From: Novosphingobium sp.
GTDB taxonomy: Bacteria; Pseudomonadota; Alphaproteobacteria; Sphingomonadales; Sphingomonadaceae
DNA: 64,000 nucleotides
NCBI GenBank assembly: GCA_031422595.1
Contig: JANPMA010000299.1
Span: forward strand, 3,003-67,002
Direction: 5' to 3'
Shown: piece by piece, positions 1 through 64,000 of the stretch
How positions within the stretch are numbered: the stretch's first letter is position 1
How the letters are laid out: the number at the start of each line of letters is the position of its first letter
Notes under the pieces: generated by a model
Told to the model about the DNA's origin: nothing
The model's database searches: none
What the model saw: the letters and a program-made list of their open reading frames with translations, nothing else
Position numbers and translations under genes: made by a program

Positions 1-1
1 G

Positions 2-853
2 GTGCTGAGCCGCCCGATCAACGCCCATTTCAAGCAGCGCCGTGGCACCGCGCTGGGCCTGATGGCGGTCGGGATCTCGATCCTGGCGATCTTCGCTCCG
101 CCGCTGATCAACCTGGTGATGGAGCTGTGGAGTTGGCGCGGCGCTTTTATCGGCATGGCACTGGTTTCGGTCTTTGGCGGAATTCCGGCAGTCTTGCTGC
201 TGGTACCCGATGGCGGCCGGGCCGGCAGCGGGATCGGCGCGCCCGGTGCCTCGCCCGCGCCCGGTGATCGCCAATTCCTGCGGACCCGCGATTTCTGGTT
301 GCTGGCACTGGCGCTCATCACGATGAGCCTGGCCACGGCCGGGGCTGCCAGCCAGCTGGCACCGATGGTCCAGGATACCGGCCTTGATGCGACCACCGCC
401 GCGCTGGCGCTGTCGTTCTTTTCGGCCGGGACCTTTATCGGCCGGCTGGGCGGCGGCTGGCTGCTTGACCGGATCGAACCGCGTCTCGCCGCATTCCTGC
501 TGACCCTGCTGCCCGCACTTGGCTTTGTCGCCCTGCTGACCGCTGGCAATGTGACCCCGGCGATCATGCTGGCGGTGACGATCATCGGTATCCAGCAAGG
601 GGCAGAGATCGATATCTTCGCCTATCTCGTGGCGCGCCGGTTCGAACTGGCGCGATACGGCGCGATCTATGGTGCGCTGGTCGGGTTGGGCTGGATCGGC
701 AATGTCGGCGGGCTGTTGGGGATGGGCAAGAGCCACGACTGGTTCGGCAGCTATGCCCCGGCCCAGATGGCGGCAATCGGTTTCCTCGCGATTTCGGCGC
801 TGCTGCTGCTGGCGATCAGGCTCCCTCCATTGCAAAAGGACCAGGCTGCGTGA
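2..853 (+). CDS. MFS transporter, C-terminal part (5' end lies outside the window)
   Basis: The open frame enters from the window edge. It is a multi-TM hydrophobic protein. It shares motifs RPINAHF(K/R)..RG.ALGL, DIDIFAY..ARRF and GSYAPAQ with the next ORF, so the two are tandem paralogs. Confidence 0.8.
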   Translation: MLSRPINAHFKQRRGTALGLMAVGISILAIFAPPLINLVMELWSWRGAFIGMALVSVFGGIPAVLLLVPDGGRAGSGIGAPGASPAPGDRQFLRTRDFWLLALALITMSLATAGAASQLAPMVQDTGLDATTAALALSFFSAGTFIGRLGGGWLLDRIEPRLAAFLLTLLPALGFVALLTAGNVTPAIMLAVTIIGIQQGAEIDIFAYLVARRFELARYGAIYGALVGLGWIGNVGGLLGMGKSHDWFGSYAPAQMAAIGFLAISALLLLAIRLPPLQKDQAA

Positions 854-2076
854 GCTTGATTCCAAAGAGCGGAGAATGGACCGTCGGCTGGCGGATCGTG
901 CTGGCCTGCGCGGTTGCCAACGGCACCGGCATCTCGCTGTTGTTCTATGTCTTCTCGATGTTCCTGCTGCCGATGTCGGCGGAGCTGGGGTTGACCCGGA
1001 CCGAGACCGGGATCGTCCAGTCGCTGGTTGTCACCGCCGCACTGGGCGCGCCGCTGATCGGGCGGCTGACCGATACCCTGGGCTTTCGCCCGGTGTTCGT
1101 TTTCTGCTCGCTAGTGCTGGGGTTGACCGGGATCGTCCAGGGCACTTTGATCGATAGCGCGCTCTTGCTGGGGCTTAGCGTGGCGGCGGCGGCCTTTTTC
1201 GGGGCCGGCAATTCGTCGATCACGCTGACCCGCCCGATCAACGCGCATTTCCGCAAGCACCGCGGGCTAGCGCTGGGGCTGGTCGGGATCGGGGTTTCGA
1301 TCACCGCGATCCTGTTTCCGCCGCTGCTGCACACGATTATCGAGGACCATGGCTGGCGCGCCGGTTTCCTGACCCTGAGCGCGATCGGCCTGGGGATCGG
1401 CCTGCCGCTGACCCTGCTGCTGCTGCCGCGTACTGCCGCCAGCGCGCCGATCGAGCGGCACCTGGCCATGGCCGGGGTCGACTGGTCATTCCTCAGGAGC
1501 CGGGATTTCCTGCTGCTGGCGGGGGCCAACATGCTGATCAATGTCGCGACCAGCGGGGCGATCAGCCAGATGTCGCCGATGATCCAGGAACGCGGGATCG
1601 GTGCGGGGATCGCCGCGCTGGCGCTCTCGGCATTCGCAGCGGGGCAGTTCGTGGGCAAGCTGGCGGGCGGCTGGCTGCTCGACCGGTTCGAACCACGCCT
1701 GGTCGCCCCGCTGATGATTGTGGTCCCGGCCAGCGGCTTCCTGCTCTTGCTGCTGGGCGGGCAAATGGCCTGGGTCGCGGTGCTGGCGGCCGGACTGATC
1801 GGTCTGCTGCAAGGGGCCGACATCGATATCTTCGCCTATATGACCGCGCGGCGTTTCGGGCTCGACAATTACGGGACGATTTTCGGCTCGCTGCACACCG
1901 TCGGCTGGATCGGCACGGTCAGCGGAATCCTGATCTTCTCGTCCAGTTTCGACCGGCTGGGCAGCTATGCCCCGGCCCAGGTTCTGGCGCTGGTCATCCT
2001 CGTGCTGGGATCGGCGCTGTTCTGGCCGCTCAGGCTCGCCCCAGAGGCTAAGACGAGCGAAGCCGATCCGCACTAG
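850..2076 (+). CDS. MFS transporter, paralog of the upstream gene
   Basis: 408-aa ORF whose GTG start overlaps the upstream stop (GTGA). Hydrophobicity shows a 6+6 TM pattern. The loop motif GRLTDTLGFRP is typical of the MFS TM2-TM3 loop. Confidence 0.85.
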   Translation: MSLIPKSGEWTVGWRIVLACAVANGTGISLLFYVFSMFLLPMSAELGLTRTETGIVQSLVVTAALGAPLIGRLTDTLGFRPVFVFCSLVLGLTGIVQGTLIDSALLLGLSVAAAAFFGAGNSSITLTRPINAHFRKHRGLALGLVGIGVSITAILFPPLLHTIIEDHGWRAGFLTLSAIGLGIGLPLTLLLLPRTAASAPIERHLAMAGVDWSFLRSRDFLLLAGANMLINVATSGAISQMSPMIQERGIGAGIAALALSAFAAGQFVGKLAGGWLLDRFEPRLVAPLMIVVPASGFLLLLLGGQMAWVAVLAAGLIGLLQGADIDIFAYMTARRFGLDNYGTIFGSLHTVGWIGTVSGILIFSSSFDRLGSYAPAQVLALVILVLGSALFWPLRLAPEAKTSEADPH

Positions 2077-2680
2077 CCGCGGCCACCCGATGGGCGCGCA
2101 TTTCGTCCACCCCCAGCCCGCATAGCCCCAGCACCAGCATGTCCTGCAGCCGCCGGGCCGCATCCTCGCGGTCGGGCCGGCGCTCGATCACGTTGAGCAT
2201 CGCCACGTGGCACAGCCCCAGCCAGAACCGCACCCCGCTGCCTGCCGCTTCGCTCCGGGCCAGGCCCGCTGCGGCCAGGGCCTGGATATCGGCACGGATC
2301 CCGCGGTTGAGCTCGTGGTCGATCCCGGTCGCCTCTTGCAGTCCGCGCAGCATGATGACCGCGCGTAGGCGGTCCTCCAGCGCGAATTCGATGGCCACCC
2401 GCATGCCCCCGGCCAGCCGCATCACCGGATCGTCAACCCCGGCATTGGCCGTGCCAACCCGCGCTTCAAGCGCGGAACGGACGTGCTGCGCCACGGCCAT
2501 GGCAAAGCCGGGCTTGTCATCGAAATGGTTGAAGAAGCTGCCCTTGGCCACGCGCGCGCGGGCGACCAGCTCGTCGATCGAAATCGCGTCGATCGGCCGG
2601 GCCGCCAGCAGCTCAAGCCCGGCGGCCAAGAGGGCGCTGCGGGTGCGTGCGGCGCGGGGGTGCAGGGCGGCGGTTGCCAC
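2048..2680 (-). CDS. TetR/AcrR family transcriptional regulator
   Basis: N-terminal HTH signature SIDELVARARVAKGSFFNHFDDKPGF. I chose the GTG at 2680 because AGAGGAG lies 8 nt upstream; the ORF-track TTG start at 2710 falls inside the operator palindrome. The gene is divergent from the dioxygenase operon. Confidence 0.85.
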   Translation of the reverse strand: MATAALHPRAARTRSALLAAGLELLAARPIDAISIDELVARARVAKGSFFNHFDDKPGFAMAVAQHVRSALEARVGTANAGVDDPVMRLAGGMRVAIEFALEDRLRAVIMLRGLQEATGIDHELNRGIRADIQALAAAGLARSEAAGSGVRFWLGLCHVAMLNVIERRPDREDAARRLQDMLVLGLCGLGVDEMRAHRVAAASADRLRSS

Positions 2681-2694
2681 GGGCGGAACTCCTC

Positions 2695-2736
2695 TTGACT
2701 GTTTGGTCAACTACACGTATTTGACCAAACAGTCAA
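2695..2736. promoter_or_regulatory. Putative TetR operator: perfect 16-bp inverted repeat separated by 10 bp
   Basis: ttgactgtttggtcaa (2695-2710) and ttgaccaaacagtcaa (2721-2736) are exact reverse complements. Each arm is itself TTGAC-N6-GTCAA. The site lies in the divergent intergenic region between the TetR gene and the dioxygenase gene. Confidence 0.6.
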
Positions 2737-2777
2737 CTGCGAATCGCAGGCAGATTGCCGATCAGGGAGAAGCGCCA

Positions 2778-3797
2778 GTGAGCACGATCCGCGTCGAAGA
2801 TATTGCCCATGTCCGTTATTCCGCGCCCGATCTGGGGGTGATGCGCGCCTTTCTGGATGACTTCGGGATGACCTGCTTTGAGGCTGGCGGGCGGCTCTAT
2901 GCCAAAGGCAGCGATGGCCGCGCCTTCCTGCATGTGACCGAGCCGGGCGAGGCGAAGTTCCTCGCGGTGGGGTTTCGGGCCGAAACGCTCGAAGACCTCG
3001 AAAGGCTCGCCGCCGCAGAAGGGCTGCAGGTGGAAGACAGCACCGAACCCGGCGGCGGCAAGGTGGTGCGGCTGACCGATCCCGACGGTTACGCGGTTGA
3101 GATTGTCGCGGGCCAGGCCAAGGGCCAGACCGAGCCGCTGCTGGCCGACCAGCCGTTCAACAGCGCTGCTGCCAAGCCGCGTTTCCGCCAGACCGTGCGG
3201 CTTGACCCCGCCCCGGCACACGTCAAGCGGATCGGCCACGCGGTGCTCAAGGTCCGCGACTTTCGCAGATCCGAAAAGTGGTACAAGGACCGCTTCGGCT
3301 TCCTCACCTCGGATGAGGTTGAAGCCGCCAAAAATGTGCCCTTGGGCGCCTTCATGCGCTGCGACCGGGGTGACAAGCCGGCCGATCACCACAGCCTGTT
3401 CCTCGCGCAGCTTCCCGGTGAGCTCGGCATCCTCCATGCCGCTTTCGAAGTGTCGAACCTCGACGATCTGATGCTGGGCCACCAGCACCTCAAGGCCAGG
3501 AAGCGCGAGCCCGCCTGGGGCGTGGGCCGCCACATCATGGGCAGCCAGGTGTTCGATTACTGGAAAGACCCGTTCGGCAACGAGCTGGAGCATTGGACCG
3601 ACGGTGATCTGTTCACCGCCAAGGACCCGCCGCAGAAACAGCCGATGAGCGCGCTGCTGGCGGTGCAATGGGGCAGCCCGCACCCGATGCTTGCCGGAAA
3701 AATGCCGCCCCCGCCCGGCCTGATCGCATTCGTCACCGCTCTCAACCTGCGCATCAAGCGCCTGTTCCGTCGCAATCCCGAGGAGTCCGCCGCATGA
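2778..3797 (+). CDS. Two-domain VOC-superfamily extradiol ring-cleavage dioxygenase-like protein
   Basis: GTG at 2778 is preceded by AGGGAGA. There are two glyoxalase/dioxygenase modules (IAHVRYSAPDLGVMRAFLDDFGM and IGHAVLKVRDFRRSEKWYKDRFGF). The longer 552-aa ORF extension is antisense to the TetR gene and is rejected. Confidence 0.75.
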   Translation: MSTIRVEDIAHVRYSAPDLGVMRAFLDDFGMTCFEAGGRLYAKGSDGRAFLHVTEPGEAKFLAVGFRAETLEDLERLAAAEGLQVEDSTEPGGGKVVRLTDPDGYAVEIVAGQAKGQTEPLLADQPFNSAAAKPRFRQTVRLDPAPAHVKRIGHAVLKVRDFRRSEKWYKDRFGFLTSDEVEAAKNVPLGAFMRCDRGDKPADHHSLFLAQLPGELGILHAAFEVSNLDDLMLGHQHLKARKREPAWGVGRHIMGSQVFDYWKDPFGNELEHWTDGDLFTAKDPPQKQPMSALLAVQWGSPHPMLAGKMPPPPGLIAFVTALNLRIKRLFRRNPEESAA

Positions 3798-4633
3798 AAC
3801 TCTGCACCTATACCGCCCAGGGCCAGGCCCGCACCGGCATCGTCGTTGGCGATGCGGTGATCGATAGTGGCGTGCCCGGCACGATGATCGACCTGATCCG
3901 CCAGTGGGAAGAACTCAAGCCGCAGCTTGAGGCCATGGCGGCGGCGGGCGGCGGGATGCCGCTCAGTTCGGTCAAACTCGAATCCCCGGTCCAGCGCCCC
4001 GGCAAGGTGTTCGCGATCGGGCTCAACTACGCCGATCATATCGAGGAATCGAAGATGGGCACGCCCGAGCGCCAGGTCTGGTTCACCAAGGCCCAGACCA
4101 GCGTCAATGGTCCCTATGATGAGATCGAAATCGCCAAAGGCACGATGACTACCGACTACGAAGTCGAGCTGGTCGCGGTGATCGGCAAGGGCGGCAAGCA
4201 TGTCTCCGCCGCCGACGCCCCTACCGCGGTGTTTGGCTACTGTGTCGGCAACGACGTGACCGAGCGGATGTGGCAGCACGCCACCCCGCAGTGGTCGCTG
4301 GGCAAGAGCTTTGACACCCACGCCCCGATGGGCCCGTGGATCGTCACCGCCGACGAACTGGGCGACCCGCACGGGCGCGGGATCCGCTGCTATGTGAATG
4401 GCGAGAAGCGGCAGGATTCCAATACCAGCAAGCTGGTCTTCAACCTGTGGCAACAGGTCGAGCATCTCTCGACCGGAATGACGCTTGAGCCGGGCGACTG
4501 CCTGTTTACCGGCACCCCCGGCGGGATCGGCGCGGCAATGGACCCGCGCCAGTTCCTGAAAGCGGGCGATGTGGTGCGCTGCGAGATCGACGGCCTCGGC
4601 CACATCGAAGGCACCATGGTAGCGGAGGACTGA
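3794..4633 (+). CDS. Fumarylacetoacetate hydrolase (FAH) family protein
   Basis: ATG overlaps the upstream stop (ATGA). Motifs present: KVFAIGLNYADH, DYEVELVAVIGK and FTGTPGGIG. Confidence 0.85.
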   Translation: MKLCTYTAQGQARTGIVVGDAVIDSGVPGTMIDLIRQWEELKPQLEAMAAAGGGMPLSSVKLESPVQRPGKVFAIGLNYADHIEESKMGTPERQVWFTKAQTSVNGPYDEIEIAKGTMTTDYEVELVAVIGKGGKHVSAADAPTAVFGYCVGNDVTERMWQHATPQWSLGKSFDTHAPMGPWIVTADELGDPHGRGIRCYVNGEKRQDSNTSKLVFNLWQQVEHLSTGMTLEPGDCLFTGTPGGIGAAMDPRQFLKAGDVVRCEIDGLGHIEGTMVAED

Positions 4634-4637
4634 GCCG

Positions 4638-6077
4638 GTGGATTACGACTGCGACGTGCTGATTGCCGGCGGCGGGCCGGCGGGCGTGACCCTGGCGGTG
4701 CTGCTCGCGCGGCGCGGGGTGCGGGTGATCGTGGCCGAGAAGGAGGCCGAGATCTATCCGCTGCCGCGCGCCGCGCATATTGATCACGAAGGGATGAGGA
4801 TCCTGCAGGAAGCCGGGGTTGCCGATGCGGTGATGGCCACCAGCCGCCGCGCCAGCCGCTATGACTTCCTGAGCGCCAAAGGCGAGGTGCTGCTGCGCTT
4901 CGAAGGATCGGACCGGATTGGCCCGGGCGGCTGGCCCGGTGCCAACATGATCCACCAGCCCAGCGTTGAGGCCGAGCTGCGCAAGGTGCTGGCGGGCTTG
5001 CCTGGAGCCGAACTGCACAGTGGCTGGGAGCTGACTTCGTTCGAGGACGATGGAGCTGGCGTGACAGCCCGGATCGCGACGCCCGAAGGCGAAAAAACCC
5101 TGCGCGCGCGCTACCTGGTCGGCGCCGACGGCGCGCGCAGCCCGGTGCGCGAGGCAGCGGGAATTGTCTTCGACGACCTCAATTTCGAGGAACCCTGGCT
5201 GGTGGTCGACGTACTGGTCGACGACTATGCGAAGCTGCCGACCGAGAACCTCCAGATCTGCGATCCAGCGCGCCCGACCACTTGCGTGCTGATGGGCGAA
5301 GGGCGGCACCGCTGGGAGTTCATGATCCTGCCCGGCGAGAGCGCTGAACAGGTCAGCCAGGACGCCTTCATCGAAAAGCTGCTTGCGCCATGGAATGTCA
5401 AAGGCGCGGTGCGGATCGAGCGCAAGGCGGTCTACACCTTCCGCGCCCGGATCGCGGCTGAGTGGCGCAAGGGCCGGGTGCTGCTGGCCGGCGACGCCGC
5501 GCATCAGACCCCGCCGTTTGCCGGACAGGGGATGTGCTCGGGCCTGCGCGATGCGGCCAACCTCGCCTGGAAGCTGGCCGCGGTGATCCAGGGCAATGCA
5601 CCCGACAGCCTGCTCGACAGCTACCAGCTGGAGCGCGAACCCAACCTGCGCGCGACGATCCAGATGGCGATCATGATGGGCCAGACCGTCTGCATCACCG
5701 ATCCTGAGGCCGCCGCAGCGCGCGACGCACAGATGCTGGCGGCGCGCGCGGCTGGTCATTCGCCTGACGGCAATATCGAATACCCGCCGATCATGGCCGG
5801 GGCGATCCTGGTGGGCAGCGCCAGCGCGGGATCCTATTTCCCGCAGCCGGTCGCAGCCGACGGGGCGCGGCTCGATGACGTACTGGGACTGGGCCACTGG
5901 TTGATTGAGCGGGCCGACCTCGGCACTGCACGCCTGGCTCCTTCCGCGGACCAGATTGCGGGCTGGCTTGGCAAGTTCACGGCTGAGGCAGTGTTGGTCC
6001 GGGCCGACCGCTATGTGTTCGGGACCGCAAGCGCGGCGGAGCTGGAGAGCGCATGGGCAGCCCTTCGCGCCGCCTAG
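4638..6077 (+). CDS. FAD-dependent aromatic monooxygenase (MhpA / 3-hydroxyphenylpropionate hydroxylase-like)
   Basis: GXGXXG motif in DVLIAGGGPAGVTLAVLLARRG, followed by VGADGARSPVR and GDAAHQTPPFAGQGMCSGLRDA, which are group A flavin monooxygenase fingerprints. Confidence 0.85.
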   Translation: MDYDCDVLIAGGGPAGVTLAVLLARRGVRVIVAEKEAEIYPLPRAAHIDHEGMRILQEAGVADAVMATSRRASRYDFLSAKGEVLLRFEGSDRIGPGGWPGANMIHQPSVEAELRKVLAGLPGAELHSGWELTSFEDDGAGVTARIATPEGEKTLRARYLVGADGARSPVREAAGIVFDDLNFEEPWLVVDVLVDDYAKLPTENLQICDPARPTTCVLMGEGRHRWEFMILPGESAEQVSQDAFIEKLLAPWNVKGAVRIERKAVYTFRARIAAEWRKGRVLLAGDAAHQTPPFAGQGMCSGLRDAANLAWKLAAVIQGNAPDSLLDSYQLEREPNLRATIQMAIMMGQTVCITDPEAAAARDAQMLAARAAGHSPDGNIEYPPIMAGAILVGSASAGSYFPQPVAADGARLDDVLGLGHWLIERADLGTARLAPSADQIAGWLGKFTAEAVLVRADRYVFGTASAAELESAWAALRAA

Positions 6078-6109
6078 CCACCGTCGCCTTGGACGGCTAG
6101 GCTGGGGTC

Positions 6110-7255
6110 ATGACCGGCCAACCGCCCAGGACCACCATTTTCGAATACATGTCGGGCCTCGCGCGCGCGCTTGGCGCGATCAACCTGGGCCAGGGTTTTC
6201 CCGAAATGGAGGAGCCGCCCGAGCTGATCGCGGCGGCGCAGCGCGCGCTGGCGGATCGGTCCAACCAGTATCCACCGATGCGCGGGCTGCCCGAATTGCG
6301 CGGCGCGATCCGCGACTACTACGCGCGCACCCAGCAGCTCGAGCTGCCCGATCAAAGCGTGGTCGTGACCTCGGGCGGAACCGAGGCGCTGGCCGCCAGC
6401 CTGTTCGCGCTGGTCCGGCCGGGCGACGAGGTGGTGCTGGTCCAGCCGCTTTACGATGCCTACCTGCCGCTGGTCGAATGGGCCGGCGGAACGGCGAAAT
6501 TCATCAGCCTGTCCCCGCCCGACTGGGCCTTTCCGCTCGATGCCCTGAAGGCAGCGATCGGGCCGAAGACGCGCGGAATCGTGCTCAACACTCCCAACAA
6601 TCCGGTCGGCACCATGCTCGACCGGGCCACGCTGGAAGCGATCGGTGATCTGGCCCAGCGGCATGACTTGTGGGTGCTGTGCGACGAGGTCTGGGAAGGC
6701 ATGGTCTTCGATGGCACGCCCCACTTCTCGCCGCTGGCGGTGCCTTCGCTGGCCGAGCGGTCAATCAAGGTCGGCTCGGCCGGCAAGATCTTCTCGATGA
6801 CCGGCTGGAAAGTCGGCTGGGCGGTGGCCGCGCCCGCGCTGGCCGCGCGGATTGCCGCGCGCCACCAGTTTCTGACCTTCACTACCGCCACCCCGCTGCA
6901 ATGGGCCGTGGCCGAGGCTTTCGGCCTGCCCGATGGCTGGCACGCCGCGCACCGCGCCCGCTATGCCGCGGCCAAGGCGCGGTTGGTCGGCGGACTGGAA
7001 TCAGCCGGCTTTGCAGTGCTCCCGGCCAGCGGAACCTGGTTCGTCACCATCGATCTCGCCGCCTCGGGCTTGCCGGCCGACGATGTCGCGGTCAGCGAAA
7101 GGCTGGTCCGCGAAGCCGGCGTGGCCTCGATCCCGGTTTCGGCCTTCTACGCCGAGGCCCCCGAACGCGGATACCTGAGGCTGTGCTTCACCAAGCAAAC
7201 AGGGGTGCTCGATCAAGCGCTTGAACGGCTGGCCCAATACCGCGCTGTCAGTTGA
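6110..7255 (+). CDS. PLP-dependent aminotransferase, class I/II (YbdL / kynurenine aminotransferase-like)
   Basis: 381 aa. Contains NLGQGFPE, NTPNNPVG and the PLP-lysine region SAGKIFSMTGWKVGW. Confidence 0.85.
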   Translation: MTGQPPRTTIFEYMSGLARALGAINLGQGFPEMEEPPELIAAAQRALADRSNQYPPMRGLPELRGAIRDYYARTQQLELPDQSVVVTSGGTEALAASLFALVRPGDEVVLVQPLYDAYLPLVEWAGGTAKFISLSPPDWAFPLDALKAAIGPKTRGIVLNTPNNPVGTMLDRATLEAIGDLAQRHDLWVLCDEVWEGMVFDGTPHFSPLAVPSLAERSIKVGSAGKIFSMTGWKVGWAVAAPALAARIAARHQFLTFTTATPLQWAVAEAFGLPDGWHAAHRARYAAAKARLVGGLESAGFAVLPASGTWFVTIDLAASGLPADDVAVSERLVREAGVASIPVSAFYAEAPERGYLRLCFTKQTGVLDQALERLAQYRAVS

Positions 7256-7329
7256 TTGCTTGCATTTGTGTCTGCGGCAAGGAATGATCGCTGCCGGGGC
7301 GCAAAGCGAAGACAGCAACGGGGGAAGCA

Positions 7330-8256
7330 ATGAACAACAGCACCGGCAAACCAGCCGCGCGCATTCCCAATTCGGTCTGGATCATTGTACTGGTGCTGAT
7401 CGCCGGGGTGTTTTACGCCGGGATCGCAAGCGGCGGATTCAACTATCCGATCCAACGCATGCCCTGGTCGATTCTCGTACCAGCGATGGCGGCGTTCTGC
7501 TTTGTCCATTCGGTAGTGATGCTGGGGCTCAAACGCGCCGTACTGCTGTTGGTGCTGTGTTCGGGGCTGGCCTTCGCATCGGAATATATCGGCGAGAGCA
7601 CCGGCGCGATCTTTGGGCCCTATTTCTATACCGACGTGCTGGGCACGAAGATTCTGGGGCGGATCCCTGTGCTGATCCCGTTTGCCTGGTACATGATGTT
7701 CTACCCCAGCTATGTCGTGACCAACCTGCTGGCCGAAGGTCACCCGGTTGCGCAAGGCAAGGGTACGGCGTGGATCGTGTGGATCAGCGCGCTCAGCGCA
7801 CTGGTGATGACCGCATGGGACCTGACCATGGACCCGATCATGAGCTTCAACCCGTGCGCCACCGGCACGACAGGCTGTCTTCCCCCGGTTCTCGATGAGG
7901 CAGTGGTGGGTCACCCGGCCTGGGTCTGGACCACCGGCGGAGCCTATTTCGGCGTGCCCTACAGCAACTATCGCGGCTGGCTGTTGACCGCCTTCGTGGT
8001 GTTCCTGCTCTATCGGCTGCTCGAACGGCGCCTGATCCACGCGCCCTGGCCGGGCGGGCTGTCCAAGGTGCTCGTGGTGCTGCCGGTGCTGGCCTACGGA
8101 TCGATGGCCTTTATCGATGCCTGGCTGGGCAATCCCAAGGTCGAGAACGTCCACCTGATCGCGCCGTTCGCAATGGGCATTCCGTTCCTGTTCGCGGCCT
8201 TCACGCTGTTCGCCCGCAGCCCCGGCCTCCCTTTCTGGCCACATCGCGAAACATAG
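7330..8256 (+). CDS. Polytopic membrane protein, carotenoid biosynthesis protein family (DUF422 / CruF-like)
   Basis: 308 aa with about 7 TM helices. The motif SEYIGESTGAIFGPYFYTDVLG resembles the E..G..TG.PFG.Y.Y signature as I recall it for this family. Confidence 0.6.
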   Translation: MNNSTGKPAARIPNSVWIIVLVLIAGVFYAGIASGGFNYPIQRMPWSILVPAMAAFCFVHSVVMLGLKRAVLLLVLCSGLAFASEYIGESTGAIFGPYFYTDVLGTKILGRIPVLIPFAWYMMFYPSYVVTNLLAEGHPVAQGKGTAWIVWISALSALVMTAWDLTMDPIMSFNPCATGTTGCLPPVLDEAVVGHPAWVWTTGGAYFGVPYSNYRGWLLTAFVVFLLYRLLERRLIHAPWPGGLSKVLVVLPVLAYGSMAFIDAWLGNPKVENVHLIAPFAMGIPFLFAAFTLFARSPGLPFWPHRET

Positions 8257-8323
8257 CATCGCAAGTGGCCATTTGTTGACGTGTGGGGTCGCAACCACGG
8301 GTTCTAAAGTGAAGGAAGCGGCT

Positions 8324-11300
8324 GTGACCAAGACCAGGGTAGCTATTCTGGGCGGAGGGCTTTCGGGGCTGGTTACGGCCTTCAACCTTTCCGCGCCCGA
8401 GCAGAACCAGCAATACGACATCACCATCTATCAATTGGGTTGGCGACTGGGCGGCAAATGCGCCACCGGGCGCAATCCCGATCTGCACCAGCGCATCCAG
8501 GAGCACGGGCTGCACGTGTTCATGGGCCAGTACGACAACGCCTTTTCGATGGTTCAGGCGCTCTATGCCGAGGCCGCCAACCTGCCGTTCCCCGATTGGC
8601 GGGCGGGCTATACCCAGGTTCCCGCGATGAGCCTGATGGAGGAAGTGGACGGCCAGTGGATTCCCTGGGTGATCGAACTGCCGGTCTTCCCGGGCACCCC
8701 GGGGATCGATCCGCCGCCCAGCCTGTTCACACGGATGTTCCAGTTCCTCGCCTGGATCCTTGGCCAGCTTGAAGGGCCGCACGCCGCGCATTTCCGGCCC
8801 GGCGCGGGCGCGGACAAGAGCTGGTGGCAGCGCCTGATCGATTGGCTGATGTCAGTGCTGGGCAGCGCAGTGGAGCACGCCGCGCTGGCCCTGCTGCGCG
8901 AAGCGATGGCACTGGTGAACGCGCTCGATCCCGATCCGATCACCCACAGCCCGGCCGATCACAACCGCCTGGCCGATCTGCTCCACCGGATCCGCACCGC
9001 GATTGCCAGCGCGATCGGGCACCTGCTGGCGGGCAATACCGCGCTGCGGCGGCTGTGGATCATGTTCGACCTTGGCCTGTCCAGCCTGATCGGGGGGCTG
9101 CGCGATGGCCTGCTGCTCGATCCCGATCAAAACCTCGCGAAGGTCAACCGGCTTGACTTCAAGCACTGGCTGGCGGCGCATGGAGCCGATCCGCTGACCT
9201 TCAATTCGGCCCTGGTCCGCGCGCTCTACGATCTGATCTTCGCCTATCCCGAAGGCGATTGGCAGGGGCCGGGCAATTGCGAAGCGGGCACCCTGTTCCT
9301 CAGCCTGATGAACACCGCGACTTACCAGGGCTCGATCATCTGGAAGTTCAACACCGCCACCGGCGACCTGGTGGTCGAACCGCTGTACCAGGTGCTCACG
9401 AGCCGCGGGGTGAAGTTCGAGTTCTTCCACCGGGTCGACGAGCTGGTGCCCAATGGCGATGGCACCGCGATCGATATGGTCACGATCGGACGGCAGGTCG
9501 AACTCAAGGACGGCAGCTACGATCCGCTCTACCCGCTCGCCAGCGGCCAACTGGTCTGGCCCGACCGGCCGCTCTACGACCAGATCCTCCACGGCGACAC
9601 ACTGCGCGAGAGCGGCGCCGAACTGGAATCGAAATGGACCACCTGGCCCGATGCACTGCCCCCGCTAGCGCTCAAGGCCGGGCAGGACTTCGACCTGCTG
9701 GTCCTGGCCATCCCGCCGGGCGCGCACCGCGATATCTGCGCGACCCTGATCCAGCAGAAGCCGGCCTGGCACCAATTCATCGATCGGATCCAGACGGTCG
9801 CAACACACAGCCTGCAGACCTGGACCACCTTTGACGAAGCGGGTCTGGGCTGGAGCGACCCGGCGATGATCGGCGGCTACGACAAGTCGAACCTCAACAG
9901 CTGGGCGGACATTTCCGAAGTGCTGGCGACCGAGGAATGGCCGGCTTCAAGCGGTGTCGTTGCCGAGCAGATCGCCTGCGGGCCGATGCCCTGCCCGGTC
10001 TATCCTCCGCCCAAGAGCGAGACCGGCTATCCCGCCGCTGCCCAGGCCCAGATCGATGCCTTGGCCCAGACCTATCTCGATGACGATGTCGCGGTGTTCT
10101 GGCCCAAGCGGTTCGGCAATGACGGACCCCAACCCGGCACGCTGGCCAGCACTTACAACCGCGCGAATATCGATCCGGGTGAGCGTTACACGCTCAGCGT
10201 CGCGGGTTCGAGCCGGGCGCGGATGCGCACCTGCGATTCGGGCTATGGCAACCTCACCCTGACGGGCGATTGGATCCAAAACAGCCAGAACCTCGGTTCG
10301 TTCGAGGCAACCACGGTTTCGGGCATGCTCGCCAGCCGGTCGATCTCGGGCTTCCCGCATACAATCAGCCGGGTCGATGCGGCACGCTACAGCGATCCGG
10401 GCCAGCGGCCCGCCGTGCTGCCAAGATTCGTCGACTATCCCGGCGCGGCCACATTTCCCGGCCCGATCACACTGGACCAAACCCGGATGTGGGCCTTCCT
10501 GCTGCAAGGCGACTACGCCAAGATGACCGCATGGTGCCAGGCCATGTTCGATAGCCCCAGCAGCGGCGCGGTCCAGGTGCTGCCGCTGTCCTCACTGATG
10601 ATGATGAGCGTGGTCGATATCGGCCTCGGCCGGTTCAGCGATGCACCGCAAATGGGTTGGTCGAGCGAGCGCGAGCTGACCTTCTGGCTCCCGGTGGTGC
10701 GCGTCGAGGATCGCGGCGGACGCAAGGTTGCCACCCATTTCAACATGGCGATGCCCTACCTGGTGCTCGACAATCCGGTGGCGATCGCCTCGGGCCGCGA
10801 GATCTTCGGCTACTTCAAGCAGGCCGGCCGGGTCACTTGTCCGGGCGATCCCGGCAATCCGTCGAACCTGATGGTCGATCTTTTCGCGACCAGAACTTTC
10901 GGAGCCGAAAGCGAGGAAGCCTATCACCGGATATTGACCATGACCCCGACCCAGAGCGGGGGCGCCATGCTGGGCGAAGCAGTGCGCAGCTTCGAAGGTG
11001 GAGCCAGGGCGCTGTGGTCGCAGCTGAAGGCCGATGGCGCGCAATGGAGCCCCAGCCTTGAACTGGGCGAAGAGCTGCTGGTCGACGTGCTCGAACGAAG
11101 GATCCCGCAGCTGTTCCTCAAGCAGTTCCGCGACGTCGCCGACGGCACGCGCGCCTGTTACCAGGCGATCAACGAGGTAATGGCGCAGGTAACCAGGTTC
11201 GACTCGCTCCCGCAACTGACCCTCTTCGACATGGTCCTGAAACCGCTCGATTCCTCCCCCGTTGCCGCCCAATTCGGAATCGCACCACGGCAGACGGTAC

Positions 11301-11362
11301 TGGGAGTAGAGTTCGTCTACGATATGACGATCAAGCCCGGGACCGTTCTGTGGCGGGCATGA
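8324..11362 (+). CDS. Fusion protein: PDS/ZDS/HpnE-type FAD amine-oxidase/desaturase domain plus C-terminal acetoacetate-decarboxylase-like (ADC) domain
   Basis: GTG at 8324 follows GAAGGAAG. The N-terminus has VAILGGGLSGL and RLGGK...EHGLHVFMGQYDNAF, which resembles the plant-type desaturase motif E.GLH.FFGAY.N. The C-terminus has SERELTFWLPV...YLVLDNPVAIASGREIFGYFK, an ADC-family GRE..G.PK-like motif. Confidence 0.65.
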   Translation: MTKTRVAILGGGLSGLVTAFNLSAPEQNQQYDITIYQLGWRLGGKCATGRNPDLHQRIQEHGLHVFMGQYDNAFSMVQALYAEAANLPFPDWRAGYTQVPAMSLMEEVDGQWIPWVIELPVFPGTPGIDPPPSLFTRMFQFLAWILGQLEGPHAAHFRPGAGADKSWWQRLIDWLMSVLGSAVEHAALALLREAMALVNALDPDPITHSPADHNRLADLLHRIRTAIASAIGHLLAGNTALRRLWIMFDLGLSSLIGGLRDGLLLDPDQNLAKVNRLDFKHWLAAHGADPLTFNSALVRALYDLIFAYPEGDWQGPGNCEAGTLFLSLMNTATYQGSIIWKFNTATGDLVVEPLYQVLTSRGVKFEFFHRVDELVPNGDGTAIDMVTIGRQVELKDGSYDPLYPLASGQLVWPDRPLYDQILHGDTLRESGAELESKWTTWPDALPPLALKAGQDFDLLVLAIPPGAHRDICATLIQQKPAWHQFIDRIQTVATHSLQTWTTFDEAGLGWSDPAMIGGYDKSNLNSWADISEVLATEEWPASSGVVAEQIACGPMPCPVYPPPKSETGYPAAAQAQIDALAQTYLDDDVAVFWPKRFGNDGPQPGTLASTYNRANIDPGERYTLSVAGSSRARMRTCDSGYGNLTLTGDWIQNSQNLGSFEATTVSGMLASRSISGFPHTISRVDAARYSDPGQRPAVLPRFVDYPGAATFPGPITLDQTRMWAFLLQGDYAKMTAWCQAMFDSPSSGAVQVLPLSSLMMMSVVDIGLGRFSDAPQMGWSSERELTFWLPVVRVEDRGGRKVATHFNMAMPYLVLDNPVAIASGREIFGYFKQAGRVTCPGDPGNPSNLMVDLFATRTFGAESEEAYHRILTMTPTQSGGAMLGEAVRSFEGGARALWSQLKADGAQWSPSLELGEELLVDVLERRIPQLFLKQFRDVADGTRACYQAINEVMAQVTRFDSLPQLTLFDMVLKPLDSSPVAAQFGIAPRQTVLGVEFVYDMTIKPGTVLWRA

Positions 11363-11383
11363 GGTTGGTTTTGCGCTGCCTGG

Positions 11384-11406
11384 AGGGCTGGAGGTGAAGG
11401 GAACCG
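11384..11406. repeat. Partial copy of the tRNA-Gly 3' end region (candidate distal att site)
   Basis: agggctggag+gtgaagggaa+ccg matches 38761-38786 (agggctggag cgg gtgaagggaa tcg). That is two exact 10-mers in the same orientation with a 3-nt gap. Confidence 0.55.
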
Positions 11407-11504
11407 CGAAATAGGGCAAAATCGTCTAACTTAAGCCATTTATTGAAGAGCAAATTTTTGACATACCCCCAATTGTACCCCCACGCTCTGTTTCATGATC
11501 CTCT

Positions 11505-12072
11505 CAAGCCTTGCTATGGATCATCGCGGGCAGCTTCGCTTGAACCTCATCAAACACGACAAGCGCAGCGGTAAAATCGAACGGTTCCACGGCTAATGCC
11601 AATCCGTCGGGACGCGCCGCACCAGCTTTGAAATTCGCTGTGAGGCGATCAAGCAATGCAGCCTTGGATTTTGTGTCTTCGTTTCCTGCCAGGTGCTCGC
11701 CCTTGGTTTCCAGCGCGACGATCCGCTCGCGGCTGGCCTCGTCGCGGGTCGCGGCAAGAAGGAAGTCGGGATAGACGTTGCCTCGCCGCCAGCTGCGCAG
11801 GCCATAGCTGCCCCGTGAAGCGCCGTTGCGGTGCCACTGGCTTCCACGGTCAAGACCTTGGGCAGGGCAATCGCCGTTGTGCTGAAAGTGTCGCGCCGCC
11901 GGATCGTTTGCACGCCACCCGTCTCGCCCAGGCCTATGGCTGTGCCTGGAAATAGAGCGTCGCCGTCAGCGCGCAGGTGGTCCTCACGTAGTTCGCGGAC
12001 CCAACCGGCGACTATTGCCAACGCCTGATCGGTTACCGGCATGAAATAGGTCCGGAAGGTCTTGGCAAACTT
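11505..12072 (-). pseudogene. Remnant of a PD-(D/E)xK nuclease / restriction-helicase C-terminal region (frameshifted, no credible start)
   Basis: The minus-strand reading is split over two frames. The upstream frame gives ...FAKTFRTYFMPVTDQALAIVAGWVRELRED. After a shift near 11830 it reads SYGLRSWRRGNVYPDFLLAATRDEASRERIVALETKGEHLAGNEDTKSKAALLDRL...DEVQAKLPAMIHSKA* (Y.PDF ... E.KG nuclease motif). It lies in an 870-bp region with no intact coding sequence. Confidence 0.4.
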
Positions 12073-12235
12073 GGTGGCGACGGTTTACCCGGCGCGAGGG
12101 CATGACCGTGCCCGCCGGATCAAGGGCTATGCAAGGGCTCAACATAAGCATAGCCTGACCGGCGGGAGCGAGGACGCGACGCGGAACCGGAGGTTGAAGC
12201 ACAGTTCATCAAGCGCGCGTACCGGGAGAAATCCG

Positions 12236-13591
12236 ATGGCCGTTTCAGATCATGTCAATTTCGCTGACTTCATGGCGGGGGTCAAACGCCGCAACCCGCA
12301 TCAGGATGAATTCGTTCAGGCCGTGCAGGAAGTTGCCGAAGACATTTTCGACTTCATCGCGGACAAGGAAGACTATCACCGCCAGCAGATCCTGCGCCGC
12401 ATGACCGAACCAGACCGGGTCGTATCGTTCCGCGTGTGCTGGGAAGACGATTCCGGCAATGTCCGCGTGCAGCGCGGTTGGCGGGTGCAGAACAACAATG
12501 CGATCGGCCCCTACAAGGGCGGGATCCGGTTCCATCCCAGCGTCAACGAGAGCGTCCTCAAATTTCTCGCCTTCGAACAAACCTTCAAGAACGCGCTGAC
12601 CGGCCTGCCGATGGGCGGCGGCAAGGGCGGTTCGAATTTCAATCCCAAGGGCAAGAGCGTGCGGGAGATCATGCGCTTCTGCCAAAGCTTCATGACCGAG
12701 CTCTATCGCCATATCGGCGCGGACATCGACGTACCTGCAGGCGATATCGGCGTCGGCGGGCGCGAGATCGGCTTCATGTTCGGTCAGTACAAACGCATCA
12801 CCGGCGAGTTTACCGGGGTACTCACCGGCAAGGGACTTGAATGGGGCGGCTCGCTGATCCGCACCGAAGCGACCGGGTACGGCGCGGTCTATTTCCTCGC
12901 CTCCATGCTCGCCACCAAGGGACAGGATCTGACCGGCAAGACGGCGGTGATTTCGGGCTCGGGCAATGTCGCGACGCATGCTGCCGAGAAAATCGTCCAG
13001 CTTGGCGGCAAGGTGCTGACCCTATCGGACTCGGGCGGCTATATCCATGATCCGGACGGAATTGGTCAGGCGAAGATCGACTGGGTCAAGGCGCACAAAA
13101 CGCATCGGCGCGGCCGGATCGAAGACTATTGCAGCGAGTTCAAGGGGGCCAGTTTCGTCGCAGGAAAGACCCCGTGGCACGTCCCGTGCGATGTCGCGCT
13201 GCCTTGCGCCACGCAAAACGAGCTGCTCGGCGAAGATGCCAAAGCGCTGGTCGCAAATGGCTGCATGGCAGTCGCCGAAGGGGCAAACATGCCAACCGAT
13301 CTTGCCGGGGTGCACGTGTTCAAGGCGGCCAAACTGCTGTTCGCGCCGGGCAAGGCCGCCAATGCCGGCGGGGTTGCCGTATCTGGGCTGGAAATGAGCC
13401 AGAATTCAGGGCGCCGGGCGTGGAAGGAGGACGAACTCCAGCAAATGCTCAAGGACATCATGGCTGGCATCCACACCAGCTGCCAGAACTACGGCGATCT
13501 GGGCGGCGGTCATATTGACTATGTCAGGGGCGCAAACATCGCCGGGTTCAAGAAAGTAGCAGATGCGATGCTGGCGTTCGGGGTTGTCTGA
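12236..13591 (+). CDS. gdhA: NADP-specific glutamate dehydrogenase
   Basis: Starts MAVSDHVNFADFMAGVKRRNPHQDEF. Contains KGGIRFHPSVN and GLPMGGGKGGSNFNPKG, and is 451 aa. The N-terminal extension of the 509-aa ORF is rejected. Confidence 0.95.
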   Translation: MAVSDHVNFADFMAGVKRRNPHQDEFVQAVQEVAEDIFDFIADKEDYHRQQILRRMTEPDRVVSFRVCWEDDSGNVRVQRGWRVQNNNAIGPYKGGIRFHPSVNESVLKFLAFEQTFKNALTGLPMGGGKGGSNFNPKGKSVREIMRFCQSFMTELYRHIGADIDVPAGDIGVGGREIGFMFGQYKRITGEFTGVLTGKGLEWGGSLIRTEATGYGAVYFLASMLATKGQDLTGKTAVISGSGNVATHAAEKIVQLGGKVLTLSDSGGYIHDPDGIGQAKIDWVKAHKTHRRGRIEDYCSEFKGASFVAGKTPWHVPCDVALPCATQNELLGEDAKALVANGCMAVAEGANMPTDLAGVHVFKAAKLLFAPGKAANAGGVAVSGLEMSQNSGRRAWKEDELQQMLKDIMAGIHTSCQNYGDLGGGHIDYVRGANIAGFKKVADAMLAFGVV

Positions 13592-13595
13592 ACCA

Positions 13596-14129
13596 ATGAC
13601 CCAAGGGCCACCCAAATTGTCAGTTCAGGCGGTCCACCTGGTCCGCACCGCGACGCAGACCAACCTTACGCTCAGCCAGATGGCCGACCAGAAAGCGAGC
13701 ATCCTGATGGGTGCGACCTTCGTGGTATTTACAATTGCGGTAGGTCAGGCGCGTACCGGCGCGGTGCCCTTGACGCTACTCGTCCTGGCGGGATTCGCCT
13801 TTCTTTCGGCAATGTGCGCGGTGGCGGCGATTCTGCCTTCCGTCTCCACCAAATCCAACCGCGACACGCAGCCCAACTTGTTGTTCTTTGGCACTTTCAC
13901 CCAGTTCAGCGAAGACGAATTTGCCGACCGCGTGCTCGCCGAACTCGGCGACGATGAACGTATCTACCGCGTGATGCTGCGCGATATCCATCAGAACGGC
14001 ATGGTGCTGCAGAACAAGAAGTATCGGCTGCTGCGGGCGGCATACCTGCTGTTCCTCGCCGGGCTGGTGGGCTCGTTCGCCATCTTTCTGTTCGAGAGCC
14101 GCGCCCTGTTCGGCGCAATCCGCTTCTGA
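13596..14129 (+). CDS. Small membrane protein, DUF5706 / PycTM-like (Pycsar-effector-type TM domain) without a sensor domain
   Basis: 177 aa. Contains QMADQKASILMG, two central TMs, PNLLFFGTF and a terminal TM after QNKKYRLLRAAY. The pattern matches my recollection of the family. Confidence 0.5.
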   Translation: MTQGPPKLSVQAVHLVRTATQTNLTLSQMADQKASILMGATFVVFTIAVGQARTGAVPLTLLVLAGFAFLSAMCAVAAILPSVSTKSNRDTQPNLLFFGTFTQFSEDEFADRVLAELGDDERIYRVMLRDIHQNGMVLQNKKYRLLRAAYLLFLAGLVGSFAIFLFESRALFGAIRF

Positions 14130-14130
14130 A

Positions 14131-15051
14131 CTAGCGAACGCCCAGTGCCGCCGCTTGCTCGCGCAGCTCGTTCGCCTTTCCAGGATTTGCGGCCACTGCC
14201 GACATCAGCGCCTTGCGGGCCAAGTCGGGCTGGCCGAGCGTCATACGGCTGCGGATGAGCATGACCCAGCCGTCCACATTGGTCGGATCGGTCTTGAGCC
14301 TGGCTTCGAGCCGGGCGACCATGCCTTCGGCCATTGTGCGTTGTTCAGACGGACGCAGCGCTGACGCGCGGTTGATGTCTTCGGCGCTCGGCCCGGCCAG
14401 GGCGGGCGCGGGCACCGGAAGCTGAGCGGCAGGTTGCTGGACCGCCGCGAGCTGTTTGGCTACGGCGATATGGTTGATCTTGGCCGCCTGCACAATTGTG
14501 CGGCGCAGGTCTGCTTCCCAGGCAGCACCCGGCGGCGTGTCGGCGAGCAACGCCAGCCAGCTGTCGATCGCGCCTTGGTGATCGCCGCTGAGGTCTTGTT
14601 TCACCGCCAGAAAATAGCGCGCGCGCGGGTCTTTGGGATCGAGCGCCACCGCGCGTTCGAAGTCGGTGGCGGCAGCGGCGGGCATCGGATCGCGCGCGCT
14701 GGCCATGACCCGCGCCTCGCCGCGCCCCGACCAGAACGAGGCTTGCTGCGGGGCCAGCTTCACTGCCGCGTCAAAGGCGGCCACGGCCTCATCGAAGCGG
14801 CCTGATTCGAAATAGGCCCCGGCAAGGGCCGACCAGGCCCTGCCGTCCTGAGGATTGTCGCGGGCTCGTGCCTCCAGCGCTGCCAGCGGATCGCCAGTTT
14901 CACCGGTCGACGCAACGGCTTGGCTGGACTCGACGCCGGGAACGCCGGAATGACGCCTGAGCGAAATGCCGATGGAGAAGCCGGCCAAAAGGATTGCCAC
15001 CAGCAAGATCCAGGTGCTGACGCGCCAACGGCCGGTCTGTCCTTCTGGCAT
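14131..15051 (-). CDS. TPR protein, cytochrome c maturation factor CcmI/CycH-like
   Basis: N-terminal TM, then TPR-like repeats (AWSALAGAYFESGRFDEAVAAFDAAVKL). The C-terminal part MAEGMVARLEARLKTDPTNVDGWVMLIRSRMTLGQPDLA resembles the CycH C-terminus. Confidence 0.6.
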   Translation of the reverse strand: MPEGQTGRWRVSTWILLVAILLAGFSIGISLRRHSGVPGVESSQAVASTGETGDPLAALEARARDNPQDGRAWSALAGAYFESGRFDEAVAAFDAAVKLAPQQASFWSGRGEARVMASARDPMPAAAATDFERAVALDPKDPRARYFLAVKQDLSGDHQGAIDSWLALLADTPPGAAWEADLRRTIVQAAKINHIAVAKQLAAVQQPAAQLPVPAPALAGPSAEDINRASALRPSEQRTMAEGMVARLEARLKTDPTNVDGWVMLIRSRMTLGQPDLARKALMSAVAANPGKANELREQAAALGVR

Positions 15052-15192
15052 AGGTTCGCCCGCCCTCCCTCAATTGCAGTCGCTGGCTTGCCGTCATCGG
15101 CGAAATCGTTCGGCTCCGGTGTGGATTAGCCGCTTCGATTATGCAACACTTGAGCCGCAGACGGGGACTGCGGGATTTCCCGGGGAGAGCCA

Positions 15193-17637
15193 GTGCCAGA
15201 TCGGGTGCGCATCGCCATCGTCGGGTCAGGGCCGGCAGGGCTGAGTGCAGCAGCGCGCGCGGCTCAGCTTGGGCTGACCCACGTGCTCCTCGAGAAGACC
15301 AAGCACCTCTCCGACACGATCTTCAAATACCAGAAGGGCAAGCATGTCATGGCGACGCCCGCCGCGCTGGTGCTGCGCTCGGACCTGCCGTTCGATGCCG
15401 GCCGGCGCGAGATGATACTGGGCGGCTGGGAAGAGCAGTCTGCAGCGCACGGGGTCAACGTGCAATACGATGCCGAAGTGCAGAGCATCGCTGGCGAAGC
15501 AGGCAATTTTGCCATCACGCTCAAGAGCGGCGCGGAAGTGCTGGCCGAGACTGTGATCCTGGCCATCGGCACCCAGGGCAATCCCAATCTCGTCCGCTGC
15601 CCGGTAGGGGAAGACTCGGTGGTCCAGTACCAGCTCGACGATCCCGCCGAATACAACGACGAGCACATTTTCGTGATCGGCGGCGGCGATGCCGGGATTG
15701 AAAATGCACTGGGGCTTGCCGCCGACCCGGCGCAGGGCAACGTGGTCAGCCTGGTAAATCGCTCGGCCGACTTCGCCACCGCGAAAGACGCCAACGTCAA
15801 GGCGCTGATGGCCGCCCGCGATGCCGGACGGATCACGCTCTACGTCGAGACCACGACCGCGCGGATCGATCAGGGCGAAGTTGCACTCGATACCCGCGAC
15901 GGTGAGGTTATCGTGCGCTGCGACCGGGTGATCGCGCGGATGGGTTCGGCCCCGCCACGCGCTTTTGTCGAAGCTTGCGGGATTGCATTTACCGGACCCG
16001 ACCGGCTGGCGCTGCCAGCGCTTTCGCCCTCGTTCGAGACCTCGGTGCCCGGGATTCATGTGATCGGCGCGCTGGCCGGCTATCCGCTGATCAAGCATTG
16101 CATGAACCAGGGCTACGATGTGGTCGAGTTCATCAACGGCAACCGCGACCTGAAGCCCGCCGACGAGCCGATCCTTGCCGCGAAATTCGCTGCGCTTCCC
16201 GGTCAGCGCTCGGTCGATGAGTGGCTGAACCTGTTCGGCAGTCAGATCGAAGTGTTCCGCGAGGTCTCACCGCTCCAGCTGCGCGAGTTGATGCTCGATA
16301 GCACCGCGCGCTGTTTCGCTCCGGGCGAGGCGCTGTTCGTGCGCAATGATACCGGATCGTCGCTCTTCGCCTTGGCCGAGGGTTCAGTGCTGGTCGAGGT
16401 CGACAAAGACGATCCCGCCAAGGTCGTCCCGATCGCCCAAGGTGAAATCGTTGGCGAGGTCGGGCTGATCTCCGGGCGCCGGCGCGGGGCGACTGTGCGC
16501 GCCGACGGGCCAGTAGTCGCGGTCGAGCTGTCACGGACCGCAGCGCTCAAGCTGATCGCCACCGTGCCGGCGGCCGGGCGAGCCATTATGCGCGTGTCGA
16601 TCGAGCGCCAGCTTCTCCAGTTGTTCGGCTCGGGCCTTACGCGCGAGGATGTCGCAGAAGTGGTCGAACTGGCCGAAGTGCAAACCATCAAGGCTGGCGA
16701 GGTTGTCCTCACCGAAGGCGAAACCGGGACCGACATCTACGTCATCCGGCGCGGCTCGATGATCGTTGAAAAGAGCATCGGCGGCAAACAAGTGTTCCTC
16801 AATTACCTGCCCGCCGGGAGTTACGTCGGTGAAATGGCGCTGCTTGACGGTACCCCGCGGGTTGCAACGGTTAAGGCAGCGGTCCGGTCCGAGGTGATCC
16901 GCCTGCCCGGTGAGGCCTTTGCTCGGCTACTGACGCGCAAACCCGAATTGCGCCGCAAGGCGCTGGCCGACATGGCGACACGGCGCGACATCAATGCCTT
17001 TATCGAAGGCCGCAAGGACCAGTTTTCCGGCTCGGTCGATATGTACTCCGAAACCGCCCAGTTCCTGGTCGACAATGGTCTGGGCGAAGCGACCGATGTG
17101 CTGCTGATCGACGAAACCCTGTGCATCGGCTGCGACAATTGCGAAAAGGCCTGCGCCGACAGCCATGATGGACTGACCCGGCTCGACCGCGAAGCCGGGC
17201 GGACATACGCCCATCTCCACGTGCCGACCTCGTGCCGTCACTGTGAACACCCGCACTGCATGGCCGACTGTCCGCCCAACGCGATCAAGCGCGGCCCCGA
17301 TGGTGAGGTGGTGATCGATGACACCTGCATCGGTTGCGGCAATTGCCAGCGCAACTGCCCTTACGGTGTAATCCGGATGGACAGCGTCCCGCCGCCCAAG
17401 CCGCCGCTGCTCAGTTGGTTGCTGTTCGGGGCCGGTCCGGGGCCGGGCGAGCCGAGCTATGCGTGGCGCAAGAAGAACGCGCAGGGCACCGAGCAGCCCA
17501 AGAAGGCGATCAAGTGCGACATGTGCTCGGGGATTGAAGGTGGCCCGGCCTGCGTGCGCGCCTGCCCGACCGGCGCGGCGATCCGCGTCGCGCCCGAGGC
17601 CTTCCTTTCGGTCGCCCGGTTGGCGAAGGACGATTGA
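15193..17637 (+). CDS. Fusion oxidoreductase: TrxR-like NAD(P)H flavoprotein + 2 cyclic-nucleotide-binding domains + DmsB/NrfC-type four-cluster [4Fe-4S] module
   Basis: Dinucleotide motifs IVGSGPAG and VIGGGDAG are present, but I saw no CxxC redox disulfide in the flavoprotein part. The cNMP phosphate-binding cassettes are GEVGLISGRRRGATVRA and GEMALLDGTPRVATVKA. The Cys motifs are CIGCDNCEKAC, CRHCEHPHCMADCP, CIGCGNCQRNCP and CDMCSG..ACVRACP. Confidence 0.85.
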   Translation: MPDRVRIAIVGSGPAGLSAAARAAQLGLTHVLLEKTKHLSDTIFKYQKGKHVMATPAALVLRSDLPFDAGRREMILGGWEEQSAAHGVNVQYDAEVQSIAGEAGNFAITLKSGAEVLAETVILAIGTQGNPNLVRCPVGEDSVVQYQLDDPAEYNDEHIFVIGGGDAGIENALGLAADPAQGNVVSLVNRSADFATAKDANVKALMAARDAGRITLYVETTTARIDQGEVALDTRDGEVIVRCDRVIARMGSAPPRAFVEACGIAFTGPDRLALPALSPSFETSVPGIHVIGALAGYPLIKHCMNQGYDVVEFINGNRDLKPADEPILAAKFAALPGQRSVDEWLNLFGSQIEVFREVSPLQLRELMLDSTARCFAPGEALFVRNDTGSSLFALAEGSVLVEVDKDDPAKVVPIAQGEIVGEVGLISGRRRGATVRADGPVVAVELSRTAALKLIATVPAAGRAIMRVSIERQLLQLFGSGLTREDVAEVVELAEVQTIKAGEVVLTEGETGTDIYVIRRGSMIVEKSIGGKQVFLNYLPAGSYVGEMALLDGTPRVATVKAAVRSEVIRLPGEAFARLLTRKPELRRKALADMATRRDINAFIEGRKDQFSGSVDMYSETAQFLVDNGLGEATDVLLIDETLCIGCDNCEKACADSHDGLTRLDREAGRTYAHLHVPTSCRHCEHPHCMADCPPNAIKRGPDGEVVIDDTCIGCGNCQRNCPYGVIRMDSVPPPKPPLLSWLLFGAGPGPGEPSYAWRKKNAQGTEQPKKAIKCDMCSGIEGGPACVRACPTGAAIRVAPEAFLSVARLAKDD

Positions 17638-18513
17638 ATGGCCAGCGCCCCGCGCCCGTCCCGACAAACTGCGCGCCAGCTTACGGCCGATCACGAGGGC
17701 TTCCTGCGTCACCGCAATTTCCGTTGGCTCAAGCACGCGGGCGCACTGTGCGTTGTCGCCATCCTTGCCTACACGCTGATCGATGTGTCGCCCCGCCCGA
17801 ACGGCGGGACCTGGCTGGGGTACACGCTCGGCACCGTCGGGCTCGTGCTGATCGTCTGGCTCTCGCTGCTGGGCGTGCGCAAACGGACAATGACGCGCGG
17901 TGCCTGGTCGCTCAAGGCCTGGACCTCGGCCCACGTCTATCTTGGTCTCGCGCTGATCGTGATTGCCACGCTGCATACCGGCTTTGAATTCGGCTGGAAC
18001 GTCCACACCCTGGGCTATGCGCTGATGCTGTTGGTGATCGCATCGGGCCTGTTCGGGGTCGTGGTCTATTCCGTGCTGCCCGCGGCGCTCAGCAATAATC
18101 GCGAGCAGATGACCCAGCCGCAGATGGTCGAAGCACTCAGCGCGGTCGACCGCCAGCTACAAAGCGCCGCGCAGCCGCTCGATCCGCACTGGGCCGGGCA
18201 GGTCCTCGCCGCGCTTGGGGAGGGAGCTTTTGCCGGCGGCCTGTGGAGCCGGCTTGCCGGAGGCAAGCACGGCAGTGCGACCCAGCAGGCGATCGCCGCG
18301 TTCGACCTTGCCAGCACAGAAGAAGCCGCCGATCCGGCACTGGTCCGGGTCGAAGCGCTGCTCCAGCGCCGTGCCGCGCAGCTCGCCCGGATGCGGCGGC
18401 ACATGCGCCTCAAAGCGCTGCTTGAGGTTTGGCTCTACGTCCATGTCCCTGCAACCTTCGCTCTGATCGCCGCCTTAACCGCGCATGTGATCAGCGTGTT
18501 CTACTATTGGTAG
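17638..18513 (+). CDS. Polytopic inner-membrane protein, possible b-type cytochrome / electron-transfer subunit
   Basis: The ATG directly follows the upstream stop (TGAATG). There are about 5 TM helices. His residues inside helices (SAHVYLGL..ATLHTGFEFGWNVH; YVHVPATF..LTAHVISV) make haem-b ligation plausible but unproven. Confidence 0.55.
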   Translation: MASAPRPSRQTARQLTADHEGFLRHRNFRWLKHAGALCVVAILAYTLIDVSPRPNGGTWLGYTLGTVGLVLIVWLSLLGVRKRTMTRGAWSLKAWTSAHVYLGLALIVIATLHTGFEFGWNVHTLGYALMLLVIASGLFGVVVYSVLPAALSNNREQMTQPQMVEALSAVDRQLQSAAQPLDPHWAGQVLAALGEGAFAGGLWSRLAGGKHGSATQQAIAAFDLASTEEAADPALVRVEALLQRRAAQLARMRRHMRLKALLEVWLYVHVPATFALIAALTAHVISVFYYW

Positions 18514-18528
18514 GGGCGGGGCAGGGGC

Positions 18529-20226
18529 ATGATCTTTCGGCTCAGAACCGTCGAGACCACCGCCCAGGGCCGCGAAATCGTGCGCGACCGCGACGTTACA
18601 GCGGAGCGGATCACCCTTGGCCGTTCGGCGGACAACACGCTGCACCTGCCCGATCTCGCGCTCGATCCGTACCACGCGGCAATCACGGCGAGCGGCGGCA
18701 GGATCGCCATCGAGGCCCTCGGGTCGCCGGACTTCACTCTCGATGGCCGGCAGGTCAGCGAGGGTACGATCGATCCGCAAGCCGGCGGCGAGCTGCGCTT
18801 TGGCAGCTATCGCATTGCAGTTTCCGAGGCCGAGGATGCAGCGGTTCTGCTCACGATCGGTCAGATCGCCGAGGCATCAGGCACTTCGGAGGAAAAGTCC
18901 GGTTTCTCGCTTGCCGGACGAATGCCGGGCAAGCGGGCAATGTCGTGGCTGCTTGCGCTGGCGATCCTCGCCGCCTTTCTTGTCCTGCCGATCGTCAGCC
19001 AGATGGCCCGCGATCCCGCCGCCAAACAGGGCGTGCTGGGCGACGCGGCGTGGAGTTCGGGTCCGCTTAGCCAGGCGCACCATCAGCTCGAAGGCAAATG
19101 CGAGGCCTGTCACGTCAAGCCGTTTGAAGCGGTGCGCGATACCGCTTGCCTGACCTGCCACAAGGATGTCCACGAGCATGCTGCGCCCACCCGACTGGCC
19201 AATGCCCGCGGGCCTGACGGCTTGGGCGATCGGTTGCAGTGGCAGATCGCGCATTTGTTTGGCAAACCCGGCCCCGGGGCCTGTTCGGATTGTCATTCCG
19301 AACACCAAGGCGCCGGGCGCATGCCGCCGCCGCAGCAAGCCTTTTGCGCCGACTGCCACGGCTCGCTCAAGGATCGCCTGCCCGACACCGCACTTGGCAA
19401 CGCCGCCGATTTCGGCAAGGTGCATCCCGAATTCCGCCCCGCGCTGGCGCTGACTGCGGGCAGCGACAGGTTGACCCGGGTCTCGCTCGCCGAACATCCG
19501 CGCGAGGCGAACGGGCTGACCTTCACCCATGACCAGCACCTCGATCCGCGCGGCGGGGTGGCCCAGATGGCGCTGCGGCTTGGCATGGGGAGCGGCGGAC
19601 TGGGCTGCGCCGCCTGTCACCACCCAACCGCCGACGGGGTCCGCTTCCTGCCGATCGACATGGAGCGTGACTGCGAGGGATGCCACAGCCTGGCCTATGA
19701 CAAGGTCGGCGGTACCTTCCGGCGTCTGAAACACGGCGATACCGACCAGATGATCGCAGATCTCTCGGTCGCGCCGCGCGCGTCCAGTCCAATCGTGACC
19801 GGACGGCGGCGGCCCGGCGACTATGCCAATGGCGGAACCTATTTCGCCCGCTTCACGCCGCCGGGCGGGGGGATCGGATCGGTCGCGCAGGCCCTGTCGC
19901 GCGACGGAATCTGCGGCGAATGCCACACCCCGCGATTGGCCGGCGGGCGTTTCTCGGTGGTGCCGGTGACCCAGACCACGCGTTATTTCAATCACGGCTG
20001 GTTCAACCATGCGGCGCACAAGGAGGAAAAGTGCACCAGTTGCCACGCCGCGGATCGTTCCAACTTGGCGACCGACCTGCTGCTCCCCGATCTCAAATCG
20101 TGCCGCAGCTGTCATTTGGGCGAGGAAGCCCCGCGCGCCAAGGTTCCCTCGACCTGCGCAATGTGTCACGATTATCATCTCAAGCCGCTGGCTCCGCGCG
20201 GGGTCGAACCGCGACGAAAGCGATGA
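18529..20226 (+). CDS. FHA-domain / single-TM / decahaem c-type cytochrome
   Basis: N-terminal FHA-like region (ITLGRSADNTLHLPDLALDPYHAAI). One TM (WLLALAILAAFLVLPIV). Ten CxxCH motifs follow: CEACH, CLTCH, CSDCH, CADCH, CAACH, CEGCH, CGECH, CTSCH, CRSCH and CAMCH. Confidence 0.85.
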   Translation: MIFRLRTVETTAQGREIVRDRDVTAERITLGRSADNTLHLPDLALDPYHAAITASGGRIAIEALGSPDFTLDGRQVSEGTIDPQAGGELRFGSYRIAVSEAEDAAVLLTIGQIAEASGTSEEKSGFSLAGRMPGKRAMSWLLALAILAAFLVLPIVSQMARDPAAKQGVLGDAAWSSGPLSQAHHQLEGKCEACHVKPFEAVRDTACLTCHKDVHEHAAPTRLANARGPDGLGDRLQWQIAHLFGKPGPGACSDCHSEHQGAGRMPPPQQAFCADCHGSLKDRLPDTALGNAADFGKVHPEFRPALALTAGSDRLTRVSLAEHPREANGLTFTHDQHLDPRGGVAQMALRLGMGSGGLGCAACHHPTADGVRFLPIDMERDCEGCHSLAYDKVGGTFRRLKHGDTDQMIADLSVAPRASSPIVTGRRRPGDYANGGTYFARFTPPGGGIGSVAQALSRDGICGECHTPRLAGGRFSVVPVTQTTRYFNHGWFNHAAHKEEKCTSCHAADRSNLATDLLLPDLKSCRSCHLGEEAPRAKVPSTCAMCHDYHLKPLAPRGVEPRRKR

Positions 20227-20242
20227 CAGAGGGGCTGTGCCG

Positions 20243-21100
20243 ATGCTGATCGCCCAGATTACCGATTGCCATATCGGCTTTTTCCGCAGCGACGTCGGCG
20301 GAGCCAATACGCGGCGATTGCGCGCCGCGCTCGACCGGCTGCGCGATGGCCCCAATCGCCCCGATCTGCTCCTGCTCTCGGGCGATCTCACCGAATTCGG
20401 CGATGCGGCGAGTTACGCACGGCTGGCGGCAATGCTGGCCGACCTGCCCTTCCCGGTTCACCTGATGGTCGGCAACCACGATGACCGCGATGCCCTGCGC
20501 GCGACCTTTCCGGGGACGCCATTGGACCGGGGCTTCGTGCAATATGTTCTGCCCCTGCTCGGTTTGCGCCTGATCGCGCTGGATACGCTCGAGCCGGGGC
20601 GCCACGGCGGCGCCTTCTGTGCTGAGCGGGCCAAGTGGCTGAACGACCAGTTTGATGCTGACCCGGCGACTCCGGTGGTGATCGCAATGCATCATCCGCC
20701 GCTCGCCTCCGGGCTCGACTGGCTCGACGGAGCTGAGGACGCGCCATGGATCGCCCGCTTCACCGAGGCAATCGCCGGACGCCCGCAAGTGCGCGCGATC
20801 CTTGCCGGACACCTGCACCGCACAATCCACGCCAGCGTTGCGGGCGTACCGCTGACGGTCTGCCCCTCAACCGCGCCGACTGTCGCGCTCAACCTGAACC
20901 CGATCGACCCCGAGCGGCCCGATGGCCGGGCGATGATCGTCGATGAACCCGCGGCATTTGGCTTGCACCGCTGGAACGGCGAACGGCTGATATCGCATTT
21001 CGAGAGCCTGTCCGCCGGGCATCCCTGGGCCGTGCTCGCCAGCTACGATGCGGGGATGCAGGAACTGGTGCGCCAGAACGTCCGCGAGCAGCGCGACTGA
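20243..21100 (+). CDS. Class III cyclic-nucleotide phosphodiesterase (CpdA/Icc-type metallophosphoesterase)
   Basis: Ordered motifs ITDCH, LSGDL, VGNHDD, AMHHPP and AGHLH correspond to D-x-H / GD / GNHD / H / GHxH. The gene comes last in the plus-strand operon. GTG at 20237 is an alternative start. Confidence 0.8.
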   Translation: MLIAQITDCHIGFFRSDVGGANTRRLRAALDRLRDGPNRPDLLLLSGDLTEFGDAASYARLAAMLADLPFPVHLMVGNHDDRDALRATFPGTPLDRGFVQYVLPLLGLRLIALDTLEPGRHGGAFCAERAKWLNDQFDADPATPVVIAMHHPPLASGLDWLDGAEDAPWIARFTEAIAGRPQVRAILAGHLHRTIHASVAGVPLTVCPSTAPTVALNLNPIDPERPDGRAMIVDEPAAFGLHRWNGERLISHFESLSAGHPWAVLASYDAGMQELVRQNVREQRD

Positions 21101-21110
21101 TCTGCGATCC

Positions 21111-24100
21111 TCATCGCCCCGCGCGCCAGGCGCTCATTTCCCCATTGTCGTTGACTCTGTAGAGCAAGCCGCTCCGGTTCAGGAACAACCGCTCCATCTC
21201 GGGCCGGGTGAAGGGGCGGGAGCCAAGCCGGCCGAACACCGCGATCTGCCCGCCGGTTTCATCCACCGCGCGGTCGCGGTCGAGGCCCTTTGACATGGCA
21301 ATGGCCGGAGAAGGGGTCTTCGCCCAAGCGATCAACTCGGGCATCGGCGCGGGCGAAAAGCCGTAGAAGTTGCGCTGGCTTTCCGGCGAGGTCAGCTGCA
21401 GCACTTTCATCCCGTTGCGGCCGTCGGCGACGTAAGCGATCAGCGAGGCATTGGTCGAGGCGACCACCACGTCCTCGGCATCGTTTAGCTGCCCGTCGAA
21501 AGTCACCTTCTGGTAGATTCGTGGGCTACGTGGACGCGTAACATCGACGATCACCAAGCCATCCGCCTTGGCCGCGACATAGGCATAAGTCCGTGCAACA
21601 TAGACCCGCCGCGCATCGGCAAGCGGCACCGTCGCCTCGGGCACCGCCAGCGGTTTTCGCAAGTCAGTCACGTCGAACAACTTGAGCCCGTCGCGGTCGG
21701 TGACCCACAGGTAACGGAATTGCAGCGCAGAGGCGCGCGCGTCGACCAGTTCGCGCACCGCAGCGAGCCGGGGTTTGAGCGGATCGGACAGATCGACGAC
21801 GACCAGACCCTTGGTGGCGGTGATGTAGGCCACCTCACCCGCCAGCACGATATGCCGCGCCCCGTTCAGCACGCCGTCGGGGTTCCAGGTCACCGCGCGG
21901 TGCAGCTTGTTGTTGCGGAATTCACCGTCGGAGAAAGTGTCCACATCGACCAGGATCAACCCTTCGACGCTGTCGGTGATGGCCGCGTAGTTGTAGATCG
22001 GCAGGAACGGCTGCTCCTGGTTGACGTCGCGCATCATCTGGGTGTTGCGTTCAGGCGCGATCGGCTGGTTGGTCGGCAGCGCCATGCAGGTCGCGTCAGC
22101 GGTATCGACCTGGGCATCGCCGGCAAACGGGGCCGAGATGATCGGATCGGCAAAACCCTTGTTGGCAATTGCCGCGACGTCATAGACGTGGAAGCCGCCC
22201 TTACCCTGCGCGACAAACATGTATTCGCCGCGCAGTTGCAGGCACCCGACCTTGTCCGGCGTGCCTTGCACGACGTTGCGGAACTGTTCGACCGGATGAC
22301 TGTCCCCCCCGCCAAGCGAAGCGGTGGTCTTGCCGCGTGTCCAGTTCTTGAGCTCGCGGCTGTTCTGCTCAACGTGCATCCGATAATAATCGGGATAGGC
22401 GTAGCGTTGCAGGTAGGACCCGATCACCGCCTGCGGTTCGTCCCATTCGGTCACCCGCACCGCCTCGAGTCCGCCATCGAGCCCGGTCCAGGCATTGAGC
22501 CCGACGAAGTTGACGTAGTTGGTCCCGAGCAACAGCGTCTGTGCCATGATTGCATTGTTGTCCTCGTTCATGCTGACGTGGCAATCGCTGCAAGTCTTGG
22601 TCTCCTGCGTGCGGACAGTGTGCGCAAAATGCGGTGCGAAGGCCTGGCTTGAAAAGCCCGGCGAGCTGATTGGCGGTTGTTGGGCGTAGATGCGCTCGCG
22701 GCTGCTGTTGGTTGAAGACAGAATAAGCGCAGAAGACGATCTGACCGGCGACACCAGGCCGCCCTTGGTGGTCATGTGCTTGCCTAGTTGGAACATGTCG
22801 TCGCGCGCCACTTGCGGGTTGTAGGTCGCAAAATTGCGCGTTTCCTCCCCCTCGAAACGGTTCACCGAGCTTTTCCAGTTGGCCTCGATCGGCAAGTGGC
22901 ATCCGCCGCAACTGGTGGTCCAGGCAAGGTGACACGAGAAGCAGGCGATCTTGTCGTCCTGGTGCGCACGATCTGCTTTGGGCACACCGGGTCCGAAGCC
23001 GAAACTGCCATCATCCGCCCCCGACCGGCTCATCAGCTTGGCGCGCGCCGACTTGTGGTTGAAATAGGGCGATGCCGGATCGACGCTGTCCTTGGTCAGA
23101 TGCACCTGCCACGACAGGCCCGGATCGACGATCGAACGCTGGATCAGCACCCTTCGGCCAAACTCGTTGTTGACCCATTCAAACCGGCGCTGACCATCCG
23201 GGTTGCGGAGCAAGGCCAGATTGTTGCCTTTGGGCGGTGCGGCAGGCCCCGAGGTCAGCAGCTTGGGATAGGCTTCGGCGGTGCCGTGACAATCAGCGCA
23301 GCCGATCTCCACCGCATTTGCGACTTCGCCGTAGATCAGCCCGTTGCCATGGCTGTCCTGCGCAAAGTGGCAATCGGCGCATTGCATGCCCTTCTCGGCG
23401 TGGATGTCCATCAGGTGTACGGTCTTGCCCGGGTTGACCCCTGGTTGAACGAATTTCCCCTGCCCCTGGGTGCGCCATTTCTCGGGATCGTCGGGTGCGA
23501 CAATATGCGCCTTGTCGGTCCCCCAAGTTGCCATCGAGCCTCCCGCATCGAGCAGGTTTCCGGCCCGGTCGCGCTTGAACACGCCACGGAAATTCCAGCC
23601 GTGGCTGTGATAGTCGGCAAATTGGGTATCCTTGAGACCGGCATTGAGATCGTAAACGTTGCGCAGAAAATCGAGATCGCCCCACAGGCCGCTTGCGGCT
23701 GCACCTTCGGGGTTGCGTTCGTTGATCGAGCGGATCGTCGCAGCATCCGGATAGCGCTGATGCTTGTACAGGCGCTCATAATCCGCATCGCTCATCCCCG
23801 GCGGGCGCGGACTACGGTTTTCGGGGCCTGGCCACATCGAGGACGCGTCGGCCTCATAATCCCACATCGTATAGCCAAGGAACGAATTCACGAACACGTT
23901 GGGCTGATGCATATGGCAACTCATGCACTGTGCAGTCGGGATCGCGCGGGTGAAGACGTGGCCGAGCGGATGCCCGGATTCCTTGTCCGAGCCGGCATCC
24001 GACGATCCATGATCACCTTTGAGCCGGCCGTGATTACCGGTCTTGCTGGTGATGGTCGGATCGACGGTCACGCTCTGTCCGTCGCGCCCAAATTGCGCAT

Positions 24101-25157
24101 AGATCGAGCTGTGGCGCGGTTCACGGTCGTTGGCGTAGATCACATGGCAGCCCGAGCAGCCCGATCCGCGATAGTCGCCGGGCTGGTCGTTGGTCCCCAT
24201 GAACCACATGAAAGGATCGTTGAGCCTGGTCTTGTGGATGTTGAGCACCGGGATGGCGACCCTGAGGCCGGTCCCGGGACCGCGGTTCGATTGTTTGAGA
24301 TCCGGGCGTCCCGGTTCTTCCAGCCGCTGGATTGATCCAGTCGGATTGGGCAAGCCGACCTCGGCAAAGCCGGTGCCATTGTTGCGCCCCCCGTCCTCGA
24401 ACACCCGGAACACGTCACCCGGGGGCACTACATTCCAGCGCGGCAAGGGATAGAGCGCAGCCAGCGCCCCGCGCGCCGCCTGACGCTTGCTCAGCGTTCC
24501 AGGCGCAACCACCTTGGCCGGCTTGCCGTCGCGGGTATAGGCTTCGCCGAAGACGTAGTTCTTGAGCGGGACGATCCCGTTGTTATAGGCCGCGCCGCCC
24601 CACAGCATCGCCCCGCTCGACATCAGCGAGCGCTCGGCCGCTTCGATTGTCGGTAAATGACACGCACCGCAAGCTTCGCGGGCGACTCGGTAATCGCCCG
24701 GATTGACGAACCGGATAAACTCCGGCGCCTCGCGATTGAGCAGTGAATAGCTGCGTTGCGGGTTGGCGGATGAAGGGAAATGCCAAGCCCCGGGATATTG
24801 CGGCAGCACATGCGCGCGGTCACGCATCGCGGTGTAGGTGGAGTCATCGCGCGGCAGCGAGGGATTTCCGAGAATGCTTGCATCGCCGCCATGGCAGTCG
24901 GTGCAGCCCAGTCGCACCGCGGGCGATACGTGCATGGTCGGGGCTTCGGTCTTGACGTGGCACGACTGGCAGCCATCGGTCTTGGCAGCTGCCTGCTGTT
25001 CGGTTTGCTTTGCCGGGGCCGGTGGAGCCGTCACCAGCGCGTAGTTACGGACAATCTGCTTCTCACCCTCACTGGCCCGGATGCCGGAGGAATGGAGCAA
25101 GACGGCCATGGCGCAGGTCAATGTGGCAAGAGCCAGCAGGGCGCGCTGTATCGGCAT
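21111..25157 (-). CDS. Secreted decahaem c-type cytochrome fused to a C-terminal LVIVD-repeat beta-propeller
   Basis: 1348 aa with a signal peptide (LALATLTCAMAVLL). Ten CxxCH motifs: CQSCH, CTDCH, CGACH, CSGCH, CMSCH, CADCH x2, CFSCH, CGGCH and CSDCH. The last ~450 aa carry about six LVIVD-type repeats (GLILVDVD, GLVVVDLSDP, GLKLFDVTDL, GLVIVDVTRP, GMKVLQLTSP). Confidence 0.85.
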   Translation of the reverse strand: MPIQRALLALATLTCAMAVLLHSSGIRASEGEKQIVRNYALVTAPPAPAKQTEQQAAAKTDGCQSCHVKTEAPTMHVSPAVRLGCTDCHGGDASILGNPSLPRDDSTYTAMRDRAHVLPQYPGAWHFPSSANPQRSYSLLNREAPEFIRFVNPGDYRVAREACGACHLPTIEAAERSLMSSGAMLWGGAAYNNGIVPLKNYVFGEAYTRDGKPAKVVAPGTLSKRQAARGALAALYPLPRWNVVPPGDVFRVFEDGGRNNGTGFAEVGLPNPTGSIQRLEEPGRPDLKQSNRGPGTGLRVAIPVLNIHKTRLNDPFMWFMGTNDQPGDYRGSGCSGCHVIYANDREPRHSSIYAQFGRDGQSVTVDPTITSKTGNHGRLKGDHGSSDAGSDKESGHPLGHVFTRAIPTAQCMSCHMHQPNVFVNSFLGYTMWDYEADASSMWPGPENRSPRPPGMSDADYERLYKHQRYPDAATIRSINERNPEGAAASGLWGDLDFLRNVYDLNAGLKDTQFADYHSHGWNFRGVFKRDRAGNLLDAGGSMATWGTDKAHIVAPDDPEKWRTQGQGKFVQPGVNPGKTVHLMDIHAEKGMQCADCHFAQDSHGNGLIYGEVANAVEIGCADCHGTAEAYPKLLTSGPAAPPKGNNLALLRNPDGQRRFEWVNNEFGRRVLIQRSIVDPGLSWQVHLTKDSVDPASPYFNHKSARAKLMSRSGADDGSFGFGPGVPKADRAHQDDKIACFSCHLAWTTSCGGCHLPIEANWKSSVNRFEGEETRNFATYNPQVARDDMFQLGKHMTTKGGLVSPVRSSSALILSSTNSSRERIYAQQPPISSPGFSSQAFAPHFAHTVRTQETKTCSDCHVSMNEDNNAIMAQTLLLGTNYVNFVGLNAWTGLDGGLEAVRVTEWDEPQAVIGSYLQRYAYPDYYRMHVEQNSRELKNWTRGKTTASLGGGDSHPVEQFRNVVQGTPDKVGCLQLRGEYMFVAQGKGGFHVYDVAAIANKGFADPIISAPFAGDAQVDTADATCMALPTNQPIAPERNTQMMRDVNQEQPFLPIYNYAAITDSVEGLILVDVDTFSDGEFRNNKLHRAVTWNPDGVLNGARHIVLAGEVAYITATKGLVVVDLSDPLKPRLAAVRELVDARASALQFRYLWVTDRDGLKLFDVTDLRKPLAVPEATVPLADARRVYVARTYAYVAAKADGLVIVDVTRPRSPRIYQKVTFDGQLNDAEDVVVASTNASLIAYVADGRNGMKVLQLTSPESQRNFYGFSPAPMPELIAWAKTPSPAIAMSKGLDRDRAVDETGGQIAVFGRLGSRPFTRPEMERLFLNRSGLLYRVNDNGEMSAWRAGR

Positions 25158-27046
25158 CAGAAGGAGAATACCGTGTTGAGCAGCACTGAATAGTACCTGT
25201 TGTGGCGCTGCGCATTGTCGAACAGATCCTGAAACCCGCTGCCGGGGAGCAGCGCCGCAGCTGAGAGTCGCACGACGATGTTCTGCGTCGCTTTGGGCCG
25301 CCAGATCGTCGAGAGCGACAGGTCCCAGCCGATATCTCTTGGAATGCTGCCCTCATTCCGCAGATCCTGCAGCGTTGCGGTGTTGGCGAACCAAAGATGA
25401 TTTGCATTGACCGAGAGACGATAGGTCGGCCTCAGGTCGAAATCGCCGCCCAGCCCGACCAGCACCGTTCCGGGACTGTTGAAATTCGACTGGCCCTGTT
25501 CTTTGGACGAGCGCAGCGAATTGAGCACGCCATTGCGCCCGTTAAGCGCGACCGCCCGGCCGCCGCCGGCAAAGGGAATTGTCTGGCGAATCCAGTAAGA
25601 GGTGTCCGCCCCGGCAAAAACCGGGTTCTCGAACACTGCGTCGAAACCGCCTTCGGTGTTGTCACGCGGGCTACCGTCACCGCTGGCATAGAGTGCCGAG
25701 AGGCGGAAGCGTTTCCAGTCCTTGTCGTACGACAGCTCGCCTGCTGCAAACCCTGCCTGGATCTTGGCCCGGCTGCCGGTGAAGAAGCTGTTCCGATCCT
25801 GCCCCAGCGCGAGATAGGTCGATCCGGTAAAGCCGAAGCGGCCAATCCGGCCGTCGGTGTTGTAGCCGAGATAGACCACATCGTAATCGCGTCCGCGCAG
25901 CGTGCCCAGCAATGCGGGCCGCACCGGGAACCCGTTGTCGTCGACCTTGATCCGGCCACCTTCGCGATTGCGGTTGTAAATCACGGTCAGCTGGCTGGTC
26001 AGCGCGGGAAGCGGAAAATCCTGGCGATAGAGATTGGCAACGAACACCCAGTCATTGCGCGGGCGCTCGGTCACGTTGTTGAGCCCCGAATTGGTGTCCT
26101 TCTCCAGCCGCCAGAAAGCAGCGAGGTTGTATTGCCAGCGGTTGCCGTCGCGGTTGCCGAAGAAGCGCACACCAAGTTGATTATCGTTGAACAGAAAGCC
26201 GCGAAAATCGGACTGGAATGGCTGAATTCCAACCCGCACCGAATCGAAATCATAGCGCACCGAGACGTTGCGCAGGTGGTAGTCGACGAACAATTCCTGG
26301 AGGCCGACGAAGTGGTCGGCGCGGTGGCTCGGTTTCGAGGGATCGACCGACAGCACCCTCCGCTCAGGCACGTCGACGTAGTTGAAATTGAACCCCAGCG
26401 CGATCCGGTATTCGATTTCGGGCGGCTTGAATGCGGTGTTGCCCTTGGTCAGCGAAGCCCCGACCAGGAAAGTCTGCGAAAAGACATAGCTCGCACCCTT
26501 GCCGAACACATCGAGGCTACCGGGTCGCTCGGTGGTCTGGACGCCGACCGGGATCGGGAACGTGCGCGGCTCGAGCACCGTGTCCGAGACCAGACTAAGC
26601 GTCAGAAACCAGTCATCCCCCTTCAGAAATCCGGGCCGCTTGCCCTCGGACAAAGGCAGATCGCCCTTGAGCAGGTTCTGGTGAAAGGGATCACGCTTCG
26701 AATGGCAGACCTGACGCAGATTTGGATAGAGCCTGAGCAGCGACTGGTCGGCCCCCTTGGCCGGGCACAAGCCGGTCATGATCCGCCAACGATCGGGCAC
26801 GGGAATCTGATCTGTCGGGAAAGCCTCGGGTGGAGGCGCTCGCACCGCGCCGGGGTTATCCTGCGAAACCGGCTCGGGCAAGCTGCGCTCGAAGCCCGGT
26901 CGGCGGCGGCCTTCGATCACCTGAGGGTCGACTTCCGGCGGACTTGCAACGTCGGAATCGGCGACAGGTGGCGACGGTGGAGGGGGCGGTCCCGGATTCG
27001 CCGCCTGGGCCAGCAGCAGCGGCAGCAAAAGCGCGCCCGCCCCCAT
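25157..27046 (-). CDS. Outer-membrane beta-barrel protein with a Pro-rich N-terminal linker (candidate porin partner of the cytochromes)
   Basis: 629 aa. A signal peptide is followed by NPGPPPPPSPP... The body is rich in G/Y/N/D/F/R and has an alternating-strand character. It ends ...LLNTVFSF, a C-terminal Phe OMP signature. Its start and stop codons overlap both neighbours by 1 nt. Confidence 0.65.
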   Translation of the reverse strand: MGAGALLLPLLLAQAANPGPPPPPSPPVADSDVASPPEVDPQVIEGRRRPGFERSLPEPVSQDNPGAVRAPPPEAFPTDQIPVPDRWRIMTGLCPAKGADQSLLRLYPNLRQVCHSKRDPFHQNLLKGDLPLSEGKRPGFLKGDDWFLTLSLVSDTVLEPRTFPIPVGVQTTERPGSLDVFGKGASYVFSQTFLVGASLTKGNTAFKPPEIEYRIALGFNFNYVDVPERRVLSVDPSKPSHRADHFVGLQELFVDYHLRNVSVRYDFDSVRVGIQPFQSDFRGFLFNDNQLGVRFFGNRDGNRWQYNLAAFWRLEKDTNSGLNNVTERPRNDWVFVANLYRQDFPLPALTSQLTVIYNRNREGGRIKVDDNGFPVRPALLGTLRGRDYDVVYLGYNTDGRIGRFGFTGSTYLALGQDRNSFFTGSRAKIQAGFAAGELSYDKDWKRFRLSALYASGDGSPRDNTEGGFDAVFENPVFAGADTSYWIRQTIPFAGGGRAVALNGRNGVLNSLRSSKEQGQSNFNSPGTVLVGLGGDFDLRPTYRLSVNANHLWFANTATLQDLRNEGSIPRDIGWDLSLSTIWRPKATQNIVVRLSAAALLPGSGFQDLFDNAQRHNRYYSVLLNTVFSF

Positions 27047-29028
27047 TACAAGCCTTGGCAGACATTCTGCGCGTCGCTGCCGATAAACGGCGCGAAGGGA
27101 CAGCTGACATAGCGCAGCCGCGCCGACGCGCCGCCACCAAGGTCGAAGACAAGCGTATCGGCGCGAACCGCTGCAGGCGCATTGCCGAGCGTGCCCAATG
27201 CGGTGGCAGCGTTGTTCAGCCCCAGGAACGCAATCATGTCATCCTGATCGATACCGTCTCCCGAAACCCCAATCGCCCCGATCAGCTTGTTCCCTCGATA
27301 GACTGGCACTCCGCCGGCAAAGATCTGTATTCCGTTCTGCAAGCGATTTTGGCCGGGCGTTGCATCGGGAATGAAGCTGCACCGTGCCGGGGTATCGATG
27401 CCGCTCGCACCGGCGACATAGTTCAGGTGCTGGCCCAGGTTGGACAGCACCAGCGCGGATTGCAGCCCGGTCGAGAACGGGCTCCACTTCGCAATCGGGC
27501 GCGACAGGGGTCCGTTGGGACGCGCGACCTCGCCATCGGGAAAATACGGCCGTGACAGGTTACCCATCGCGCGGGCAGACAGCGCCAACTGCCCGGTAAG
27601 CGCGGCCGGATCGGCGAAGAAGCTGCGCATCGCAGGAACGAAGCTGCGCACATCGGGGCTGGGATCGGCCAGCAGCTGCGCGGCGGCGTTGGGATTGGTG
27701 AAGAAGGCCGCCGTGCGCGCCTTCTGCAACGACACGTCGATTCCAAACACGGGTGCATCGGGTGAGCGGACCAGCCCCAATGGCACACCGCGTGTGTCGA
27801 CGAGCGCAATGGTCACTTGCGCCCGGCTGTCGAGCGGCTGCCGGATCTGGGCTCGGGCATGGGCCATCGTGCTGAATGCCTGCTCGAGAATGCGTTGCGA
27901 TTCGAGTGCACTGATCGGCGTGCCGACTTCGGCGCCGTCACTGCCCGCGCGCAGCGGAAAGCGGTTGATGCCCGAGCCGTCGCTCAGGACGAACGCATCG
28001 CCGGTGGTAAACTCGGCAGCGGTCGCCGGGCGCACCCCGGATGCTTCGCTGCCATATGCTGCGCCAGACAGGACCGCCGCGACAGGGTAATAGCCGGTCA
28101 CCGGGGTCAACCCACCCAATGCCGGAACGGTAGCGGCATAGGTCGCCCCGGCCAGATTGGTCAGGTTGGCATAATCGGTGTCGGTATAACGCAGCAAAGT
28201 GCCGTCGACCGAAATCCGGTTCGCGCGCACATCGACTGGCGCTTCAAACCCGACGGTGCCGGCCAGACCACTGCGCTCGTCGGTGTCGCTGTCGACATCG
28301 AGCACATTCGGGTCAAAGCCATAAACTCCATCGCCCGAAACGCCGACCCCGCCGACGACCACCCCGTTCTTGTACAGCGGGAAGCCGCCTGGATCGGCCG
28401 AAAGCCCCAGCGGCGAGCGCTTTGGTCCGATCATGTTGGCCGGACCGGGTGCCAGCCTCGCGGCGAGGTCGGAACAGGGCAATTGGCTGAATTGTACCCC
28501 GAACAACGGGCCGCTCTCCAGCCCGACGGTCGAGGGTGCAGGCGGAAAGCGCTGCTGCACGATCATGCTTGCGGTGCGCGTGGAAAAAGCGTTGCCGCTG
28601 CTCGAAAGGTAAGCCCCGGTGATCGCCTTGGCGATCGCGGCGGCTTCGGCCGGCACGTTCAGGCCCTGGATGTCCTGCTGTGAACCATCCATCGCTTTCG
28701 GTATCGCGGCGAGAGCAGGAGCACCCGTCATACGCAGCATGGCGAGCACATTGCCGACCCGGTCAGTTACCGCGATCACTGCCGGACGGTTGTCCGCATG
28801 CGCCTGCGCAGCGGCCTCAGCCAAGACCTTTTGCACGTCCGCAACCGAAAGCGATTCCGCAGCCGGAGCGGTATAGAATGATCCCGCCGTCGGGGGCGGA
28901 GATGGAGAAGGAGTCGGGGTAACACCGCCGCCCCCGCCCGAGCCGCCGCTGGCCCCTCCACCGCCGCCACAAGCAGCAAGGTTGAGCAAGGCAATCCAGC
29001 CCAGAATCTGCGCCGCAAGCTTCTTCAT
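27046..29028 (-). CDS. Lipoprotein with two GlcG/HbpS-type (DUF336) putative haem/corrinoid-binding domains
   Basis: Lipobox LNLAAC is followed by a Gly/Ser/Pro linker. Domain 1 is around PAVIAVTDRVGNVLAM. Domain 2 is IALVDTRGVPLGLV...FAGGVPVYRGNKLIGAIGVSGDGIDQDDMIA, the canonical DUF336 C-terminal motif. Confidence 0.75.
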   Translation of the reverse strand: MKKLAAQILGWIALLNLAACGGGGGASGGSGGGGGVTPTPSPSPPPTAGSFYTAPAAESLSVADVQKVLAEAAAQAHADNRPAVIAVTDRVGNVLAMLRMTGAPALAAIPKAMDGSQQDIQGLNVPAEAAAIAKAITGAYLSSSGNAFSTRTASMIVQQRFPPAPSTVGLESGPLFGVQFSQLPCSDLAARLAPGPANMIGPKRSPLGLSADPGGFPLYKNGVVVGGVGVSGDGVYGFDPNVLDVDSDTDERSGLAGTVGFEAPVDVRANRISVDGTLLRYTDTDYANLTNLAGATYAATVPALGGLTPVTGYYPVAAVLSGAAYGSEASGVRPATAAEFTTGDAFVLSDGSGINRFPLRAGSDGAEVGTPISALESQRILEQAFSTMAHARAQIRQPLDSRAQVTIALVDTRGVPLGLVRSPDAPVFGIDVSLQKARTAAFFTNPNAAAQLLADPSPDVRSFVPAMRSFFADPAALTGQLALSARAMGNLSRPYFPDGEVARPNGPLSRPIAKWSPFSTGLQSALVLSNLGQHLNYVAGASGIDTPARCSFIPDATPGQNRLQNGIQIFAGGVPVYRGNKLIGAIGVSGDGIDQDDMIAFLGLNNAATALGTLGNAPAAVRADTLVFDLGGGASARLRYVSCPFAPFIGSDAQNVCQGL

Positions 29029-30380
29029 CGCAGCGCACCGATCGCATTGACAGCTTGCCGCAGCGCTGCCCGAAAAGCACCCGGATCATATTCTGCAGGA
29101 CTCGCTACGGCGGCGTAGGCACGGTTGATGCTGGCGCGAATCCCGGCTGCGGCGCCGACCGTGACCCGGCCCTCGCGGACCAGCAGGTTGAGCAGCGTAT
29201 CAACTGCCATCACCGACTGGGCCGACCCGGCGTAGTCGGTGAAGCGAACCGAGATTGCCCGCCCCCCGATCGCTGCGATGACCTGGAAAGCAGTATCGCT
29301 ACCGCCCGGCCCGCGCGCAACCGCGTCTCCGAGCGCACTTGCCGCTGCAACCAGCCGGCCCGCTGCAGCCACCGCCTCCGGGCGCCCTTTTTCCATCGCG
29401 GCGTGGAAATTGCGGGCGGCTGCATCGAACTGCGCGGCTTCGCGCGGCGCCAGAACCTGGGCCACGGCCGAGAGCATGATGATGTTCTCATCGTTGAAAG
29501 GCGGTTGACCGAATGGGATCGGCCGAGCCGGATTTGTCTCAAACGTCCGCGCCCGCTGCGGATTGTCGTCGATCCCGCGATGGCAGCTGTGGCAATCGTA
29601 AAAGGTGAATTCCGGGAATATCCCGTTGCTGGCCAGGTCTGACTGCCGAAACAAGCTGAGCGAGCGCTGTACTGCCTCGGCCTGTCCCACCGCCCACAGC
29701 CGGACGCTGTCGTTCGAGGGCTTACGCGCGGTGTAGTCGGCGTCCACGTCCCAATGCTGTTGCAGCGAGGAGAACAGGTCGAGTTCGAACGAAAGCCGGG
29801 GATGTCCCGCTGCCATCATCGCATGCGTTACGAACTGGCCAGGCTTGCCGCTGCCCAAATGGCAATCGAGACAAACCGCAGCGCGCACCTTGGGGTTGTC
29901 GAGCGCGCTCATGCCGCCAGCCACGTTGCCAGCATGGCTCGCCCCAACCGCATAGTGACTGGCAATCCAGCCCGATGCCGGGCCGTGGCAGCCTTCGCAG
30001 CCCACCCCGTCGGAAATCAGGAAGCGGTCGCCGCGCGCGCCTGCCGGGGTGGCATGGCAACCGAGGCAAGCCGCCGCCGAGCCGGCCCGGCCAAGCCCCA
30101 GAGTGCTTGCGATCCGTTCACCGCGCAGCGATACAAGCGCCGCGTAGGTACGGCTGTGTGCGCCGCCCCGCGACGCGGGTTCCTGCCACAACCTGAGTTC
30201 ATCCTGGCGGACAACCTTGCCATCACCATCAGCACGGCCGTGGCAGGTCGAACCGGCGCAGTTGGCGACGCCTTCATAGCGGCCGGAAGCGAGGGCTGCT
30301 CCAGTTGCCGCGCCGGCAAGCGCAGCCATGCCAAGCAGCGCAGCCAGCCTGCGACGAACGGCAGTTCCGAAAGTCGGCAT
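29025..30380 (-). CDS. Secreted multihaem c-type cytochrome (c554 / multihaem family-like)
   Basis: I chose the ATG at 30380 because GGAGGG lies 4 nt upstream. Signal peptide is LAALLGMAALAGAATGAALA. Motifs are CLGCH, CEGCH, CLDCH and CHSCH plus a CAGSTCH (Cx4CH) site. The stop overlaps the next start (ATGA). Confidence 0.8.
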   Translation of the reverse strand: MPTFGTAVRRRLAALLGMAALAGAATGAALASGRYEGVANCAGSTCHGRADGDGKVVRQDELRLWQEPASRGGAHSRTYAALVSLRGERIASTLGLGRAGSAAACLGCHATPAGARGDRFLISDGVGCEGCHGPASGWIASHYAVGASHAGNVAGGMSALDNPKVRAAVCLDCHLGSGKPGQFVTHAMMAAGHPRLSFELDLFSSLQQHWDVDADYTARKPSNDSVRLWAVGQAEAVQRSLSLFRQSDLASNGIFPEFTFYDCHSCHRGIDDNPQRARTFETNPARPIPFGQPPFNDENIIMLSAVAQVLAPREAAQFDAAARNFHAAMEKGRPEAVAAAGRLVAAASALGDAVARGPGGSDTAFQVIAAIGGRAISVRFTDYAGSAQSVMAVDTLLNLLVREGRVTVGAAAGIRASINRAYAAVASPAEYDPGAFRAALRQAVNAIGALR

Positions 30381-30491
30381 GTTGCCCTCCAACCGGTCGC
30401 CAGTCTGGCATGCCGGGCCGGTCGGAGCAAGCATGTCGTCGCGGCTTTGCCCCGTTGCCACCCTGCCCGGTGCAGCCCATAGTCACTTGCG

Positions 30492-32348
30492 ATGGGCACA
30501 GGTTTGCGAATGATGATACGCCGCCTGCCGGGCGGGCGCTGGCTAGCGCTGGCAGCCGTATTTGCACTGCTGGCATTCGCCGATTACGGCAGGATCGATG
30601 CGACCCGGATCATCGACCAGCGCGGTGGAGATCTGCTGCTGGCACTTAACGCGCAGCGCAGGCCGCAGTCCGACCAGGTCGTGATCGTCGATATCGATCA
30701 GAAATCGCTCGAAGACATGAATGACGATGCCGGTTCCTGGCCCTGGCCGCGCTCGGTTCATGGCGAATTGATCGAGCACATTGCAGCGCAAAAACCGCAG
30801 GCCATCGTGTTCGATATATTGTTCAACGAACCTGACGTGTTCCGGCCCGAACACGATGCCGCGTTCGCCGCTGCGGTGGCGCAGCATCCCAACGTCTGGC
30901 TGGCGATGACGCTCAATTCAAACGGTACTGGCGCGGTGGTTAGCGATCTGCCGCCGGCGGTCGGGGCTCGGCCGATTGGAAATCCGAGACCCGGTACCCG
31001 GTTACCGATCATGCTGCCGCTGGTGGTTGCGCAATATCCCGAAGCGATGCGCGGCGGGCTGATCAATTTTACCCCTGACAGCGATGGAACCGCGCGGCAC
31101 CATCAGCTCCAAACCGATCGCGACGGCTGGCGCTTTCCCTCGCTGGCTGCACGCGTGACCGCTGATGCTGGACGCTCGCTGCCCGATACCAGCCAGGTCA
31201 TGCTCAACTGGCGCAGCGGGTGGCGGCACTTGTCCTACTCAAACGTCTACCTCGACAGTCTGCGGCGCCAATCGCAGCGACCAATGGACGAGTTCAAAGG
31301 CAAGATCGTGGTGATCGGCACCGCCGCACCAGGCCTGACCGATTTTCGCGTGGCCCCGCTCGGAAGCACTTACCCGGGGGTCGAGATCCTCGCCACTGCG
31401 CTTGACAACCTAGCCCGAGGCGACTGGCTGCGCGAGGTACGGCGGCCAGGCATGCTGCCCCTGGCCCTTGGGTTGATCGGCTTGTTGGCGCTGGGCTTTA
31501 CCCGCAACGTCAGCCCGCAACGCCTGTTGTTGGCGATGATCGCGATAACACTTGCTGCCATCGCAACGACCTGGCTGATCCTTGTTAGTGGCACGTTCGT
31601 GCCAGTATTTGGCGCTTTGGCATTTGGCTGGGTCTATTACCTGGTCGCAAGCGGTCTTGCCTACCTCGACGAGCGCGCCCGACGGCTCCGGACCGCCAGC
31701 CTGTTTACCCGCTTCCTCGATGCGCGCGTGGTTGCCGAGTTGATCGACAAGGGTGAGATCGACTTCCGGCAGCAGGCCCAGTCCCGCGAGATTTCGGTGC
31801 TGTTCTCGGACATCCGAGGGTTCACCGCATTGTCCGAAGTGTCCGCGCCGGAAGCCGTAGTTGCGATGCTCAATGACTATTTCTCACGGCAGGTGGGGGT
31901 GATCTTCGCGCATGGCGGGACGCTCGACAAATTCATCGGCGATGCGATCATGGCGTTCTGGGGCGCGCCTGCTGCGCAAGAAGATCACGCCGCCCGGGCA
32001 ATTGCCGCCGCGCTGGAAATGTCGGAGACGCTGGAAGGGCTGCGCGCACAGCTTGGCGGCATCGGTGCCGATCTCGAAATCGGCATCGGAATCCACTCGG
32101 GCGGCGCAGTTGTCGGGCTGATCGGATCGAAGGACCGGCTCGACTACACCGCAATCGGCGACACGGTAAACCTCGCCAGCCGGGTCGAGAGTACGACCAA
32201 GGGAATCGCCCGGGTACTGATTACCGAAGCGACCCGCGCTGCGGCCGGCGATATGTTCGAATACCGCGACTGCGGCGTACACCGGGTCAAGGGCCGCGCG
32301 GAAGGCGTTCGCCTATTTGAACCCTTCCGCAAAGCTGTTACGCTCTGA
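30492..32348 (+). CDS. CHASE2-sensor class III adenylate/guanylate cyclase (cyclase 1)
   Basis: An N-terminal TM is followed by a periplasmic CHASE2-like region (VVIVDIDQKSL...WPWPRS), about 3 further TMs and the catalytic domain (VLFSDIRGFT, DKFIGDAIMAFWGAP, DYTAIGDTVNLASRVES). The start could instead be the ATG at 30510. Confidence 0.85.
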   Translation: MGTGLRMMIRRLPGGRWLALAAVFALLAFADYGRIDATRIIDQRGGDLLLALNAQRRPQSDQVVIVDIDQKSLEDMNDDAGSWPWPRSVHGELIEHIAAQKPQAIVFDILFNEPDVFRPEHDAAFAAAVAQHPNVWLAMTLNSNGTGAVVSDLPPAVGARPIGNPRPGTRLPIMLPLVVAQYPEAMRGGLINFTPDSDGTARHHQLQTDRDGWRFPSLAARVTADAGRSLPDTSQVMLNWRSGWRHLSYSNVYLDSLRRQSQRPMDEFKGKIVVIGTAAPGLTDFRVAPLGSTYPGVEILATALDNLARGDWLREVRRPGMLPLALGLIGLLALGFTRNVSPQRLLLAMIAITLAAIATTWLILVSGTFVPVFGALAFGWVYYLVASGLAYLDERARRLRTASLFTRFLDARVVAELIDKGEIDFRQQAQSREISVLFSDIRGFTALSEVSAPEAVVAMLNDYFSRQVGVIFAHGGTLDKFIGDAIMAFWGAPAAQEDHAARAIAAALEMSETLEGLRAQLGGIGADLEIGIGIHSGGAVVGLIGSKDRLDYTAIGDTVNLASRVESTTKGIARVLITEATRAAAGDMFEYRDCGVHRVKGRAEGVRLFEPFRKAVTL

Positions 32349-32362
32349 CCACAGATCGGAGT

Positions 32363-32860
32363 GTGGAGGTTATGCGAAGCACACGCGTCATCCTCATCGC
32401 CGCGATTGCCCTGCTGTCCTGGACTGCGGCCCGGGCCAACGAACGCGGCGTGGTGATCCGTGCAGGCGATCTGTTTGCCGAACCCTTCGTCGATGCAGCC
32501 AAGATCGGTCCGCTCGCCAGCAATCAACCGGTGACGATTATCGAGCGCAAAGGGGGCTGGCTGGCGGTCGAAGTCGCTGGTCGGCGCGGTTGGGTGCGGA
32601 TGCTCAATGTCCGACTGGAAGCGCCGGCAAGACCGGCAGCCAACACAGCTGCGCTGCGCACCGGTAGCACAGGGCGCACGGTAGCGACCGGGGTAAAGGG
32701 TCTTGACGAAATCGACATTCGCAATGCCTCGGTCGATCGTGACCAGCTGGCGCAGCTTGGCCAGCTGGCTGTAAGCAGCGACGACGCGCGCCGTCGCGCC
32801 GTTCTGGACAACCTCAAGGAAGCCAAGGTCGACTATCTGAAACCGGGGAAGGTCAAGTGA
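32363..32860 (+). CDS. Periplasmic bacterial SH3-domain protein
   Basis: A signal peptide is followed by an SH3_3-like segment (VIRAGDLFAEP...VTIIERKGGWLAVEVAGRRGWVRMLNV). The stop overlaps the next start. Confidence 0.6.
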   Translation: MEVMRSTRVILIAAIALLSWTAARANERGVVIRAGDLFAEPFVDAAKIGPLASNQPVTIIERKGGWLAVEVAGRRGWVRMLNVRLEAPARPAANTAALRTGSTGRTVATGVKGLDEIDIRNASVDRDQLAQLGQLAVSSDDARRRAVLDNLKEAKVDYLKPGKVK

Positions 32861-33771
32861 TGCGCGCGCCCCACCCACTTTGGACCTTGGCGGTCATCTG
32901 CGCCTTGGTATCGACTTCGGCTTCGGCCCAGTTCGGTCCGCTGGGCAGCATTCTGGGCAAAGCTCGGTCGGCTCAGAAAATCGGCGAAGGACTGCGTAAC
33001 ATCAACGAACAGGAAGAGATCAAGATCGGCGGCGATCTGGCCGGAATGCTGCTTGGGGCCGCGCCGTTGCTCAAAGATCCGGCCAAGCAGCACTATCTCA
33101 ACACGCTCGGCGGATGGCTGGCGCAGCACAGCGAGCGGCCCGGATTGCCATGGAAGTTCGGCATCGTCGACAGCAATGATTTCAATGCATTTTCAACCCC
33201 GGGTGGCCACATCCTGATCACCCGCGGACTGTTCGATCGCATGCGCAACGAGAGCGAGCTGGCCGGAGTTCTGGCGCATGAGATCGCGCATGTCGTGCGC
33301 AAGCACCACCTCCAGGCGCTCCAGAAAGGTTTGCGCGAACAGTCGCTGAACGAAATGCGAAATTATTTCTCCGTTTCGACTGGAAGCGGGCTTGGCGACC
33401 GGTTCGCGAGCGCCATGCTTAGCGCCGGCAAGGATATGTATATCCGCGGCCTCGACCGGGACGATGAATACGAAGCCGACCGGATGGGCGTGGTGATCGC
33501 AGCCCGGTCGGGCTTTTCGCCTTACGGGCTGGTCGGCGTGCTCCAGACCCTGACCGCGACCACCGACGAGAAGGGCTATGGACTGCACAACCGGACCCAT
33601 CCGCTGCCGCTCGACCGGCTGGCGCATCTGGATGCGGCAATGGGTACGCGGTTTGACAGCATGCAAGGTCTGGTCGACGATGTGCCGAGCTTCGTAACCC
33701 TGCGCAATCCGCCGCCGATCGCGGCCCCGCCGGCACGAACGGCCAAGCCGAAGCGGCCCAAGCGTCCATGA
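32857..33771 (+). CDS. M48-family zinc metallopeptidase (periplasmic)
   Basis: Signal peptide, then FNAFSTPGGHILITRGL followed by HEIAHVVRKHH (HExxH). Both start and stop overlap the neighbouring genes. Confidence 0.8.
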   Translation: MMRAPHPLWTLAVICALVSTSASAQFGPLGSILGKARSAQKIGEGLRNINEQEEIKIGGDLAGMLLGAAPLLKDPAKQHYLNTLGGWLAQHSERPGLPWKFGIVDSNDFNAFSTPGGHILITRGLFDRMRNESELAGVLAHEIAHVVRKHHLQALQKGLREQSLNEMRNYFSVSTGSGLGDRFASAMLSAGKDMYIRGLDRDDEYEADRMGVVIAARSGFSPYGLVGVLQTLTATTDEKGYGLHNRTHPLPLDRLAHLDAAMGTRFDSMQGLVDDVPSFVTLRNPPPIAAPPARTAKPKRPKRP

Positions 33772-36008
33772 TAAAATGGGGCAGGAAACGCCTAGATAGC
33801 CGAGCGCCGGTGCTTGCCGGGGTTGTGCTGGTCGTTCTGGTGGCGGCGCTGCACTTTCTTGGCCTGACCACGCTCGATCGGATCGGGTTGCTGCTGTTCG
33901 ATAGCTATCAACGGGCCGCGCCGCGCGCCTATGAGGATGCCCCAGTAGCCGTTGTCGATATTGACGACGAAAGCATTCGCCGGCTCGGCCAATGGCCCTG
34001 GCCGCGCTCGGACATCGCCAAGCTGACCGATCGGTTGGGGCAAGCCGGGGCTTCGGTGGTGGCTTTCGACGTCGTGTTCTCAGAGCCTGACCGTACCTCT
34101 CCAGCGCGCATCGCCGATCAGGTGGCGCGCGGCGGTGCCGACAGCGCAACGCTCGCTGCGCTGCGCCGCTTGCCCGATCATGACGCCGAACTGGCCCGCA
34201 GCATCGCTGCCACTCCGGTCGTGCTGGGCTATTTTCTGGTCAACGACCGGGCCGGGCCGCAAGTCACCGCCAAGGCGGGATTTGCGATCGGCGGATCGCC
34301 TCCCGGCGAAGTGGTGCCAACGTTCCGCAGCGGAATCCAGTCGCTGCCGGTGCTGAGCGCGGACGCTGCGGGCAGCGGGTCGGTCAGCCTTGCCGCAGAC
34401 AGCGACGGTATCCTCAGGACTGTGCCGTTGCTCGCGCGACAGGGCGACCAGCTGTTGCCCTCGCTAGCGCTCGAAGCGCTGCGGGTAGCGCAGGGAGCGG
34501 GGTCGATCATGGTCAGGACCAGCGATGGCAGCGGCGAGATCGGCGGCACGCCCGGCCGGATCGTGGCGATCAAGGTCGGCCAGTTCGAAATTCCCACGTC
34601 TGATGCGGGCGGGCTGTGGCTGCATTATACCCCGCCGGTGCCGTCCCGGACCATCCCGGCGTGGCAGGTCCTCGACGGTACGCTTCCACCTGCGGAGCTT
34701 GAGACAGCGGTTGCAGGGAAGATCGTCTTTGTCGGAGCCGGGGCGATCGGTCTGCGCGATCTGATCTCGACCCCGCTGCGCGATCACGAGCTTGGCGTCA
34801 TGGCGCATGCCCAGGCCGCCGAGCAGGTAATCCTCGGGCAATTCCTGCAACGGCCCGACTGGGCGCTCGGCCTCGAACGGGTATTGATTCTGGTACTGGG
34901 ACTGGGGCTGGCGCTAATTTTGCCCCGGCTTGGCGCGGCTCGCGGGGCGCTGGTGGTCTTCGGGGCGGTCGGGCTGGTCGGTGCCGGAAGCTGGCTGGCC
35001 TTTACCCAGCGGGGCTTTCTCCTCGATCCGACTTATCCGGTGCTTGGCCTGGTGCTGGTCTACAGCGCCCAGACCGTGCTGGTGTTCTACCGCGAAGAGC
35101 GCCGCCGCGCCTATATCCACAGTGCGTTCGATCGTTTTCTCTCGCCCGAAATGGTCCGGCGGATCGCCGCCGATCCCGACAGGCTCGAATTGGGCGGCGA
35201 AGAGCGCGAGATGACGGTCTTGTTCTGTGATGTGCGCAACTTCTCGGGAATCTCCGAGCATTTAGCCCCCAAGCAGGTGATCGGCTTCCTGATCGCGCTG
35301 CTGACCCCGCTGTGCGACGTCCTGCTGGCGCGCAAGGCAACGATCGACAAGTTCATCGGCGATGCGATCGTGGCGTTCTGGAACGCCCCGCTCGACGACC
35401 CCGACCAGCACCGCAACGCCGCCCGCGCGGCCTTGGAAATGGTGCGCAAACTCGGTGCGCTCAATGCCGGGGAAGGACGCGATCCCGACGCGGCCTGGCC
35501 CGGGCCGGTGCGGATCGGGATCGGGCTCAATTGCGGACTATGCTGCGTGGGCAACATGGGCTCGGCGCAGCGCCTGTCCTATTCGCTGATCGGCGACACG
35601 GTCAATCTCAGCTCGCGGATCGAAGGCCTGACAAAATTTTACGGGGTATCGATCGCGATCGGCAAAGCGCTGCACGATAACCTGGCGGGATTTGCGACCC
35701 TTGAAATGGACCTGGTCCGCGTGGTCGGTCGCGACGCTCCCGAGCGGGTCTTCGTTTTGCTTGGCGAGGAAGAATTGGCTGATTCGCCCGAGTTCGCCGA
35801 TTTGCGCGAGCGGCACAATACAATGCTGGCGGCCTATCGGGCTTCCCAATGGGATGATGCGCGCGCCCAACTGTCCTTTCTCACTGACCACGCCGGGCAA
35901 TTCGGGCTCAGCCAGCTCTACTCGCTGTACGAAACAAGAATCGCGGCGCTGATCGCCGAACCTCCGCCGGCCGGTTGGGATGGAATCTACGAAGCGCGCG
36001 AAAAGTAG
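33768..36008 (+). CDS. CHASE2-sensor class III adenylate/guanylate cyclase (cyclase 2)
   Basis: TM plus CHASE2-like region (VAVVDIDDESIRRLGQWPWPRS), then TM helices and the catalytic domain (VLFCDVRNFS, DKFIGDAIVAFWNAP, SYSLIGDTVNLSSRIEG). It is a paralog of cyclase 1. Confidence 0.85.
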   Translation: MIKWGRKRLDSRAPVLAGVVLVVLVAALHFLGLTTLDRIGLLLFDSYQRAAPRAYEDAPVAVVDIDDESIRRLGQWPWPRSDIAKLTDRLGQAGASVVAFDVVFSEPDRTSPARIADQVARGGADSATLAALRRLPDHDAELARSIAATPVVLGYFLVNDRAGPQVTAKAGFAIGGSPPGEVVPTFRSGIQSLPVLSADAAGSGSVSLAADSDGILRTVPLLARQGDQLLPSLALEALRVAQGAGSIMVRTSDGSGEIGGTPGRIVAIKVGQFEIPTSDAGGLWLHYTPPVPSRTIPAWQVLDGTLPPAELETAVAGKIVFVGAGAIGLRDLISTPLRDHELGVMAHAQAAEQVILGQFLQRPDWALGLERVLILVLGLGLALILPRLGAARGALVVFGAVGLVGAGSWLAFTQRGFLLDPTYPVLGLVLVYSAQTVLVFYREERRRAYIHSAFDRFLSPEMVRRIAADPDRLELGGEEREMTVLFCDVRNFSGISEHLAPKQVIGFLIALLTPLCDVLLARKATIDKFIGDAIVAFWNAPLDDPDQHRNAARAALEMVRKLGALNAGEGRDPDAAWPGPVRIGIGLNCGLCCVGNMGSAQRLSYSLIGDTVNLSSRIEGLTKFYGVSIAIGKALHDNLAGFATLEMDLVRVVGRDAPERVFVLLGEEELADSPEFADLRERHNTMLAAYRASQWDDARAQLSFLTDHAGQFGLSQLYSLYETRIAALIAEPPPAGWDGIYEAREK

Positions 36009-36017
36009 GCCGCAGCC

Positions 36018-36920
36018 CTATGGCTTGACCGGCACTCCGGGCTGATCATTGGGTCCGGGCGCGCTGCCGCCGGTGTTTCTCTTGCCCTTGCCGTTGATTA
36101 CTCCGGGCAATACCCTCAGCGCCCCGCCCAACAACGCCTTACCCAGACCACCGCCGCCTTGATCAGGGAAAACCTGATCATGAAGACCCGATAGGCCACC
36201 CGGCGAAATGCGAAACGGACCTATCGGCGCGGCCCCTGCCCGGGGCACATAGACGGCCTGCATCGGTTCGGTCAGTTCAACAGTGACCCCGCCCGAAGTG
36301 ACCGAGGCAGACCCAATTTCAGCCCCGGGCTCAGTTCCCGGACCCGGTCCGCGCAAGACCACCAGAGTCGCGGTTTTCTTATCAGCATCTGCCTCGCGGA
36401 CTGCTCTATTTTCGTTTTTCGCAATATCGCGAGCGCCCTCCCCGACCACTCCTTCAAGGATCGTTCCGCGGATTCCGATTGTTGCAATTGGCGAGGATAT
36501 CGTTGCGCTATTGCCGCGATTGGGCTGCCCGGACATGAAGCGGAATGAACCGCGCAGCACAGACGCGCCCGAAGTCCGCCCGCGCGACGGATCATAGACG
36601 AAGCGGTCAATCCGCAGCACGGAGTTGGGGCCGATCGTGAAAGTCGATCGATCGAGTAGCAACACTTGCAGTCGGCCGTTCTTGCCGGTTTGAATCAGGT
36701 CAGCCAAGGCGATTCGTTGGCGGACTGAAATGGCTTTGGGCTTGGGCGATTGGGCGTTGCTCAGCTTGACTTGACCAACCACCGCAGCAGCAATGCCGAT
36801 TTGCGCCGCACTGCTTTGAGCATTGGCGATGCCCCAGCTCAACATTGTCGACGCAGCGCCAAGAGCAAGCAAGCCCCGCTTCAAATATCGGGTGCTGGTC
36901 TTTTTTTCCGGCATTTTCAT
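36018..36920 (-). CDS. Secreted FecR-domain protein
   Basis: ATG at 36920 is preceded by GAGGAA. It has a signal peptide (LLALGAASTMLSWGIANA) and a FecR-like beta-rich segment (IQTGKNGRLQVLLLDRSTFTIGPNSVLRIDRF). It converges on cyclase 2. Confidence 0.6.
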   Translation of the reverse strand: MKMPEKKTSTRYLKRGLLALGAASTMLSWGIANAQSSAAQIGIAAAVVGQVKLSNAQSPKPKAISVRQRIALADLIQTGKNGRLQVLLLDRSTFTIGPNSVLRIDRFVYDPSRGRTSGASVLRGSFRFMSGQPNRGNSATISSPIATIGIRGTILEGVVGEGARDIAKNENRAVREADADKKTATLVVLRGPGPGTEPGAEIGSASVTSGGVTVELTEPMQAVYVPRAGAAPIGPFRISPGGLSGLHDQVFPDQGGGGLGKALLGGALRVLPGVINGKGKRNTGGSAPGPNDQPGVPVKP

Positions 36921-37318
36921 TTTGTGGTTCCTCGCGGCGACGCTGCGGGTGCCGCACACACAGCTCGCGCGGCAGCCCATTCCGGCTTTTTGAAATCCTT
37001 GGACTTCAACCTGCCGAATTCGGCAGCCGCACCTTCCTGATCGTCGATCCGGCACAGGATGCTGGCATGGAGCAATTGGGCCGGTTTGTTAGCGGGATCG
37101 GTGAGCAGAACGCGTTCGAGAGTTGCCAGTGCATCGAGCAACGCACCCGATCCCGCTTGCGATCGGGCGAGCGCCAGTCCGTCTGCGGGCTTGGCGCTGG
37201 CCAACACCAATTGATCAAGCGCTTCCAAGGACTGTGCGACGGCGGGTTGCAGCAGGACCGTCGATACCGCCATGAATCCGAATACCGCTGAAACCACCCT
37301 GAATGCATTGCTTGTCAT
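36917..37318 (-). CDS. Small secreted helical (TPR-like) protein
   Basis: 133 aa with a signal peptide (FGFMAVSTVLLQPAVA) and an Ala/Leu-rich helical sequence. The stop overlaps the FecR-domain gene start (ATGA). Confidence 0.5.
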   Translation of the reverse strand: MTSNAFRVVSAVFGFMAVSTVLLQPAVAQSLEALDQLVLASAKPADGLALARSQAGSGALLDALATLERVLLTDPANKPAQLLHASILCRIDDQEGAAAEFGRLKSKDFKKPEWAAARAVCAAPAASPRGTTK

Positions 37319-37575
37319 GATCCCGGCATCCTCTCGCTGACCATATTGAGCACTGAATACATACCACTTGGAGAGTCATCCAGCAATCGAACTCACCACT
37401 GCGGACGAAAGACAAATTGGGCCGTGGCTGGCGCTCTGGTCATCGACGCCACAAAGCTGGGTCTGCTCCTGCTTCGCTTATTGACCGGTCGCAACACCGC
37501 GTATGTTGCCGTGTCCGGACAGGCAGGTTTTGGAGTGAAAGCCTGCTTAGCTGCCACTCAATCTACCCAGGTGCC

Positions 37576-38108
37576 CTAGTCAGCTGCGCCTTTTAGGGGC
37601 CAGTTAAGAATGTCAGCCCCCTTCCGCCGCTGATCGAGACAGTCCGACCACCATTGCGCCATTTCGACGCGCTCTTTCCAATGCGCGCCCCCGGGTGATA
37701 AGCCGCGCGCACTTTGTCAGTGTCGCCATGGGCAAGGGCGCGTTCTATTGCGTCCGGATTCCACTTGCCACTTTCGTTGAGCAGCGTCGACGCCATTGCA
37801 CAGAAGCCGTGGGCGGTCATTTCGTCGGTCGCATGGCCCAGGCGGCGCAGCCCCGCGTTGATCGTGTTGTTGCTCATGGGGCGTCGGCGGGTGCGGACGG
37901 AGGGGAAGACATAACCGCTCGGACCGGTCAGCGGCTGCACGCTCTTTAGGATCACAATGGCCTGGCGCGAGAGCGGAACGAGGTGTTCCTTGCGCATCTT
38001 GGTCTTGGTCGCCGGGATCGTCCACAGCGCCCCAGCCAGATCTATTTCGGACCATTCCGCGTGCCGCAGTTCACCGGGCCGGACGAACACAGGTAGGGCG
38101 AGCTGCAT
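37576..38108 (-). pseudogene. P4-type tyrosine integrase remnant: C-terminal catalytic half only, frameshifted near its 3' end
   Basis: Contains RPGELRHAEWSEIDL, HLVPLSRQA and HGFCAMASTLLNESGKWNPDAIERALAH..VRAAYH. The frame then breaks in the C5G3 run at about 37688-37695. The alternative frame continues ...HWKERVEMAQWWSDCLDQRRKG to a stop at 37576. About 200 N-terminal residues are absent. Confidence 0.75.
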
Positions 38109-38133
38109 CGTGAATTTGGTGATTGGTTGTCCA

Positions 38134-38427
38134 TCACCGCACTACTCGATGAATCGTGCGCCGATAACTATGCGCAACAGTGATCAGCACACCGTCCTCT
38201 GAGGTGATCAGGTAAGCACTTCGTAGTCTTTCGCATGCCTTGAAAATCGCGAGCCCATGATCACTACGAATGTCGGCCAAGGCGTTCTTGGTGAAAATCA
38301 GGCTGTCGATACCGCGATGGGAAGTGCGCCGTTCGCCGCAATGGAACAGCGCCATAACCACGGTCTCGTCAAGACCTCGCTGCTGGATTCTTTGATTGAA
38401 ATGCTTGGTGCGGATTGTGCCATTCAT
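38134..38427 (-). CDS. Small protein, DUF4258-like toxin fold suspected; no partner gene present
   Basis: 97 aa with a strong SD (AAGGAGG) 7 nt upstream. RTKHFNQRIQQRGLDETVVMALF resembles the H..QRM..RGI motif. It lies in a stretch of visibly lower G+C between the integrase remnant and the tRNA. Confidence 0.45.
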   Translation of the reverse strand: MNGTIRTKHFNQRIQQRGLDETVVMALFHCGERRTSHRGIDSLIFTKNALADIRSDHGLAIFKACERLRSAYLITSEDGVLITVAHSYRRTIHRVVR

Positions 38428-38760
38428 GGGGATGACCTCCTTGATGGCTCCCCATGGTAGTCACAAAAAACATTAGGTCAAAAGCACTCGATGCCACCTG
38501 AACAGAGCAGAAGAACCGTCTTCGGCGGAAACGGTCAGGTTGCCTGACCGCTGCGAGAGACCAGGTCGATCGTGGCAGCTGATACAGTTCATCAAGCCGT
38601 TGTTCCCCACCTTTGTAGCCCACTGTCGAGGACGATTTCCCGAACGATTTGAAAGCGTTGTTAGGTCACTGACTGAGCAATCGTGACCCGCTTCTGTGCC
38701 CCAAACGGGCGAATCCACTTGGCTTGTCGCAGATTCTTCTGGCTTTTCTGGGTGTTGGGA

Positions 38761-38786
38761 AGGGCTGGAGCGGGTGAAGGGAATCG
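38761..38786. repeat. tRNA-proximal copy of the direct repeat (candidate att site, includes the tRNA 3' end)
   Basis: agggctggag cgg gtgaagggaa tcg. Positions 38766 onward form the 3' acceptor and T-arm of tRNA-Gly. The repeat partner is at 11384-11406. Confidence 0.55.
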
Positions 38787-38839
38787 AACCCTCGTATTCA
38801 GCTTGGGAAGCTGCTGCTCTACCATTGAGCTACACCCGC
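38766..38839 (-). tRNA. tRNA-Gly (anticodon CCC)
   Basis: The minus strand reads GCGGGTGTAGCTCAATGGTAGAGCAGCAGCTTCCCAAGCTGAATACGAGGGTTCGATTCCCTTCACCCGCTCCA. It has a 7-bp acceptor stem, GCTC/GAGC D-stem, anticodon loop TTCCCAA, GGTTCGATTCC T-arm and an encoded CCA. Confidence 0.9.
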
Positions 38840-38945
38840 TCGGGCGGCTGCGCCCTTGCCATGGGCGCGGCTGGCGGTCAACTGAGTCGGCGAAGGGAGA
38901 ACCCGGGTCGCGTCCTTTGGGAAGCGCGTGCCTAATTGGCGCCTG

Positions 38946-39734
38946 CTAGAGCCGCACCCGCGCGCTTTGGCCGTCGTCGATCCGGATCGTTGCGCCGGTG
39001 ACGCATTCGCTGGCCGGGGCGACCAGGTAGAGCAGGGTCGAATCCATCTGTTCGGGCACCGGCACGCGCTTGCGGGGCAAGTGCGGGGCAGGATCGCCGC
39101 CCATCCGCGCGAACATCCCGTCGGTCATTTCCGAGACGAACATGCCCGGCGCGATCGCGTTGACGTTGATCCCGTAGTGCGCCCACTCGACGCTGAGCGC
39201 CTCGGTCATCCGGGCGATCGCGGTCTTGGTAACGGCATAGAGCGCCGCCCCGCCGCCATCATAGCGGAAATGCGCGACCGAGCTGATGTTGACGATCCGC
39301 CCGGGTTTGCCCGCTGCGATCAGCCGCCGCGCAACTTCGCAGGCGAGGATCCACGGGCCCCGCAGGTTGACCCCCAGCACCTGGTCGATCAGTTCGGTGC
39401 TCATCTTGTGGGCGCGCTGGGCGTCGGGCATCCCGGCGTTGTTGACCAGGACATCGATCGTGCCGAAGGCCTGCTCGCCGGCCTCGACCGCAGCGACCAG
39501 GCTGTCAGCATCGGTCGCGTCCATCTGCACCGCGACTGCCCGGCCGCCCTGCGCGCGGATCTTTTCGGCCAATGCCTCAAGCCGGTCGAGCCGCCGCGCA
39601 GCCAAGACCACCGAAGCACCCTGGCTGGCCAGCACTTCGGCGAACCGCGCGCCGAGCCCCGAGGAAGCGCCGGTGACCAGCGCGACCCGGCCGGTCAGGT
39701 CGGTCGAATTGTAAGGCAGGGGGTAGTCGCTCAT
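38946..39734 (-). CDS. SDR-family oxidoreductase
   Basis: Starts MSDYPLPYNSTDLTGRVALVTGASSGLG (TGxxxGxG). Contains NNAG and the YAVTK catalytic Y-x3-K. The start overlaps the upstream gene's stop. Confidence 0.85.
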   Translation of the reverse strand: MSDYPLPYNSTDLTGRVALVTGASSGLGARFAEVLASQGASVVLAARRLDRLEALAEKIRAQGGRAVAVQMDATDADSLVAAVEAGEQAFGTIDVLVNNAGMPDAQRAHKMSTELIDQVLGVNLRGPWILACEVARRLIAAGKPGRIVNISSVAHFRYDGGGAALYAVTKTAIARMTEALSVEWAHYGINVNAIAPGMFVSEMTDGMFARMGGDPAPHLPRKRVPVPEQMDSTLLYLVAPASECVTGATIRIDDGQSARVRL

Positions 39735-40333
39735 GGCATGTCTCCAGTTGCCGCCTCGACCACGTCGCGCAGGCGGTCCTTGCCGAACCACATCTGGTCG
39801 CCAAGGAAGAAGGCTGGAACTCCGAACGCCCCGCGCGCCACGGCATCTTCGGTGTTGGAAACCAGCTTGGCCTTGACCTCGGGGTCCTGCGCCGCTGCGC
39901 CCAGCGCCGCGGCATTGAGCCCGGCTGAGGCCACCGCTTCGGCCCAGACCTTGGGATCGTCGAGCTTCAACCCCTGCTCCCATAGGCCGACCATCATCGC
40001 TTCGATGTAGGCCTCGGCGCAGCCCTGCTGCTCGGCGGCGATCGCGCCGCGCATTGCCAGCAGGGTGTTGACCGGGAAATGCGGGTTCATCCTGAAATTA
40101 TTGATGTCATGCCGGGCCATGAACCGGCGCATCTCAAGCATATCGTAGTCGCGCTTGGCCGCGATGTGGCCATAGGCCTGCATCGGGCTCTGGTTGCCGG
40201 TGGCCTTGAAGATTCCGCCGAGCAGCACCGGGACATAGCGGGGTTCAACCTCGCCCATGTCTTCGAGCGCACGGTGCACCAGATAGGCGTTTGGGCTGCC
40301 GAAGTCGTATAGAAATTCGATCTCGCGGGCCAT
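39731..40333 (-). CDS. 2-hydroxychromene-2-carboxylate isomerase / DsbA-like thioredoxin-fold protein
   Basis: Contains IEFLYDFGSPNAY and ARGAFGVPAFFLGDQMWFGKDRL. The start is chosen as the ATG overlapping the upstream stop (TGATG); the ATG at 40339 is an alternative. Confidence 0.7.
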   Translation of the reverse strand: MAREIEFLYDFGSPNAYLVHRALEDMGEVEPRYVPVLLGGIFKATGNQSPMQAYGHIAAKRDYDMLEMRRFMARHDINNFRMNPHFPVNTLLAMRGAIAAEQQGCAEAYIEAMMVGLWEQGLKLDDPKVWAEAVASAGLNAAALGAAAQDPEVKAKLVSNTEDAVARGAFGVPAFFLGDQMWFGKDRLRDVVEAATGDMP

Positions 40334-41055
40334 CACCATGTCTCTCCGTATGGCCTGATCACCTGTTCGAAAGTCCAGGCGCTCTTGGGCTGGTTGTAGA
40401 GCGCCCAATAGGCCTCGGCCACGGCCTCGGGCGGCATCAAGAGGTCGGGCTGCATGGCCAGCGCCTCGGCCCCGATCCGTTCGGTCACCCGCGCGCGGAC
40501 CCATTCGGTATCGACCCCGGCGTCGATCACCAGATGCACGACGTGGATTCCCTTGGGCCACAGCTCGCGCGCGGCGCTTTCGGCGGTGAGGCGCAGGCCC
40601 GCTTTGGCGGCGGCAAAGGCGGCATAGCCCGGATTGCCGCGCAAGCCGGCGGTGGCGCCGGTGACAAAGATCTTGCCTGCCGCGCGCGGCAGCATCAGCC
40701 GGGCGGCTTCGCGCAGGGTGGTGAATCCGGCGAAGCAGGCCATTTCCCAGACCTTGCGGAACACCCGGTCGGTGGTTTCGAGCAGCGGGAACTGCACATT
40801 GGCGCCGACGTTGAACACCACCAGCGCGAGCGGGGCAATTGCCTCTGCTTCGGCCAGGAACGCGGCGACATCGTCGGGCTCGCGGGCATCGAGGCTGCGG
40901 CCGGTGACCTTGCCGCCCAGCAGCGCGGCCAGCTTGTCGCCATTGCGGCGCCCGGCGTGGACCGCAAAGCCCTCGGCTGCGAACTTGCGAACAATGCCTG
41001 CGCCAATGAAATCGCCCGCGCCCAGCACCGCGACTGATTGCACCGGCGCGGTCAC
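40333..41055 (-). CDS. SDR-family oxidoreductase
   Basis: Contains VAVLGAGDFIGAGIVRKF (Rossmann motif) and YAAFAAAK (Y-x3-K). 240 aa. Confidence 0.8.
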   Translation of the reverse strand: MTAPVQSVAVLGAGDFIGAGIVRKFAAEGFAVHAGRRNGDKLAALLGGKVTGRSLDAREPDDVAAFLAEAEAIAPLALVVFNVGANVQFPLLETTDRVFRKVWEMACFAGFTTLREAARLMLPRAAGKIFVTGATAGLRGNPGYAAFAAAKAGLRLTAESAARELWPKGIHVVHLVIDAGVDTEWVRARVTERIGAEALAMQPDLLMPPEAVAEAYWALYNQPKSAWTFEQVIRPYGETW

Positions 41056-41498
41056 TTGCGGTCCAGCGGGATCACCGCGACAGTAAGGCGCGAAATGCAG
41101 ACCAGCTTGTCGGCCCCGTCCTCGATCCGGATTGTCCAGACCTGGGTGGTACGGCCCAGCGATTCGGGCCGGGCGGTGGCATAGACGAAGCCATCATAGG
41201 CCGGGCGGATGTGGTTGGCGTTGATTTCCATTCCCACCGCGACATGCTGTTCGCGATCGATGCAGAAACTGGCGGCGACCGAGCCGATGGTTTCGGCGAG
41301 CGCCACAGAGGCCCCGCCGTGGAGCCGCTTGAACGGCTGCTGGGTGCGGTGATCGACCGGCATCCGCGCGCGGATCCAGTCATCGCCGCAATCGACGAAT
41401 TCGATCCCGAGATGGCCGGGCAGGGCATTTTCGCCCAGCGCGGTCATCGGTTCCAGAGGCGGGCGCTGGCCGCCCCACCAGATTGATGCGTTGCTCAT
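41052..41498 (-). CDS. PaaI/hotdog-fold thioesterase
   Basis: 148 aa. Contains QPFKRLHGGASVALAETIGS, the PaaI-type HGG motif. Confidence 0.75.
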   Translation of the reverse strand: MSNASIWWGGQRPPLEPMTALGENALPGHLGIEFVDCGDDWIRARMPVDHRTQQPFKRLHGGASVALAETIGSVAASFCIDREQHVAVGMEINANHIRPAYDGFVYATARPESLGRTTQVWTIRIEDGADKLVCISRLTVAVIPLDRK

Positions 41499-41541
41499 TG
41501 CAACGCAGACTGGCGCAGGCGGACGTCGGTGTAAACCGTTG

Positions 41542-43071
41542 CTAGGCCGGCTCCGCCACCTTCTTGCCGGCGCGGACCCCGTCGTAGAGGAATTCGCTGC
41601 CTTCCAGATCGGTCGCCGGGATCTGGTCGCGTTCGGCCCAGTAGTCCTGGTTGTGGCGCCATTCGGGCTTGTCGCCGCGCTGGGGCAGGTCCTTGAGCCC
41701 GCGCATCAGGTAGCTTGGATTGAAGTTGTCGTTTTCGATCCAGTCGCCCAGCGGCATGTTGTGATCCTCGTCGCGCAAGGCGACATCCACCCGCTTGGCA
41801 TGCTTTTGGTCCATGTGGTTGAGCAGGTTGCAGACGAAATCGCCAAGCATATCGACGCGCAGGGTCCAGCTCGCCCGGAAATAGCCCATCACCCAGACCA
41901 TATTGGGCACCCCGGTGAACATCATCCCGCGGTAGTTGACGGTTTGATGCCAATCGACCGGCTTGCCATCGACCTCGAACGGGATCCCGCCCATCATCAG
42001 CAGGTTGAAGCCCGTCGCGGCGACAATGATGTCGGCTTCGATTTCGGTCCCGTCCTTGGTCCGCACACCCGTTTGGGTGAAGGTATCGAGTTCGTCGGTC
42101 ACAACCGAGAGCTTACCCTCCACCGCCGCCTTGAAAATGTCGCCCTCGGGGCAGAAGGCCAGGCGCTGCTGCCACGGGCGGTACTTGGGGATGAAGTGCG
42201 GTTCGAACTGGAAATCCGGCTTGCCGGTAAAGGCGCGGACCAGCTCCTTGAGCTCTTCAAAGACCTGGTCGGGTTCTTCGATACAGCGCTTGGTCATGGC
42301 GTCCTGATCGAACATGATCTGAGCGCGGACCACGCGGTGGATGGTCGGCTCGTCGATTCCGCCGGCGCGCAGCTTGTCGGCCAGATCGTTCTTGTTCTCG
42401 GCGCAGAAGAAATAGGTCGGCGAACGCTGCAGCATGGTGACGTGCGCGGCCTTTTCGGCAAAGGCCGGGATCACCGTGGCGGCGGTCGCGCCCGAACCGA
42501 TCACCAGGATCTTCTTGCCGGCATAGTCGGTCTTGGGATCCCACAGCTGGGCGTGGACCAGCAGGCCCTTGTACTTATCCATCCCTGGCCAATCGGGCAT
42601 GTAGGGCTTTTCGTGATCGTAATAGCCCTGGCACATCCACAGGAAATTGCAGCTGAAGGTGTGCGAGGCGCCGTCCCTGGTGCTGGCTTCAACCGTCCAC
42701 AGGCTGGTCCTGCTGTCCCACGCCGCTTTGGTGATGCGGTGGCCATAATGGATGTGATCGCCGATCCCGCTCTCCGCGATCACTTCGCCCATATAGTCGA
42801 GGATCGCCTGTCCCGAAGCGATCGGGGTGCCGACCCACGGCTTGAAGCGGTAGCCGAACGTATAGAGATCGCTGTCCGAGCGGACACCGGGATATTTGTG
42901 GGTTTCCCAGGTGCCCCCAAAAGTGTCCTTCATTTCGAGGATCGCATAGCTTTTGCCCGGACACTGCTGCTGCAGATGCCAGGCCGAGCCGATCCCCGAA
43001 ATCCCTGCCCCGACGATCACCACATCGACATGGGTTACCCGATCCTTCGCTGCCAGAGCTGCGCTTGCCAT
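41542..43071 (-). CDS. Flavin-containing / Baeyer-Villiger-type monooxygenase (EthA-like)
   Basis: ATG at 43071 has GGAGG 6 nt upstream. Contains VVIVGAGISGIG, FGGTWETHKYPGVRSD and VIGSGATAA. Confidence 0.8.
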   Translation of the reverse strand: MASAALAAKDRVTHVDVVIVGAGISGIGSAWHLQQQCPGKSYAILEMKDTFGGTWETHKYPGVRSDSDLYTFGYRFKPWVGTPIASGQAILDYMGEVIAESGIGDHIHYGHRITKAAWDSRTSLWTVEASTRDGASHTFSCNFLWMCQGYYDHEKPYMPDWPGMDKYKGLLVHAQLWDPKTDYAGKKILVIGSGATAATVIPAFAEKAAHVTMLQRSPTYFFCAENKNDLADKLRAGGIDEPTIHRVVRAQIMFDQDAMTKRCIEEPDQVFEELKELVRAFTGKPDFQFEPHFIPKYRPWQQRLAFCPEGDIFKAAVEGKLSVVTDELDTFTQTGVRTKDGTEIEADIIVAATGFNLLMMGGIPFEVDGKPVDWHQTVNYRGMMFTGVPNMVWVMGYFRASWTLRVDMLGDFVCNLLNHMDQKHAKRVDVALRDEDHNMPLGDWIENDNFNPSYLMRGLKDLPQRGDKPEWRHNQDYWAERDQIPATDLEGSEFLYDGVRAGKKVAEPA

Positions 43072-43215
43072 TGTCATCCTCCGTCTGAATGCGCGCATGA
43101 ACGGCGCGGTCGCGGCCGGTTTCGACTCACAACGCGATCGGAGCATTGACCGGGATCAAGGGCAAGCACGAAATTAGGGTGATTGCCCTAAAGCTAGTTC
43201 CACTCACGTGGAAGC

Positions 43216-43295
43216 AACACCGGCCCGCTCCCCCTCCCGGCCACCCAACACTAGGTTACCCTATGGGTGGCCGGGAGGGGGAGCGGGCCGGTGTT
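43216..43295. repeat. 31-bp perfect inverted repeat with an 18-nt loop (REP-like palindrome / terminator)
   Basis: aacaccggcccgctccccctcccggccaccc (43216-43246) is the exact reverse complement of gggtggccgggagggggagcgggccggtgtt (43265-43295). It lies between two co-oriented minus-strand genes. Confidence 0.8.
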
Positions 43296-43323
43296 ACGCT
43301 GTTTCAGCTTGTCTGAAACAGAC

Positions 43324-43914
43324 CTAGATCATCACCGATTGCCATTCGCGGATCGCATCGATCGGCCAGACCAGCATCAGCACGTTGAGCGTCAGATTGT
43401 CGCGGATCATGACCAGGGTGAACAGCTCGAACATGATTGCCATGGCCACGCTGGCCTTCCACGGCAGGCGGCTGGCGATCCAGAAACCCAGCGCCATGAA
43501 ACCCAGGTCCGCCAGCGAGTTGATCACCGCATCGCCGCTGTAACCGAAGCTGGCGGTAACCGCGCGGTAGCGATCGATGATCAGCGGCGAGTTTTCGAGC
43601 AGTTCCCAGAAGCCTTCGAACGCCACCGCGATCGGCAAGGCCCAGATTGCGGGCTTGCCGCCGAACAGCTTCCATTTGCGCCACAGGATGTGTGCGAAAA
43701 AGTAGAACAGCAGCCCGTGGATCACATGACTGAAGGCGTACCAGTCAGCAATGTGCTGGCTGTTTTCGCTCGATTGCACCACCCCGTGCCACAGTTTGAC
43801 CGTGCCGCATGCGCAGATCGGCGCCCGGCCCATGCCGAGCAGGATCGCGCCGATCGCGGCGGCCATCGCCAGCGAGAGAATCAGGCCCCGGCGATCGGGC
43901 ATCAGGCTGGTCAT
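43324..43914 (-). CDS. UPF0314 / DUF2585 family membrane protein
   Basis: 196 aa. Contains ICACGTVKLWHG...SENSQHIADWYAFSHVIHG and EN.P.II.RYR-type motifs, which I recall for this alphaproteobacterial family. Confidence 0.7.
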   Translation of the reverse strand: MTSLMPDRRGLILSLAMAAAIGAILLGMGRAPICACGTVKLWHGVVQSSENSQHIADWYAFSHVIHGLLFYFFAHILWRKWKLFGGKPAIWALPIAVAFEGFWELLENSPLIIDRYRAVTASFGYSGDAVINSLADLGFMALGFWIASRLPWKASVAMAIMFELFTLVMIRDNLTLNVLMLVWPIDAIREWQSVMI

Positions 43915-44444
43915 TGCGGTTCCTCCCTTGGCGATGCTCCATCACCTTCGCCCAGCGCGCGCTGCATGTAAACGGTATCGAGCCAGCGCCCTTGCTTGCG
44001 CCCGATGGCGCGCATGGTTCCGGCGTGGGTAAAGCCGAGCGCGGCGTGGAGCGCGATCGAGGCTGGCCCGGCCCCGCCGATCACCGCGATCATCTGGCGA
44101 AAGCCGTAAGCCTCGCAGGCTTCGATCAGCCCGGTGAGCAGCGCCTTGCCCAGCCCCTGGCCATGCCGGTCATGGCGGATATAGATCGAATCCTCGCAAG
44201 TGAAGCGATAGGCCGCGCGGTCGCGGAACTGGCTGGCATAGGCATAGCCCAGCATCGCGCCGTCAGGCTCGCGCGCGATCAGCCAGGGCCAGCCTTGATC
44301 CATTACCTTGCCCATGCGCGCCGCCATTTCAGCGGCAAGCGGCGGCGCGGTTTCAAAGCTGGCCACGCCGTGCAGCACATGATGGGCATAGATTTCCGCT
44401 ACTTCGGCGGCATCGGCAGGCAGGGCCGGGGCAATCGCAACCAT
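43911..44444 (-). CDS. GNAT N-acetyltransferase (phosphinothricin acetyltransferase-like)
   Basis: 177-aa C-terminal part of the 342-aa ORF. Contains EIYAHHVLHGVASFE and RHDRHGQGLGKALL (Q/RxxGxG/A acetyl-CoA motif). Confidence 0.75.
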   Translation of the reverse strand: MVAIAPALPADAAEVAEIYAHHVLHGVASFETAPPLAAEMAARMGKVMDQGWPWLIAREPDGAMLGYAYASQFRDRAAYRFTCEDSIYIRHDRHGQGLGKALLTGLIEACEAYGFRQMIAVIGGAGPASIALHAALGFTHAGTMRAIGRKQGRWLDTVYMQRALGEGDGASPREEPQ

Positions 44445-44522
44445 GCGCACACCCTGCCGCATCGCAGGCCATTCGCCAAGGGGCGTTGCATGATCCACCG
44501 GCAAGCGTAAAACCGCGCAGCG

Positions 44523-46040
44523 ATGGTCACCTTGGGCAAGAATGCGGAGCGCGATCCCACCCGGCGCAGCGCCTGCGTGATCGGCGCCGGGCTGAGCGGG
44601 CTGGCCGCGGCGATCCGGCTTCAGGCCGGCGGGGTAGCGACCACGCTGATCGAAGCCCGCGCCGAGCCCGGCGGGTGCCTGCGGCGTTGGCGCAAGGACG
44701 GCTTCACCTTTGAAGAGGGCCCTTCGCTGCTCGCCGATCTGGCCCCCTTGCGCGAGCTGTGGAGCCTGACCGGCGAGGACCTGGGCGAAGCGATCGAGCT
44801 GGCCGAAGTCACCCCGGCCTGCCGGTTCAACTGGACCGACGGCGCTCAGTTCGACCTTGGCGTGAGCGAAGCCGAGCTGGCCCGCCAGATCGCCCGGCTG
44901 GCCCCGGGCGATATCGCCGGGTTCGAGGAGCTGCGCCACTGGTCAAACGCGGCGCGGATCGACGGCTGGCAGCGCCTCGGCGAAAGCGCGCTGGAAAGCC
45001 CTGCGGCCGCGCTGCGCGCCTTGCCTGCGCTGGTCCGCAGCCAGGGCTGGCGCAGCGCCTGGTCGCTGGTCAGCGCTTTCGTCAAGGACCGCCACTTGCG
45101 CGAGGCGCTCGCTTTCCCGGTGCTGCAAGCCGGGGCCAGTCCCTTCGCCGCCAGCGCGCTGCACCTGCTGGGCCAGCAATTGCCCGGCGCCCAGGGCGGC
45201 TGGTGGCCGCTGGGCGGGATGGTTTCGCTGGCCGAAACCATGGCCGCGCGGTTCGAGAAGCTGGGCGGCACTGTGCGGCTGCACGATCCGGTCGTGCGGC
45301 TGCATGCGGTCGGCAACCGGATCAACCAAGTCGAATGCCAGAGCGGCTGGCGCGGACATTTCGATGCCGTGGCTTCGGGCGCCGATGCCTATCACACCTA
45401 CCGCGATCTGTTGAAGGACCTGCCGCGCGGATCGCAGATGGCGGGCAAGCTGCAAAAACGGCGCTATTCGCCTTCGGCCTTTTCGGTCCATTTCGCGCTC
45501 GAAGGGACCTGGCCGGGAATCCCGCACCATAGCGTGCTGTTCGGCCCGCGCTTTGGCGAACTGATTGACGACCTGTTCGATCACGGGGTCCTGCCGCAGG
45601 ACTTCGTGCTGACTTTGCATCACCCCAGCGTGAGCGATCCGGCGCTCGCCCCGGCCGGCCAGAGTGTCTTTCGCGCGACGATCCCGGTGGCGCACCTGGG
45701 CAAGCTGCCGATCGATTGGGAAACTGTCGCGCCGCTGATCGAAAAACGGATCCTGAATGAAGTCGGGCGGCGGCTGATCCCTGATATCCACGACCGCGTG
45801 GTGACCAGCTTTGCCACCACCCCGCGCGACCTGGCGCTGGAGCTCAATTACCACCTGGGCAGCGCCTGGAGCCTGGAGGCGAGCGCACTGCAATCGGGAC
45901 CGCTGCGCCTGGCGCACAAGGACCCGCGGCTCGCCAACATGTACCTGGTCGGCGCAGCGACCCACCCCGGCGCGGGGGTTGCGGCGGTGCTGGCGGGTGC
46001 TAAGGCCGCCGCGGGACTGATGTTGAAGGAGCTGATGTGA
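44523..46040 (+). CDS. Phytoene desaturase family FAD oxidoreductase (CrtI/CrtD-like)
   Basis: Contains CVIGAGLSGLAAAIRL and EARAEPGGC. The C-terminal motif is NMYLVGAATHPGAGVAAVLAGAK. The exact start is uncertain. Confidence 0.75.
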   Translation: MVTLGKNAERDPTRRSACVIGAGLSGLAAAIRLQAGGVATTLIEARAEPGGCLRRWRKDGFTFEEGPSLLADLAPLRELWSLTGEDLGEAIELAEVTPACRFNWTDGAQFDLGVSEAELARQIARLAPGDIAGFEELRHWSNAARIDGWQRLGESALESPAAALRALPALVRSQGWRSAWSLVSAFVKDRHLREALAFPVLQAGASPFAASALHLLGQQLPGAQGGWWPLGGMVSLAETMAARFEKLGGTVRLHDPVVRLHAVGNRINQVECQSGWRGHFDAVASGADAYHTYRDLLKDLPRGSQMAGKLQKRRYSPSAFSVHFALEGTWPGIPHHSVLFGPRFGELIDDLFDHGVLPQDFVLTLHHPSVSDPALAPAGQSVFRATIPVAHLGKLPIDWETVAPLIEKRILNEVGRRLIPDIHDRVVTSFATTPRDLALELNYHLGSAWSLEASALQSGPLRLAHKDPRLANMYLVGAATHPGAGVAAVLAGAKAAAGLMLKELM

Positions 46041-46618
46041 AACGCCTTGCCGTCTATTGCGGGTCAGCGACCCCCGAAGATCCGCGCTATATCGAACTGG
46101 CCGGGGCGATTGGCGCCAGCCTGGCCGGGCGCGGGATCGCCGTGGTCTATGGTGGCGGGCGGCTGGGGCTGATGGGCGCGGTGGCCCAAGGCGCGCTGGG
46201 TGCCGGCGGCGAAGTGATCGGGGTGATCCCCGAAGCCTTGGTCTCGAGCGAGGTTGCCAACCACGATTGCACCGAACTGATCGTGGTGGCCGACATGCAT
46301 GAGCGCAAGGCTGCCTTCACCCGCCTGTCCGACGGGTTCCTGACCATTCCCGGCGGGGTCGGGACGATGGACGAGCTGTGGGAGGCGGTTTCGTGGGCGC
46401 AGCTGGGCTATCACGCCAAGCCGGTCGGGCTGCTCAATGCTTTCGGTTTTTTCGACCACCTGATTGCCTTCAATCACCACATGGCCGCGGTCGGCTTTAT
46501 CCGCCCAGCGCACCAGGGGATCATCATCGCCGAGGCCGAGCTTGACCTGCTGCTGACCCGAATGGCGGCGCATGAGCCGCACACCCCGATCTTCGCGATG
46601 AAATCAAGCGAACTTTGA
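46037..46618 (+). CDS. LOG-family nucleotide 5'-monophosphate nucleosidase (TIGR00730)
   Basis: Contains VYGGGRLGLMG and PGGVGTMDELWE. The start overlaps the upstream stop. Confidence 0.85.
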   Translation: MKRLAVYCGSATPEDPRYIELAGAIGASLAGRGIAVVYGGGRLGLMGAVAQGALGAGGEVIGVIPEALVSSEVANHDCTELIVVADMHERKAAFTRLSDGFLTIPGGVGTMDELWEAVSWAQLGYHAKPVGLLNAFGFFDHLIAFNHHMAAVGFIRPAHQGIIIAEAELDLLLTRMAAHEPHTPIFAMKSSEL

Positions 46619-46780
46619 ATAGGGTTGCAGCCTAAGATTAGTGCGCCAAAGCCACACTTGCGCTGGAATCGTTACACCGGGACGTCAGCAAGATTGACAC
46701 GGGATGAACGGGCAATAGCGATGCCCCACCGCAGAAATGCCGTTTCCGGCGTTGCGGACAACGAAAAAACGGAGAATCTT

Positions 46781-49438
46781 ATGCGAATTGACGCAAGCCG
46801 TACCATGAGGAAGGTCGCGCTCGCCGCTTCGGCCGCCAGTGTGGCGATCCTTTTTGCCAGCCCCACCTATGCCCAGGCCGCCCAAGGCGCCGAAGAGGAA
46901 GCCGCCGCGCCGTCTGAAGGCATCGTGGTCATCGGTACCCGCCGGGCCGACCGCACCGTCACTGACAGCGCTTCGCCGGTCGACGTGATCAGCAGCGACG
47001 ACCTGGCGACCCAGTCAGCTTCGAACATGCTCGACAGCGTCAAGAACATTATCCCCTCGTTCTATGTCGGCCAGAACACCATTTCCGACGCCTCGACGTT
47101 CGTGCGCGCGCCTTCGCTGCGCGGCCTGCCGAGCGACGAAATCCTCGTCATGCTGGGCGGCAAGCGTTTCAACCGTTCGGCGCTGGTCCAGGTTTACACC
47201 GGCGGCGATACCGCGCTGGCGTTCGGCTCGCACGGTTCGGACATTTCGGTGATCCCCTCGATCGGGATCAAGAGCCTGCAGGTTCTGCGTGATGGCGCGA
47301 CCGCCCAATACGGTTCGGACGCAATCGGCGGCGTGCTCAACTATGGCCTGCGCGACGATGCCGGGCTTGAACTCCAGGGCCGCTATGGCCAGACCTACCA
47401 GGGCGACGGCAAGAGCTGGCAGGTTGCCGGTAACGCCGGGATCAAGCTGGGCGAGCGCGGGTTCATCAATGTTTCGGCCGAATATTTTGACGATGGCCAG
47501 ACCAGCCGCGGCCAGACCCGTCCGGTTGCGATCGTTTTCGCCAATGCCAATCCGGGTCTCGTCAATCAGCTGCCGAACTATCCGGGGCCGGTGCAGATCT
47601 GGGGTTCCTCGCCGGTCAACGGCTACAAGGGCCTGCTCAATGCCGCCTACGAATTGACCGACACCGTCGAATTCTACCTGATCGGCAACCTGGCGCATTC
47701 GGAAGGCGACCAGAGCTTCAACTACCGCTCGCCGATCAGCGCGCCCAACCTGGTGGTCAACGACGGTTCGGGCAACACCACCCGCTCGCCAGGCCGCAAC
47801 TCGGCCTTTTCCCATCCGATCTATCTGACCCCGTGCCCGGCCGCGACGCCCAGCTGCCCGACCGGCGGATTTGTCTTCTCGAACCTCGCCAACACCCAGC
47901 AGACCTACAACTTCACCACGCTCTACCCGGCCGGCTTCACCCCGCGCTTCGTGGGTGTGGTCGATCAGGTCTTTGGCGTGGCGGGATTGAAGGGCAAGTC
48001 GGGCGGTCTGACCTATGACCTGTCGGCCTCGCTCAGCAAGGCGCAGCTTGACCTGTCGATGTACAACTCGCTGAGCCCGTCCTACGGTCCGACAACGCAG
48101 ACTTCGTTCCAGTTCGGCAAGCTGATCCAGACCGAATTCAATGCCACCCTCGACATGACCTACGAAATCGATGCCGGCATGGCCAGCCCGCTGACCCTGT
48201 CGTGGGGCGCTGAATACCGTAAGGAAGGCTATGAGCAGACCGCGGGCGATCCGCAGTCGTACGGCGCCGGGCCTTTCGCTTCGCAGAACCTCTACCGCGA
48301 AACCGCACCGGGGGTCTATGTCTTCAACTCGAACGTCGGCATGCCGACCGGGGCGAGCGGCTATGGCGGAACCAGCACCACTTTCGCCGGCAAGTTCAAC
48401 CAGGCGAGCTATGGTGCCTATGTCGGGCTCGAAGGCGATCTCAGCGATGCCTTCACGTTCGGCCTGGCCGGGCGTTGGGAGCACTATGATACTTTCGGCA
48501 ACACCGTCGTCGGCAAGGCCAACTTCATCGCGCATCTGACCGAAGTGGTGGCTGTGCGCGGCACTGTCGGGACCGGTTTTCACGCTCCCTCACCGGGGCA
48601 GAACAACGTCTCGATCCTGACCACCAACTTCGTGGCAGGCAACCAGGTCCAGACGGGTACCTATCCGGTGACCAGCTCGATCGCGCAGTATTTCGGCGGG
48701 GTTTCGCTCAAACCGGCCAAGGCCACCAACTTTGGCCTGGGCGTGGTGATCACTCCGGCTCCGTCGTTCACCCTGGCGATCGACGCCTATTCGGTGCGCG
48801 TGCGCGACCGGATCGGCATTTCGCAGAGCTTCAACGTGACGGCTGCCGACATCCTTGCGCTGCCGGCCTTGATTGCGGTGGGCGATGGCGGCGTGGTGAA
48901 CTACTTCACCAACTCGTTCAACACCACCACCGACGGCGTTGACGTGGTCGCCACCTACAAGACCGAATTCCTGGGTGGCCGAACCAACCTGACCATGGCT
49001 TACAACTACAATATGAGCCGGGTCACCAAGTTCAATCCGGCCCTGATCAGCGCTGCTCAAATCCAGGACATCCGTCACCTGGCGCCGAACCACCGCCTCA
49101 ACCTGTCGGCCAACTGGCAGAGCGGCAACTGGTCGGTTAACGTGGCCGAACGCCTGTTCGGTTCCTGGGGTAACGAGAACGACTATCCGGGGCAGACCTT
49201 CGGGACCAAGCTGACCACGGACTTGGACGTCAGCTATACCTTCATGGACAACTTCACGCTGACCCTGGGTGCGAACAACCTGTTCGACAAGTATCCGGAC
49301 AAGATCGCGGCTTCGCCTTCGAACCCGATCTATGCCCTGACCCAAAGCACTGCTGACGGCCAGGTCTATCCGCGTAACGGCGGTCCCTTCGGGATCAACG
49401 GCGGGTTCTGGTACGTCCGCCTCAAGGTCAAGTATTGA
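46781..49438 (+). CDS. TonB-dependent outer-membrane receptor
   Basis: ATG at 46781 follows ACGGAGA. It has a signal peptide ending YAQA, plug motifs (IVVIGTRR, LRGLPSDEILVMLGGKR, GSDAIGGVLNY) and a barrel ending FWYVRLKVKY. Confidence 0.9.
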   Translation: MRIDASRTMRKVALAASAASVAILFASPTYAQAAQGAEEEAAAPSEGIVVIGTRRADRTVTDSASPVDVISSDDLATQSASNMLDSVKNIIPSFYVGQNTISDASTFVRAPSLRGLPSDEILVMLGGKRFNRSALVQVYTGGDTALAFGSHGSDISVIPSIGIKSLQVLRDGATAQYGSDAIGGVLNYGLRDDAGLELQGRYGQTYQGDGKSWQVAGNAGIKLGERGFINVSAEYFDDGQTSRGQTRPVAIVFANANPGLVNQLPNYPGPVQIWGSSPVNGYKGLLNAAYELTDTVEFYLIGNLAHSEGDQSFNYRSPISAPNLVVNDGSGNTTRSPGRNSAFSHPIYLTPCPAATPSCPTGGFVFSNLANTQQTYNFTTLYPAGFTPRFVGVVDQVFGVAGLKGKSGGLTYDLSASLSKAQLDLSMYNSLSPSYGPTTQTSFQFGKLIQTEFNATLDMTYEIDAGMASPLTLSWGAEYRKEGYEQTAGDPQSYGAGPFASQNLYRETAPGVYVFNSNVGMPTGASGYGGTSTTFAGKFNQASYGAYVGLEGDLSDAFTFGLAGRWEHYDTFGNTVVGKANFIAHLTEVVAVRGTVGTGFHAPSPGQNNVSILTTNFVAGNQVQTGTYPVTSSIAQYFGGVSLKPAKATNFGLGVVITPAPSFTLAIDAYSVRVRDRIGISQSFNVTAADILALPALIAVGDGGVVNYFTNSFNTTTDGVDVVATYKTEFLGGRTNLTMAYNYNMSRVTKFNPALISAAQIQDIRHLAPNHRLNLSANWQSGNWSVNVAERLFGSWGNENDYPGQTFGTKLTTDLDVSYTFMDNFTLTLGANNLFDKYPDKIAASPSNPIYALTQSTADGQVYPRNGGPFGINGGFWYVRLKVKY

Positions 49439-49483
49439 TCTGACGGTCCCCCAGCGGGATCTGACGGCACTAACAATGCCAAT

Positions 49484-49521
49484 GGGGCGGGGAGGCTGCG
49501 GCTTCCCCGCCCCTTCCTTTT
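49484..49521 (+). terminator. Rho-independent terminator after the TonB-dependent receptor gene
   Basis: GGGGCGGGGA (49484-49493) pairs with TCCCCGCCCC (49504-49513), followed by ttccttttg. Confidence 0.7.
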
Positions 49522-49553
49522 GTGCCAACACTTGGGCTCACGGGAGGACAGGC

Positions 49554-51290
49554 ATGCGGATCTTGCGGGCAACGGTTTCACTGGCGGTATCGCTGGCCTT
49601 GGGCACCTCGCAGCTGGCTCAGGCCGCAGCCCCCGCGCCGGTCGCGGCCGAAAACGGCATGGTGGTCTCGGCCCACCACCTGGCCACCCAGGCCGGGATC
49701 GACGTGCTGAAAGGTGGCGGCAACGCGGTCGATGCCGCGGTCGCGGTGGCCTATGCCCTGGCGGTGACTTTTCCCGAGGCTGGCAACATCGGCGGCGGCG
49801 GGTTCATGACGATCCGGATGGCCGATGGCCGCACCAGCTTCATCGATTTCCGCGAGACCGCGCCGGGCAAGGCCACGGCGACGATGTATCAGGACAAGGC
49901 CGGCAATGTGATCCCCGGCCTGTCGACCCGCGGGCATCTGGCCGCCGGGATCCCCGGGACGGTCGCCGGGCTCGAGCTGGCCCGCACCAAATATGGCACA
50001 AAGGCGCGCGCCCCCCTGATGGCCCCCGCGATCGCGCTCGCCTCAAGGGGCTTCGTGCTCGACCAGGGCGATGCCGACATGCTCGCCGATGGCGCTGCCG
50101 ACTTTGCCAGGGACCCGGCCAGCGCGGCGATTTTCCTGAACCAGGGCAAGCCGTGGAAGAAGGGTCAACGCTGGGTCCAGGCCGACCTTGGCAAGACGCT
50201 GGCGGCGATTGCCCTGGGCGGCAACGCGGCGTTCTATCGCGGCCCGATCGCGGCGAAGATCGCGGCTTCCAGCCAGCGCCACGGCGGGATCATCACCGCG
50301 GCCGATTTCGCCGCCTACCGGGCGGTCGAGCGCAAACCGATCGAATGTGACTATCGCGGCTTTCGCGTGATCTCGGCCCCGCCGCCCAGCTCGGGCGGGG
50401 TGGTGCTGTGCGAGACGCTCAACATCATCGAAGGCTATCCGATGGGCGAGCTCGGGTTTCATTCGGCGCAAGGGGTCCACTACACCACCGAAGCCTTGCG
50501 CCGCGCCTTCCGCGATCGCAATATGGAACTGGGCGATCCCGATTTCGTGACAGCCGACGTGGCCCGGCTGACCAGCCAGGCCTATGCCGACAAGCTGCGC
50601 GCGGGGATCTCGCCCGACCAGGCGACGCCGTCCTCCAGCCTCCCCGGCCCGGGCGCGGGCAAGGAAGGGAAGAGCACCACCCACTTCTCGATTGTCGACA
50701 AAGCCGGCAACGCGGTCTCGCTGACCTATACGATCAACGACTGGTTCGGGGCCAGGGTTACCGCTGACGGCACCGGAATCCTGCTCAACAACGAGATGGA
50801 CGATTTCTCGGCCAAGCCGGGCTATCCCAACATGTATGGCCTCGTCGAAGGGGAAAACAACGCGATTGCCCCGGGTAAGCGACCGCTCTCTTCGATGACC
50901 CCGACGATCGTCACCCGGGGTAACGCTTTGGTGATGGTGGTGGGCACTCCGGGTGGCAGCCATATCCCCACCGGGGTGCTGCAAGTGATGGTCAATGTGA
51001 TCGATTACGACATGACCCTGACCGAAGCGGTCGATGCGCCCAGGATCCACGCCCAATGGCTGCCCGACGTGATCTACTACGAAAAGAACTCGCTCAGCGC
51101 CGATACAATGGCGGCATTGCAGGCCAAGGGTCACAAGCTTGAGCAGATGGACTACTGGAACCAGATCGCCGCGATCCTGGTCGGCGGCCCTTCGCTCAAG
51201 CTCAAGCCCAACCCTGCGACCGGCGACAAGGCGCGCTATTACGGCGCGATCGACCCGCGTCTGCCGGTGGGCAACGCCCGGGGCTACTGA
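49554..51290 (+). CDS. ggt: Gamma-glutamyltransferase
   Basis: ATG at 49554 follows GGGAGGA and lies downstream of the terminator. It has a signal peptide. The autoprocessing and catalytic region is GKSTTHFSIVDKAGNAVSLTYTIN, and PGGSHIP is present. Confidence 0.9.
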   Translation: MRILRATVSLAVSLALGTSQLAQAAAPAPVAAENGMVVSAHHLATQAGIDVLKGGGNAVDAAVAVAYALAVTFPEAGNIGGGGFMTIRMADGRTSFIDFRETAPGKATATMYQDKAGNVIPGLSTRGHLAAGIPGTVAGLELARTKYGTKARAPLMAPAIALASRGFVLDQGDADMLADGAADFARDPASAAIFLNQGKPWKKGQRWVQADLGKTLAAIALGGNAAFYRGPIAAKIAASSQRHGGIITAADFAAYRAVERKPIECDYRGFRVISAPPPSSGGVVLCETLNIIEGYPMGELGFHSAQGVHYTTEALRRAFRDRNMELGDPDFVTADVARLTSQAYADKLRAGISPDQATPSSSLPGPGAGKEGKSTTHFSIVDKAGNAVSLTYTINDWFGARVTADGTGILLNNEMDDFSAKPGYPNMYGLVEGENNAIAPGKRPLSSMTPTIVTRGNALVMVVGTPGGSHIPTGVLQVMVNVIDYDMTLTEAVDAPRIHAQWLPDVIYYEKNSLSADTMAALQAKGHKLEQMDYWNQIAAILVGGPSLKLKPNPATGDKARYYGAIDPRLPVGNARGY

Positions 51291-51291
51291 C

Positions 51292-51825
51292 GTGACGCTG
51301 ACCCACCGCCTTGCCACCGAAGCGGATCTGCCGCGCCTCAACGCGCTGATGACCCGTTCGATCGAGCAATTGCAGGACGGCTTCCTCACCCCCGAACAGG
51401 TCCGCGCCAGCCACAAGGTGATGGGGCTCGATACCCAGCTGGTCAAGGATCGCAGCTACTTCCTGGTCGAGGAGGACGGGCAGCTCGCGGGCTGCGGCGG
51501 CTGGTCGTTCCGCGCAACGCTCTATGGCGGCGACGACAGCGTGGTGGCGCGCGAACCGGCCCGGCTCGATCCGGCGTGCGACGCGGCCAAGGTTCGCGCG
51601 ATGTACACCGACCCGGCCTTCGCCCGGCGCGGGATCGGCCGCCTGGTGCTGGCCCTGTGCGAGGGGGCGGCGCGCGAGGCCGGCTTTGCGCGGGTCGAGC
51701 TGATGGGCACCCTGTCGGGCGTGCCGCTCTACACCGCCTGCGGCTATATCGGGGTCGAGCATGTGCTCTCGGCCCCGATCGCCGGGATCAGGGTGCCATT
51801 GCTGCGGATGGAAAAGGCGCTATAG
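51292..51825 (+). CDS. GNAT-family N-acetyltransferase
   Basis: The GTG lies 2 nt after the ggt stop. Contains FARRGIGRLVL, the acetyl-CoA binding motif. 177 aa. Confidence 0.7.
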   Translation: MTLTHRLATEADLPRLNALMTRSIEQLQDGFLTPEQVRASHKVMGLDTQLVKDRSYFLVEEDGQLAGCGGWSFRATLYGGDDSVVAREPARLDPACDAAKVRAMYTDPAFARRGIGRLVLALCEGAAREAGFARVELMGTLSGVPLYTACGYIGVEHVLSAPIAGIRVPLLRMEKAL

Positions 51826-51834
51826 CGCGCCGCG

Positions 51835-52728
51835 ATGCATTCTTACCCCGCCCCTGCGCTCGTCCGTGTCGAGCAAATGGTCGCCGCTGCGGCCCAGGAT
51901 CCAGCGCGCGCGATAGCGTTCCAGGGCGCGCCGGGGTGCAATGGCCATCGCGCCGCGCAGGAGTGCGATCCTCAGTGCCTGCCGCTGCCCTGCTTCAGCT
52001 TCGAAGACGCGCTTGAGGCGGTGAAAGACGGCCGCGCCGCCCGGGCGATCATCCCGATCGAAAATTCGCAGCACGGGCGGGTTGCCGATATCCATTTCCT
52101 GCTGCCCGAAAGCGGGCTTTCGATCGTGGGGGAGCATTTCATGGCGATCCATCACGATCTGATGGCGCTTGGCGAAGGCCCCTTCACCGCCGCCTATTCG
52201 CACCCCCAGGCGCTCGGCCAGTCGCGCCATTTCCTGCGGACCCGCGGGATCGTGCCGATGGCCTATGCCGACACCGCAGGCGCAGCAGCCTATGTCGCGG
52301 AAATGGGCGATCCCCAGGCCTGCGCGATCGCCCCGAAGATTGCCGCCGAGCTCTATGGCCTCAAGATCGTCGCCGAAAATGTCGAGGATGCGGCGGACAA
52401 CATGACCCGCTTCGTGGTGCTCTCGCGCCAGCCGCTTGATCCCGCCAGCCTTGGCACCCGGACCGCGATGACCACGTTCGTGTTCGAGGTGAAGAACGTC
52501 CCCGCCGCGCTCTACAAGGCGATGGGCGGGTTCGCCACCAACGGGGTCAACATGACCAAGCTGGAAAGCTACCAGAAGGGGGCGAGCTTTTCGGCGACCA
52601 CGTTCTATGCCGATATTGTCGGCGCGCCGGGCGATCCGGCGGTTGACCGCGCGCTGGAAGAACTGGCGTTCCATTGCAAGGAACTGACAGTGTTGGGAAG
52701 CTACCCGCAGGAACGGGCCCGCGGTTGA
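51835..52728 (+). CDS. pheA: Prephenate dehydratase
   Basis: Contains IAFQGAPGCNGH, PIENSQHGRV and TRFVVL, with a C-terminal ACT region (TFVFEVKNVPAALYKAMGGFA). The start could be the ATG at 51877. Confidence 0.85.
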   Translation: MHSYPAPALVRVEQMVAAAAQDPARAIAFQGAPGCNGHRAAQECDPQCLPLPCFSFEDALEAVKDGRAARAIIPIENSQHGRVADIHFLLPESGLSIVGEHFMAIHHDLMALGEGPFTAAYSHPQALGQSRHFLRTRGIVPMAYADTAGAAAYVAEMGDPQACAIAPKIAAELYGLKIVAENVEDAADNMTRFVVLSRQPLDPASLGTRTAMTTFVFEVKNVPAALYKAMGGFATNGVNMTKLESYQKGASFSATTFYADIVGAPGDPAVDRALEELAFHCKELTVLGSYPQERARG

Positions 52729-52752
52729 CCCTCTTTTCTTGGCGACACCTTC

Positions 52753-53451
52753 TTGCCGAGTGCACTCCGCCATGCCACCAGTAGCACTGTGAGCGCACCG
52801 GAACCGGCCATCAAGGGGGCACAAGTGGCACAGGACGCTGCGAGCGCGTGGCAGAAGGTGCACGCCGACCCCTCGATCCAGTTCGCGCCGATCGACCTCA
52901 ACACCAAGCCGCCCGAAATTCCCGGTTGGCTGCAGGCGCTGGGCAAGTTCCTGCGCGCGGTGTTCGAGCCGATCGGCCGCGCGTTGGGGGTGTCGTGGCC
53001 GGTGCTGCAATGGATCCTGCTGGCAGTGGTGGCCGCCTTCATCCTCTACGCCGCCTGGCGCTTTTCCGAGCCGCTGCGACTGGGCTGGAAGAAGAAGGAA
53101 CAGGCCGCAACCAAAAGCGAATGGCGGCCCGACGAGGCCGAGGCGCTGGCCTTGCTTGAAGATGCCGACCGGCTCGCCGCCGAGGGCAAGTTCGATGAGG
53201 CCACCCACCTGCTGCTGCGCCGCTCGGTCCAGCAGATCCAGGCCGCGCGGCCCGACTGGGTCCGCCGCGCCAGCACCGCGCGCGAGATCGCCGGGATCGC
53301 TGCCTTGCCCGACAAGGCCCGCGGCGCCTTTGCCACAATCACCGCGCGGGTCGAACGCAGCCTGTTCGCGCTGCGCAGCCTCGATGCGGCGGACTGGCAG
53401 GCGGCGCGCAATGCCTATGCCGAATTCGCGCTGGAGCGCCTGCCGTCGTGA
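52753..53451 (+). CDS. DUF4129-like membrane protein
   Basis: One TM (WILLAVVAAFILYAAW) precedes a helical C-terminal domain (EGKFDEATHLLLRRSV...TAREIA). It comes first in the MoxR cluster. Confidence 0.55.
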   Translation: MPSALRHATSSTVSAPEPAIKGAQVAQDAASAWQKVHADPSIQFAPIDLNTKPPEIPGWLQALGKFLRAVFEPIGRALGVSWPVLQWILLAVVAAFILYAAWRFSEPLRLGWKKKEQAATKSEWRPDEAEALALLEDADRLAAEGKFDEATHLLLRRSVQQIQAARPDWVRRASTAREIAGIAALPDKARGAFATITARVERSLFALRSLDAADWQAARNAYAEFALERLPS

Positions 53452-54902
53452 GTTCGCGGGCCGCCAGTCCTTTTTCGCCGCGCACCGCGCTGGCGCTGGT
53501 GCTGGTCGGCGCGCTGGCCTTTGTCGCGCTGCTCTGGACAATCGGCTCGGGCATGGCCGATGGCGAGCCCAAGGCCTTGGGCGGGCATGCAGGCGGCAAG
53601 GGGCTCAACGGCTATTCGGCGCTGTACCAGTACCTTGAGGCGCGCAATTTCACGGTCAGCAAGGTCCAGTCGCGCGGCGCACTGGGGCGCGGCGGGGTGC
53701 TGGTGCTGACCCCCAGCCACCAGACCACTATCAGCGAGATCAAGCAGGTCGTCGAAGCTCACCGCTTTATCGGGCCGACGATCCTGATCATGCCCAAATG
53801 GCTGGCGCTGCCACTGCCCAAGCGGCTGAACCCCAAGATCAAGGACGGCTTCGTCGCGCTGCTTGAGCCGCAAGTTCCCGACTGGAAGGGTTTTCATGAC
53901 GAGATCGGGCTCGACCTGGGCCCGCTCGGCCAGAATTCGGCGCCGAAGGAGTGGCGCGGATTTGGCCTCGCCGCGGCGATGCCCGATGCCAGGCAAGTGA
54001 TCTGGGCGCGCGGCGGGCGCTTGGTTCCGCTGATCGAGGCCGGACCGAAGGACCGGCTGCTGGCGGGTTATCTGGCCGACGGCGGCGACTACCCTGGCTT
54101 GCGCGAGGAAGCCCTGGCGGCCGAGCCCGAACCCCTCGTTGAAGAGGGCCCGGGTGCGGACTCTCCGGCCGAAGGCGAGGCGCCGGTCATGGATCCCGAT
54201 GCAATCGATGCCGGCGTCGAAGCCTTGCCGATCGAAGAACTGCAAGCCGCCGCGCCGGCACCGCTCCCGATCGATATCAAACCGACTGAGACCTATGAAG
54301 ATGCCTATCCGCTGATCCTGGTCTTCGATGCCGACCTGTTCAACAACTACGGCATGGCGCGCATGCCCAATGCCTTGATGGCCGAACGATTGATCAATGC
54401 GGCGCTCGACGGCGAGGACAGGCAGGTGGTCTTCGACCTCACGCTGGCGGGATATGCCCGCTCGGAAAACCTGCTCGAACTGGCTTTCACCCCGCCGTTC
54501 CTGGCTGCAACCCTGTGCCTGCTGCTGGCCGCCGCAGTGGCGCTGTGGCGGGCCTATTTCCGCTTCGGCCCGGCGCTGATTACCGGGCGCAGCCTGGCCT
54601 TCGGCAAGCGCGCGCTGGTTGCCAATGCCGCCGGGCTGCTGCGCCGGGCCAAGCGGTTGCACCTGGTCGGCGCGCCCTATGCCGATGCCGCGCGCGAGCG
54701 GATGGTGAGAGCGTTGGCGCTGCCCCACAGGCTCGATGCGGCGGCTGCCGAACTGGCGATCGACCGCGCGCTGGCGGCGCGTGATCCCGCCGCCGTGCCA
54801 TTTTCAGAGGCTGCCGGTGCCTTGCGCGCCGCCAAGGGCCCGCGCGACATGCTGCGCGCCGCCCAAGTGCTCCATTCGCTTGAAAGGATCCTGACGCGAT
54901 GA
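53448..54902 (+). CDS. DUF4350-like membrane-anchored protein
   Basis: N-terminal TM, then [16 protein letters not shown], and a C-terminal TM. The start overlaps the upstream stop. Confidence 0.5.
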
Positions 54903-55870
54903 CTGAAGCAACGATGACCCTGGCCGAGGTTGGCAACCTGGCCGTGCGGATCAGGGGCCAGGTGGCCAAGGGCGTGATTGGCCAGGCCGGGACGGTCGAT
55001 GCGCTGCTGATCGCGCTGCTGGCGCAAGGCCACGTGCTGCTCGAAGGCCCGCCGGGCACCGCCAAGACTTTCCTGGCGCAGTGCTTTGCCGCCAGCCTGG
55101 GGCTCGATTTCGGGCGGATCCAGTTCACCCCCGATCTGATGCCGGGCGATATCCTGGGCTCCAACCTGTTCAACTTCCAGACCAGCGCGTTCACCCTGAC
55201 CCGCGGGCCGATCTTCTGCGATCTGTTGCTGGCCGACGAAATCAACCGCACCCCGCCCAAGACCCAGGCCGCGCTCTTGGAAGCGATGCAGGAACGCCGC
55301 GTCACGCTCGATGGCACCGCGCATGCGCTGCCGCCCAGCTTCATGGTGGTGGCAACGCAGAACCCGATCGAAAGCCAGGGGGTCTATCCCTTGCCCGAAG
55401 CCCAGCTCGACCGGTTCCTGTTCAAGCTGCTGGTGCCCTATCCCAGCGCGGCCGAGGAAGCGAAGATCGTCAGCACCTTTGGCCTCCGCGCCGGCCCCTC
55501 GCGACCCGCTGACATGGGAGTCGAAGCCGTGGCCGACGCGGAAACGCTCGGCTCTGCCGCGCGCGCAGTAAAGGGGATCACCCTGGCTGACAGCGTGATC
55601 GACTATATCGTGCGGCTGATCCGCGCCACCCGTGAAAGCGCCGACCTTTCAGCCGGGGCAAGCCCGCGCGCTGCGGTGCTGCTGGCCAACGCCGCCCGCG
55701 CCCGCGCCGCGATCGAAGCGCGCGACTATGTCCTGCCCGACGACGTCAAGGCGCTCGCCGCCCCGGTGCTGCGCCACCGCCTGCTGCTGAGCCCGGCGGC
55801 GGAGATCGAAGGCAAGCAGGTCGAAGCGCTGGTCGCCGATCTGGTCGAAAGCACCGAGGCACCGCGCTGA
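54899..55870 (+). CDS. MoxR-family AAA+ ATPase
   Basis: Walker A is [13 protein letters not shown], Walker B is LLADEINR, and VVATQNP is present. Confidence 0.9.
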
Positions 55871-55874
55871 TCCC

Positions 55875-57215
55875 ATGACCGAGCGCGCCACCTTTGTCCC
55901 CACCCCCCGCGCCGCGCTGCTGGTCGCAGCGGCGGCGCCGGTGGCCTTGCTGCTGGCGGTGTTCGTGCCCGGCAGCTGGGCCGCTGCGCCGGCCCTGGGG
56001 ACCGCGGTGCTGGCCTTGGTGCTGCTCGACGCGCTGCTGGCGGGCCGGGCCGAGGATGTGCGGCTGACGATCATTCCCGATGTCGAAGTGGGCGAGGAAG
56101 GCTGGTTGCAGCTGTTCGCGCGCTTCACCCGCGGCTGGCGCAGCAAGGTTCACTGTGCGCTGGCCAGCGACGAACGGCTGCTGCCCGGCGGGCGCGCCGA
56201 ACATTCGCTGTTCCGGCTGGAAGACGGGGCCTGGCAAGTCGCGATCGGCTATCGCCCGACCCGCCGCGGAACCGGCGAGATCGAGGAAATGTGGCTGCGC
56301 TGGGCGGGTCCGCTGGGGCTGGGTGCGCGGCAGCTGAGGAAGCCGGTTGAACAGGAGGTGCGGGTCTGGCCCAATCTCGCCCCGGTCCGCTCACCCAGCT
56401 TGCAGGCCTTCCTGCGCAATGCCGAGTTCGGCCTGATCGCGCGACGGATCCGCGGCGAGGGGACGATGTTCGAGGCGCTGTCCGAATACCAGCCGGGGAT
56501 GGACCGGCGCCGGATCGACTGGAAGGCCAGCGCCCGCCACTCGCACCTCTACGTCAAGGAGTACGAGGCCGAGCGCAACAACCAGATCGTCTTCGCTTTC
56601 GATTGCGGGCAGGCGATGTGCGAGCCGGTCGGCGGCCAAAGCGACCCGATCCCCCGGATCGACCGCGCGGTCACTGCGGCGCTGACCACCGCCTATGTCG
56701 CGCTGAAAGGCGGCGACAAAGTCGCGCTGTTTGGCTTTGCTGCGCGGCCTGAATTGTTTACCCCGTTCGTCACCGATGCGCGCGATTTTCGCCGCTTGCA
56801 ACAGGCCGCCGCCGGGCTCGATTATCACGCCCAGGAACCCAATTTCACTTTGGCCCTGGCGACGCTGGCCGGGCGGCTGCAGCGCCGCAGTCTGGTGGTG
56901 GTGTTCTCCGATTTCACCGATCCAACCAGCGCCCAGCTGATGATCGAAAGCATCGGGCGGTTGACCAAGCGCCACCTGGTGCTGTTCGTCACCATGCTCG
57001 ACGAAGAGCTGGAAGGCATGGCGCAGGACGATCCGCAAGACCTGCAGCGCCTCGCCATGTCGGTTTCGGCAGATAGTCTACTGCGCCAGCGCGCGCTGGT
57101 GCTCTCGCAGCTGCGCCAGCTCGGCGTCGATGTAATCGAGGCCAGGCACGACCGGATCGGCACGCGACTGATCGATTCATACCTCGCGATCAAGCGCAAG
57201 GGCGCGATCGGGTGA
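55875..57215 (+). CDS. DUF58 (vWA-like) protein
   Basis: Contains RRIDWKASARHSHLYVKEYEAERN, the hallmark DUF58 motif, then a vWA-like region (IVFAFDCGQAM). Confidence 0.85.
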   Translation: MTERATFVPTPRAALLVAAAAPVALLLAVFVPGSWAAAPALGTAVLALVLLDALLAGRAEDVRLTIIPDVEVGEEGWLQLFARFTRGWRSKVHCALASDERLLPGGRAEHSLFRLEDGAWQVAIGYRPTRRGTGEIEEMWLRWAGPLGLGARQLRKPVEQEVRVWPNLAPVRSPSLQAFLRNAEFGLIARRIRGEGTMFEALSEYQPGMDRRRIDWKASARHSHLYVKEYEAERNNQIVFAFDCGQAMCEPVGGQSDPIPRIDRAVTAALTTAYVALKGGDKVALFGFAARPELFTPFVTDARDFRRLQQAAAGLDYHAQEPNFTLALATLAGRLQRRSLVVVFSDFTDPTSAQLMIESIGRLTKRHLVLFVTMLDEELEGMAQDDPQDLQRLAMSVSADSLLRQRALVLSQLRQLGVDVIEARHDRIGTRLIDSYLAIKRKGAIG

Positions 57216-57228
57216 CAAGGGAACGGTA

Positions 57229-58281
57229 ATGGCAATCTTTTCCCTCTCCAAGGAGGCCAAGAGCGAAGCCGCGATCGAGGCGGCGGCGCTGCGCAGTGAC
57301 CGCTTCCGGCAGGAACGCGAGCCGGACTGGAAGCGGCTTGAGGCAATCGTCACGCGGATGGAAAAGGGCCGCCTGCGCCGGATCAGCGATGCCGACGTGC
57401 TGGCTTTGCCGGTGCTTTACCGCACGGTTGCCTCCAGCCTGTCGGTGGCGCGCGAAACTTCACTCGATGCGGCAACGCTGGCCTACCTGGAAAGCCTGGT
57501 CCAGCGCGCCTGGTTCCTGGTCTATGGCCCGCGCACCACATTATGGTCGTGGCTGGGGCGCTTCTTCGGCGGTGAATGGAGCCGCGCGGTGCGCTCGATC
57601 TGGAAGGAAATGGCGGTTGCCCTGGCGCTGATGGTGGCCGGCACGGTGATCGGCTGGCAGCTCTGCGCGATGGATCCCGATTGGTACTATGCGCTGTTCC
57701 CCGCCGAAGGCGGCGATCCGCGCGTGCCTGGGGCCAGCGCCGAGGCGCTGAAAGAGGTGATGTTCGGCAAGGAGGGCAAGGACGGGCTGAGCGTGTTCGC
57801 AGCCAGCCTGTTCAGCCACAATGCCGGGGTGGCGATCCTGTGCTTTGCCTTGGGCTTTGCCTTCGGGATCCCGCCGCTGCTGCTGCTGATCCAGAACACC
57901 ACCCTGCTGGGGGCCCTGCTGTGGCTGCACGATGAACAGGGGCTGCTGATCGACATTGTCGGCTGGCTGTCGATCCATGGCACCACCGAACTGTTCGCGA
58001 TCCTGCTGGCCGGAGCAGCCGGGCTGCATGTCGGGCGCTCGATGGCCTTTCCCGGCGACCGTTCGGTGCTGGAGGCGGCCGCTGCCGCGGGCCAGCGCGC
58101 GGCGGTGGTGATGGCGGGTGTGGTCCTGATGCTGGTCTGCGCCGGGATGCTCGAAGGGCTGGGCCGCCAGCTGATCAACGATACCACCCAGCGGCTGGTG
58201 GTGGGCTATGCGATCCTGGCTTTCTGGCTGGCCTACTTCTTCCTGTTTCACCGCGTGCCCGCGACGAGCGACGCCGAATGA
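57229..58281 (+). CDS. SpoIIM-like (DUF95) integral membrane protein
   Basis: Contains SHNAGVAILCFALGFAFGIP and IHGTTELFAILLAGAAGL. Confidence 0.7.
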   Translation: MAIFSLSKEAKSEAAIEAAALRSDRFRQEREPDWKRLEAIVTRMEKGRLRRISDADVLALPVLYRTVASSLSVARETSLDAATLAYLESLVQRAWFLVYGPRTTLWSWLGRFFGGEWSRAVRSIWKEMAVALALMVAGTVIGWQLCAMDPDWYYALFPAEGGDPRVPGASAEALKEVMFGKEGKDGLSVFAASLFSHNAGVAILCFALGFAFGIPPLLLLIQNTTLLGALLWLHDEQGLLIDIVGWLSIHGTTELFAILLAGAAGLHVGRSMAFPGDRSVLEAAAAAGQRAAVVMAGVVLMLVCAGMLEGLGRQLINDTTQRLVVGYAILAFWLAYFFLFHRVPATSDAE

Positions 58282-59195
58282 GCACGGCGCAGCCCAAGCG
58301 ATCCGACCGACGGCGCACCTTGGTCACGCCCGAGGGAATCGCGCTGCCGCTGGTCTTGGCCAGCCGCGGAACCCGCTTTGGCGCGCTGCTGATCGACCTG
58401 GTGATCATCGTGCTGGCGGTGATTCTGATCACCGCCGCGGCGATCTATTCAGGGGTCGGGCTGCTGGGGATGGCGGGCAAGGAATTCGACAAGCTTGAAG
58501 GCTCGGTCAAATACAGCCTCGAATTCCTGGTGATCCTCTACATCGCGGTGATGTTCCTGTTCCGCCACGGCTATTTCCTGTTTTTCGAGCTGGGCGCACG
58601 CGGGGCGACGCCGGGCAAGCGGGCCACCGGGATCCGGGTCGCGGCGCGCGGCGGCGGGCGGCTTTCAACCGAGATGGTGCTGGCCCGCAACCTGTTGCGC
58701 GATGTCGAGCTGATCCTGCCGATCGCGGCGATCTTCAGCGTGCTGGACGGGGGCGGGGTCACTGCGTGGATAGCGCTGGCCTGGCTGGCAGTCTTCGCGC
58801 TGTTCCCGTTCTTCAACCACGACCGGCTGCGGGCGGGCGACCTGGTGGCCGGGACCTGGGTGGTCGAAGCCCCCAAGAGCAAGCTTGAGGTCGCGCTGAG
58901 CACCGGCGAGACCGCGGCGAGCGGGACCAGCCGGGCGACCGGCGCTTCGTACAGGTTCGGCGAGGAGGAGCTGGCGATCTATGGCGAGTACGAGCTGCAG
59001 ACACTCGAACGCGTGCTGCGCGAAAACCGGAGCGAAGCATTGGTCGCGGTGCACGAGGCGATCTGCCGCAAGATCGGCTGGAACCCCGGCACCGGCGACG
59101 AACGCGCCTTCCTCGAGGCCTATTACACCCAGCTGCGCGCGCGACTGGAATCGGGCATGCGGATGGGCCAGCGCAAGGCCGACAAGCATGCCTGA
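58278..59195 (+). CDS. RDD-family membrane protein
   Basis: Contains ASRGTRFGALLIDLVIIVL (RDD-type N-terminus) and ATPGKRATGIRV. Confidence 0.75.
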   Translation: MSTAQPKRSDRRRTLVTPEGIALPLVLASRGTRFGALLIDLVIIVLAVILITAAAIYSGVGLLGMAGKEFDKLEGSVKYSLEFLVILYIAVMFLFRHGYFLFFELGARGATPGKRATGIRVAARGGGRLSTEMVLARNLLRDVELILPIAAIFSVLDGGGVTAWIALAWLAVFALFPFFNHDRLRAGDLVAGTWVVEAPKSKLEVALSTGETAASGTSRATGASYRFGEEELAIYGEYELQTLERVLRENRSEALVAVHEAICRKIGWNPGTGDERAFLEAYYTQLRARLESGMRMGQRKADKHA

Positions 59196-59205
59196 AGGCA
59201 GGCCG

Positions 59206-59239
59206 AATCCATAGGCGGCAAAACTGCCGCCTATGGATT
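59206..59239. terminator. Bidirectional hairpin terminator between convergent genes
   Basis: aatccataggcggca (59206-59220) pairs with tgccgcctatggatt (59225-59239) around the loop aaac. The 15-bp stem is perfect. Confidence 0.6.
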
Positions 59240-59254
59240 GTCGCGGCTATCCCG

Positions 59255-59698
59255 TTACTTGAAGGTCAGCACTTGCCAGAGCTGCGAACCCAGCTGATGG
59301 CGATATTTCGCGCGATCGGCCGAGGCCGCTTCCAGCTGGACGTCGGTCTGCTTCATGTAGGCCCGCGCAGTGGCATCGCGCTTTTGCTGTTCGGCTGTAT
59401 CCGGCAGCGATTTGAAGCGCGTCACCAGGATAAGATCCGGCTCGCCGGGCCGCTTGTTGACATTGGCCAGCACTTCATAGCCGGTGATCCAGCCTTGCGA
59501 TTTGGCATATTCCTGCCGGGCCTTCCAGGTGCCCGCGAGGAAGTTGGCATAGTCGAGGTAGTGGCCGTCATCGATCGTGATCGAGCCGACCTCGACATAG
59601 TCGCCGGGCACCATCGGATCGTTCTGCGCGGCCACCGGCGCGGCAAATACCAACGCAAGCGAAGCGGCCAGAATGGCCGCACGACGTAGTGGTTTCAT
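59255..59698 (-). CDS. Secreted hypothetical protein
   Basis: 147 aa with a signal peptide (AAILAASLALVFAAPVAAQ). I did not recognise any family. Confidence 0.6.
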   Translation of the reverse strand: MKPLRRAAILAASLALVFAAPVAAQNDPMVPGDYVEVGSITIDDGHYLDYANFLAGTWKARQEYAKSQGWITGYEVLANVNKRPGEPDLILVTRFKSLPDTAEQQKRDATARAYMKQTDVQLEAASADRAKYRHQLGSQLWQVLTFK

Positions 59699-59876
59699 GG
59701 GTCTAGTCCTCCTGACAGGCAGGCCAGAACAACCATTTGTCTGGCGAGCCCTGCACCCGGGGACGGGCGACCCCCCCCAACAGGGACGCCTCCAAGTCCG
59801 GGAATGCTATTCCTCACTCTGGGCAGAGTCAAATCGCGCGCACTTGCCAGATTGCGCCGCATCAATAGAGACAGCG

Positions 59877-60344
59877 ATGATGACCAGCTACCGCATTGCC
59901 GAAGACGACCTGACCGGGCCTGAGATCGCCGCGCTGCTGACGCTGCACCTGACCGAGATGCACGCCTGGTCACCGCCCGAATCGGTCCACGCGCTGCCGA
60001 TCGAGCGGCTGCGCGCAGCCGATGTCACGTTTTACTCCGCCTGGCACGGCGAAGTTCTCGCAGCCTGCGGGGCGATCAAGGACCTGGGCGATGGGACCGG
60101 CGAGCTCAAATCGATGCGCGCCGATCCGGCCTGGCGCGGCAAAGGCGCGGGCAAGGCGGTGCTGGCGCACCTGCTCAGCGTCGCGCGGGCGCGAGACTAT
60201 TCGCGGGTAAGCCTCGAAACCGGGCGGCCCGAACCTTTCCTTCCTGCACGCAGGCTCTATGAAAGCCATGGCTTTGTGGAATGCCCGCCCTTCGCCCAGT
60301 ACCGCGAAGACCCGTTCTCGATCTGCATGACCCTGGAACTATGA
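59877..60344 (+). CDS. GNAT-family N-acetyltransferase
   Basis: Starts MMTSYRIAEDDL. Contains WRGKGAGKAVLAHLL, the acetyl-CoA motif. Confidence 0.75.
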   Translation: MMTSYRIAEDDLTGPEIAALLTLHLTEMHAWSPPESVHALPIERLRAADVTFYSAWHGEVLAACGAIKDLGDGTGELKSMRADPAWRGKGAGKAVLAHLLSVARARDYSRVSLETGRPEPFLPARRLYESHGFVECPPFAQYREDPFSICMTLEL

Positions 60345-60865
60345 CCCACCTGACCCTGCGCCCTGCCAATCCCGCCGATGTCCCCGCACTGTCGGCGCTG
60401 GCAATCGAGAGCTTCATCGCCAAGTTCGGCCCGCTCTACAATGCGCAGGACCTCGCGACTTTTCTGGCCGAGAACCTGGACGAAGGCCCGATTGCCGCCG
60501 AATTGGCCAAGAGCGGCCGCGTCTACCGGTTGGCCGAAGCCGATGGACGGCTGGTCGGCTTTTGCAAGATCGGCCTGACCTGCGGCTTTCCCGAACATGC
60601 CCGGGGCAACAAGGTGATGGAGCTCAAGCAGCTCTACACCGCCTCCGATGCCACCGGCATAGGGATCGGCGGCAAACTGATGAACTGGGCGATGGACCAA
60701 TTCGAAGCGCGCAGCGCGGACGAAGTGCAGATCTCTGTCTATGCCGGAAACGAGGGCGGGCACCGCTTCTACGAACGCTATGGCTTTGAGAAAGTGGCCG
60801 ACATCACCTTCAAGGTCGGCGAGCAGTATGATCCGGAGTTTCTGTTCGCCAAGCTGCTCTTTTAA
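60341..60865 (+). CDS. GNAT-family N-acetyltransferase
   Basis: The ATG overlaps the upstream stop (ATGA). Contains TGIGIGGKLMNWAM and RFYERYGFE. Confidence 0.75.
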   Translation: MTHLTLRPANPADVPALSALAIESFIAKFGPLYNAQDLATFLAENLDEGPIAAELAKSGRVYRLAEADGRLVGFCKIGLTCGFPEHARGNKVMELKQLYTASDATGIGIGGKLMNWAMDQFEARSADEVQISVYAGNEGGHRFYERYGFEKVADITFKVGEQYDPEFLFAKLLF

Positions 60866-60900
60866 CGCGATCTTAGCGCACAGCTGCCAACCTGCGCGGC

Positions 60901-62202
60901 ATGAGTGACCCTGCAGCCGAGCCCTTGAATCGCTATCTGCAAGCCGAAGCCGCGCTGACCGGAGATGATGGGCTTACGCCAATCGACCGGATCCTCGATG
61001 CCGTGCGCAGTCATCTCGGCATGGAAATCGCCTTTGCCTCGCGGATCCACGACGGGCTGCGCGAATTCACCCATATTCGCGCTGATTGCCCCGTTCCGGT
61101 TGCACCCGGGGTGGCCGAGCCGCTGGAACAGACCTTGTGCCAGGCCGTACTGGACGGTCGCTTGCCGGCGCTGATCCACGATGCCAGCCAGCATGAAGCG
61201 GCACTGCCACTGCCCATCACCCTGGCCTTGCCGGTCGGCTCACATCTGAACGTTCCGCTGACGCTAAGCGATGGGCAAATATACGGCACCTTCTGCTGTG
61301 TCAGCCGGACCCCCGATCTCAGCCTGACCGAGCGCGACATGGCAACATTGCGCGCTTTTGCGCAACTTGCTGCCCAGCAGATCGAAAGCGAGTTGAACAG
61401 CCAGCGCAGCCGGGCCAGCGTGACCGAACGGATTGCAGCGGTTATCGCTGCCGATACGCTCACCATCCTGCATCAGCCGATCCACGATCTGCGCAGTGGC
61501 CGTGCGGTGGGGGTTGAATGCCTGGCCCGGTTTGCCGATGCCGCAGAGCGAGGCCCCGATTGCTGGTTTGCCGAGGCTGCCGCGGTTGGCCTGGGTGCGG
61601 ATCTGGAACTGCTGGCGGTTCGCGCGGCCTTGAGCACGCTGCCCCACGTCCCAGCGGATTGCTACGTCGCGGTCAATGTCTCTCCTGAAACAGTCATCAG
61701 CGGATCGCTGCGTCCGCTGGTTGCCGGTGCAAGCCGTGACCGTCTGGTGATCGAGGTGACCGAGCATGATGCGGTAAGCGACTACGAAGCACTTGCCGCC
61801 GAACTGCAGTGGCTGCGCAGCCACGCCCGGATCGCGATTGACGACGTAGGCTCGGGCTATGCCGGACTGCGCCATATCGTCGATCTGCGGCCCGATATCC
61901 TCAAGCTTGATATGAGCCTGACGCGCCACATCGATAGCGATCCGGCCCGGCGCGCACTGGCGCATGCCCTGGTCTGCTTCGCGCGCGAGATTGGCTGCAA
62001 ACTGGTAGCAGAAGGCGTGGAGACCGAAGCCGAGCGCGCCACTCTTGCCCGGTTGGAGGTGGGACTGGCGCAAGGCTATCTGTTCAGCCGCCCAATGCCG
62101 GTTGTGGCAGCCCAGCAATTGCTGCTTGGCGAACAGGAGCCTGCCCCGCTGGTGCAGCTGGCGCAGGCCGCCCCGGCTCCGCAGCTGGCCCGCCGCGCCT
62201 GA
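60901..62202 (+). CDS. GAF-EAL domain protein (putative c-di-GMP phosphodiesterase)
   Basis: The N-terminal region is GAF-like. EAL-domain motifs present: [45 protein letters not shown] and [11 protein letters not shown]. Confidence 0.8.
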
Positions 62203-62263
62203 AGGAAGCGCCTGCATAACCTCTCCATTTGCCCGCGCGGCGGCGAGTGCCTATAGGCGCTGC

Positions 62264-63400
62264 ATGTCCATTCGTCCCTGGCGCGATATCGCGCGGCGCA
62301 GATCCCGGCAGATCATGGTCGGCAAGGTCCCGGTCGGCGGCTCTGCGCCGATTACCGTCCAGACCATGACCAACACACCGACCAGCGATGCCGCGGCTAC
62401 CATCGCCCAGATCAAGCGTTGCGAGGATGCCGGGGTGGACCTGATCCGCGTGTCCTGTCCCGATCAGGCCAGCACTGCTGCGCTGGCCCAGATCGTCCGC
62501 GCCGCCGAAGTGCCGATCATTGCCGACATCCATTTCCACTACAAGCGCGCGCTCGAAGCGGCTGACGCCGGCGCGGCCTGCCTGCGGATCAATCCCGGCA
62601 ATATCGGCTCGAGCGAGCGCGTTGCCGAAGTGGTCCGCGCGGCCAAGGCCAACGGCTGCGCGATCCGCATCGGGGTCAATGCCGGCAGCCTGGAAAAGGA
62701 CCTGCTCGAGAAGTACGGCGAACCCTGCCCCGAGGCGCTGGTCGAATCGGCGCTCGATCATATCAAGCTGCTGCAGGACCACGATTTCCACGAATACAAG
62801 GTGGCGGTGAAAGCCAGCGACGTGTTCCTGGCGGTGGCGGCCTACATGCAGCTCGCCGAAACGGTCGATTGCCCGCTGCACCTGGGGATCACCGAGGCCG
62901 GCGGGCTGATCGGCGGGACGGTCAAATCGAGCATCGGGATGGGCAACCTGCTGTGGGCCGGGATCGGCGATACGATCCGCGTCTCGCTTTCGGCCGAGCC
63001 CGAAGAGGAAGTGCGGGTCGGCTATGAGATCCTCAAGAGCCTCGGCCTGCGCACGCGCGGTGTGCGCGTCGTCTCGTGCCCGAGCTGCGCGCGGCAGGGC
63101 TTTGACGTGATCCGCACGGTCGAGAAACTGGAAGACGCGCTGCAGCACATCAAGACCCCGATGAGCCTGTCGGTGCTCGGCTGCGTGGTCAACGGCCCCG
63201 GCGAAGCGCGCGAGACCGACATCGGGATCACCGGCGGCGGCCAGGGCAAGCACATGGTCTACCTCTCAGGGGTGACCGACCACCACGTGGCCGACGCCGA
63301 CATGATCGCGCACATCGTCAAACTGGTCGAAGCCAAGGCGGCCGAGATCGAGGCCGGGCAATCGGTGAGCATGGATGTGACTCACGGGAAAGCGGCTTGA
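62264..63400 (+). CDS. ispG: 4-hydroxy-3-methylbut-2-en-1-yl diphosphate synthase
   Basis: Starts [38 protein letters not shown]. Contains RINPGNIG and CPSCARQ...[11 protein letters not shown] (FeS cysteines). Confidence 0.95.
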
Positions 63401-63705
63401 TGATTCTGGCGCTGTTGTTCCTGATTGCCGGTTCGACTGTCGAGATCGACAGCACGGCACCACACCCTATCGAAATCGAGGTTGCATCCGACAACCAACA
63501 GCAGTGCATTTTCAGGATCGAAGGGCGGACATTATCACAATCCGCGCTCAGGAAAATTCTCAAAGCAGAACGCGACAAGCAGCGCGAGATCCACATATCC
63601 AGCGCAAGCAATGCTCCGTGGCGCTGCATTGCCGGGGCAGTCTACGATGCTCAAAAATCCGGGTTCGAGACTGTTGGCTTCGTCACGACGCCGGTTTCCG
63701 AGTGA
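63397..63705 (+). CDS. Small hypothetical protein with an N-terminal TM (weak ExbD/TolR-like resemblance)
   Basis: 102 aa. The ATG overlaps the ispG stop (ATGA). Its G+C is visibly lower than that of its neighbours. The C-terminal part [33 protein letters not shown] is vaguely ExbD-like. Confidence 0.4.
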
Positions 63706-63790
63706 TCTGGTCGATCCGGCTGGACACGTTCGCAGGCTCAATTCCAGCCTAACCCTTCGGTAACCCCATACCGCTATCCTCACCCCCGCG

Positions 63791-64000
63791 ATGCAGCGGC
63801 TCTACGCCATCTTGCTCCTGGCCGTGGGCCTGATGAGCTTTGTCGCGGTGCTGTTCCAGCCTCCCGCGGATCAGGTGGCTGTGGCAGCCGAAAGCGCCGA
63901 GGCGCAGGGCGGCAAACCGATGGCCAGCCACGATGAAAGCGATGCGCTGCTGCTCAAACGCGATGACTCCGGCCAGTTCCACTTGAACGCCAGCGTCAAT
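63791..64000 (+). CDS. Membrane-anchored retropepsin-like aspartic protease (TIGR02281-like), N-terminal part; 3' end outside the window
   Basis: ATG at 63791 opens a frame that runs to the window end. It has a TM (LYAILLLAVGLMSFVAVLF), then LLLKRDDSGQFHLNASVN, resembling the ..dGHF.v.a.vNG motif. Confidence 0.5.
   Translation, partial: MQRLYAILLLAVGLMSFVAVLFQPPADQVAVAAESAEAQGGKPMASHDESDALLLKRDDSGQFHLNASVN

Follow-up and report, generated by a model that had tools for sequence, protein, structure and literature searches.

A probable tRNA-Gly(CCC) integrative island in Novosphingobium sp., immobile and of composite origin

Integrative elements commonly acquire cargo within their backbone, and P4-like satellites and islets are small P4-integrase elements with variable defence genes. 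The integrative element ICEclc of Pseudomonas knackmussii B13 integrates at the 3′ ends of tRNA-Gly genes through IntB13, an integrase of the P4 family (PMC5812530). Its integrated form is bounded by the 18-bp direct repeats attL and attR, and the tRNA is restored by the 18-bp 3′ end carried in attP (PMC5812530). More generally, genomic islands are recognised by their absence in relatives, an altered G+C content, a position adjacent to a tRNA, mobility-gene remnants, a coherent functional gene block and flanking direct repeats (PMC1360685).

We analysed a 64,000-nt stretch of a Novosphingobium sp. MAG contig (hereafter, the window), in which an initial annotation had described an immobilised tRNA-Gly island with a multihaem/cyclic-nucleotide supercluster as its cargo. 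Positions 11384-38783 very probably form a genuine integrative island, now immobile and of composite origin, at the tRNA-Gly(CCC) 3′ end. As a concept, it fits the standard picture of genomic islands. Like classical "anchored" tRNA islands with degenerate integrases, it displays the usual features, namely absence in relatives, altered composition, a tRNA site with direct repeats, a coherent functional gene block and mobility-gene remnants (PMC1360685). It differs from them in that this block is not the element's own conserved cargo but a secondary module, which has taken the place of part of a small-element backbone that can still be recognised.

ARAGORN called a single tRNA, tRNA-Gly(CCC) (38766-38839, − strand), the 3′ 18 nt of which form the proximal att core (38766-38783 on the + strand). 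The distal core, TGGAGGTGAAGGGAA (11389-11403, + strand), corresponds to this 18-nt end minus 3 nt, and AGGGC lies upstream of both copies (11384-11388 at the distal one). The direct repeat had been described as two 10-mers in the same orientation with a 3-nt gap difference. An exact search of the window indeed found AGGGCTGGAG plus GTGAAGGGAA exactly twice, each time on the + strand: once without a gap (11384-11403) and once with a CGG gap (38761-38783). The pair did not occur in 100 shuffles. The formal alignment proposed at that stage was run with a 45-nt probe spanning the tRNA 3′ end, on both strands, with 100 Markov-generated sequences as the null; the real score was 16.5, versus a null mean of 12.5 (sd 1.1), and 1 of the 100 null sequences reached 16.5. 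By statistics alone, the repeat is moderately significant (about p = 0.01); the comparative evidence makes it convincing.

A conserved element arm (P′ arm; 11404-11486, + strand), starting with CCGCGAAAT, follows the distal core and shares 74-79% identity with its counterparts in L014, L028, L031, L034, L037, L038 and L041. It contains two TACCCCCA boxes (11464-11471 and 11476-11483), which are putative binding sites for a recombinase or an accessory protein. The arm, about 95 bp overall, comes after a complete 18-nt tRNA-Gly core at L014, and most of the metagenome loci retrieved by the arm pattern (19 in total) have a partial tRNA-Gly 3′ end just upstream of it. The search pattern had left out the second TACCCCCA box and the tRNA-like core upstream, yet both are conserved in the arms it retrieved, 18 of which were aligned. 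These loci, defined here as L014 and L024-L042, share a distal junction that runs from a partial tRNA-Gly 3′ end to CCGCGAAAT and, after about 50 nt, to ATACCCCCAAnnnTACCCCCA, an arrangement that window positions 11389-11483 fit. The distal repeat copy is a true att junction, because the conserved arm follows it as it does behind the partial tRNA-Gly ends of L014 and most metagenome loci. The repeat family consists of att junctions tied to tRNA-Gly, and not of dispersed repeats unrelated to the tRNA. Nor is the 3-nt shortening simply private decay of the window copy: L041 has the same shortened core, L004 a similar one also lacking 3 nt, L034 lacks 2 nt and several others lack 1 nt, with the full 18 nt found in L014, L025 and L039.

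These small elements that target tRNA-Gly form a family without an earlier name, and its hosts appear Sphingomonadaceae-like. Its complete members (L034, L038 and L035) measure 7-10 kb, with a P4-type integrase adjoining the tRNA and restriction-modification (R-M) or other defence-like genes. L034 (8.7 kb) runs from the arm through Res, Mtase, a second recombinase, HTH, a 310-aa ORF and the integrase to tRNA-Gly(CCC); L038 (7.2 kb) has an MmeI-type system and targets tRNA-Gly(TCC); and L035 (about 10 kb) carries DUF927 and AAA_13. Across the family, the variable slot holds type III R-M, MmeI-type R-M, AAA_13 or Fic genes. Junctions resembling attP, seen in L039 and L041, suggest that other members may be active or arranged in tandem. 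The window island departs from the family pattern of 7-10 kb with defence-type genes between the arm and the recombinase/integrase module: the gene block takes up 25.3 kb of its 27.4 kb, and no R-M gene was identifiable in Pfam scans of its ORFs. The L014 island was considered as a source of the window cargo and rejected, as the two have only the arm in common and the L014 cargo is unrelated.

By general description, the family resembles P4-like satellites in its P4-type integrase (Arm-DNA-bind_3, Phage_int_M and catalytic domain) at a tRNA, its small size and its variable defence slot, with DUF927 in L035. It is set apart by the distal arm with paired TACCCCCA boxes and by the second tyrosine recombinase; capsid-hijacking, Psu/Delta/Sid-like and primase hallmarks were neither sought nor seen in it (PHROGs). 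The likeness to ICEclc rests on the target and on the core design, since the window core also corresponds to the 3′ 18 nt of tRNA-Gly. ICEclc, however, is conjugative, self-transmissible and about 100 kb long, whereas the family members are 7-10 kb. The T4SS or mating-pair genes and relaxase that an ICE carries inside its limits had no counterpart here: no T4SS or relaxase domain was found in L034, L035 or L038, nor by Pfam in the main ORFs of the window island (11.4-38.8 kb), and T4SS genes adjoin the block only in L018, L019 and L023.

The left flank is formed by a gene of 1012 aa (8324-11362, + strand; Pfam NAD_binding_8 and a weak ADC-like match). This version was matched in an exact-protein look-up; a 1029-aa version with a TTG start was not. 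In close relatives (L002-L017), tRNA-Gly(CCC) comes next after the homolog of this gene, directly or after one TIR-TPR gene, and the block was absent from every such locus with enough downstream sequence. On the right come a short-chain dehydrogenase (SDR; 38946-39983, − strand), another SDR (40333-41055) and a thioesterase (41052-41498), all assigned by Pfam. L015, the closest relative by flanking genes, has the left-gene homolog (84% aa identity), 174 bp, tRNA-Gly(CCC) and, directly after it, the same right-flank genes in the same order (88-91% identity by tblastn). L003 is a clean empty site, versus L014 as the matching occupied site. The empty site that the initial annotation had suggested looking for was therefore found, and the island is missing from these relatives.

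It is very improbable that the 20/23-nt match arose by chance with no island behind it, or that the contig is an assembly chimera. One in 100 random sequences did reach the alignment score and the source is a MAG contig, but the arm is conserved in about 20 independent loci, mostly behind a tRNA-Gly end, an integrase remnant lies beside the tRNA, and relatives have empty sites. Moreover, independent assemblies from other samples (L001, L049 and L050) cross the left junction, and L049 and L050 (98-99% identical) span both this junction and the 12124 breakpoint. Chance or chimerism is effectively refuted for the left junction, the independent-assembly support covering the left side and not the junction from 37458 to the tRNA.

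The P4-type integrase already reported as truncated and frameshifted lies beside the tRNA at 37585-38135 (− strand; PF00589 match at 37593-38108) and corresponds to residues 227-402 of 409. It is 80% identical in amino acids to the L034 integrase (tblastn), and its DNA is 74-78% identical to L034, L035 and L038. Alignment with these three intact family integrases revealed the loss of the N-terminal 226 aa, which comprise the arm-binding and central domains, a frameshift near 37689 and a change of the catalytic HGFR to HGFC. The intact architecture of a P4-type (Arm-DNA-bind_3) integrase, with three domains and RHRY catalytic residues, is present in L034, L035 and L038 and absent from the window copy, which is a dead descendant of the family integrase. 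Because of these three lesions, excision from this site is expected to have been lost. The integrase N-terminus and the proximal arm are replaced by about 630 bp of unrelated DNA (38136-38765), which showed no similarity to L034, L035 or L038 and matched L036 over just 60 nt (38600-38659). The orphan gene described as toxin-like is present there as a 97-aa ORF (38134-38427, − strand), although the label corresponds to a sub-threshold DUF4258 match (Pfam E 0.011, 16.5 bits, cut-off 25).

Near the distal repeat, where a frameshifted nuclease remnant had been proposed, the only identifiable remnant was a pseudogene fragment of a second tyrosine recombinase (11893-12081, − strand). Its 63 codons correspond to residues 193-255 of a 374-aa L034 protein with domains PF00589 and PF02899 (tblastn 49% identity, E 1e-13), and a tblastx match to L028 was also obtained. 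A 149-aa ORF in the same degenerate segment (11593-12042, − strand) overlaps this fragment in another frame, had no Pfam match and is probably not a real gene. Hand-translated fragments likewise gave no Pfam match, and no tblastn or tblastx similarity to Res of L034 or L025 was found; neither the proposed nuclease remnant nor a resemblance of the fragment to the ResIII C-terminus was confirmed by Pfam or by the Res-subunit comparisons. On the tRNA side, the start of the 310-aa backbone ORF was recognised (residues 15-46; 37596-37691, − strand; tblastn 66% identity, E 4e-8). The L034 version of this ORF and the end of the integrase gene overlap; in the window the remainder of the ORF is replaced by the block. 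Overall, the window keeps the arm, the second-recombinase fragment, the integrase remnant and the start of the 310-aa ORF, colinear with L034, and no excisionase-like gene is left in the island. Because sum-statistic noise swamped a tblastx of the entire window against the metagenome loci, single-HSP filtering was used instead.

The conserved block (12124-37458, 25.3 kb), recognised by Pfam and by continuous DNA homology, begins with gdhA, PycTM, a CcmH-like TPR protein, a cNMP-binding flavoprotein/ferredoxin, multihaem cytochromes and an HbpS-like protein, and continues with two CHASE2 cyclases, SH3, an M48 peptidase, FecR and a small TPR protein. Its DNA is 90.4% and 87.3% identical to L018/L020, 85% to L019 and 74% to L021, all Novosphingobium-like contigs, with homology ending at 12122-12124 on the left and 37394-37458 on the right. 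An imperfect palindrome, GGGCTATGC...GCATAGCC (12124-12155, + strand), marks the left edge upstream of gdhA; conserved in L018, L019 and L022, it is a putative operator. The block has the second recombinase gene on one side and the 310-aa ORF on the other, in place of about 2 kb of backbone, and its insertion removed an HTH/excisionase-like gene and truncated two backbone genes. Elsewhere, its left neighbours are T4SS genes (L018, L019 and L023) or lipid genes (L022), and its right neighbours are GST/GreA, ECH/cysDN, SpoU/Mla/ValS or a terminase fragment, with a transposase fragment beyond the latter where the contig extends that far. Relatives provide five different contexts on the right and three kinds on the left. 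No tRNA was found beside the block copies in L018-L021, nor an integrase among the called genes of L018-L021 and L044-L048.

The att sites and the integrase belong to the family of 7-10 kb elements, and the block is a separate module interrupting the backbone. In a small element with a P4-type integrase, the attP core would have recombined with the last 18 nt of the tRNA gene, the anatomy being visible in the window and the mechanism taken from the family; the tRNA would have been regenerated at 38766-38839 and the old 3′ end displaced to 11389-11403, beside the element arm. As the colinear remnants show, the 25.3-kb block now lies inside the backbone in place of about 2 kb. The element has decayed, with the N-terminal 226 residues of the integrase lost to the unrelated 630-bp segment, a frameshift, the Arg-to-Cys change in HxxR, reduction of the second recombinase to its 63-codon fragment and no excisionase-like gene left.

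Acquisition of the block in situ after integration, to which we give somewhat less than an even chance, stands slightly ahead of its prior entry into the element. The latter, a possible reading, supposes a dedicated island of about 27-30 kb whose supercluster cargo was assembled elsewhere, integrated whole by its own P4-type integrase and later decayed. The block lies wholly inside the two att copies, cargo gain of this sort is common, and a composite with a working integrase could have existed, because the block edge at 37458 stops short of the integrase 3′ end (about 37585) and the insertion thus spared that gene. Yet no readable element stretch of the arm-bearing loci (L014 and L024-L042) contains the block, complete members are small with defence-type cargo, the insertion damaged the backbone as described above, and the closest block copies (L018/L020, L019/L045 and L044) are linked neither to the small element nor to a tRNA. 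The same cargo next to an intact integrase, which the initial annotation had hoped to see, was not found among the block-bearing contigs, and the block-element link comes from one locus, the window. The immobilised tRNA-Gly island therefore stands, but delivery of the supercluster by this integrase, and hence its transferability by the island, is not demonstrated, because no other family member has the block and its closest copies sit away from the element.

Mobility of the block itself is supported independently of the element, because its neighbourhoods differ and its composition is constant across hosts, and it seems to behave as a relocating module in Novosphingobium. More speculatively, and with considerable doubt on our part, the 25-kb gdhA-to-FecR block could be a discrete cassette that moves without an internal recombinase between chromosomal sites and element backbones, with decayed defence islets at tRNA-Gly as landing pads and adjacent T4SS modules as vehicles. 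Its proposed ends, sharp and conserved, are the gdhA operator palindrome on one side and a point about 140 nt past the small TPR gene on the other. In this genome, the multihaem/cyclic-nucleotide supercluster is an accessory, horizontally mobile 25-kb module and not core DNA; its function is therefore likely to be specific to a niche, and its known ends make it a unit for comparison between hosts. The tRNA-Gly element family is in turn a possible source of defence genes, or of an integrase/att pair for Sphingomonadaceae.

The compositional shift of the island is modest. G+C was 0.592 at 11384-12123, 0.638 at 12124-37458 and 0.575 at 37459-38765, versus 0.653-0.657 in the flanks, in agreement with the lower G+C noted earlier by the tRNA and the distal repeat. 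GC3 was 0.743 inside versus 0.810 outside (Mann-Whitney p = 3.7e-5) and tetranucleotide distance 0.197 versus 0.152, and both measures change near 11 kb and near 38.8 kb, where boundaries had been predicted. Across the window, L018/L020 and L044, the GC3 of the block stays at about 0.74-0.76, irrespective of flank GC3; it is unlike the flanks in the window and L044, and matches them in one genome (L021/L022).

These values also bear on an improbable alternative, in which the block is ancestral here and vertically inherited, was deleted in L015, and the repeats and leftover integrase pieces were left behind by unrelated small elements. As an empty site, L015 is not pristine, because a second partial copy of the tRNA end lies as a small scar just past its left gene. 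Its two copies of TGGAGCGGGTGA are separated by 153 nt, and the first is where the window has its distal junction, an arrangement compatible with a large deletion; loss in L015 instead of gain in the window lineage is possible. The cNMP-binding protein is, in addition, widespread in Novosphingobium (73-95% identity). An ancestral block is nevertheless difficult to reconcile with a GC3 unlike the flanks in two loci, with a position between element arm and integrase that has colinear backbone fragments on both sides, with the variety of contexts in relatives, and with its absence beside the left-gene homologs.

Neither this island nor the supercluster was described in the literature that our searches returned, and the exact-protein look-up of P0121, 100% identical to a window cyclase, gave no return. 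Plasmid carriage of the block gained no direct support: the cNMP protein was found only on Sphingobium replicons of about 1 Mb (70% identity), and on no small conjugative plasmid. In one MAG, cargo identity was 80-96% (contig L019), versus 56-79% for the flank (contig L007), a comparison between different protein families.

The only tRNA gene in the window, as called by ARAGORN, was a tRNA-Gly(CCC) on the minus strand (38766-38839), the 3' end of which reads on the plus strand as TGGAGCGGGTGAAGGGAA directly followed by TCGAACCC. The imperfect direct repeat that the initial annotation had described at this end was recovered: the 10-mers AGGGCTGGAG and GTGAAGGGAA occurred exactly twice each in the window, both times on the plus strand, and were contiguous at 11384-11403 but split by CGG at 38761-38783. 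A 45-nt probe over the tRNA end, aligned with gaps to the remainder of the window, scored 16.5, versus a mean of 12.5 ± 1.1 for 100 Markov sequences, one of which reached 16.5. The repeat is real; taken alone, it is only moderately improbable.

The distal copy proved to be an att junction belonging to an element family. On MAG contig L014, a TIR-TPR gene came after the homolog of the left flank gene (8324-11362, whose homologs assigned the window to Novosphingobium-like Sphingomonadaceae), and after that came TGGAGCGGGTAAGGGGAA joined to CCGCGAAAT. This junction consists of the complete 18-nt 3' end of that lineage's own tRNA-Gly, fused to an arm of about 95 bp, which was 74-76% identical to window 11393-11483 and contained two TACCCCCA boxes. 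An arm-only pattern, GGAACCGCGAAATN{40,60}TACCCCCAA, run against the metagenome collection, retrieved 19 loci. In most of these, a partial tRNA-Gly 3' end, which the search pattern did not include, was found directly before the arm, and the second TACCCCCA box was likewise kept. The distal core had its full 18 nt in L014, L025, and L039, was 1 nt short in L029, L031-L033, and L037, 2 nt short in L034, and 3 nt short in the window (11389-11403) and L041; a tRNA-Gly(TCC)-type core was seen at other loci. In Novosphingobium sp. WM.015 (L004), a close relative as judged by the left gene (83%), that gene was immediately followed by a junction of this kind that had diverged and was also 3 nt short. 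Since such cores also occur in L041 and L004, the 3-nt gap is a recurrent variant and not simple private decay. Across independent family members (window 11389-11403; L024-L042), the length polymorphism fell in the GAGCGGGTG stretch, with G-run slippage, imperfect attP cores, and crossover position as candidate causes of the shortening.

One member, L034, was a complete element of 8.7 kb ending at tRNA-Gly(CCC), and comprised, in order, the arm, a type III Res protein, an N6/N4 methylase, a second tyrosine recombinase, an HTH_17 protein, a 310-aa ORF, and an integrase with Arm-DNA-bind_3, Phage_int_M, and Phage_integrase domains, next to the tRNA gene. Other members carried an MmeI-type enzyme (L038; 7.2 kb, ending at tRNA-Gly(TCC)), DUF927 and AAA_13 proteins (L035; about 10 kb), or a type III R-M system with Fic (L025). 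No capsid, T4SS, or relaxase domains were found in the intact family elements examined. An integrase N-terminus was observed just outside the distal junction in L039 (1531-1674) and L041 (3455-3637); this order (integrase arm, core, distal arm) appears attP-like, as expected for an excised circle or tandem copies.

Remnants of such an element were left in the window. The truncated and frameshifted P4-type integrase reported on the tRNA side (37585-38135, minus strand) indeed covered only residues 227-402 of its L034 counterpart (80% identity): the first 226 residues were missing, a frameshift followed AAYH, and HGFC was present versus HGFR in three intact homologs. We also identified a fragment of the second recombinase (12081-11893, minus strand; residues 193-255, E = 1e-13) and the start of the 310-aa ORF (37691-37596, minus strand), which matched that of L034. 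The window order (arm, recombinase fragment, intervening DNA, 310-aa ORF start, integrase, tRNA) was colinear with L034; therefore, the DNA between the remnants replaces about 2 kb of backbone, a stretch that begins approximately at the recombinase N-terminus, takes in the HTH gene, and includes most of the 310-aa ORF. The 630 bp from the integrase remnant to the tRNA were unrelated to the element family. The orphan gene described as toxin-like was present there as a 97-aa ORF with only a sub-threshold DUF4258 match, and the frameshifted nuclease remnant proposed near the distal repeat found no support in profile, tblastn, or tblastx comparisons.

The inserted DNA (12124-37458) formed a single continuous homology block, with DNA identities of 90.4% and 87.3% to one metagenome contig (L018 and L020), 85% to L019, and 74% to a 1.6-Mb contig (L021/L022). 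It encodes gdhA, PycTM, a CcmH-like TPR protein, a cNMP-binding flavo-ferredoxin, multihaem cytochromes, an HbpS-like protein, two CHASE2 cyclases, SH3, M48, and FecR proteins, and a small TPR protein. Its edges were sharp, at an operator-like palindrome on the gdhA side (12124-12155) and about 140 nt past the small TPR gene. The palindrome, GGGCTATGC...GCATAGCC, is imperfect, lies upstream of gdhA exactly on the left edge, and was conserved in L018, L019, and L022; it is possibly an operator. The PycTM (Pycsar effector) domain protein (13563-14129), with the two CHASE2 cyclases further along, directly followed gdhA in all left ends examined (L018, L019, L022, L023, L049, and L050). Contigs of three other samples reproduced the left junction (L001, 99.8%; L049, 98.2%; L050, 98.9%), and L049 and L050 also spanned the 12124 breakpoint; independent assembly support concerns the left junction, the right one being known from the window contig alone.

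The empty site anticipated in relatives was found. In L015 (CROMO_BS_53_1 lineage), the relative with the most similar flank genes (84-90% amino-acid identity), the left gene was separated by 174 bp from tRNA-Gly(CCC), followed by the same three right-flank genes. L003, which has the same TIR-TPR gene as L014, had an intact tRNA where L014 has the att junction, so the two form a clean empty/occupied pair. A further partial copy of the tRNA-Gly 3' end (4969-5025) was present in L015 just past the left-gene stop codon, 153 nt ahead of the actual tRNA gene, and was made up of TGGAGCGGGTGA, a 33-nt insert, and GGAATCGAACCCCCC (a T-arm-like fragment). It occupies the place that the distal junction has in the window and resembles a scar left by a different event. 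L015 is thus not pristine, and the tRNA has been hit repeatedly; loss of the block in L015, instead of gain in the window lineage, is a conceivable alternative. A TIR-domain/TPR gene was observed right after the left gene in most relatives (L014, 10925-12613; L003, 13055-14763; also L002, L005-L007, L009-L011, and L013, with two copies in L007). It precedes tRNA-Gly in L003 and L007 and the att junction in L014, and was absent in the window, L004, and L015.

Composition shifted near both island ends. Mean GC3 was 0.743 inside the island (17 genes) and 0.810 outside (32 genes; p = 3.7e-5), and the island end segments had a G+C of 0.592 and 0.575, versus about 0.655 outside. The tetranucleotide distance to the outside profile was 0.197 inside and 0.152 outside, rising near 10-11 kb and falling near 38-39 kb, with the outside sequence as reference, which favours such a result.

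Overall, the tRNA-Gly(CCC) island is real, composite, and dead, and qualifies as a genomic island by the usual criteria (PMC1360685). A P4-type integrase would have joined an element into the 18-nt 3' end of tRNA-Gly, as in ICEclc (PMC5812530), and the supercluster block sits secondarily in the backbone of a small defence-type element, captured either before or after integration. The att junction, remnants, and empty sites thus uphold the integrative island that had been proposed, but not the transfer of the supercluster by it.

Evidence for horizontal mobility of the block comes from its varied contexts and constant composition across hosts and not from the island integrase. The block was preceded by type IV secretion genes in L018, L019, and Novosphingobium sp. 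JCM 18896 (L023) and by lipid-metabolism genes in L022; it was followed by GST/GreA (L020), ECH/cysDN (L021), SpoU/Mla/ValS (L044), or a terminase fragment (L045, L046, and L048; the L047 contig stops short of there). Its GC3 was about 0.74-0.76 in the window, L018/L020, and L044, regardless of flanks, and equalled that of the flanks in L021/L022. In one MAG, block proteins were 80-96% identical to those of the window (L019) and flank proteins 56-79% (L007), a contrast that is only suggestive, since it depends on binning and sets different protein families side by side. No tRNA genes were found in L018-L021, and no integrase was called adjoining the block in any of the block loci compared; the same cargo was not encountered beside an intact integrase. 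Sphingobium replicons of ~1 Mb also had the cluster core (70% identity). What these results chiefly contribute is a view of the supercluster as an accessory, relocating module.

The VirB/Trb-type set directly upstream of gdhA (L018, 1-6868; L019, 1-6870; L023, 1-6632) included TrbC, VirB3, VirB4, TrbL, CagX, and TrbI, with VirB8 called in L018 and L019 only; its orientation was shared by L018 and L019 and reversed in L023. The Terminase_6C fragments (L045, 14207-14980; L046, 14208-14642; L048, 6187-6585) belonged to one lineage and, in L045, were followed by a DDE-transposase fragment, PAS also being called; these remains are mobile-element debris of another kind than the window's. In Sphingobium herbicidovorans pMSHV (L043, 794856-837366), a 959-kb replicon typed as conjugative, the core comprised TPR, cNMP, cytochrome, and haem-binding protein genes with extra genes interspersed, and glutamate dehydrogenase or cyclase annotations were absent within the 42.5 kb shown. 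Within the window, a second series of genes, at 59255-62217, also had reduced GC3 (0.72-0.76), and tetranucleotide deviation showed a bump at about 46-51 kb, in the region of a 937-aa gene (46625-49438); the segments at 59.3-62.2 kb and about 46-51 kb may be further foreign DNA.

Follow-up and report, generated by a model that had tools for sequence, protein, structure and literature searches.

A hitherto undescribed seven-protein chain in a Novosphingobium-like bacterium that looks built for cyclic-nucleotide-controlled transfer of NAD(P)H electrons to an outer-membrane barrel

This study asked whether a gene cluster of Novosphingobium sp., rich in multihaem cytochromes and cyclic-nucleotide genes, specifies a single electron-transfer system and, if so, where its electrons would go. 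The cluster occupies positions 15193-37318 of the window, the stretch of 64,000 nucleotides that was analysed (contig JANPMA010000299.1, positions 3,003 to 67,002). The genes, coordinates, domains and motifs listed in an initial annotation, made from the letters alone, were all present, as seen by Pfam searches, translations and motif counts. They form three modules: A (+ strand), with the genes for an 814-aa, a 291-aa and a 565-aa protein and a phosphodiesterase; B (- strand), with those for a 1348-aa, a 629-aa and a 660-aa protein and a pentahaem cytochrome; and C, with two CHASE2 cyclases and the SH3_3, M48, FecR and TPR genes. Junctions between genes are either overlaps of 1-4 bp or gaps of at most 16 bp. 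Seven products make up the core (the fusion protein of 814 aa, which joins flavoprotein, CNB and FeS modules, a 291-aa membrane protein predicted to be a di-haem cytochrome b, an FHA decahaem, the pentahaem cytochrome, a double-DUF336 lipoprotein, a barrel, and a 1348-aa decahaem-propeller), while the phosphodiesterase, SH3, M48, cyclases, FecR and TPR proteins are peripheral. The core looks built to take electrons from NAD(P)H through 25 c-type haems (10 + 10 + 5, counted as motifs in the translations) to the outer-membrane barrel, and that it is a cyclic-nucleotide-regulated pathway exporting reducing power is, on balance, the reading we consider probable. No published paper describing this seven-protein system was found. 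Alignments of 38-114 homologues showed no variation in the haem motifs (25/25), the FeS cysteines (16/16) or five of the histidines in the 291-aa protein, so these cofactor motifs are not due to chance.

The 814-aa fusion (15193..17637, + strand) consists of Pyr_redox_3/2, two cNMP_binding domains and a four-cluster Fer4 domain, in that order (Pfam), and its closest PDB matches were HycB, PKA-R and YpdA. Its flavin domain is TrxR/FNR/YpdA-like, for FAD and NAD(P)H (motifs GSGPAG and GGGDAG), and is without the CxxC disulfide; the C-terminal module is a HycB/NrfC-like domain for four [4Fe-4S] clusters, with 16/16 cysteines invariant in 40 homologues. The two CNB domains were kept in all homologues compared, as were the phosphate-binding cassettes within them, GEVGLISGRRRGAT and GEMALLDGTPRVAT. 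From this domain architecture we infer that electrons enter here, and that the protein is the cytoplasmic electron-input subunit. The proposed input from NAD(P)H gained weight from two loci of Acidobacteriia (L082 and L167), where the TrxR-like domain is swapped for a NuoEF-like NADH module plus Fer2_4 while the CNB-FeS part is retained. Genes for glucose-6-phosphate dehydrogenase (G6PD) or glutamate dehydrogenase (GDH) adjoin the cluster in unrelated lineages.

The adjoining gene encodes the 291-aa inner-membrane protein (17638..18513, + strand), predicted to be a di-haem cytochrome b that passes electrons across the inner membrane. It has five hydrophobic helices and gave no hit in the Pfam search; sub-threshold matches to Ni_hydr_CYTB or DUF4405 were seen in 6/6 family members scanned. 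The pairs H99/H113 (TM3) and H269/H283 (TM5), each spaced i/i+14, are invariant in 38 sequences, as is H123, and the gene lies beside that of the fusion in 39 of the 47 loci anchored on the 814-aa gene. Next is the 565-aa FHA-decahaem cytochrome (18529..20226, + strand), in which a single TM helix (134-162) separates an FHA-like domain on the cytoplasmic side from a periplasmic c3/c7-type decahaem, for which the role of a wire is proposed. Its ten CXXCH motifs are all invariant (exactly 10 in 45/45 homologues) and about ten additional histidines are conserved; in the FHA domain GR is conserved, and the pThr-binding S-x-x-H and N-G residues are not. The path envisaged at the outset, from NAD(P)H via flavin, four [4Fe-4S] clusters and a membrane protein to periplasmic haems, is supported by the strong co-conservation of its genes across phyla and by the invariant histidine pairs of the 291-aa protein.

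These three proteins might instead be coupled to quinone, the 291-aa protein exchanging electrons with the quinone pool, the fusion serving as an alternative NAD(P)H:quinone oxidoreductase under cNMP regulation, and a CymA/CbcL-like quinol oxidase being formed by the decahaem. The Ni_hydr_CYTB members FdnI, HydC and CybB carry quinone sites, and the 291-aa family is weakly similar to Ni_hydr_CYTB; CbcL of Geobacter follows a b-plus-multihaem logic similar to that of the 291-aa protein and the decahaem. Quinone coupling nevertheless appears unlikely, as both the strict adjacency of the genes for the FeS protein, b-type protein and decahaem and the swap of the NAD(P)H module in loci that retain the CNB-FeS part favour a dedicated wire.

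Module B supplies the remaining haems. The periplasmic, c554-like pentahaem cytochrome (29025..30380, - strand; Cytochrome_C554, E = 2e-8) has a helical C-terminal domain, and its four CXXCH and one CX4CH motifs are invariant in 52 sequences. The 660-aa lipoprotein (27046..29028, - strand; lipobox LAAC) carries two HbpS-like (DUF336) domains (PF03928, E = 7e-27 over 4 stretches), in which four cysteines and no histidines are conserved, and its top PDB match was EfgA (2e-7). The Sec-exported 1348-aa protein (21111..25157, - strand) has 10 CXXCH motifs in a decahaem domain that takes up roughly its first 920 aa, followed by a C-terminal beta-propeller of LVIVD repeats. Its AF2 model (pTM 0.76) had no Foldseek match in the PDB at E <= 0.001, and the decahaem domain is without a solved relative. 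At least 568 species-level genomes encode relatives, identity across phyla is 45-57%, and the ten CXXCH motifs and at least 11 additional histidines are invariant. It is probably the terminal electron carrier or reductase. Judged from the alignments, there are sufficient conserved histidines to give each of the 25 c haems six-coordination.

Propeller-plus-cytochrome is a common design of periplasmic enzymes, such as cd1 NirS and hydrazine synthase, and the 1348-aa protein could be such a reductase (or oxidase), its propeller binding a small substrate that is imported through the barrel, with the lipoprotein as ligand-binding accessory. Its very high conservation would fit, as would the binding of small molecules by DUF336 relatives, e.g. 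EfgA, and the solute or polymer channels that are the top structural matches of the barrel. We regard this as doubtful, however. The invariant histidines cover six-coordination of its ten haems, so that none stands out as an open catalytic site; no His or Cys that could bind a metal is conserved in the propeller among homologues; 25 haems are many to feed a single periplasmic enzyme; and in some lineages the barrel is fused to a cytochrome.

The 629-aa outer-membrane beta-barrel itself (25157..27046, - strand), which ends in a C-terminal Phe, gave no hit in the Pfam search. Its AF2 model, of moderate confidence (pLDDT 60, pTM 0.62), has about 18 strands, and Foldseek matched it best to AlgE (E = 2.5e-12, TM 0.58), then to Occ/Opd porins. 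A periplasmic N-terminal extension is conserved and an internal loop (470-522) highly so. There is no haem motif in the window's barrel, but two acidobacterial loci (L166 and L168) encode natural fusions that join a tetrahaem c3 domain to the barrel. Since the modelled pore, AlgE/OprD-like and 18-stranded, would not have room for an MtrA-like insert, the MtrAB-type insertion of haems suggested earlier is not borne out; a Cyc2-like geometry is still conceivable because of the two fusions.

This bears on whether the system is a full trans-outer-membrane conduit, with haems threaded through the barrel as in MtrCAB and the 1348-aa protein on the surface reducing insoluble or extracellular acceptors, for instance humics, electrodes or minerals of Fe(III)/Mn(IV). 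The count of 25 c and two predicted b haems and the predicted six-coordination of the haems do resemble CymA-MtrA-MtrC chains, some 1348-aa homologues and small neighbouring cytochromes gave MtrC-domain matches, and both the barrel-cytochrome fusions and the LVIVD and choice-of-anchor-B similarity, typical of surface proteins, point the same way. Yet MtrB has 26 strands to the 18 of the modelled barrel and was outside the barrel's top 50 Foldseek structural matches; neither a lipobox nor any secretion signal apart from Sec was found in the 1348-aa protein, and its identity across phyla is unusually high for a surface cytochrome. Most of the hosts, moreover, live aerobically, and no energy is conserved along the path. 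Such a conduit is possible, though we think it rather unlikely.

Flow could also be inward, with Fe(II), Mn(II) or reduced humics oxidised in the periplasm or outside the cell and electrons delivered to the cytoplasmic FeS clusters and NAD(P)+. Cytochromes of the c554 type, like the pentahaem, take electrons from oxidative enzymes. The geometry of the barrel-tetrahaem fusion is, in addition, Cyc2-like (PMC8406198). Against this, transfer to NAD(P)+ would be thermodynamically uphill with no energy-coupling subunit evident, the adjacent G6PD and GDH genes suggest a supply of NAD(P)H, and the hosts are heterotrophs, so that we consider inward flow highly improbable and retain export as the preferred direction.

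Whether the cluster is inherited as a unit was examined in 161 loci, 81 anchored on the 1348-aa gene and 80 on the 814-aa fusion. Among 43 species-level loci with full flanks around the 1348-aa gene, the barrel was present in 43, the lipoprotein and the pentahaem cytochrome in 41 each, the decahaem and b-type protein in 32 each and the fusion in 30; the reciprocal scan from the fusion recovered the decahaem in 26/26, the b-type protein in 24/26 and the 1348-aa protein in 18/26. Outside the Sphingomonadales both halves stood together, often on the same strand, in 14/14 of the 1348-aa-anchored full-flank loci, while a distance of over 10 kb separated them in 13 of 29 Sphingomonadales loci, as it did in 8 of the 26 fusion-anchored loci. 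The core co-occurs, often as a single operon, in Alpha-, Beta- and Gammaproteobacteria, Acidobacteriota (the same set in Acidobacteriia), KSB1 and Calditrichota, and on this gene content the system is conserved in at least five bacterial phyla. Co-conservation therefore holds for the seven-protein core, but not for the 22 kb as one unit. Just beyond the range lies a further conserved gene (14131..15051, - strand), for a CcmH/CycH (CcmI-like) TPR protein with an N-terminal anchor (PF23914 TPR_CcmH_CycH, 62.8 bits, cutoff 42), probably a dedicated apocytochrome c chaperone; it adjoins the 814-aa gene in 27/81 loci, and betaproteobacterial clusters are flanked by CcmI and CcmC genes.

The signalling genes are more variable. 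The class III-type cyclic-nucleotide phosphodiesterase, a metallophosphoesterase (20243..21100, + strand; Metallophos E = 1.6e-18; motifs D-x-H, GD, GNHD, H and GHxH), had been cast as the eraser of the messenger. It scores nearer to SpdA (157 bits, cutoff 400), a 2',3'-cNMP enzyme (PMC4222275), than to CpdA (70.5 bits, cutoff 225), and that role is therefore uncertain; it was present in 25/81 loci, all 25 of Sphingomonadales, where it sits within the operon. Both adenylate cyclases are of class III with CHASE2 and Guanylate_cyc domains. The first (30492..32348, + strand; FSDIRGFT 438, KFIGDA 480, GDTVNLASR 556) has a complete catalytic set and is syntenic in the close relatives L164 and L165; homologues of the second (33768..36008, + strand; FCDVRNFS 486, KFIGDA 528, GDTVNLSSR 609) adjoin the cluster in L004, L008, L014, L053, L105, L113, L117, L082 and L167. 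Between the two are genes for an exported SH3_3 protein (32363..32860, + strand) and an exported M48 peptidase (32857..33771, + strand), both identified by Pfam. These were counted as part of the cluster, but neither was found in any scanned locus (0/161 each), SH3_3 occurring in L164 and L165 and M48 in L164; by this distribution both are clade-specific and outside the core, SH3_3 within a clade-specific signalling module. The exported FecR-domain protein (36018..36920, - strand; PF04773), whose start is most likely 36920, in an ATGA overlap with the stop codon of the TPR gene, and the small exported TPR protein (36917..37318, - strand; TPR_19, 24.6 bits, marginally below cutoff) are also rare. 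Two acidobacterial clusters, L082 and L167, contain FecR paired with a CHASE2 cyclase, and FecR is likely a partner of such cyclases; the small TPR protein, with homologues only in L008 and L113 among scanned loci, is peripheral to the system. An integrase fragment (37593-38108) and tRNA-Gly (38766-38839) flank the signalling block.

That last arrangement raises the prospect that the cyclases, SH3, M48, FecR, TPR and phosphodiesterase genes are unrelated neighbours, brought in beside the tRNA-Gly and integrase remnant and functionally unconnected with the redox genes. It would agree with the absence of SH3 and M48 from the scanned loci and with adjacent cyclases in only about 10% of loci (8/81 anchored on the 1348-aa gene and 5/80 on the fusion). 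It is, however, an improbable account of the whole block: the CNB domains are invariant within the electron-input subunit itself, cyclases of differing architectures turn up repeatedly, within the cluster or beside it, in Sphingomonadales, Limnobacter, Acidobacteriia and Blastocatellia, and the phosphodiesterase keeps its place within the operon in the 25 loci that have it. Other signalling genes also occur, with an FHA-GAF-cyclase, kinase and PP2C in L166, and PP2C, 2xFHA and kinase genes in L081, L083 and L169 and in 8 and 5 other loci. The link to cyclic nucleotides thus stands for the CNB domains, their cassettes and the recurrence of cyclases in unrelated lineages, but not for regular cyclase adjacency, and the original picture of a gated trans-envelope conduit is, overall, partly supported.

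For the preferred reading, export of reducing power, the following route is proposed. The 814-aa protein would oxidise NAD(P)H at its TrxR/FNR-like flavin domain and load its four [4Fe-4S] clusters. The two CNB domains, placed between the flavin and FeS halves, most likely gate this transfer on cAMP from CHASE2 or other sensor cyclases, with extra tuning in many lineages through Ser/Thr kinase, PP2C and FHA signalling. With two b haems, predicted to lie between TM3 and TM5, the 291-aa protein would move electrons across the inner membrane, from where a periplasmic relay of the anchored decahaem, the soluble pentahaem and the 1348-aa protein may bring them to the barrel and DUF336 lipoprotein. 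An oxidant, probably soluble, would be reduced at or through the barrel, either in a Cyc2-like manner, where a cytochrome docks at the pore's opening to the periplasm, or with the 1348-aa protein exposed at the surface. Export across the inner membrane and cNMP gating are well supported as parts of this scheme; the direction of flow and the gating themselves we infer from sequence.

As the initial annotation had claimed for Mtr, Pio and Pcc, no homology of the system to these, nor to Cyc2, was found by profile and structure comparison. Cyc2 is a barrel-cytochrome fusion, and in this it is matched by the barrel-tetrahaem proteins of L166 and L168, but not by the window's own barrel. At the inner membrane, the b-type step may be likened to an inverted FdnH-FdnI pair. 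Because the proposed route bypasses the quinone pool and proton pumps, it would resemble regulated reductant export rather than energy-conserving respiration, and the likeness proposed for the seven-protein route is to tightly regulated reductant export of the NADPH-oxidase or ferric-reductase type.

The gene cluster at 15193-37318 had been proposed in the initial annotation to be a cNMP-gated trans-envelope electron conduit, and every gene and domain that it listed was present, as judged by listing ORFs, scanning them with Pfam and NCBIfam and counting motifs, with the estimate of about 25 haem-c sites proving to be exactly 25. An operon of four proteins on the forward strand (15193-21100, +) specifies an 814-aa fusion of a TrxR/YpdA/FNR-like flavoprotein domain, two cNMP-binding (CNB) domains and a HycB/NrfC-like domain. 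Next come a 291-aa protein that has five hydrophobic helices but belongs to no Pfam family, a 565-aa protein that joins an FHA-like domain to a single TM helix and ten CXXCH motifs, and a metallophosphoesterase. A second operon of four, on the reverse strand (30380-21111, -), specifies a pentahaem cytochrome (a single CX4CH besides four CXXCH), a lipoprotein that carries two HbpS-like/DUF336 domains, a protein of 629 aa that ends in Phe (the barrel), and a 1348-aa protein with ten CXXCH motifs and an LVIVD propeller. The block at 30492-36008 (+) has a CHASE2 cyclase gene at either end and, between the two, genes for an SH3 protein and then an M48 peptidase; FecR and TPR genes lie after this block and convergent to it. 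Junctions between genes are overlaps or very short gaps. No promoter or terminator was detected by scanning the convergent junction 21100-21111, and no Crp-type palindrome was seen by eye in two upstream regions. The G+C content of the window is about 65%, and the best matches of its proteins are to Novosphingobium and other Sphingomonadales. Several long antisense ORFs in high-GC loci, which clustered as apparent families, were discarded.

Directly to the right of the cyclase/FecR/TPR block is a truncated phage-type integrase of 171 aa (37593-38108, -), a tRNA-Gly(CCC) gene lies further along (38766-38839, -), and G+C falls to 0.60 at 36-38 kb of the window; together these may be what is left of an integrated element that introduced the signalling genes or adjoins them. 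Elsewhere in the window, two MFS transporter genes precede a run of catabolic genes of aromatic amino-acid or homogentisate type (2139-7255, +), which has no link to the redox cluster; its products are a glyoxalase/dioxygenase-fold protein, an FAA hydrolase, an FAD_binding_3 monooxygenase and an aminotransferase of class I/II. A 1029-aa ORF (8273-11362, +) has an N-terminal NAD_binding_8 Rossmann domain and a weak acetoacetate-decarboxylase-like region.

Relatives of the 1348-aa protein number more than 7,600 when clustered at 90%, and form 575 clusters at 50% identity (E <= 1e-30), all of them nameless or called 'LVIVD repeat-containing'. When one genome per GTDB species was scanned with a profile, at least 568 species-level genomes had a relative; relatives also occur in thousands of metagenome clusters. 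Eighty loci with 10-kb flanks were taken from the GTDB species scan, their hosts being Sphingomonadales, Rhodospirillales, Hyphococcus, Limnobacter, Rhodoferax, Fontimonas, Stagnimonas, Methylobacter, Haliea, Steroidobacteraceae, Arenimonas, Acidobacteriota and one Bacteroidia MAG. All window proteins were compared with these loci by tblastn, and components were counted in the 43 that had 9 kb or more on each side. The barrel was found in all 43, the lipoprotein and the pentahaem in 41 each, the 565-aa decahaem and the 291-aa protein in 32 each, and the 814-aa fusion in 30, followed by the phosphodiesterase (17, Sphingomonadales only), the cyclases (3-5), FecR (3), and SH3 and M48 (0). The conduit parts are syntenic across phyla. 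Both halves of the cluster, the 814-291-565 input genes and the pentahaem-lipoprotein-barrel-1348 genes, were present in 14/14 loci from outside the Sphingomonadales, mostly as one co-directional operon with the order 814-291-565-lipoprotein-barrel-1348-(pentahaem), or a rotation of it. A reciprocal scan of metagenome contigs with the alignment of the 814-aa fusion gave 26 full-flank loci, which held the decahaem in every case, the 291-aa protein in 24 and the 1348-aa protein in 18. The halves lay more than 10 kb apart in 8 of these 26, and in 13 of the 29 Sphingomonadales loci (10-kb flanks).

The closest relatives (82-83% identity) carry the whole supercluster, including the cyclase-SH3-M48-cyclase block, which is absent from N. 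malaysiense (74%). Loci of KSB1 and Calditrichota keep all conduit parts, with a CNB-Fer4 protein that lacks the flavin domain and a separate 2xFHA protein. Two loci of Acidobacteriia (L082 and L167) combine the lipoprotein, FecR, a CHASE2 cyclase, glucose-6-phosphate dehydrogenase (G6PD) and an LVIVD cytochrome with a barrel homologue (39% identity) that has an added CarboxypepD_reg domain, a TM cytochrome that has ten haems but no FHA, a homologue of the 291-aa protein, and a c554-like pentahaem.

The 814-aa fusion has the features of an entry point for electrons. Its flavoprotein domain carries GSGPAG and GGGDAG motifs and matches TIGR01292 (56.7 bits, cutoff 343) and YpdA (116.7 bits, cutoff 339.9) below their cutoffs. 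A thioredoxin reductase proper was considered and rejected, as no CxxC occurs within residues 1-330 and the likeness is one of FNR/YpdA-like fold only. The FeS domain has 16 cysteines in four [4Fe-4S] motifs, and PF00027 scores 113.9 bits over two stretches, above the cutoff for a cNMP-binding domain. Both CNB domains contain GE...R.AT, which is kept in homologues, and the family conserves the two phosphate-binding cassettes as well as the full set of 16 FeS cysteines. In the Acidobacteriia the electron-input module has been swapped for a non-homologous NAD(P)H module: a NuoE-NuoF-like NADH-dehydrogenase protein (L082 16073-19902, L167 16303-20174) replaces the TrxR-like domain and adjoins a Fer2_4-CNB-Fer4 protein, so that the CNB-4xFeS part is kept. 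A glutamate dehydrogenase (GDH) gene, at 12062-13591 (+) in the window, adjoins the cluster in 19/81 loci, among them some of Rhodospirillaceae, Gammaproteobacteria, Thiotrichales and Hyphococcus, and G6PD stands inside the Acidobacteriia clusters instead of it (L082 6063-7601, L167 6010-7545). NAD(P)H as the donor fits with these adjoining dehydrogenases and, since GDH and G6PD both make NAD(P)H, they hint at a dedicated supply of reductant for the cluster.

The classic signature of a di-haem cytochrome b is a set of two i/i+14 His pairs borne by two parallel helices. The 291-aa protein has such pairs at H99/H113 (TM3) and H269/H283 (TM5), which together with H123 are invariant among 38 homologues; weak Ni_hydr_CYTB or DUF4405 matches were found in 6/6 family members scanned, and the matches of the family HMM were all below cutoff (best 23.4 bits, against 30.1). 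All 25 haem motifs of the c-type cytochromes are invariant in homologues, and the further invariant histidines would suffice to make each c haem six-coordinate, which points to electron transfer rather than open-haem catalysis. The haem density of the 1348-aa protein was dropped as a possible mark of an enzyme, as ten haems in about 830 aa is the density of OmcA/UndA. Its decahaem domain was modelled with AF2 from 114 diverse sequences (pLDDT 68, pTM 0.76), and Foldseek found no PDB match to the model; sequence searches of the PDB with the cytochromes, barrel and lipoprotein returned marginal matches only. After the propeller, the C-terminus of the 1348-aa protein (window 21111-21300, -) ends in a motif that is near-invariant in all phyla, GLDRDRAVDE(S/T)GxQxAVFGRxGSRPF, possibly a Ca2+ site, or else a signal for secretion or for a partner. 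In the FHA domain of the 565-aa protein, the Gly-Arg is kept and the Ser/His/Asn residues for pThr binding are not.

The 629-aa protein gave no Pfam match, to MtrB_PioB or Alginate_exp (PF13372) included, even at E <= 1, and the UniRef entry for one homologue is named as AlgE/Alginate_exp-type. An AF2 model from 46 sequences predicts a barrel of about 18 strands (pLDDT 60, pTM 0.62), for which Foldseek placed AlgE first (E = 2.5e-12, TM 0.58), then OccD/OccK/OprD-type porins, with MtrB missing from the top 50 PDB matches. Such a narrow, AlgE/Occ-like barrel argues against an insertion of MtrAB type, by the narrow-porin standard that the initial annotation had set for its own proposal of a cytochrome held within the barrel. 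The N-terminal extension of 100 aa is modelled as disordered, yet is highly conserved, as is an internal loop. Within the barrel protein (window 25157-27046, -) it is these parts and not the strands that are most conserved, namely the Pro-rich extension (residues 40-140) and a loop of about 50 residues (470-522, ENPxFAGADTSYWIRQxIPFAGGGR...LRSSKxxGQSNF), both of low AlphaFold confidence; they may serve to dock a partner, or as a plug. That the barrel family does work together with cytochromes is shown by two acidobacterial fusions (L166 7694-9985, from Blastocatellia, and L168 5695-8016), in which a tetrahaem domain of c3 type (four CXXCH) stands at the N-terminus, ahead of a barrel that is 38% (L166) or 35% (L168) identical to the window protein over nearly its full length. 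The window barrel has no CXXCH itself, nor has any of its 63 homologues in set 1.

Both CHASE2 proteins are class III adenylate cyclases with a full catalytic set (PF00211, E = 2.9e-28 and 2.9e-15), including FxD, KFIGDA and GDTVNxxSR, which we take to hold the two metal Asp, the substrate Lys/Asp and the transition-state Asn/Arg. The phosphodiesterase had been assigned the part of eraser of the second messenger, and the metallophosphoesterase motifs of its class (D-x-H, GD, GNH[DE], H, GHxH) are indeed all present; however, it scores nearer to SpdA (157 bits, cutoff 400) than to CpdA (70.5 bits, cutoff 225), and SpdA hydrolyses 2',3'-cNMP, not 3',5'-cNMP (PMC4222275), so that this role is uncertain. 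Neighbours for cNMP and phospho-threonine (pThr) signalling recur in distant lineages. A Ser/Thr kinase, a PP2C and an FHA-GAF-cyclase adjoin the Blastocatellia cluster (L166 16492-22874), and three other loci have neighbours of kinase/PP2C/2xFHA type (L083 5344-6222 and 17936-20458, L081 8476-15052, L169 11408-12382). The kinases beside the cluster in distant phyla often have an FGE-sulfatase domain attached, further lineages again have genes for PP2C, 2xFHA and kinases, and in Sphingomonadales the FHA-like domain is fused to the decahaem instead of forming a separate protein.

A curious neighbour of this putatively cNMP-regulated cluster is a stand-alone cNMP-effector-like membrane protein of 188 aa (13563-14129, +), which matches the PycTM family of Pycsar effectors (Pfam 90.5 bits, PADLOC 58.8 bits). 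It has no adjoining cyclase, and Novosphingobium loci keep it in synteny with GDH and the TPR gene, with cyclases nearby or not (L001-L003, L014, L024, L164, L165). A Pycsar system was considered and rejected: the gene stands 16 kb away from the cyclases and in L001 is syntenic in their absence, and the cyclases carry CHASE2 sensors and resemble PycC in the shared catalytic fold only.

Alongside the domain architectures, invariant cofactor ligands, synteny across phyla, exchange of the NAD(P)H module, recurring cNMP and pThr signalling genes and barrel-cytochrome fusions, which are direct observations, a path for electrons may be proposed. NAD(P)H would reduce the 814-aa protein at its flavin and FeS clusters, with cAMP bound at the interposed CNB domains gating the step between them; the 291-aa predicted di-haem b protein would pass electrons outward to the decahaem, and the pentahaem and 1348-aa protein would carry them to the barrel and lipoprotein, where some oxidant would be reduced. 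The earlier conduit proposal is partly supported, being sustained by the gene content and co-occurrence, and weakened in its MtrAB-type barrel insertion and the eraser role of the phosphodiesterase. Outward flow that bypasses quinone and pumps would dissipate energy, which would explain the heavy regulation. We hold it possible, while leaning against it, that the cluster is a counterpart of NADPH oxidase or ferric reductase with a 25-haem wire and a barrel, by which aerobic heterotrophs of at least five phyla export NAD(P)H electrons on a cAMP (and phospho-threonine) signal.

Should the mechanism hold, it would represent a new way, neither Mtr nor Pcc, in which common aerobes move electrons out of their cytoplasm, with NAD(P)H and not quinol as the direct source, and the first cNMP-binding domain within an electron-transfer protein. 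If the oxidase-like reading is true, it would be the first electron-transfer chain gated by a second messenger on its input subunit, and a candidate for the unexplained extracellular superoxide and the Fe/Mn/humic reduction of aerobic bacteria. The hosts include bacteria of soils, fresh water and the sea (Sphingomonadales, Burkholderiales, Nevskiales, Steroidobacterales, Methylobacter, Acidobacteriota, KSB1 and Calditrichota), among which Novosphingobium, Sphingobium and Sphingomonas are culturable and genetically tractable, and the cluster offers testable candidates for reductive chemistry outside the cell, such as metal mobilisation, production of reactive oxygen and humic reduction, in organisms not deemed electroactive.

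None of the conduit proteins (the predicted di-haem b, three multihaem cytochromes, barrel, lipoprotein) has a functional name, and no precedent was found for a direct NAD(P)H input via a CNB-containing FeS flavoprotein, or for an AlgE-like barrel paired with a propeller-decahaem. A literature search on combinations of LVIVD, multihaem, porin, FHA, CNB and DUF336 returned no description of the cluster, and MHCscan named no family of this kind. Three candidates were set aside: the LVIVD protein of Tenderiales is unrelated, the EET1-4 clusters of peat pair an MtrB-like porin with an NHL propeller, unlike the present genes, and the Idiomarina candidate is a DUF3365 protein.

Among systems that have been characterized, MtrCAB, PioAB and MtoAB form a multihaem relay from inner membrane through periplasm to barrel, as is predicted for the present cluster, with a similar total of haems (~25-28) that here seem all six-coordinate. 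The barrels differ, MtrB/PioB being a 26-strand family (28 at most) with no homology to the AlgE-like barrel of ~18 strands, and in the DmsE/MtrA family (TIGR03508/03509) the pentahaem scored 16.3 bits (cutoff 192) and the 565-aa decahaem had no match. Compared with MtrC/OmcA, the 1348-aa protein is not a lipoprotein, and has no lipobox, no PF22113 match (faint ones occur in some homologues) and no matching PDB cytochrome. The input of Mtr through CymA is quinol, whereas here it would be NAD(P)H via FeS and cytochrome b. Cyc2 is also a small barrel (16 strands versus ~18) with a c-type cytochrome at its periplasmic N-terminus, and is thought to take electrons in from Fe2+ (PMC8406198). The direction predicted here is outward from NAD(P)H, and the fused domain is a tetrahaem c3 in the L166 and L168 barrels rather than the monohaem of Cyc2, the window barrel being haem-free. 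The acidobacterial cytochrome-porin fusions are analogous to Cyc2 and not related to it. The Pcc (OmaB/OmbB/OmcB) and Ext systems of Geobacter similarly join a porin, periplasmic cytochrome, lipoprotein and outer cytochrome, without a cytoplasmic NAD(P)H/CNB input; ExtM gave a short local match (64 bits, cutoff 800) and no other component matched.

In FdnGHI, a four-cluster ferredoxin-like subunit is paired with a di-haem b membrane subunit, and Hmc/Tmc complexes link cytoplasmic FeS to periplasmic multihaem c. Relative to FdnHI the present arrangement is inverted, with the FeS domain in the cytoplasm and fused to flavoprotein and CNB domains, and it has no HdrD-like CCG subunit. The NOX/FRE ferric reductases of eukaryotes and bacterial MsrQ-Fre move electrons from NAD(P)H to flavin, across two transmembrane b haems on two helices and on to an outer acceptor, a tightly regulated and electrogenic route by which no energy is conserved. 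Pfam scans detected no Ferric_reduct homology in the cluster proteins; here FeS and 25 c haems would lengthen the chain, and embedded CNB domains would regulate it. In the CyaD1/CyaD2/CyaK-Clr-SpdA system of Sinorhizobium meliloti, CHASE2 cyclases also adjoin a class III-type phosphodiesterase and a CNB reader (PMC4222275), but that reader is a Crp-type transcription factor, while here it is a redox protein. AlgE and OccD-OccK share 18 strands and a long internal loop with the barrel model; the present family differs from them in its conserved periplasmic extension of 100 aa and its constant cytochrome context, with no polysaccharide genes nearby. The logic of the cluster resembles that of Mtr, Pcc, Cyc2, an inverted FdnHI, Hmc/Tmc, and NOX or MsrQ-Fre.

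What the first reader, a model, noticed from the sequence alone, without database searches (positions are those of the whole stretch)
15193..17637. 814-aa fusion: TrxR-like flavoprotein + two cNMP-binding domains + NrfC/DmsB-type four-cluster ferredoxin module in one cytoplasmic polypeptide
Seen: two dinucleotide-binding motifs with no CxxC redox disulfide, which points to a ferredoxin-NADP-reductase-like protein rather than a true thioredoxin reductase. Two cNMP-binding domains keep the conserved Arg of the phosphate-binding cassette (RRGATVRA and PRVATVKA). Four Cys motifs of the C-x2-C-x2-C-x3-C(P) type are present.

Four-cluster FeS modules of this type are normally separate, Tat-exported subunits of membrane oxidoreductases. 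Here the module is fused to a cytoplasmic NAD(P)H entry point with a nucleotide sensor in between. That suggests allosteric gating of electron flow by cAMP or cGMP.
Basis: partly seen in the sequence, partly recalled or inferred. Interest (0 to 1): 0.7.

Follow-up and report, generated by a model that had tools for sequence, protein, structure and literature searches.

The report
cAMP-sensing flavin–iron-sulfur electron-input protein
This is a real, widely conserved cytoplasmic protein that joins an NAD(P)H-flavin enzyme, two cyclic-nucleotide sensor domains and a four-cluster iron-sulfur wire; it is always encoded beside a two-haem membrane cytochrome and multi-haem cytochromes, so it probably feeds cell-internal electrons into a signal-controlled route across the cell envelope, but nobody has tested this.

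Summary
ORF 15193-17637 (+) encodes an 814-aa soluble protein with four parts:
- a YpdA/TrxR-like flavoprotein with no redox cysteine;
- two cNMP-binding domains with intact phosphate-binding cassettes;
- a 16-Cys, four-[4Fe-4S] module.

All 16 Cys and both dinucleotide motifs are invariant in full-length homologues down to about 30% identity, in Alpha- and Gammaproteobacteria and Acidobacteriota.

The context adds most. The gene is co-operonic with a 5-TM protein carrying four invariant His (a di-haem cytochrome b), an FHA-TM-decahaem cytochrome c and a class-III cNMP phosphodiesterase. A convergent operon encodes a haem-c protein, an HbpS-like lipoprotein, a probable outer-membrane barrel and a decahaem LVIVD protein. 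Two CHASE2 adenylate-cyclase-type genes flank it.

Best reading: a cytoplasmic NAD(P)H entry subunit of a trans-envelope electron conduit, with cAMP acting on the protein itself.

Two preprints have noticed this three-gene module (PtdEFG; the Ferrigenium "NHC" cluster) and call its function unknown. The gating itself is untested.

The parts
15193..17637 (+). 814-aa cytoplasmic fusion protein: flavoprotein, CNB-A, CNB-B and a four-[4Fe-4S] module (PtdE-like)
   Evidence: ORF and translation. Pfam and NCBIfam domains. Full-length homologues of 30-68% identity. AlphaFold2 model with pLDDT 86.9 and pTM 0.80.
15202..16152 (+). FAD/NAD(P)H two-Rossmann domain (aa 4-320), YpdA/TrxR-type FNR-like, with no redox-active Cys
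   Evidence: Pyr_redox_3 and Pyr_redox_2. Foldseek match to 7a7b YpdA, TM 0.83 normalised to the target, and to TrxR-type FNRs 2zbw, 3ab1 and 3lzw. GSGPAG and GGGDAG motifs, no CxxC. Position 15 is A/G/S in all 32 homologues.
16213..16626 (+). cNMP-binding domain A (about aa 341-478), PBC GEVGLISGRRRGATVRA
   Evidence: Pfam cNMP_binding with two stretches. PBC Gly and Glu are nearly invariant and the Arg is kept in 21 of 32 homologues. Domain limits are taken from the model's secondary structure.
16642..17010 (+). cNMP-binding domain B (about aa 484-606), PBC GEMALLDGTPRVATVKA, PKA-like
   Evidence: Best Pfam stretch is aa 497-582. It aligns residue by residue with the cAMP sites of PKA regulatory subunits 6rsx and 5j3u. 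The Arg is kept in 24 of 32 homologues.
17089..17592 (+). Four-cluster [4Fe-4S] ferredoxin module (aa 633-800), HycB/HydN/AegA-N-like
   Evidence: Fer4_11 and related Pfam models. Match to HycB 7z0s_B, aa 637-797, E 5e-21. All 16 Cys are invariant.
17638..18513 (+). 291-aa, 5-TM membrane protein, probably a di-haem cytochrome b (PtdF-like). Its ATG abuts the stop codon of the fusion gene.
   Evidence: TM segments and two H-x13-H pairs. H99, H113, H269 and H283 are invariant in 13-15 orthologues of 26-65% identity. Twelve of 13 orthologues give sub-threshold hits to PF01292, prokaryotic cytochrome b561. It is fused to the FeS protein in P0128.
18529..20226 (+). 565-aa protein: FHA-like cytoplasmic domain, one TM helix and a periplasmic decahaem cytochrome c (PtdG-like)
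   Evidence: 10 CxxCH motifs and one TM at aa 138-156. FHA, E 5e-4, plus cytochrome c3/c7 models. There are exactly 10 CxxCH in all 12 orthologues.
20243..21100 (+). Class-III (CpdA/SpdA-type) cyclic-nucleotide phosphodiesterase, last gene of the operon
   Evidence: Metallophos. NCBIfam SpdA at 155.8 bits and CpdA at 70.6 bits, both below the equivalog cutoffs. The ATG at 20243 lies 16 nt after the decahaem stop. Orthologues sit at the same position in L001, L012 and L082.
21111..25157 (-). 1348-aa secreted decahaem cytochrome c with LVIVD beta-propeller repeats; the most conserved protein of the cluster
   Evidence: Pfam LVIVD and cytochrome c3/c7. 10 CxxCH and a signal peptide. Orthologues of 48-72% identity in 11 loci.
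25157..27046 (-). 629-aa secreted protein, probably an outer-membrane beta-barrel
   Evidence: No Pfam match. It has a signal peptide and ends in ...LLNTVFSF, a C-terminal Phe as in outer-membrane barrels; the barrel assignment is an inference. It is conserved in 12 loci.
27046..29028 (-). 660-aa lipoprotein with three HbpS-like (haem-binding/GlcG-type) repeats
   Evidence: PF03928, three stretches, E 7e-27. Lipobox ...LAACGGG. It is conserved in 12 loci.
29025..30461 (-). 478-aa c-type cytochrome (4 CxxCH plus 1 CxxxxCH), first gene of the minus-strand operon
   Evidence: Cytochrome_C554. Motif count. It is present in only 4 of 13 loci.
30492..32348 (+). CHASE2 sensor plus class III nucleotide cyclase, with adenylate-type specificity residues
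   Evidence: CHASE2 and Guanylate_cyc. The cyclase domain aligns to Cya2 (2w01) and carries Lys in TLDKFIGD and Thr in DYTAIGD. Reading this as the class IIIb adenylate type is an inference from known class III rules.
33768..36008 (+). Second CHASE2 plus class III cyclase
   Evidence: Pfam. A homologous CHASE2-cyclase lies 4 kb upstream of the fusion gene in Chromatiales locus L003.
14131..15051 (-). TPR protein with a CcmH/CycH-type TPR domain, divergent from the fusion gene; possibly a cytochrome-maturation helper
   Evidence: PF23914 at 62.8 bits against a cutoff of 42. It has the same position in L001 and L082, and a homologue lies about 3 kb upstream in L012. The role is inferred.

Best explanation
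The 814-aa protein is the cytoplasmic electron-input subunit of a three-part inner-membrane redox module. That module feeds a larger trans-envelope multi-haem system.

Proposed path:
1. NAD(P)H reduces the FAD of the YpdA/TrxR-type, FNR-like domain.
2. Electrons leave one at a time along four [4Fe-4S] clusters of a HycB-like wire.
3. They pass to the cytoplasm-side haem of the adjacent 5-TM di-haem cytochrome b and cross the membrane through its two haems.
4. They enter the membrane-anchored periplasmic decahaem cytochrome c.
5. From there they can reach the proteins of the convergent operon: the haem-c protein, the HbpS-like lipoprotein, the probable outer-membrane barrel and the LVIVD decahaem cytochrome.

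The two PKA-like cNMP-binding domains lie between the flavoprotein and the FeS wire. They bind cAMP made by the neighbouring CHASE2 cyclases and removed by the operon's own phosphodiesterase. Binding shifts the protein between a state competent for electron transfer and one that is not. Export of reducing power, which would dissipate membrane potential, would then run only on a signal.

Shown: the domain content, the conservation of cofactor ligands, the soluble character, the strict gene linkage, and the presence of cyclase and phosphodiesterase genes.

Inferred: cofactor loading, direction of flow, cAMP as the ligand, gating, and the terminal acceptor.
For: - Domains and ligands: Pfam, NCBIfam and PDB matches for all four parts. 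All 16 Cys and both dinucleotide motifs are invariant over 32 homologues of 30-68% identity. The model is confident and compact (pLDDT 86.9, pTM 0.80). The flavoprotein is closest to YpdA and TrxR-type FNRs.
- No disulfide chemistry: no CxxC, and the YpdA Cys position is A/G/S in every homologue.
- Cytoplasmic: no TM segment and no Tat leader.
- Partner genes: the fusion, cytochrome b and FHA-decahaem genes are adjacent in every informative locus, about 12, from Alpha- and Gammaproteobacteria and Acidobacteriota. In the window the intergenic gaps are 0, 15 and 16 nt.
- Cytochrome b: four His are invariant as two H-x13-H pairs on TM3 and TM5. It is a remote relative of PF01292 in 12 of 13 orthologues. 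Positive-inside topology puts its N-terminus and its 110-aa loop in the cytoplasm (read).
- Rosetta-stone fusions: P0128 joins the flavo-CNB-FeS protein to the cytochrome b in one polypeptide. P0141 and P0134 carry FHA domains at the N-terminus of the flavo-CNB-FeS protein.
- cNMP link: PBC Gly-Glu and Arg are intact in both domains here. Arg is kept in 21/32 (site A) and 24/32 (site B) of the homologues. Site B aligns with PKA cAMP sites. A phosphodiesterase is in the operon. Two CHASE2 cyclases with Lys/Thr adenylate-type residues lie beside the cluster, and one lies beside the cluster in L003.
- Direction: outward flow from NAD(P)H (about -320 mV) is downhill and aided by the membrane potential. 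This follows from established bioenergetics.
Against: - There is no biochemical evidence of any kind.
- The cyclase genes are next to the cluster in only 2 of about 13 loci. The phosphodiesterase is there only in Sphingomonadales and Rhizomicrobium.
- Five of 32 homologues have lost the PBC Arg in both domains yet keep the fold. In part of the family the domains must therefore do something other than bind cNMP.
- The cytochrome b is related to PF01292, a family whose members usually react with quinones. The route may therefore go through the quinone pool rather than straight to the decahaem.
- The relative position of FAD, CNB domains and clusters could not be measured, because no coordinates are returned.
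- The P0128 fusion could be a read-through or a gene-calling artefact, since the two genes abut.
- The cytochrome b model was poor (pLDDT 56.7).
Confidence: 0.5

Rival explanations
1. Quinone-linked module. The fusion protein and the di-haem cytochrome b form an FdnH-FdnI / NarH-NarI-like pair with inverted topology. It works as a cNMP-regulated NAD(P)H:quinone oxidoreductase, or it draws on quinol. The single-TM decahaem would then act separately as a CymA/NapC-like quinol dehydrogenase. Electrons would pass through the quinone pool and not directly from haem b to haem c.
For: Twelve of 13 cytochrome b orthologues give weak hits to PF01292, the family of FdnI, HydC and CybB, which are quinone-reactive. 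Pairing a Fer4_11 four-cluster module with a PF01292 cytochrome is the classical Fdn-N design (established knowledge). The Ferrigenium preprint notes the architectural likeness of the single-TM multihaem protein to CymA and NrfH.
Against: No quinone-site motif was identified. The strict three-gene linkage, and FHA domains found on either the cytochrome c or the FeS protein, suggest that all three proteins form one cytoplasm-anchored complex. All PF01292 hits are below the gathering threshold.
Confidence: 0.2
2. The electron-transfer role is real, but the CNB domains are not cyclic-nucleotide switches. They would be a structural linker or dimerisation scaffold, or they would bind another ligand as many CRP/FNR-type domains do. 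The nearby cyclases and phosphodiesterase would then act on other targets.
For: The PBC Arg is lost in both domains in 5 of 32 homologues and in one domain in 9 more. Cyclase adjacency is seen in only 2 of about 13 loci. The phosphodiesterase scores best against SpdA, which NCBIfam names a 2',3'-cNMP enzyme.
Against: In this protein and most of the family, both PBCs keep the Gly-Glu...Arg-x-Ala-Thr signature, and site B matches PKA cAMP sites closely. A phosphodiesterase gene sits in the same operon in four Alphaproteobacterial loci.
Confidence: 0.2
3. Inward flow. The module takes electrons from periplasmic or extracellular donors, for example Fe(II) via outer cytochromes, and delivers them through haem b and the FeS wire to the flavin to reduce NAD(P)+.
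For: A related module lies in the Fe(II) oxidiser Ferrigenium and is expressed during Fe(II) oxidation; the authors discuss inward transfer. TrxR-type FNRs are reversible enzymes (established knowledge).
Against: Moving electrons inward works against the membrane potential and climbs several hundred mV to the NAD(P)+ couple, and no coupling device is in sight (established bioenergetics). Most hosts here are heterotrophs such as Novosphingobium, Sphingobium and Lysobacter.
Confidence: 0.06
4. Sensor rather than conduit. The flavin and clusters report cytoplasmic redox state, and the CNB domains report cAMP. Together they only regulate the membrane cytochromes, for example through the FHA domain, without carrying bulk electron flux.
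For: Regulatory-type domains (CNB, FHA) are prominent, and there is no evidence for flux.
Against: Four clusters in a HycB-like wire plus a di-haem transmembrane protein make up a long-range transfer chain, not a sensor. There is no output domain such as HTH, kinase or GGDEF. All 16 Cys are invariant even where the CNB sites decay.
Confidence: 0.06
5. It is a thiol-disulfide reductase of the TrxR or YpdA (bacillithiol disulfide reductase) type, with accessory domains.
For: The best NCBIfam hit is YpdA at 116.7 bits and the best fold match is YpdA 7a7b.
Against: The scores are far below the family cutoffs (116.7 against 339.9 for YpdA; 56.7 against 343 for TrxR). There is no CxxC. The YpdA Cys14 position is Ala here and is never Cys in 32 homologues. 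No Cys in the flavoprotein domain is conserved.
Confidence: 0.02

Closest known systems
PtdE-PtdF-PtdG of the 'ptd' cluster (bioRxiv 10.1101/2023.11.21.568154)
   Same: The preprint describes the same trio in the same order: a cNMP-binding protein with 4Fe-4S clusters, a transmembrane 'ferric reductase-like' protein and a periplasmic decahaem. It reports the cluster in Alpha- and Gammaproteobacteria, Nitrospirales and Planctomycetes and calls the function 'completely unknown'.
   Different: The outer parts differ. ptd has a pentahaem PtdA, a porin PtdB, a separate flavoprotein PtdC and a tetrahaem PtdD. Here there are an HbpS-like lipoprotein, a 629-aa barrel candidate and an LVIVD decahaem. 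The preprint counts two clusters and does not mention the N-terminal flavoprotein, the four His of the membrane protein, or cyclase and phosphodiesterase genes.
Ferrigenium straubiae 'NHC' cluster (bioRxiv 10.64898/2026.01.22.701106)
   Same: It has an FHA-TM-multihaem cytochrome c, a 5-TM protein and a cytosolic [4Fe-4S] protein encoded together. The authors state that the FHA-plus-multihaem combination was previously unreported and that the function is unknown.
   Different: The cytochrome there is a nonahaem, and the cluster sits next to nirK. The authors found no redox motif in the 5-TM protein, whereas here four invariant His are shown. It is not stated whether their FeS protein has flavin or CNB domains.
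HycB / HydN / AegA N-terminal module (cytoplasmic four-cluster ferredoxins)
   Same: The FeS module is closest to these in sequence: 7z0s_B at E 5e-21, AegA at 69 bits, HydN at 59 bits. It has the same 16-Cys layout and is cytoplasmic. AegA is also fused to a flavoprotein.
   Different: In AegA the FeS module is N-terminal and the flavoprotein is GltD-like. None of these proteins has CNB domains or a di-haem b / multihaem c partner.
FdnH-FdnI and NarH-NarI (four-cluster subunit plus di-haem cytochrome b anchor)
   Same: A four-cluster wire docks on a di-haem transmembrane cytochrome b. The membrane protein here is a remote PF01292 relative, like FdnI. In NarHI the FeS subunit is cytoplasmic, as here.
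   Different: Those anchors exchange electrons with quinones and serve molybdoenzymes. Here the donor is a flavoprotein and the gene-linked acceptor is a decahaem c. The His ligands are distributed differently, as two H-x13-H pairs on TM3 and TM5.
TrxR-type ferredoxin-NADP+ reductases (B. subtilis YumC 3lzw, C. tepidum 3ab1, T. thermophilus 2zbw) and YpdA/Bdr (7a7b)
   Same: It has the same two-Rossmann fold without a CxxC (Foldseek E 1e-20 to 1e-24). FNRs of this type pass electrons one at a time to FeS proteins.
   Different: Sequence identity is about 20%. Here the ferredoxin is fused in cis behind two CNB domains, and the YpdA catalytic Cys is absent.
PKA/PKG regulatory subunits (tandem CNB-A/CNB-B)
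   Same: It has two CNB domains in tandem with canonical PBCs, and these are the best PDB matches for aa 350-600.
   Different: They regulate a kinase by releasing an inhibitor segment. Here the regulated partners would be redox domains. I found no described precedent for cNMP acting directly on an electron-transfer protein in four literature searches.
NADPH oxidase / ferric reductase (NOX/FRD) and porin-cytochrome conduits (Mtr, Pcc)
   Same: It works like NOX in the sense that NAD(P)H passes electrons to a flavin and then to two bis-His haems across a membrane. It resembles Mtr/Pcc in having periplasmic and outer multihaem cytochromes with a probable barrel.
   Different: There is no PF01794 match. 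The flavin is on a separate soluble subunit with an FeS wire interposed. Known EET pathways start from quinol dehydrogenases, not from NAD(P)H. In Shewanella cAMP controls EET through CRP at the level of transcription, not at the protein.

Membership tests
Low-Mr thioredoxin reductase (TIGR01292) | Score at or above the curated cutoff | tested here: not met
   56.7 bits against a cutoff of 343.45.
Low-Mr thioredoxin reductase (TIGR01292) | Redox-active CxxC in the NADPH domain | tested here: not met
   No CxxC before aa 644. No Cys in the flavoprotein domain is conserved.
YpdA/Bdr bacillithiol disulfide reductase (TIGR04018) | Score at or above the cutoff, and the catalytic Cys in the GGGPCG motif | tested here: not met
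   116.7 bits against 339.9. The motif is GSGPAG, and the position is A/G/S in 32 of 32 homologues. The fold similarity is nevertheless high, TM 0.83.
TrxR-type ferredoxin-NADP+ reductase | Two-Rossmann TrxR fold with FAD and NAD(P)H motifs and without CxxC | tested here: met
   GSGPAG and GGGDAG are invariant. Foldseek matches 2zbw, 3ab1, 3lzw, 6gar and 5ygq at E 1e-19 to 1e-22.
TrxR-type ferredoxin-NADP+ reductase | NAD(P)H:ferredoxin activity and a C-terminal aromatic cap on the flavin | not testable with these tools
   This needs enzyme assays or model coordinates; the tool returns no coordinates.
cNMP-binding domain (PF00027) | Pfam gathering score, and a PBC with Gly-Glu and Arg | tested here: met
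   113.9 bits against 27.5, two stretches. G421/E422/R431 and G546/E547/R556 are present. Site B aligns to PKA cAMP sites.
cNMP-binding domain (PF00027) | Actual binding of cAMP or cGMP | not testable with these tools
   This requires ITC or DSF. The context (phosphodiesterase and cyclases) is supportive only.
Four-cluster ferredoxin of the HycB/DmsB/NrfC superfamily (Fer4_11) | Four Cys groups (16 Cys) and the Pfam gathering score | tested here: met
   Fer4_11 at 40.3 bits against 26.2. Sixteen invariant Cys. HycB 7z0s_B at E 5e-21 over aa 637-797.
NrfC/HybA/DsrO-type periplasmic four-cluster subunits | Twin-arginine (Tat) signal and periplasmic location | tested here: not met
   The N-terminus is the Rossmann strand MPDRVRIAIVGSG, and there is no leader or TM segment. 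NrfC at 42.8 bits against 377.6 and DsrO at 50 against 200.
AegA/YgfT FeS-flavoprotein fusions | N-terminal four-cluster module followed by a GltD-like flavoprotein; equivalog score | tested here: not met
   69.4 bits against 1003, with the match limited to the FeS module. The domain order is reversed and the flavoprotein family is different.
PtdE-like component of the PtdEFG-type module | A CNB plus 4Fe-4S protein encoded directly upstream of a multi-TM 'ferric-reductase-like' protein and a decahaem cytochrome c | tested here: met
   This gene order is found in the window and in all informative loci, and it matches the published description.
PtdE-like component of the PtdEFG-type module | Sequence homology to the published PtdE, and presence of PtdA-D | tested here: inconclusive
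   PtdE sequences and accessions are not in the supplements held. No pentahaem-with-beta-sandwich, porin, PtdC and tetrahaem set was identified here; a different outer gene set is conserved instead.
Prokaryotic cytochrome b561 / Ni_hydr_CYTB (PF01292), for the 291-aa partner | Pfam gathering score; four His ligands for two haems b | tested here: inconclusive
   The window protein gives E 0.16 and 12.2 bits against 30.1. Twelve of 13 orthologues hit weakly, the best at 3.5e-6. Four invariant His lie in TM helices. Haem binding is untested.

The most novel reading that the evidence does not exclude
A second messenger acts directly on an electron-transfer chain. cAMP made by periplasm-sensing CHASE2 cyclases would switch on a quinone-independent conduit that takes electrons from cytoplasmic NAD(P)H through FAD, four FeS clusters, two membrane haems b and about 20 or more haems c to the cell surface. 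This would be a bacterial functional analogue of NADPH oxidase wired to a porin-cytochrome system, present in common aerobic soil and water heterotrophs. It could account for NAD(P)H-dependent extracellular reduction of metals or humics, or superoxide production, whose enzymes are largely unknown.
Probability: 0.25. Interest if true: 0.85.

Novelty: new variant of a known kind. Interest (0 to 1): 0.6.

Why it matters
Known extracellular or periplasmic electron-export routes start from quinol dehydrogenases. Known cAMP control of such routes is transcriptional, through CRP.

This protein would instead give (i) a direct NAD(P)H entry point that bypasses the quinone pool, and (ii) post-translational control of an electron wire by a second messenger.

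The family is large. There are 769 representatives at 50%-identity clustering below E 1e-30 (these include single-domain matches), and about 40 full-length lineages among the best 150. It spans several phyla, including cultivable and genetically tractable Novosphingobium and Sphingobium strains. The hypothesis can therefore be tested directly.

This work also supplies two pieces missing from the two preprints that noticed the module:
- The 'motif-less' 5-TM protein has four invariant His and is a remote cytochrome b561 relative.
- The FeS protein carries its own flavoprotein and a full four-cluster wire.

Tried and rejected
- Structure of the 291-aa membrane protein. With close homologues only (A3, at least 69% identity) the model was poor (pLDDT 56.7, pTM 0.42), so I ran no fold search on it.
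- Geometry of the 814-aa model. The tool returns no coordinates, so the FAD-to-cluster distance and the placement of the CNB domains could not be measured.
- ptd supplements. No PtdE or PtdF accessions or lengths are held.
- Literature. An LVIVD search led only to an unrelated Tenderiales cluster. A peat multihaem preprint mentions none of these components. Searches for CNB plus pyridine-nucleotide oxidoreductase and for cAMP plus EET found no characterised precedent.
- Shorter hits in the representative search (CNB+FeS only, or flavoprotein+CNB only). Most begin or end inside a domain and look like contig-end fragments, so I make no claim about split forms.
- Promoter and terminator scan. Counts were at the level of the shuffles and are uninformative.
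- Disulfide-reductase reading. Rejected on the absent Cys.
- Antisense ORFs overlapping the gene (15226-16098, 16927-18006, minus strand). They recur in other loci only as the mirror image of conserved genes in high-GC DNA and are not treated as genes.

Full report
**1. The observation**

The ORF at 15193-17637 (+) is real. It starts at GTG, is preceded by a GGAGAG stretch, and encodes 814 aa.

Pfam finds a two-Rossmann pyridine-nucleotide oxidoreductase at aa 6-307 (E 5e-30). It also finds two cNMP-binding stretches (E 3.5e-33, 113.9 bits against a cutoff of 27.5) and 4Fe-4S dicluster models within aa 639-795, including Fer4_11.

Direct reading gives:
- GSGPAG at aa 11 and GGGDAG at aa 163.
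- No CxxC before aa 644.
- Phosphate-binding cassettes GEVGLISGRRRGAT (aa 421) and GEMALLDGTPRVAT (aa 546).
- 16 Cys in four groups.

Only two of the four groups have the exact C-x2-C-x2-C-x3-C spacing. The others are C-x2-C-x4-C-x3-CP and C-x2-C-x8-C-x3-CP, which is normal for this superfamily. There is no hydrophobic segment and no Tat leader.

**2. Each part, and what it is closest to**

Flavoprotein. It scores best against YpdA (116.7 bits, cutoff 339.9) and weakly against TrxR (56.7 bits, cutoff 343). An AlphaFold2 model built on 32 diverse homologues is confident (pLDDT 86.9, pTM 0.80). Its N-terminal part superposes on YpdA/Bdr 7a7b (TM 0.83 normalised to the target), and then on TrxR-type ferredoxin-NADP+ reductases 2zbw, 3ab1, 3lzw, 6gar and 5ygq. 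The YpdA catalytic Cys position is Ala here and is never Cys in 32 homologues, and no Cys in this domain is conserved. It is therefore a plain NAD(P)H-flavin electron donor, not a disulfide reductase.

cNMP-binding domains. The middle of the protein matches tandem CNB domains of PKA and PKG regulatory subunits. Site B aligns residue by residue with PKA cAMP sites.

FeS module. The C-terminal module is closest to cytoplasmic four-cluster proteins: HycB 7z0s_B (E 5e-21, aa 637-797), HycB3, HydN and the N-terminal module of AegA. It is less close to NrfC and DsrO. AegA already shows a four-cluster module fused to a flavoprotein.

**3. How widespread it is**

The architecture is common. More than 120 clusters at 90% identity share it at 73% identity or more. 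Sources name them 'cyclic nucleotide-binding domain-containing protein' (Novosphingobium, Sphingomonadales) or give composite JGI labels.

A search of 1.84 billion representatives gave 769 hits below E 1e-30 (these include single-domain matches). About 40 of the best 150 are full-length, at 31-68% identity.

In an alignment of 32 of these, all 16 Cys and both dinucleotide motifs are invariant. The PBC Arg is kept in 21 of 32 (site A) and 24 of 32 (site B). It is kept in both sites in 18, and lost in both in the five most divergent sequences.

Full-length copies occur in:
- Alphaproteobacteria: Novosphingobium, Sphingobium, Rhizomicrobium, Stellaceae and Rubrimonas.
- Gammaproteobacteria: Chromatiales, Steroidobacteraceae, Lysobacter and Wenzhouxiangella.
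- Acidobacteriota: Sulfotelmatobacter and Thermoanaerobaculia.

**4. The neighbourhood**

The plus-strand operon follows the fusion gene closely.
- A 291-aa protein starts with no gap; its ATG abuts the stop codon of the fusion gene. It has five TM helices and two H-x13-H pairs.
- After 15 nt comes a 565-aa protein with an FHA-like domain, one TM helix and ten CxxCH motifs.
- After 16 nt comes a CpdA/SpdA-type class III phosphodiesterase, whose real start is the ATG at 20243.

A convergent minus-strand operon (30461 to 21111) encodes:
- a c-type cytochrome with 4 CxxCH and 1 CxxxxCH;
- a lipoprotein with three HbpS-like repeats;
- a 629-aa secreted protein ending in ...VFSF, which I read as an outer-membrane barrel signature (inference);
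- a 1348-aa decahaem protein with LVIVD repeats.

Divergent from that operon lie two CHASE2 plus class III cyclase genes. The first aligns best to Cya2 (2w01). It carries Lys and Thr at the two substrate-specifying positions, which by the known rules for class III cyclases indicates an adenylate cyclase of subclass IIIb (inference).

**5. Synteny**

Across 13 loci, only six gene families recur:
- the fusion protein;
- the 5-TM protein;
- the FHA-decahaem;
- the HbpS-like lipoprotein;
- the 629-aa protein;
- the LVIVD decahaem.

They are usually collinear on one strand. The fusion, 5-TM and decahaem genes lie in the same cluster in every locus with enough flank.

The phosphodiesterase is found at this position only in Sphingomonadales and Rhizomicrobium. 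A CHASE2 cyclase lies beside the cluster in the window and in a Chromatiales locus.

The four His of the 5-TM protein are invariant in 13-15 orthologues of 26-65% identity. Twelve of 13 orthologues give weak hits to PF01292, prokaryotic cytochrome b561. The positive-inside rule puts its N-terminus and its 110-aa loop in the cytoplasm (read).

Two fusions support physical association:
- P0128 (1110 aa) continues from the FeS module straight into a full copy of the 5-TM protein (E 3e-41). Because the two genes abut, a read-through artefact cannot be excluded.
- P0141 and P0134 carry FHA domains at the N-terminus of the flavo-CNB-FeS protein.

**6. Mechanism**

The best-supported reading is an electron path:

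NAD(P)H → FAD → four [4Fe-4S] → haem b (cytoplasmic side) → haem b (periplasmic side) → decahaem c → outer components.

Outward flow is downhill and aided by the membrane potential. It would also drain reducing power and potential, which gives a reason for tight control.

The CNB pair sits between donor and wire. Together with an operon-encoded phosphodiesterase and adjacent adenylate-type cyclases, it fits cAMP control at the protein level. The control point could be the FAD-to-cluster step or docking to the membrane partner.

- Shown: domains, ligand conservation, solubility, gene linkage and the presence of cNMP-metabolism genes.
- Inferred: cofactor loading, direction of flow, the ligand, gating and the terminal acceptor.

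The main rival is a route through quinones, because PF01292 relatives are usually quinone-reactive, and FdnH-FdnI and NarH-NarI are the closest design analogues. A second rival keeps the wire but denies that the CNB domains bind cNMP; the decayed PBCs in part of the family support this. Inward flow, a pure sensor role and a disulfide-reductase role are unlikely, for the reasons given under the rivals.

**7. What is known**

Two preprints have noticed the module.
- Elbon and co-workers name a ptdABCDEFG cluster in marine bacteria. [quoted passage not shown] They call the function 'completely unknown'.
- A 2026 Ferrigenium preprint describes an FHA-TM-nonahaem, a 5-TM protein with 'no matches to redox active' motifs and a cytosolic [4Fe-4S] protein, again of unknown function.

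I found no biochemical work and no described case of a cyclic nucleotide acting directly on an electron-transfer protein. In Shewanella cAMP controls EET through CRP at the level of transcription.

**8. Verdict**

It is best filed as a new variant of known kinds: an FNR-like flavoprotein, a polyferredoxin wire, a CNB switch and a di-haem anchor feeding a multihaem conduit. The regulatory claim is untested.

Interest 0.6. Confidence in the composite mechanism 0.5: higher for the electron-input role, lower for cAMP gating.

Noticed in passing
window 13563-14129 (+): A 188-aa membrane protein matches the Pycsar effector TM domain (PF18967, E 1e-25) but has no nucleotide-binding domain. It follows a Glu/Leu/Phe/Val dehydrogenase gene (12062-13591). 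The same pair precedes the cluster in Novosphingobium locus L001. Whether it has any link to the cNMP theme is unknown.
   Followed up: partly
window 18529-18900 (FHA-like domain of the decahaem); loci L003-L023, L082: The FHA-like domain keeps the Gly-Arg and the His, but the phosphothreonine-contacting Ser is Asp here and varies across 12 orthologues, and the Asn-Gly is often Asp-Gly. It also hits the YscD-type FHA model. It may be a docking domain rather than a phospho-Thr reader. All 12 orthologues have exactly 10 CxxCH motifs.
   Followed up: partly
P0128, P0141, P0134 (representative proteins, not in the window): Natural fusions were found. P0128 is flavo-CNB-FeS plus the 5-TM cytochrome b. 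P0141 and P0134 carry one or two FHA domains in front of flavo-CNB-FeS. P0133 (1212 aa) has about 400 aa of repetitive sequence inserted within the CNB region.
   Followed up: partly
window 17401-17430 (aa 737-746 of the fusion protein): A hydrophobic/amphipathic stretch, PLLSWLLFG, lies in the 45-aa insert between the third and fourth Cys groups. It is conserved as LLxxLLxG across the family and is helical in the model. It could dock on the membrane or on the cytochrome b.
   Followed up: no
window 21111-25157 (-): The LVIVD decahaem protein is the most conserved component of the cluster, at 48-72% identity where the fusion protein is 39-77% and the decahaem 25-55%. It may be the catalytic end of the system. 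It also shows a weak local likeness to ExtM of a selenite/tellurite reduction operon (64 bits against a cutoff of 800).
   Followed up: partly
window 32857-33771 (+): An M48 family peptidase gene sits between the two CHASE2-cyclase genes (30492-32348 and 33768-36008), and its stop overlaps the start of the second cyclase gene.
   Followed up: no
window 8273-11362 (+): A 1029-aa protein has an N-terminal NAD(P)-binding Rossmann domain of the amine-oxidase/desaturase type and a weak acetoacetate-decarboxylase-like region. It was not found in the other 12 loci compared in the all-against-all search.
   Followed up: no
L001 1-6632; L082 (Sphingobium herbicidovorans pMSHV): In Novosphingobium sp. 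JCM 18896 a VirB/Trb type IV secretion gene set lies a few kb upstream of the cluster. In S. herbicidovorans the cluster is on a 959-kb conjugative megaplasmid, with a second metallophosphoesterase and an EAL-domain gene nearby. This hints at horizontal mobility and extra second-messenger genes.
   Followed up: no
window 15226-16098 (-), 16927-18006 (-), 25397-27112 (+): Long antisense ORFs overlap the real genes and appear 'conserved' in BLAST across loci. They are mirror images of conserved genes in high-GC DNA, not genes.
   Followed up: yes
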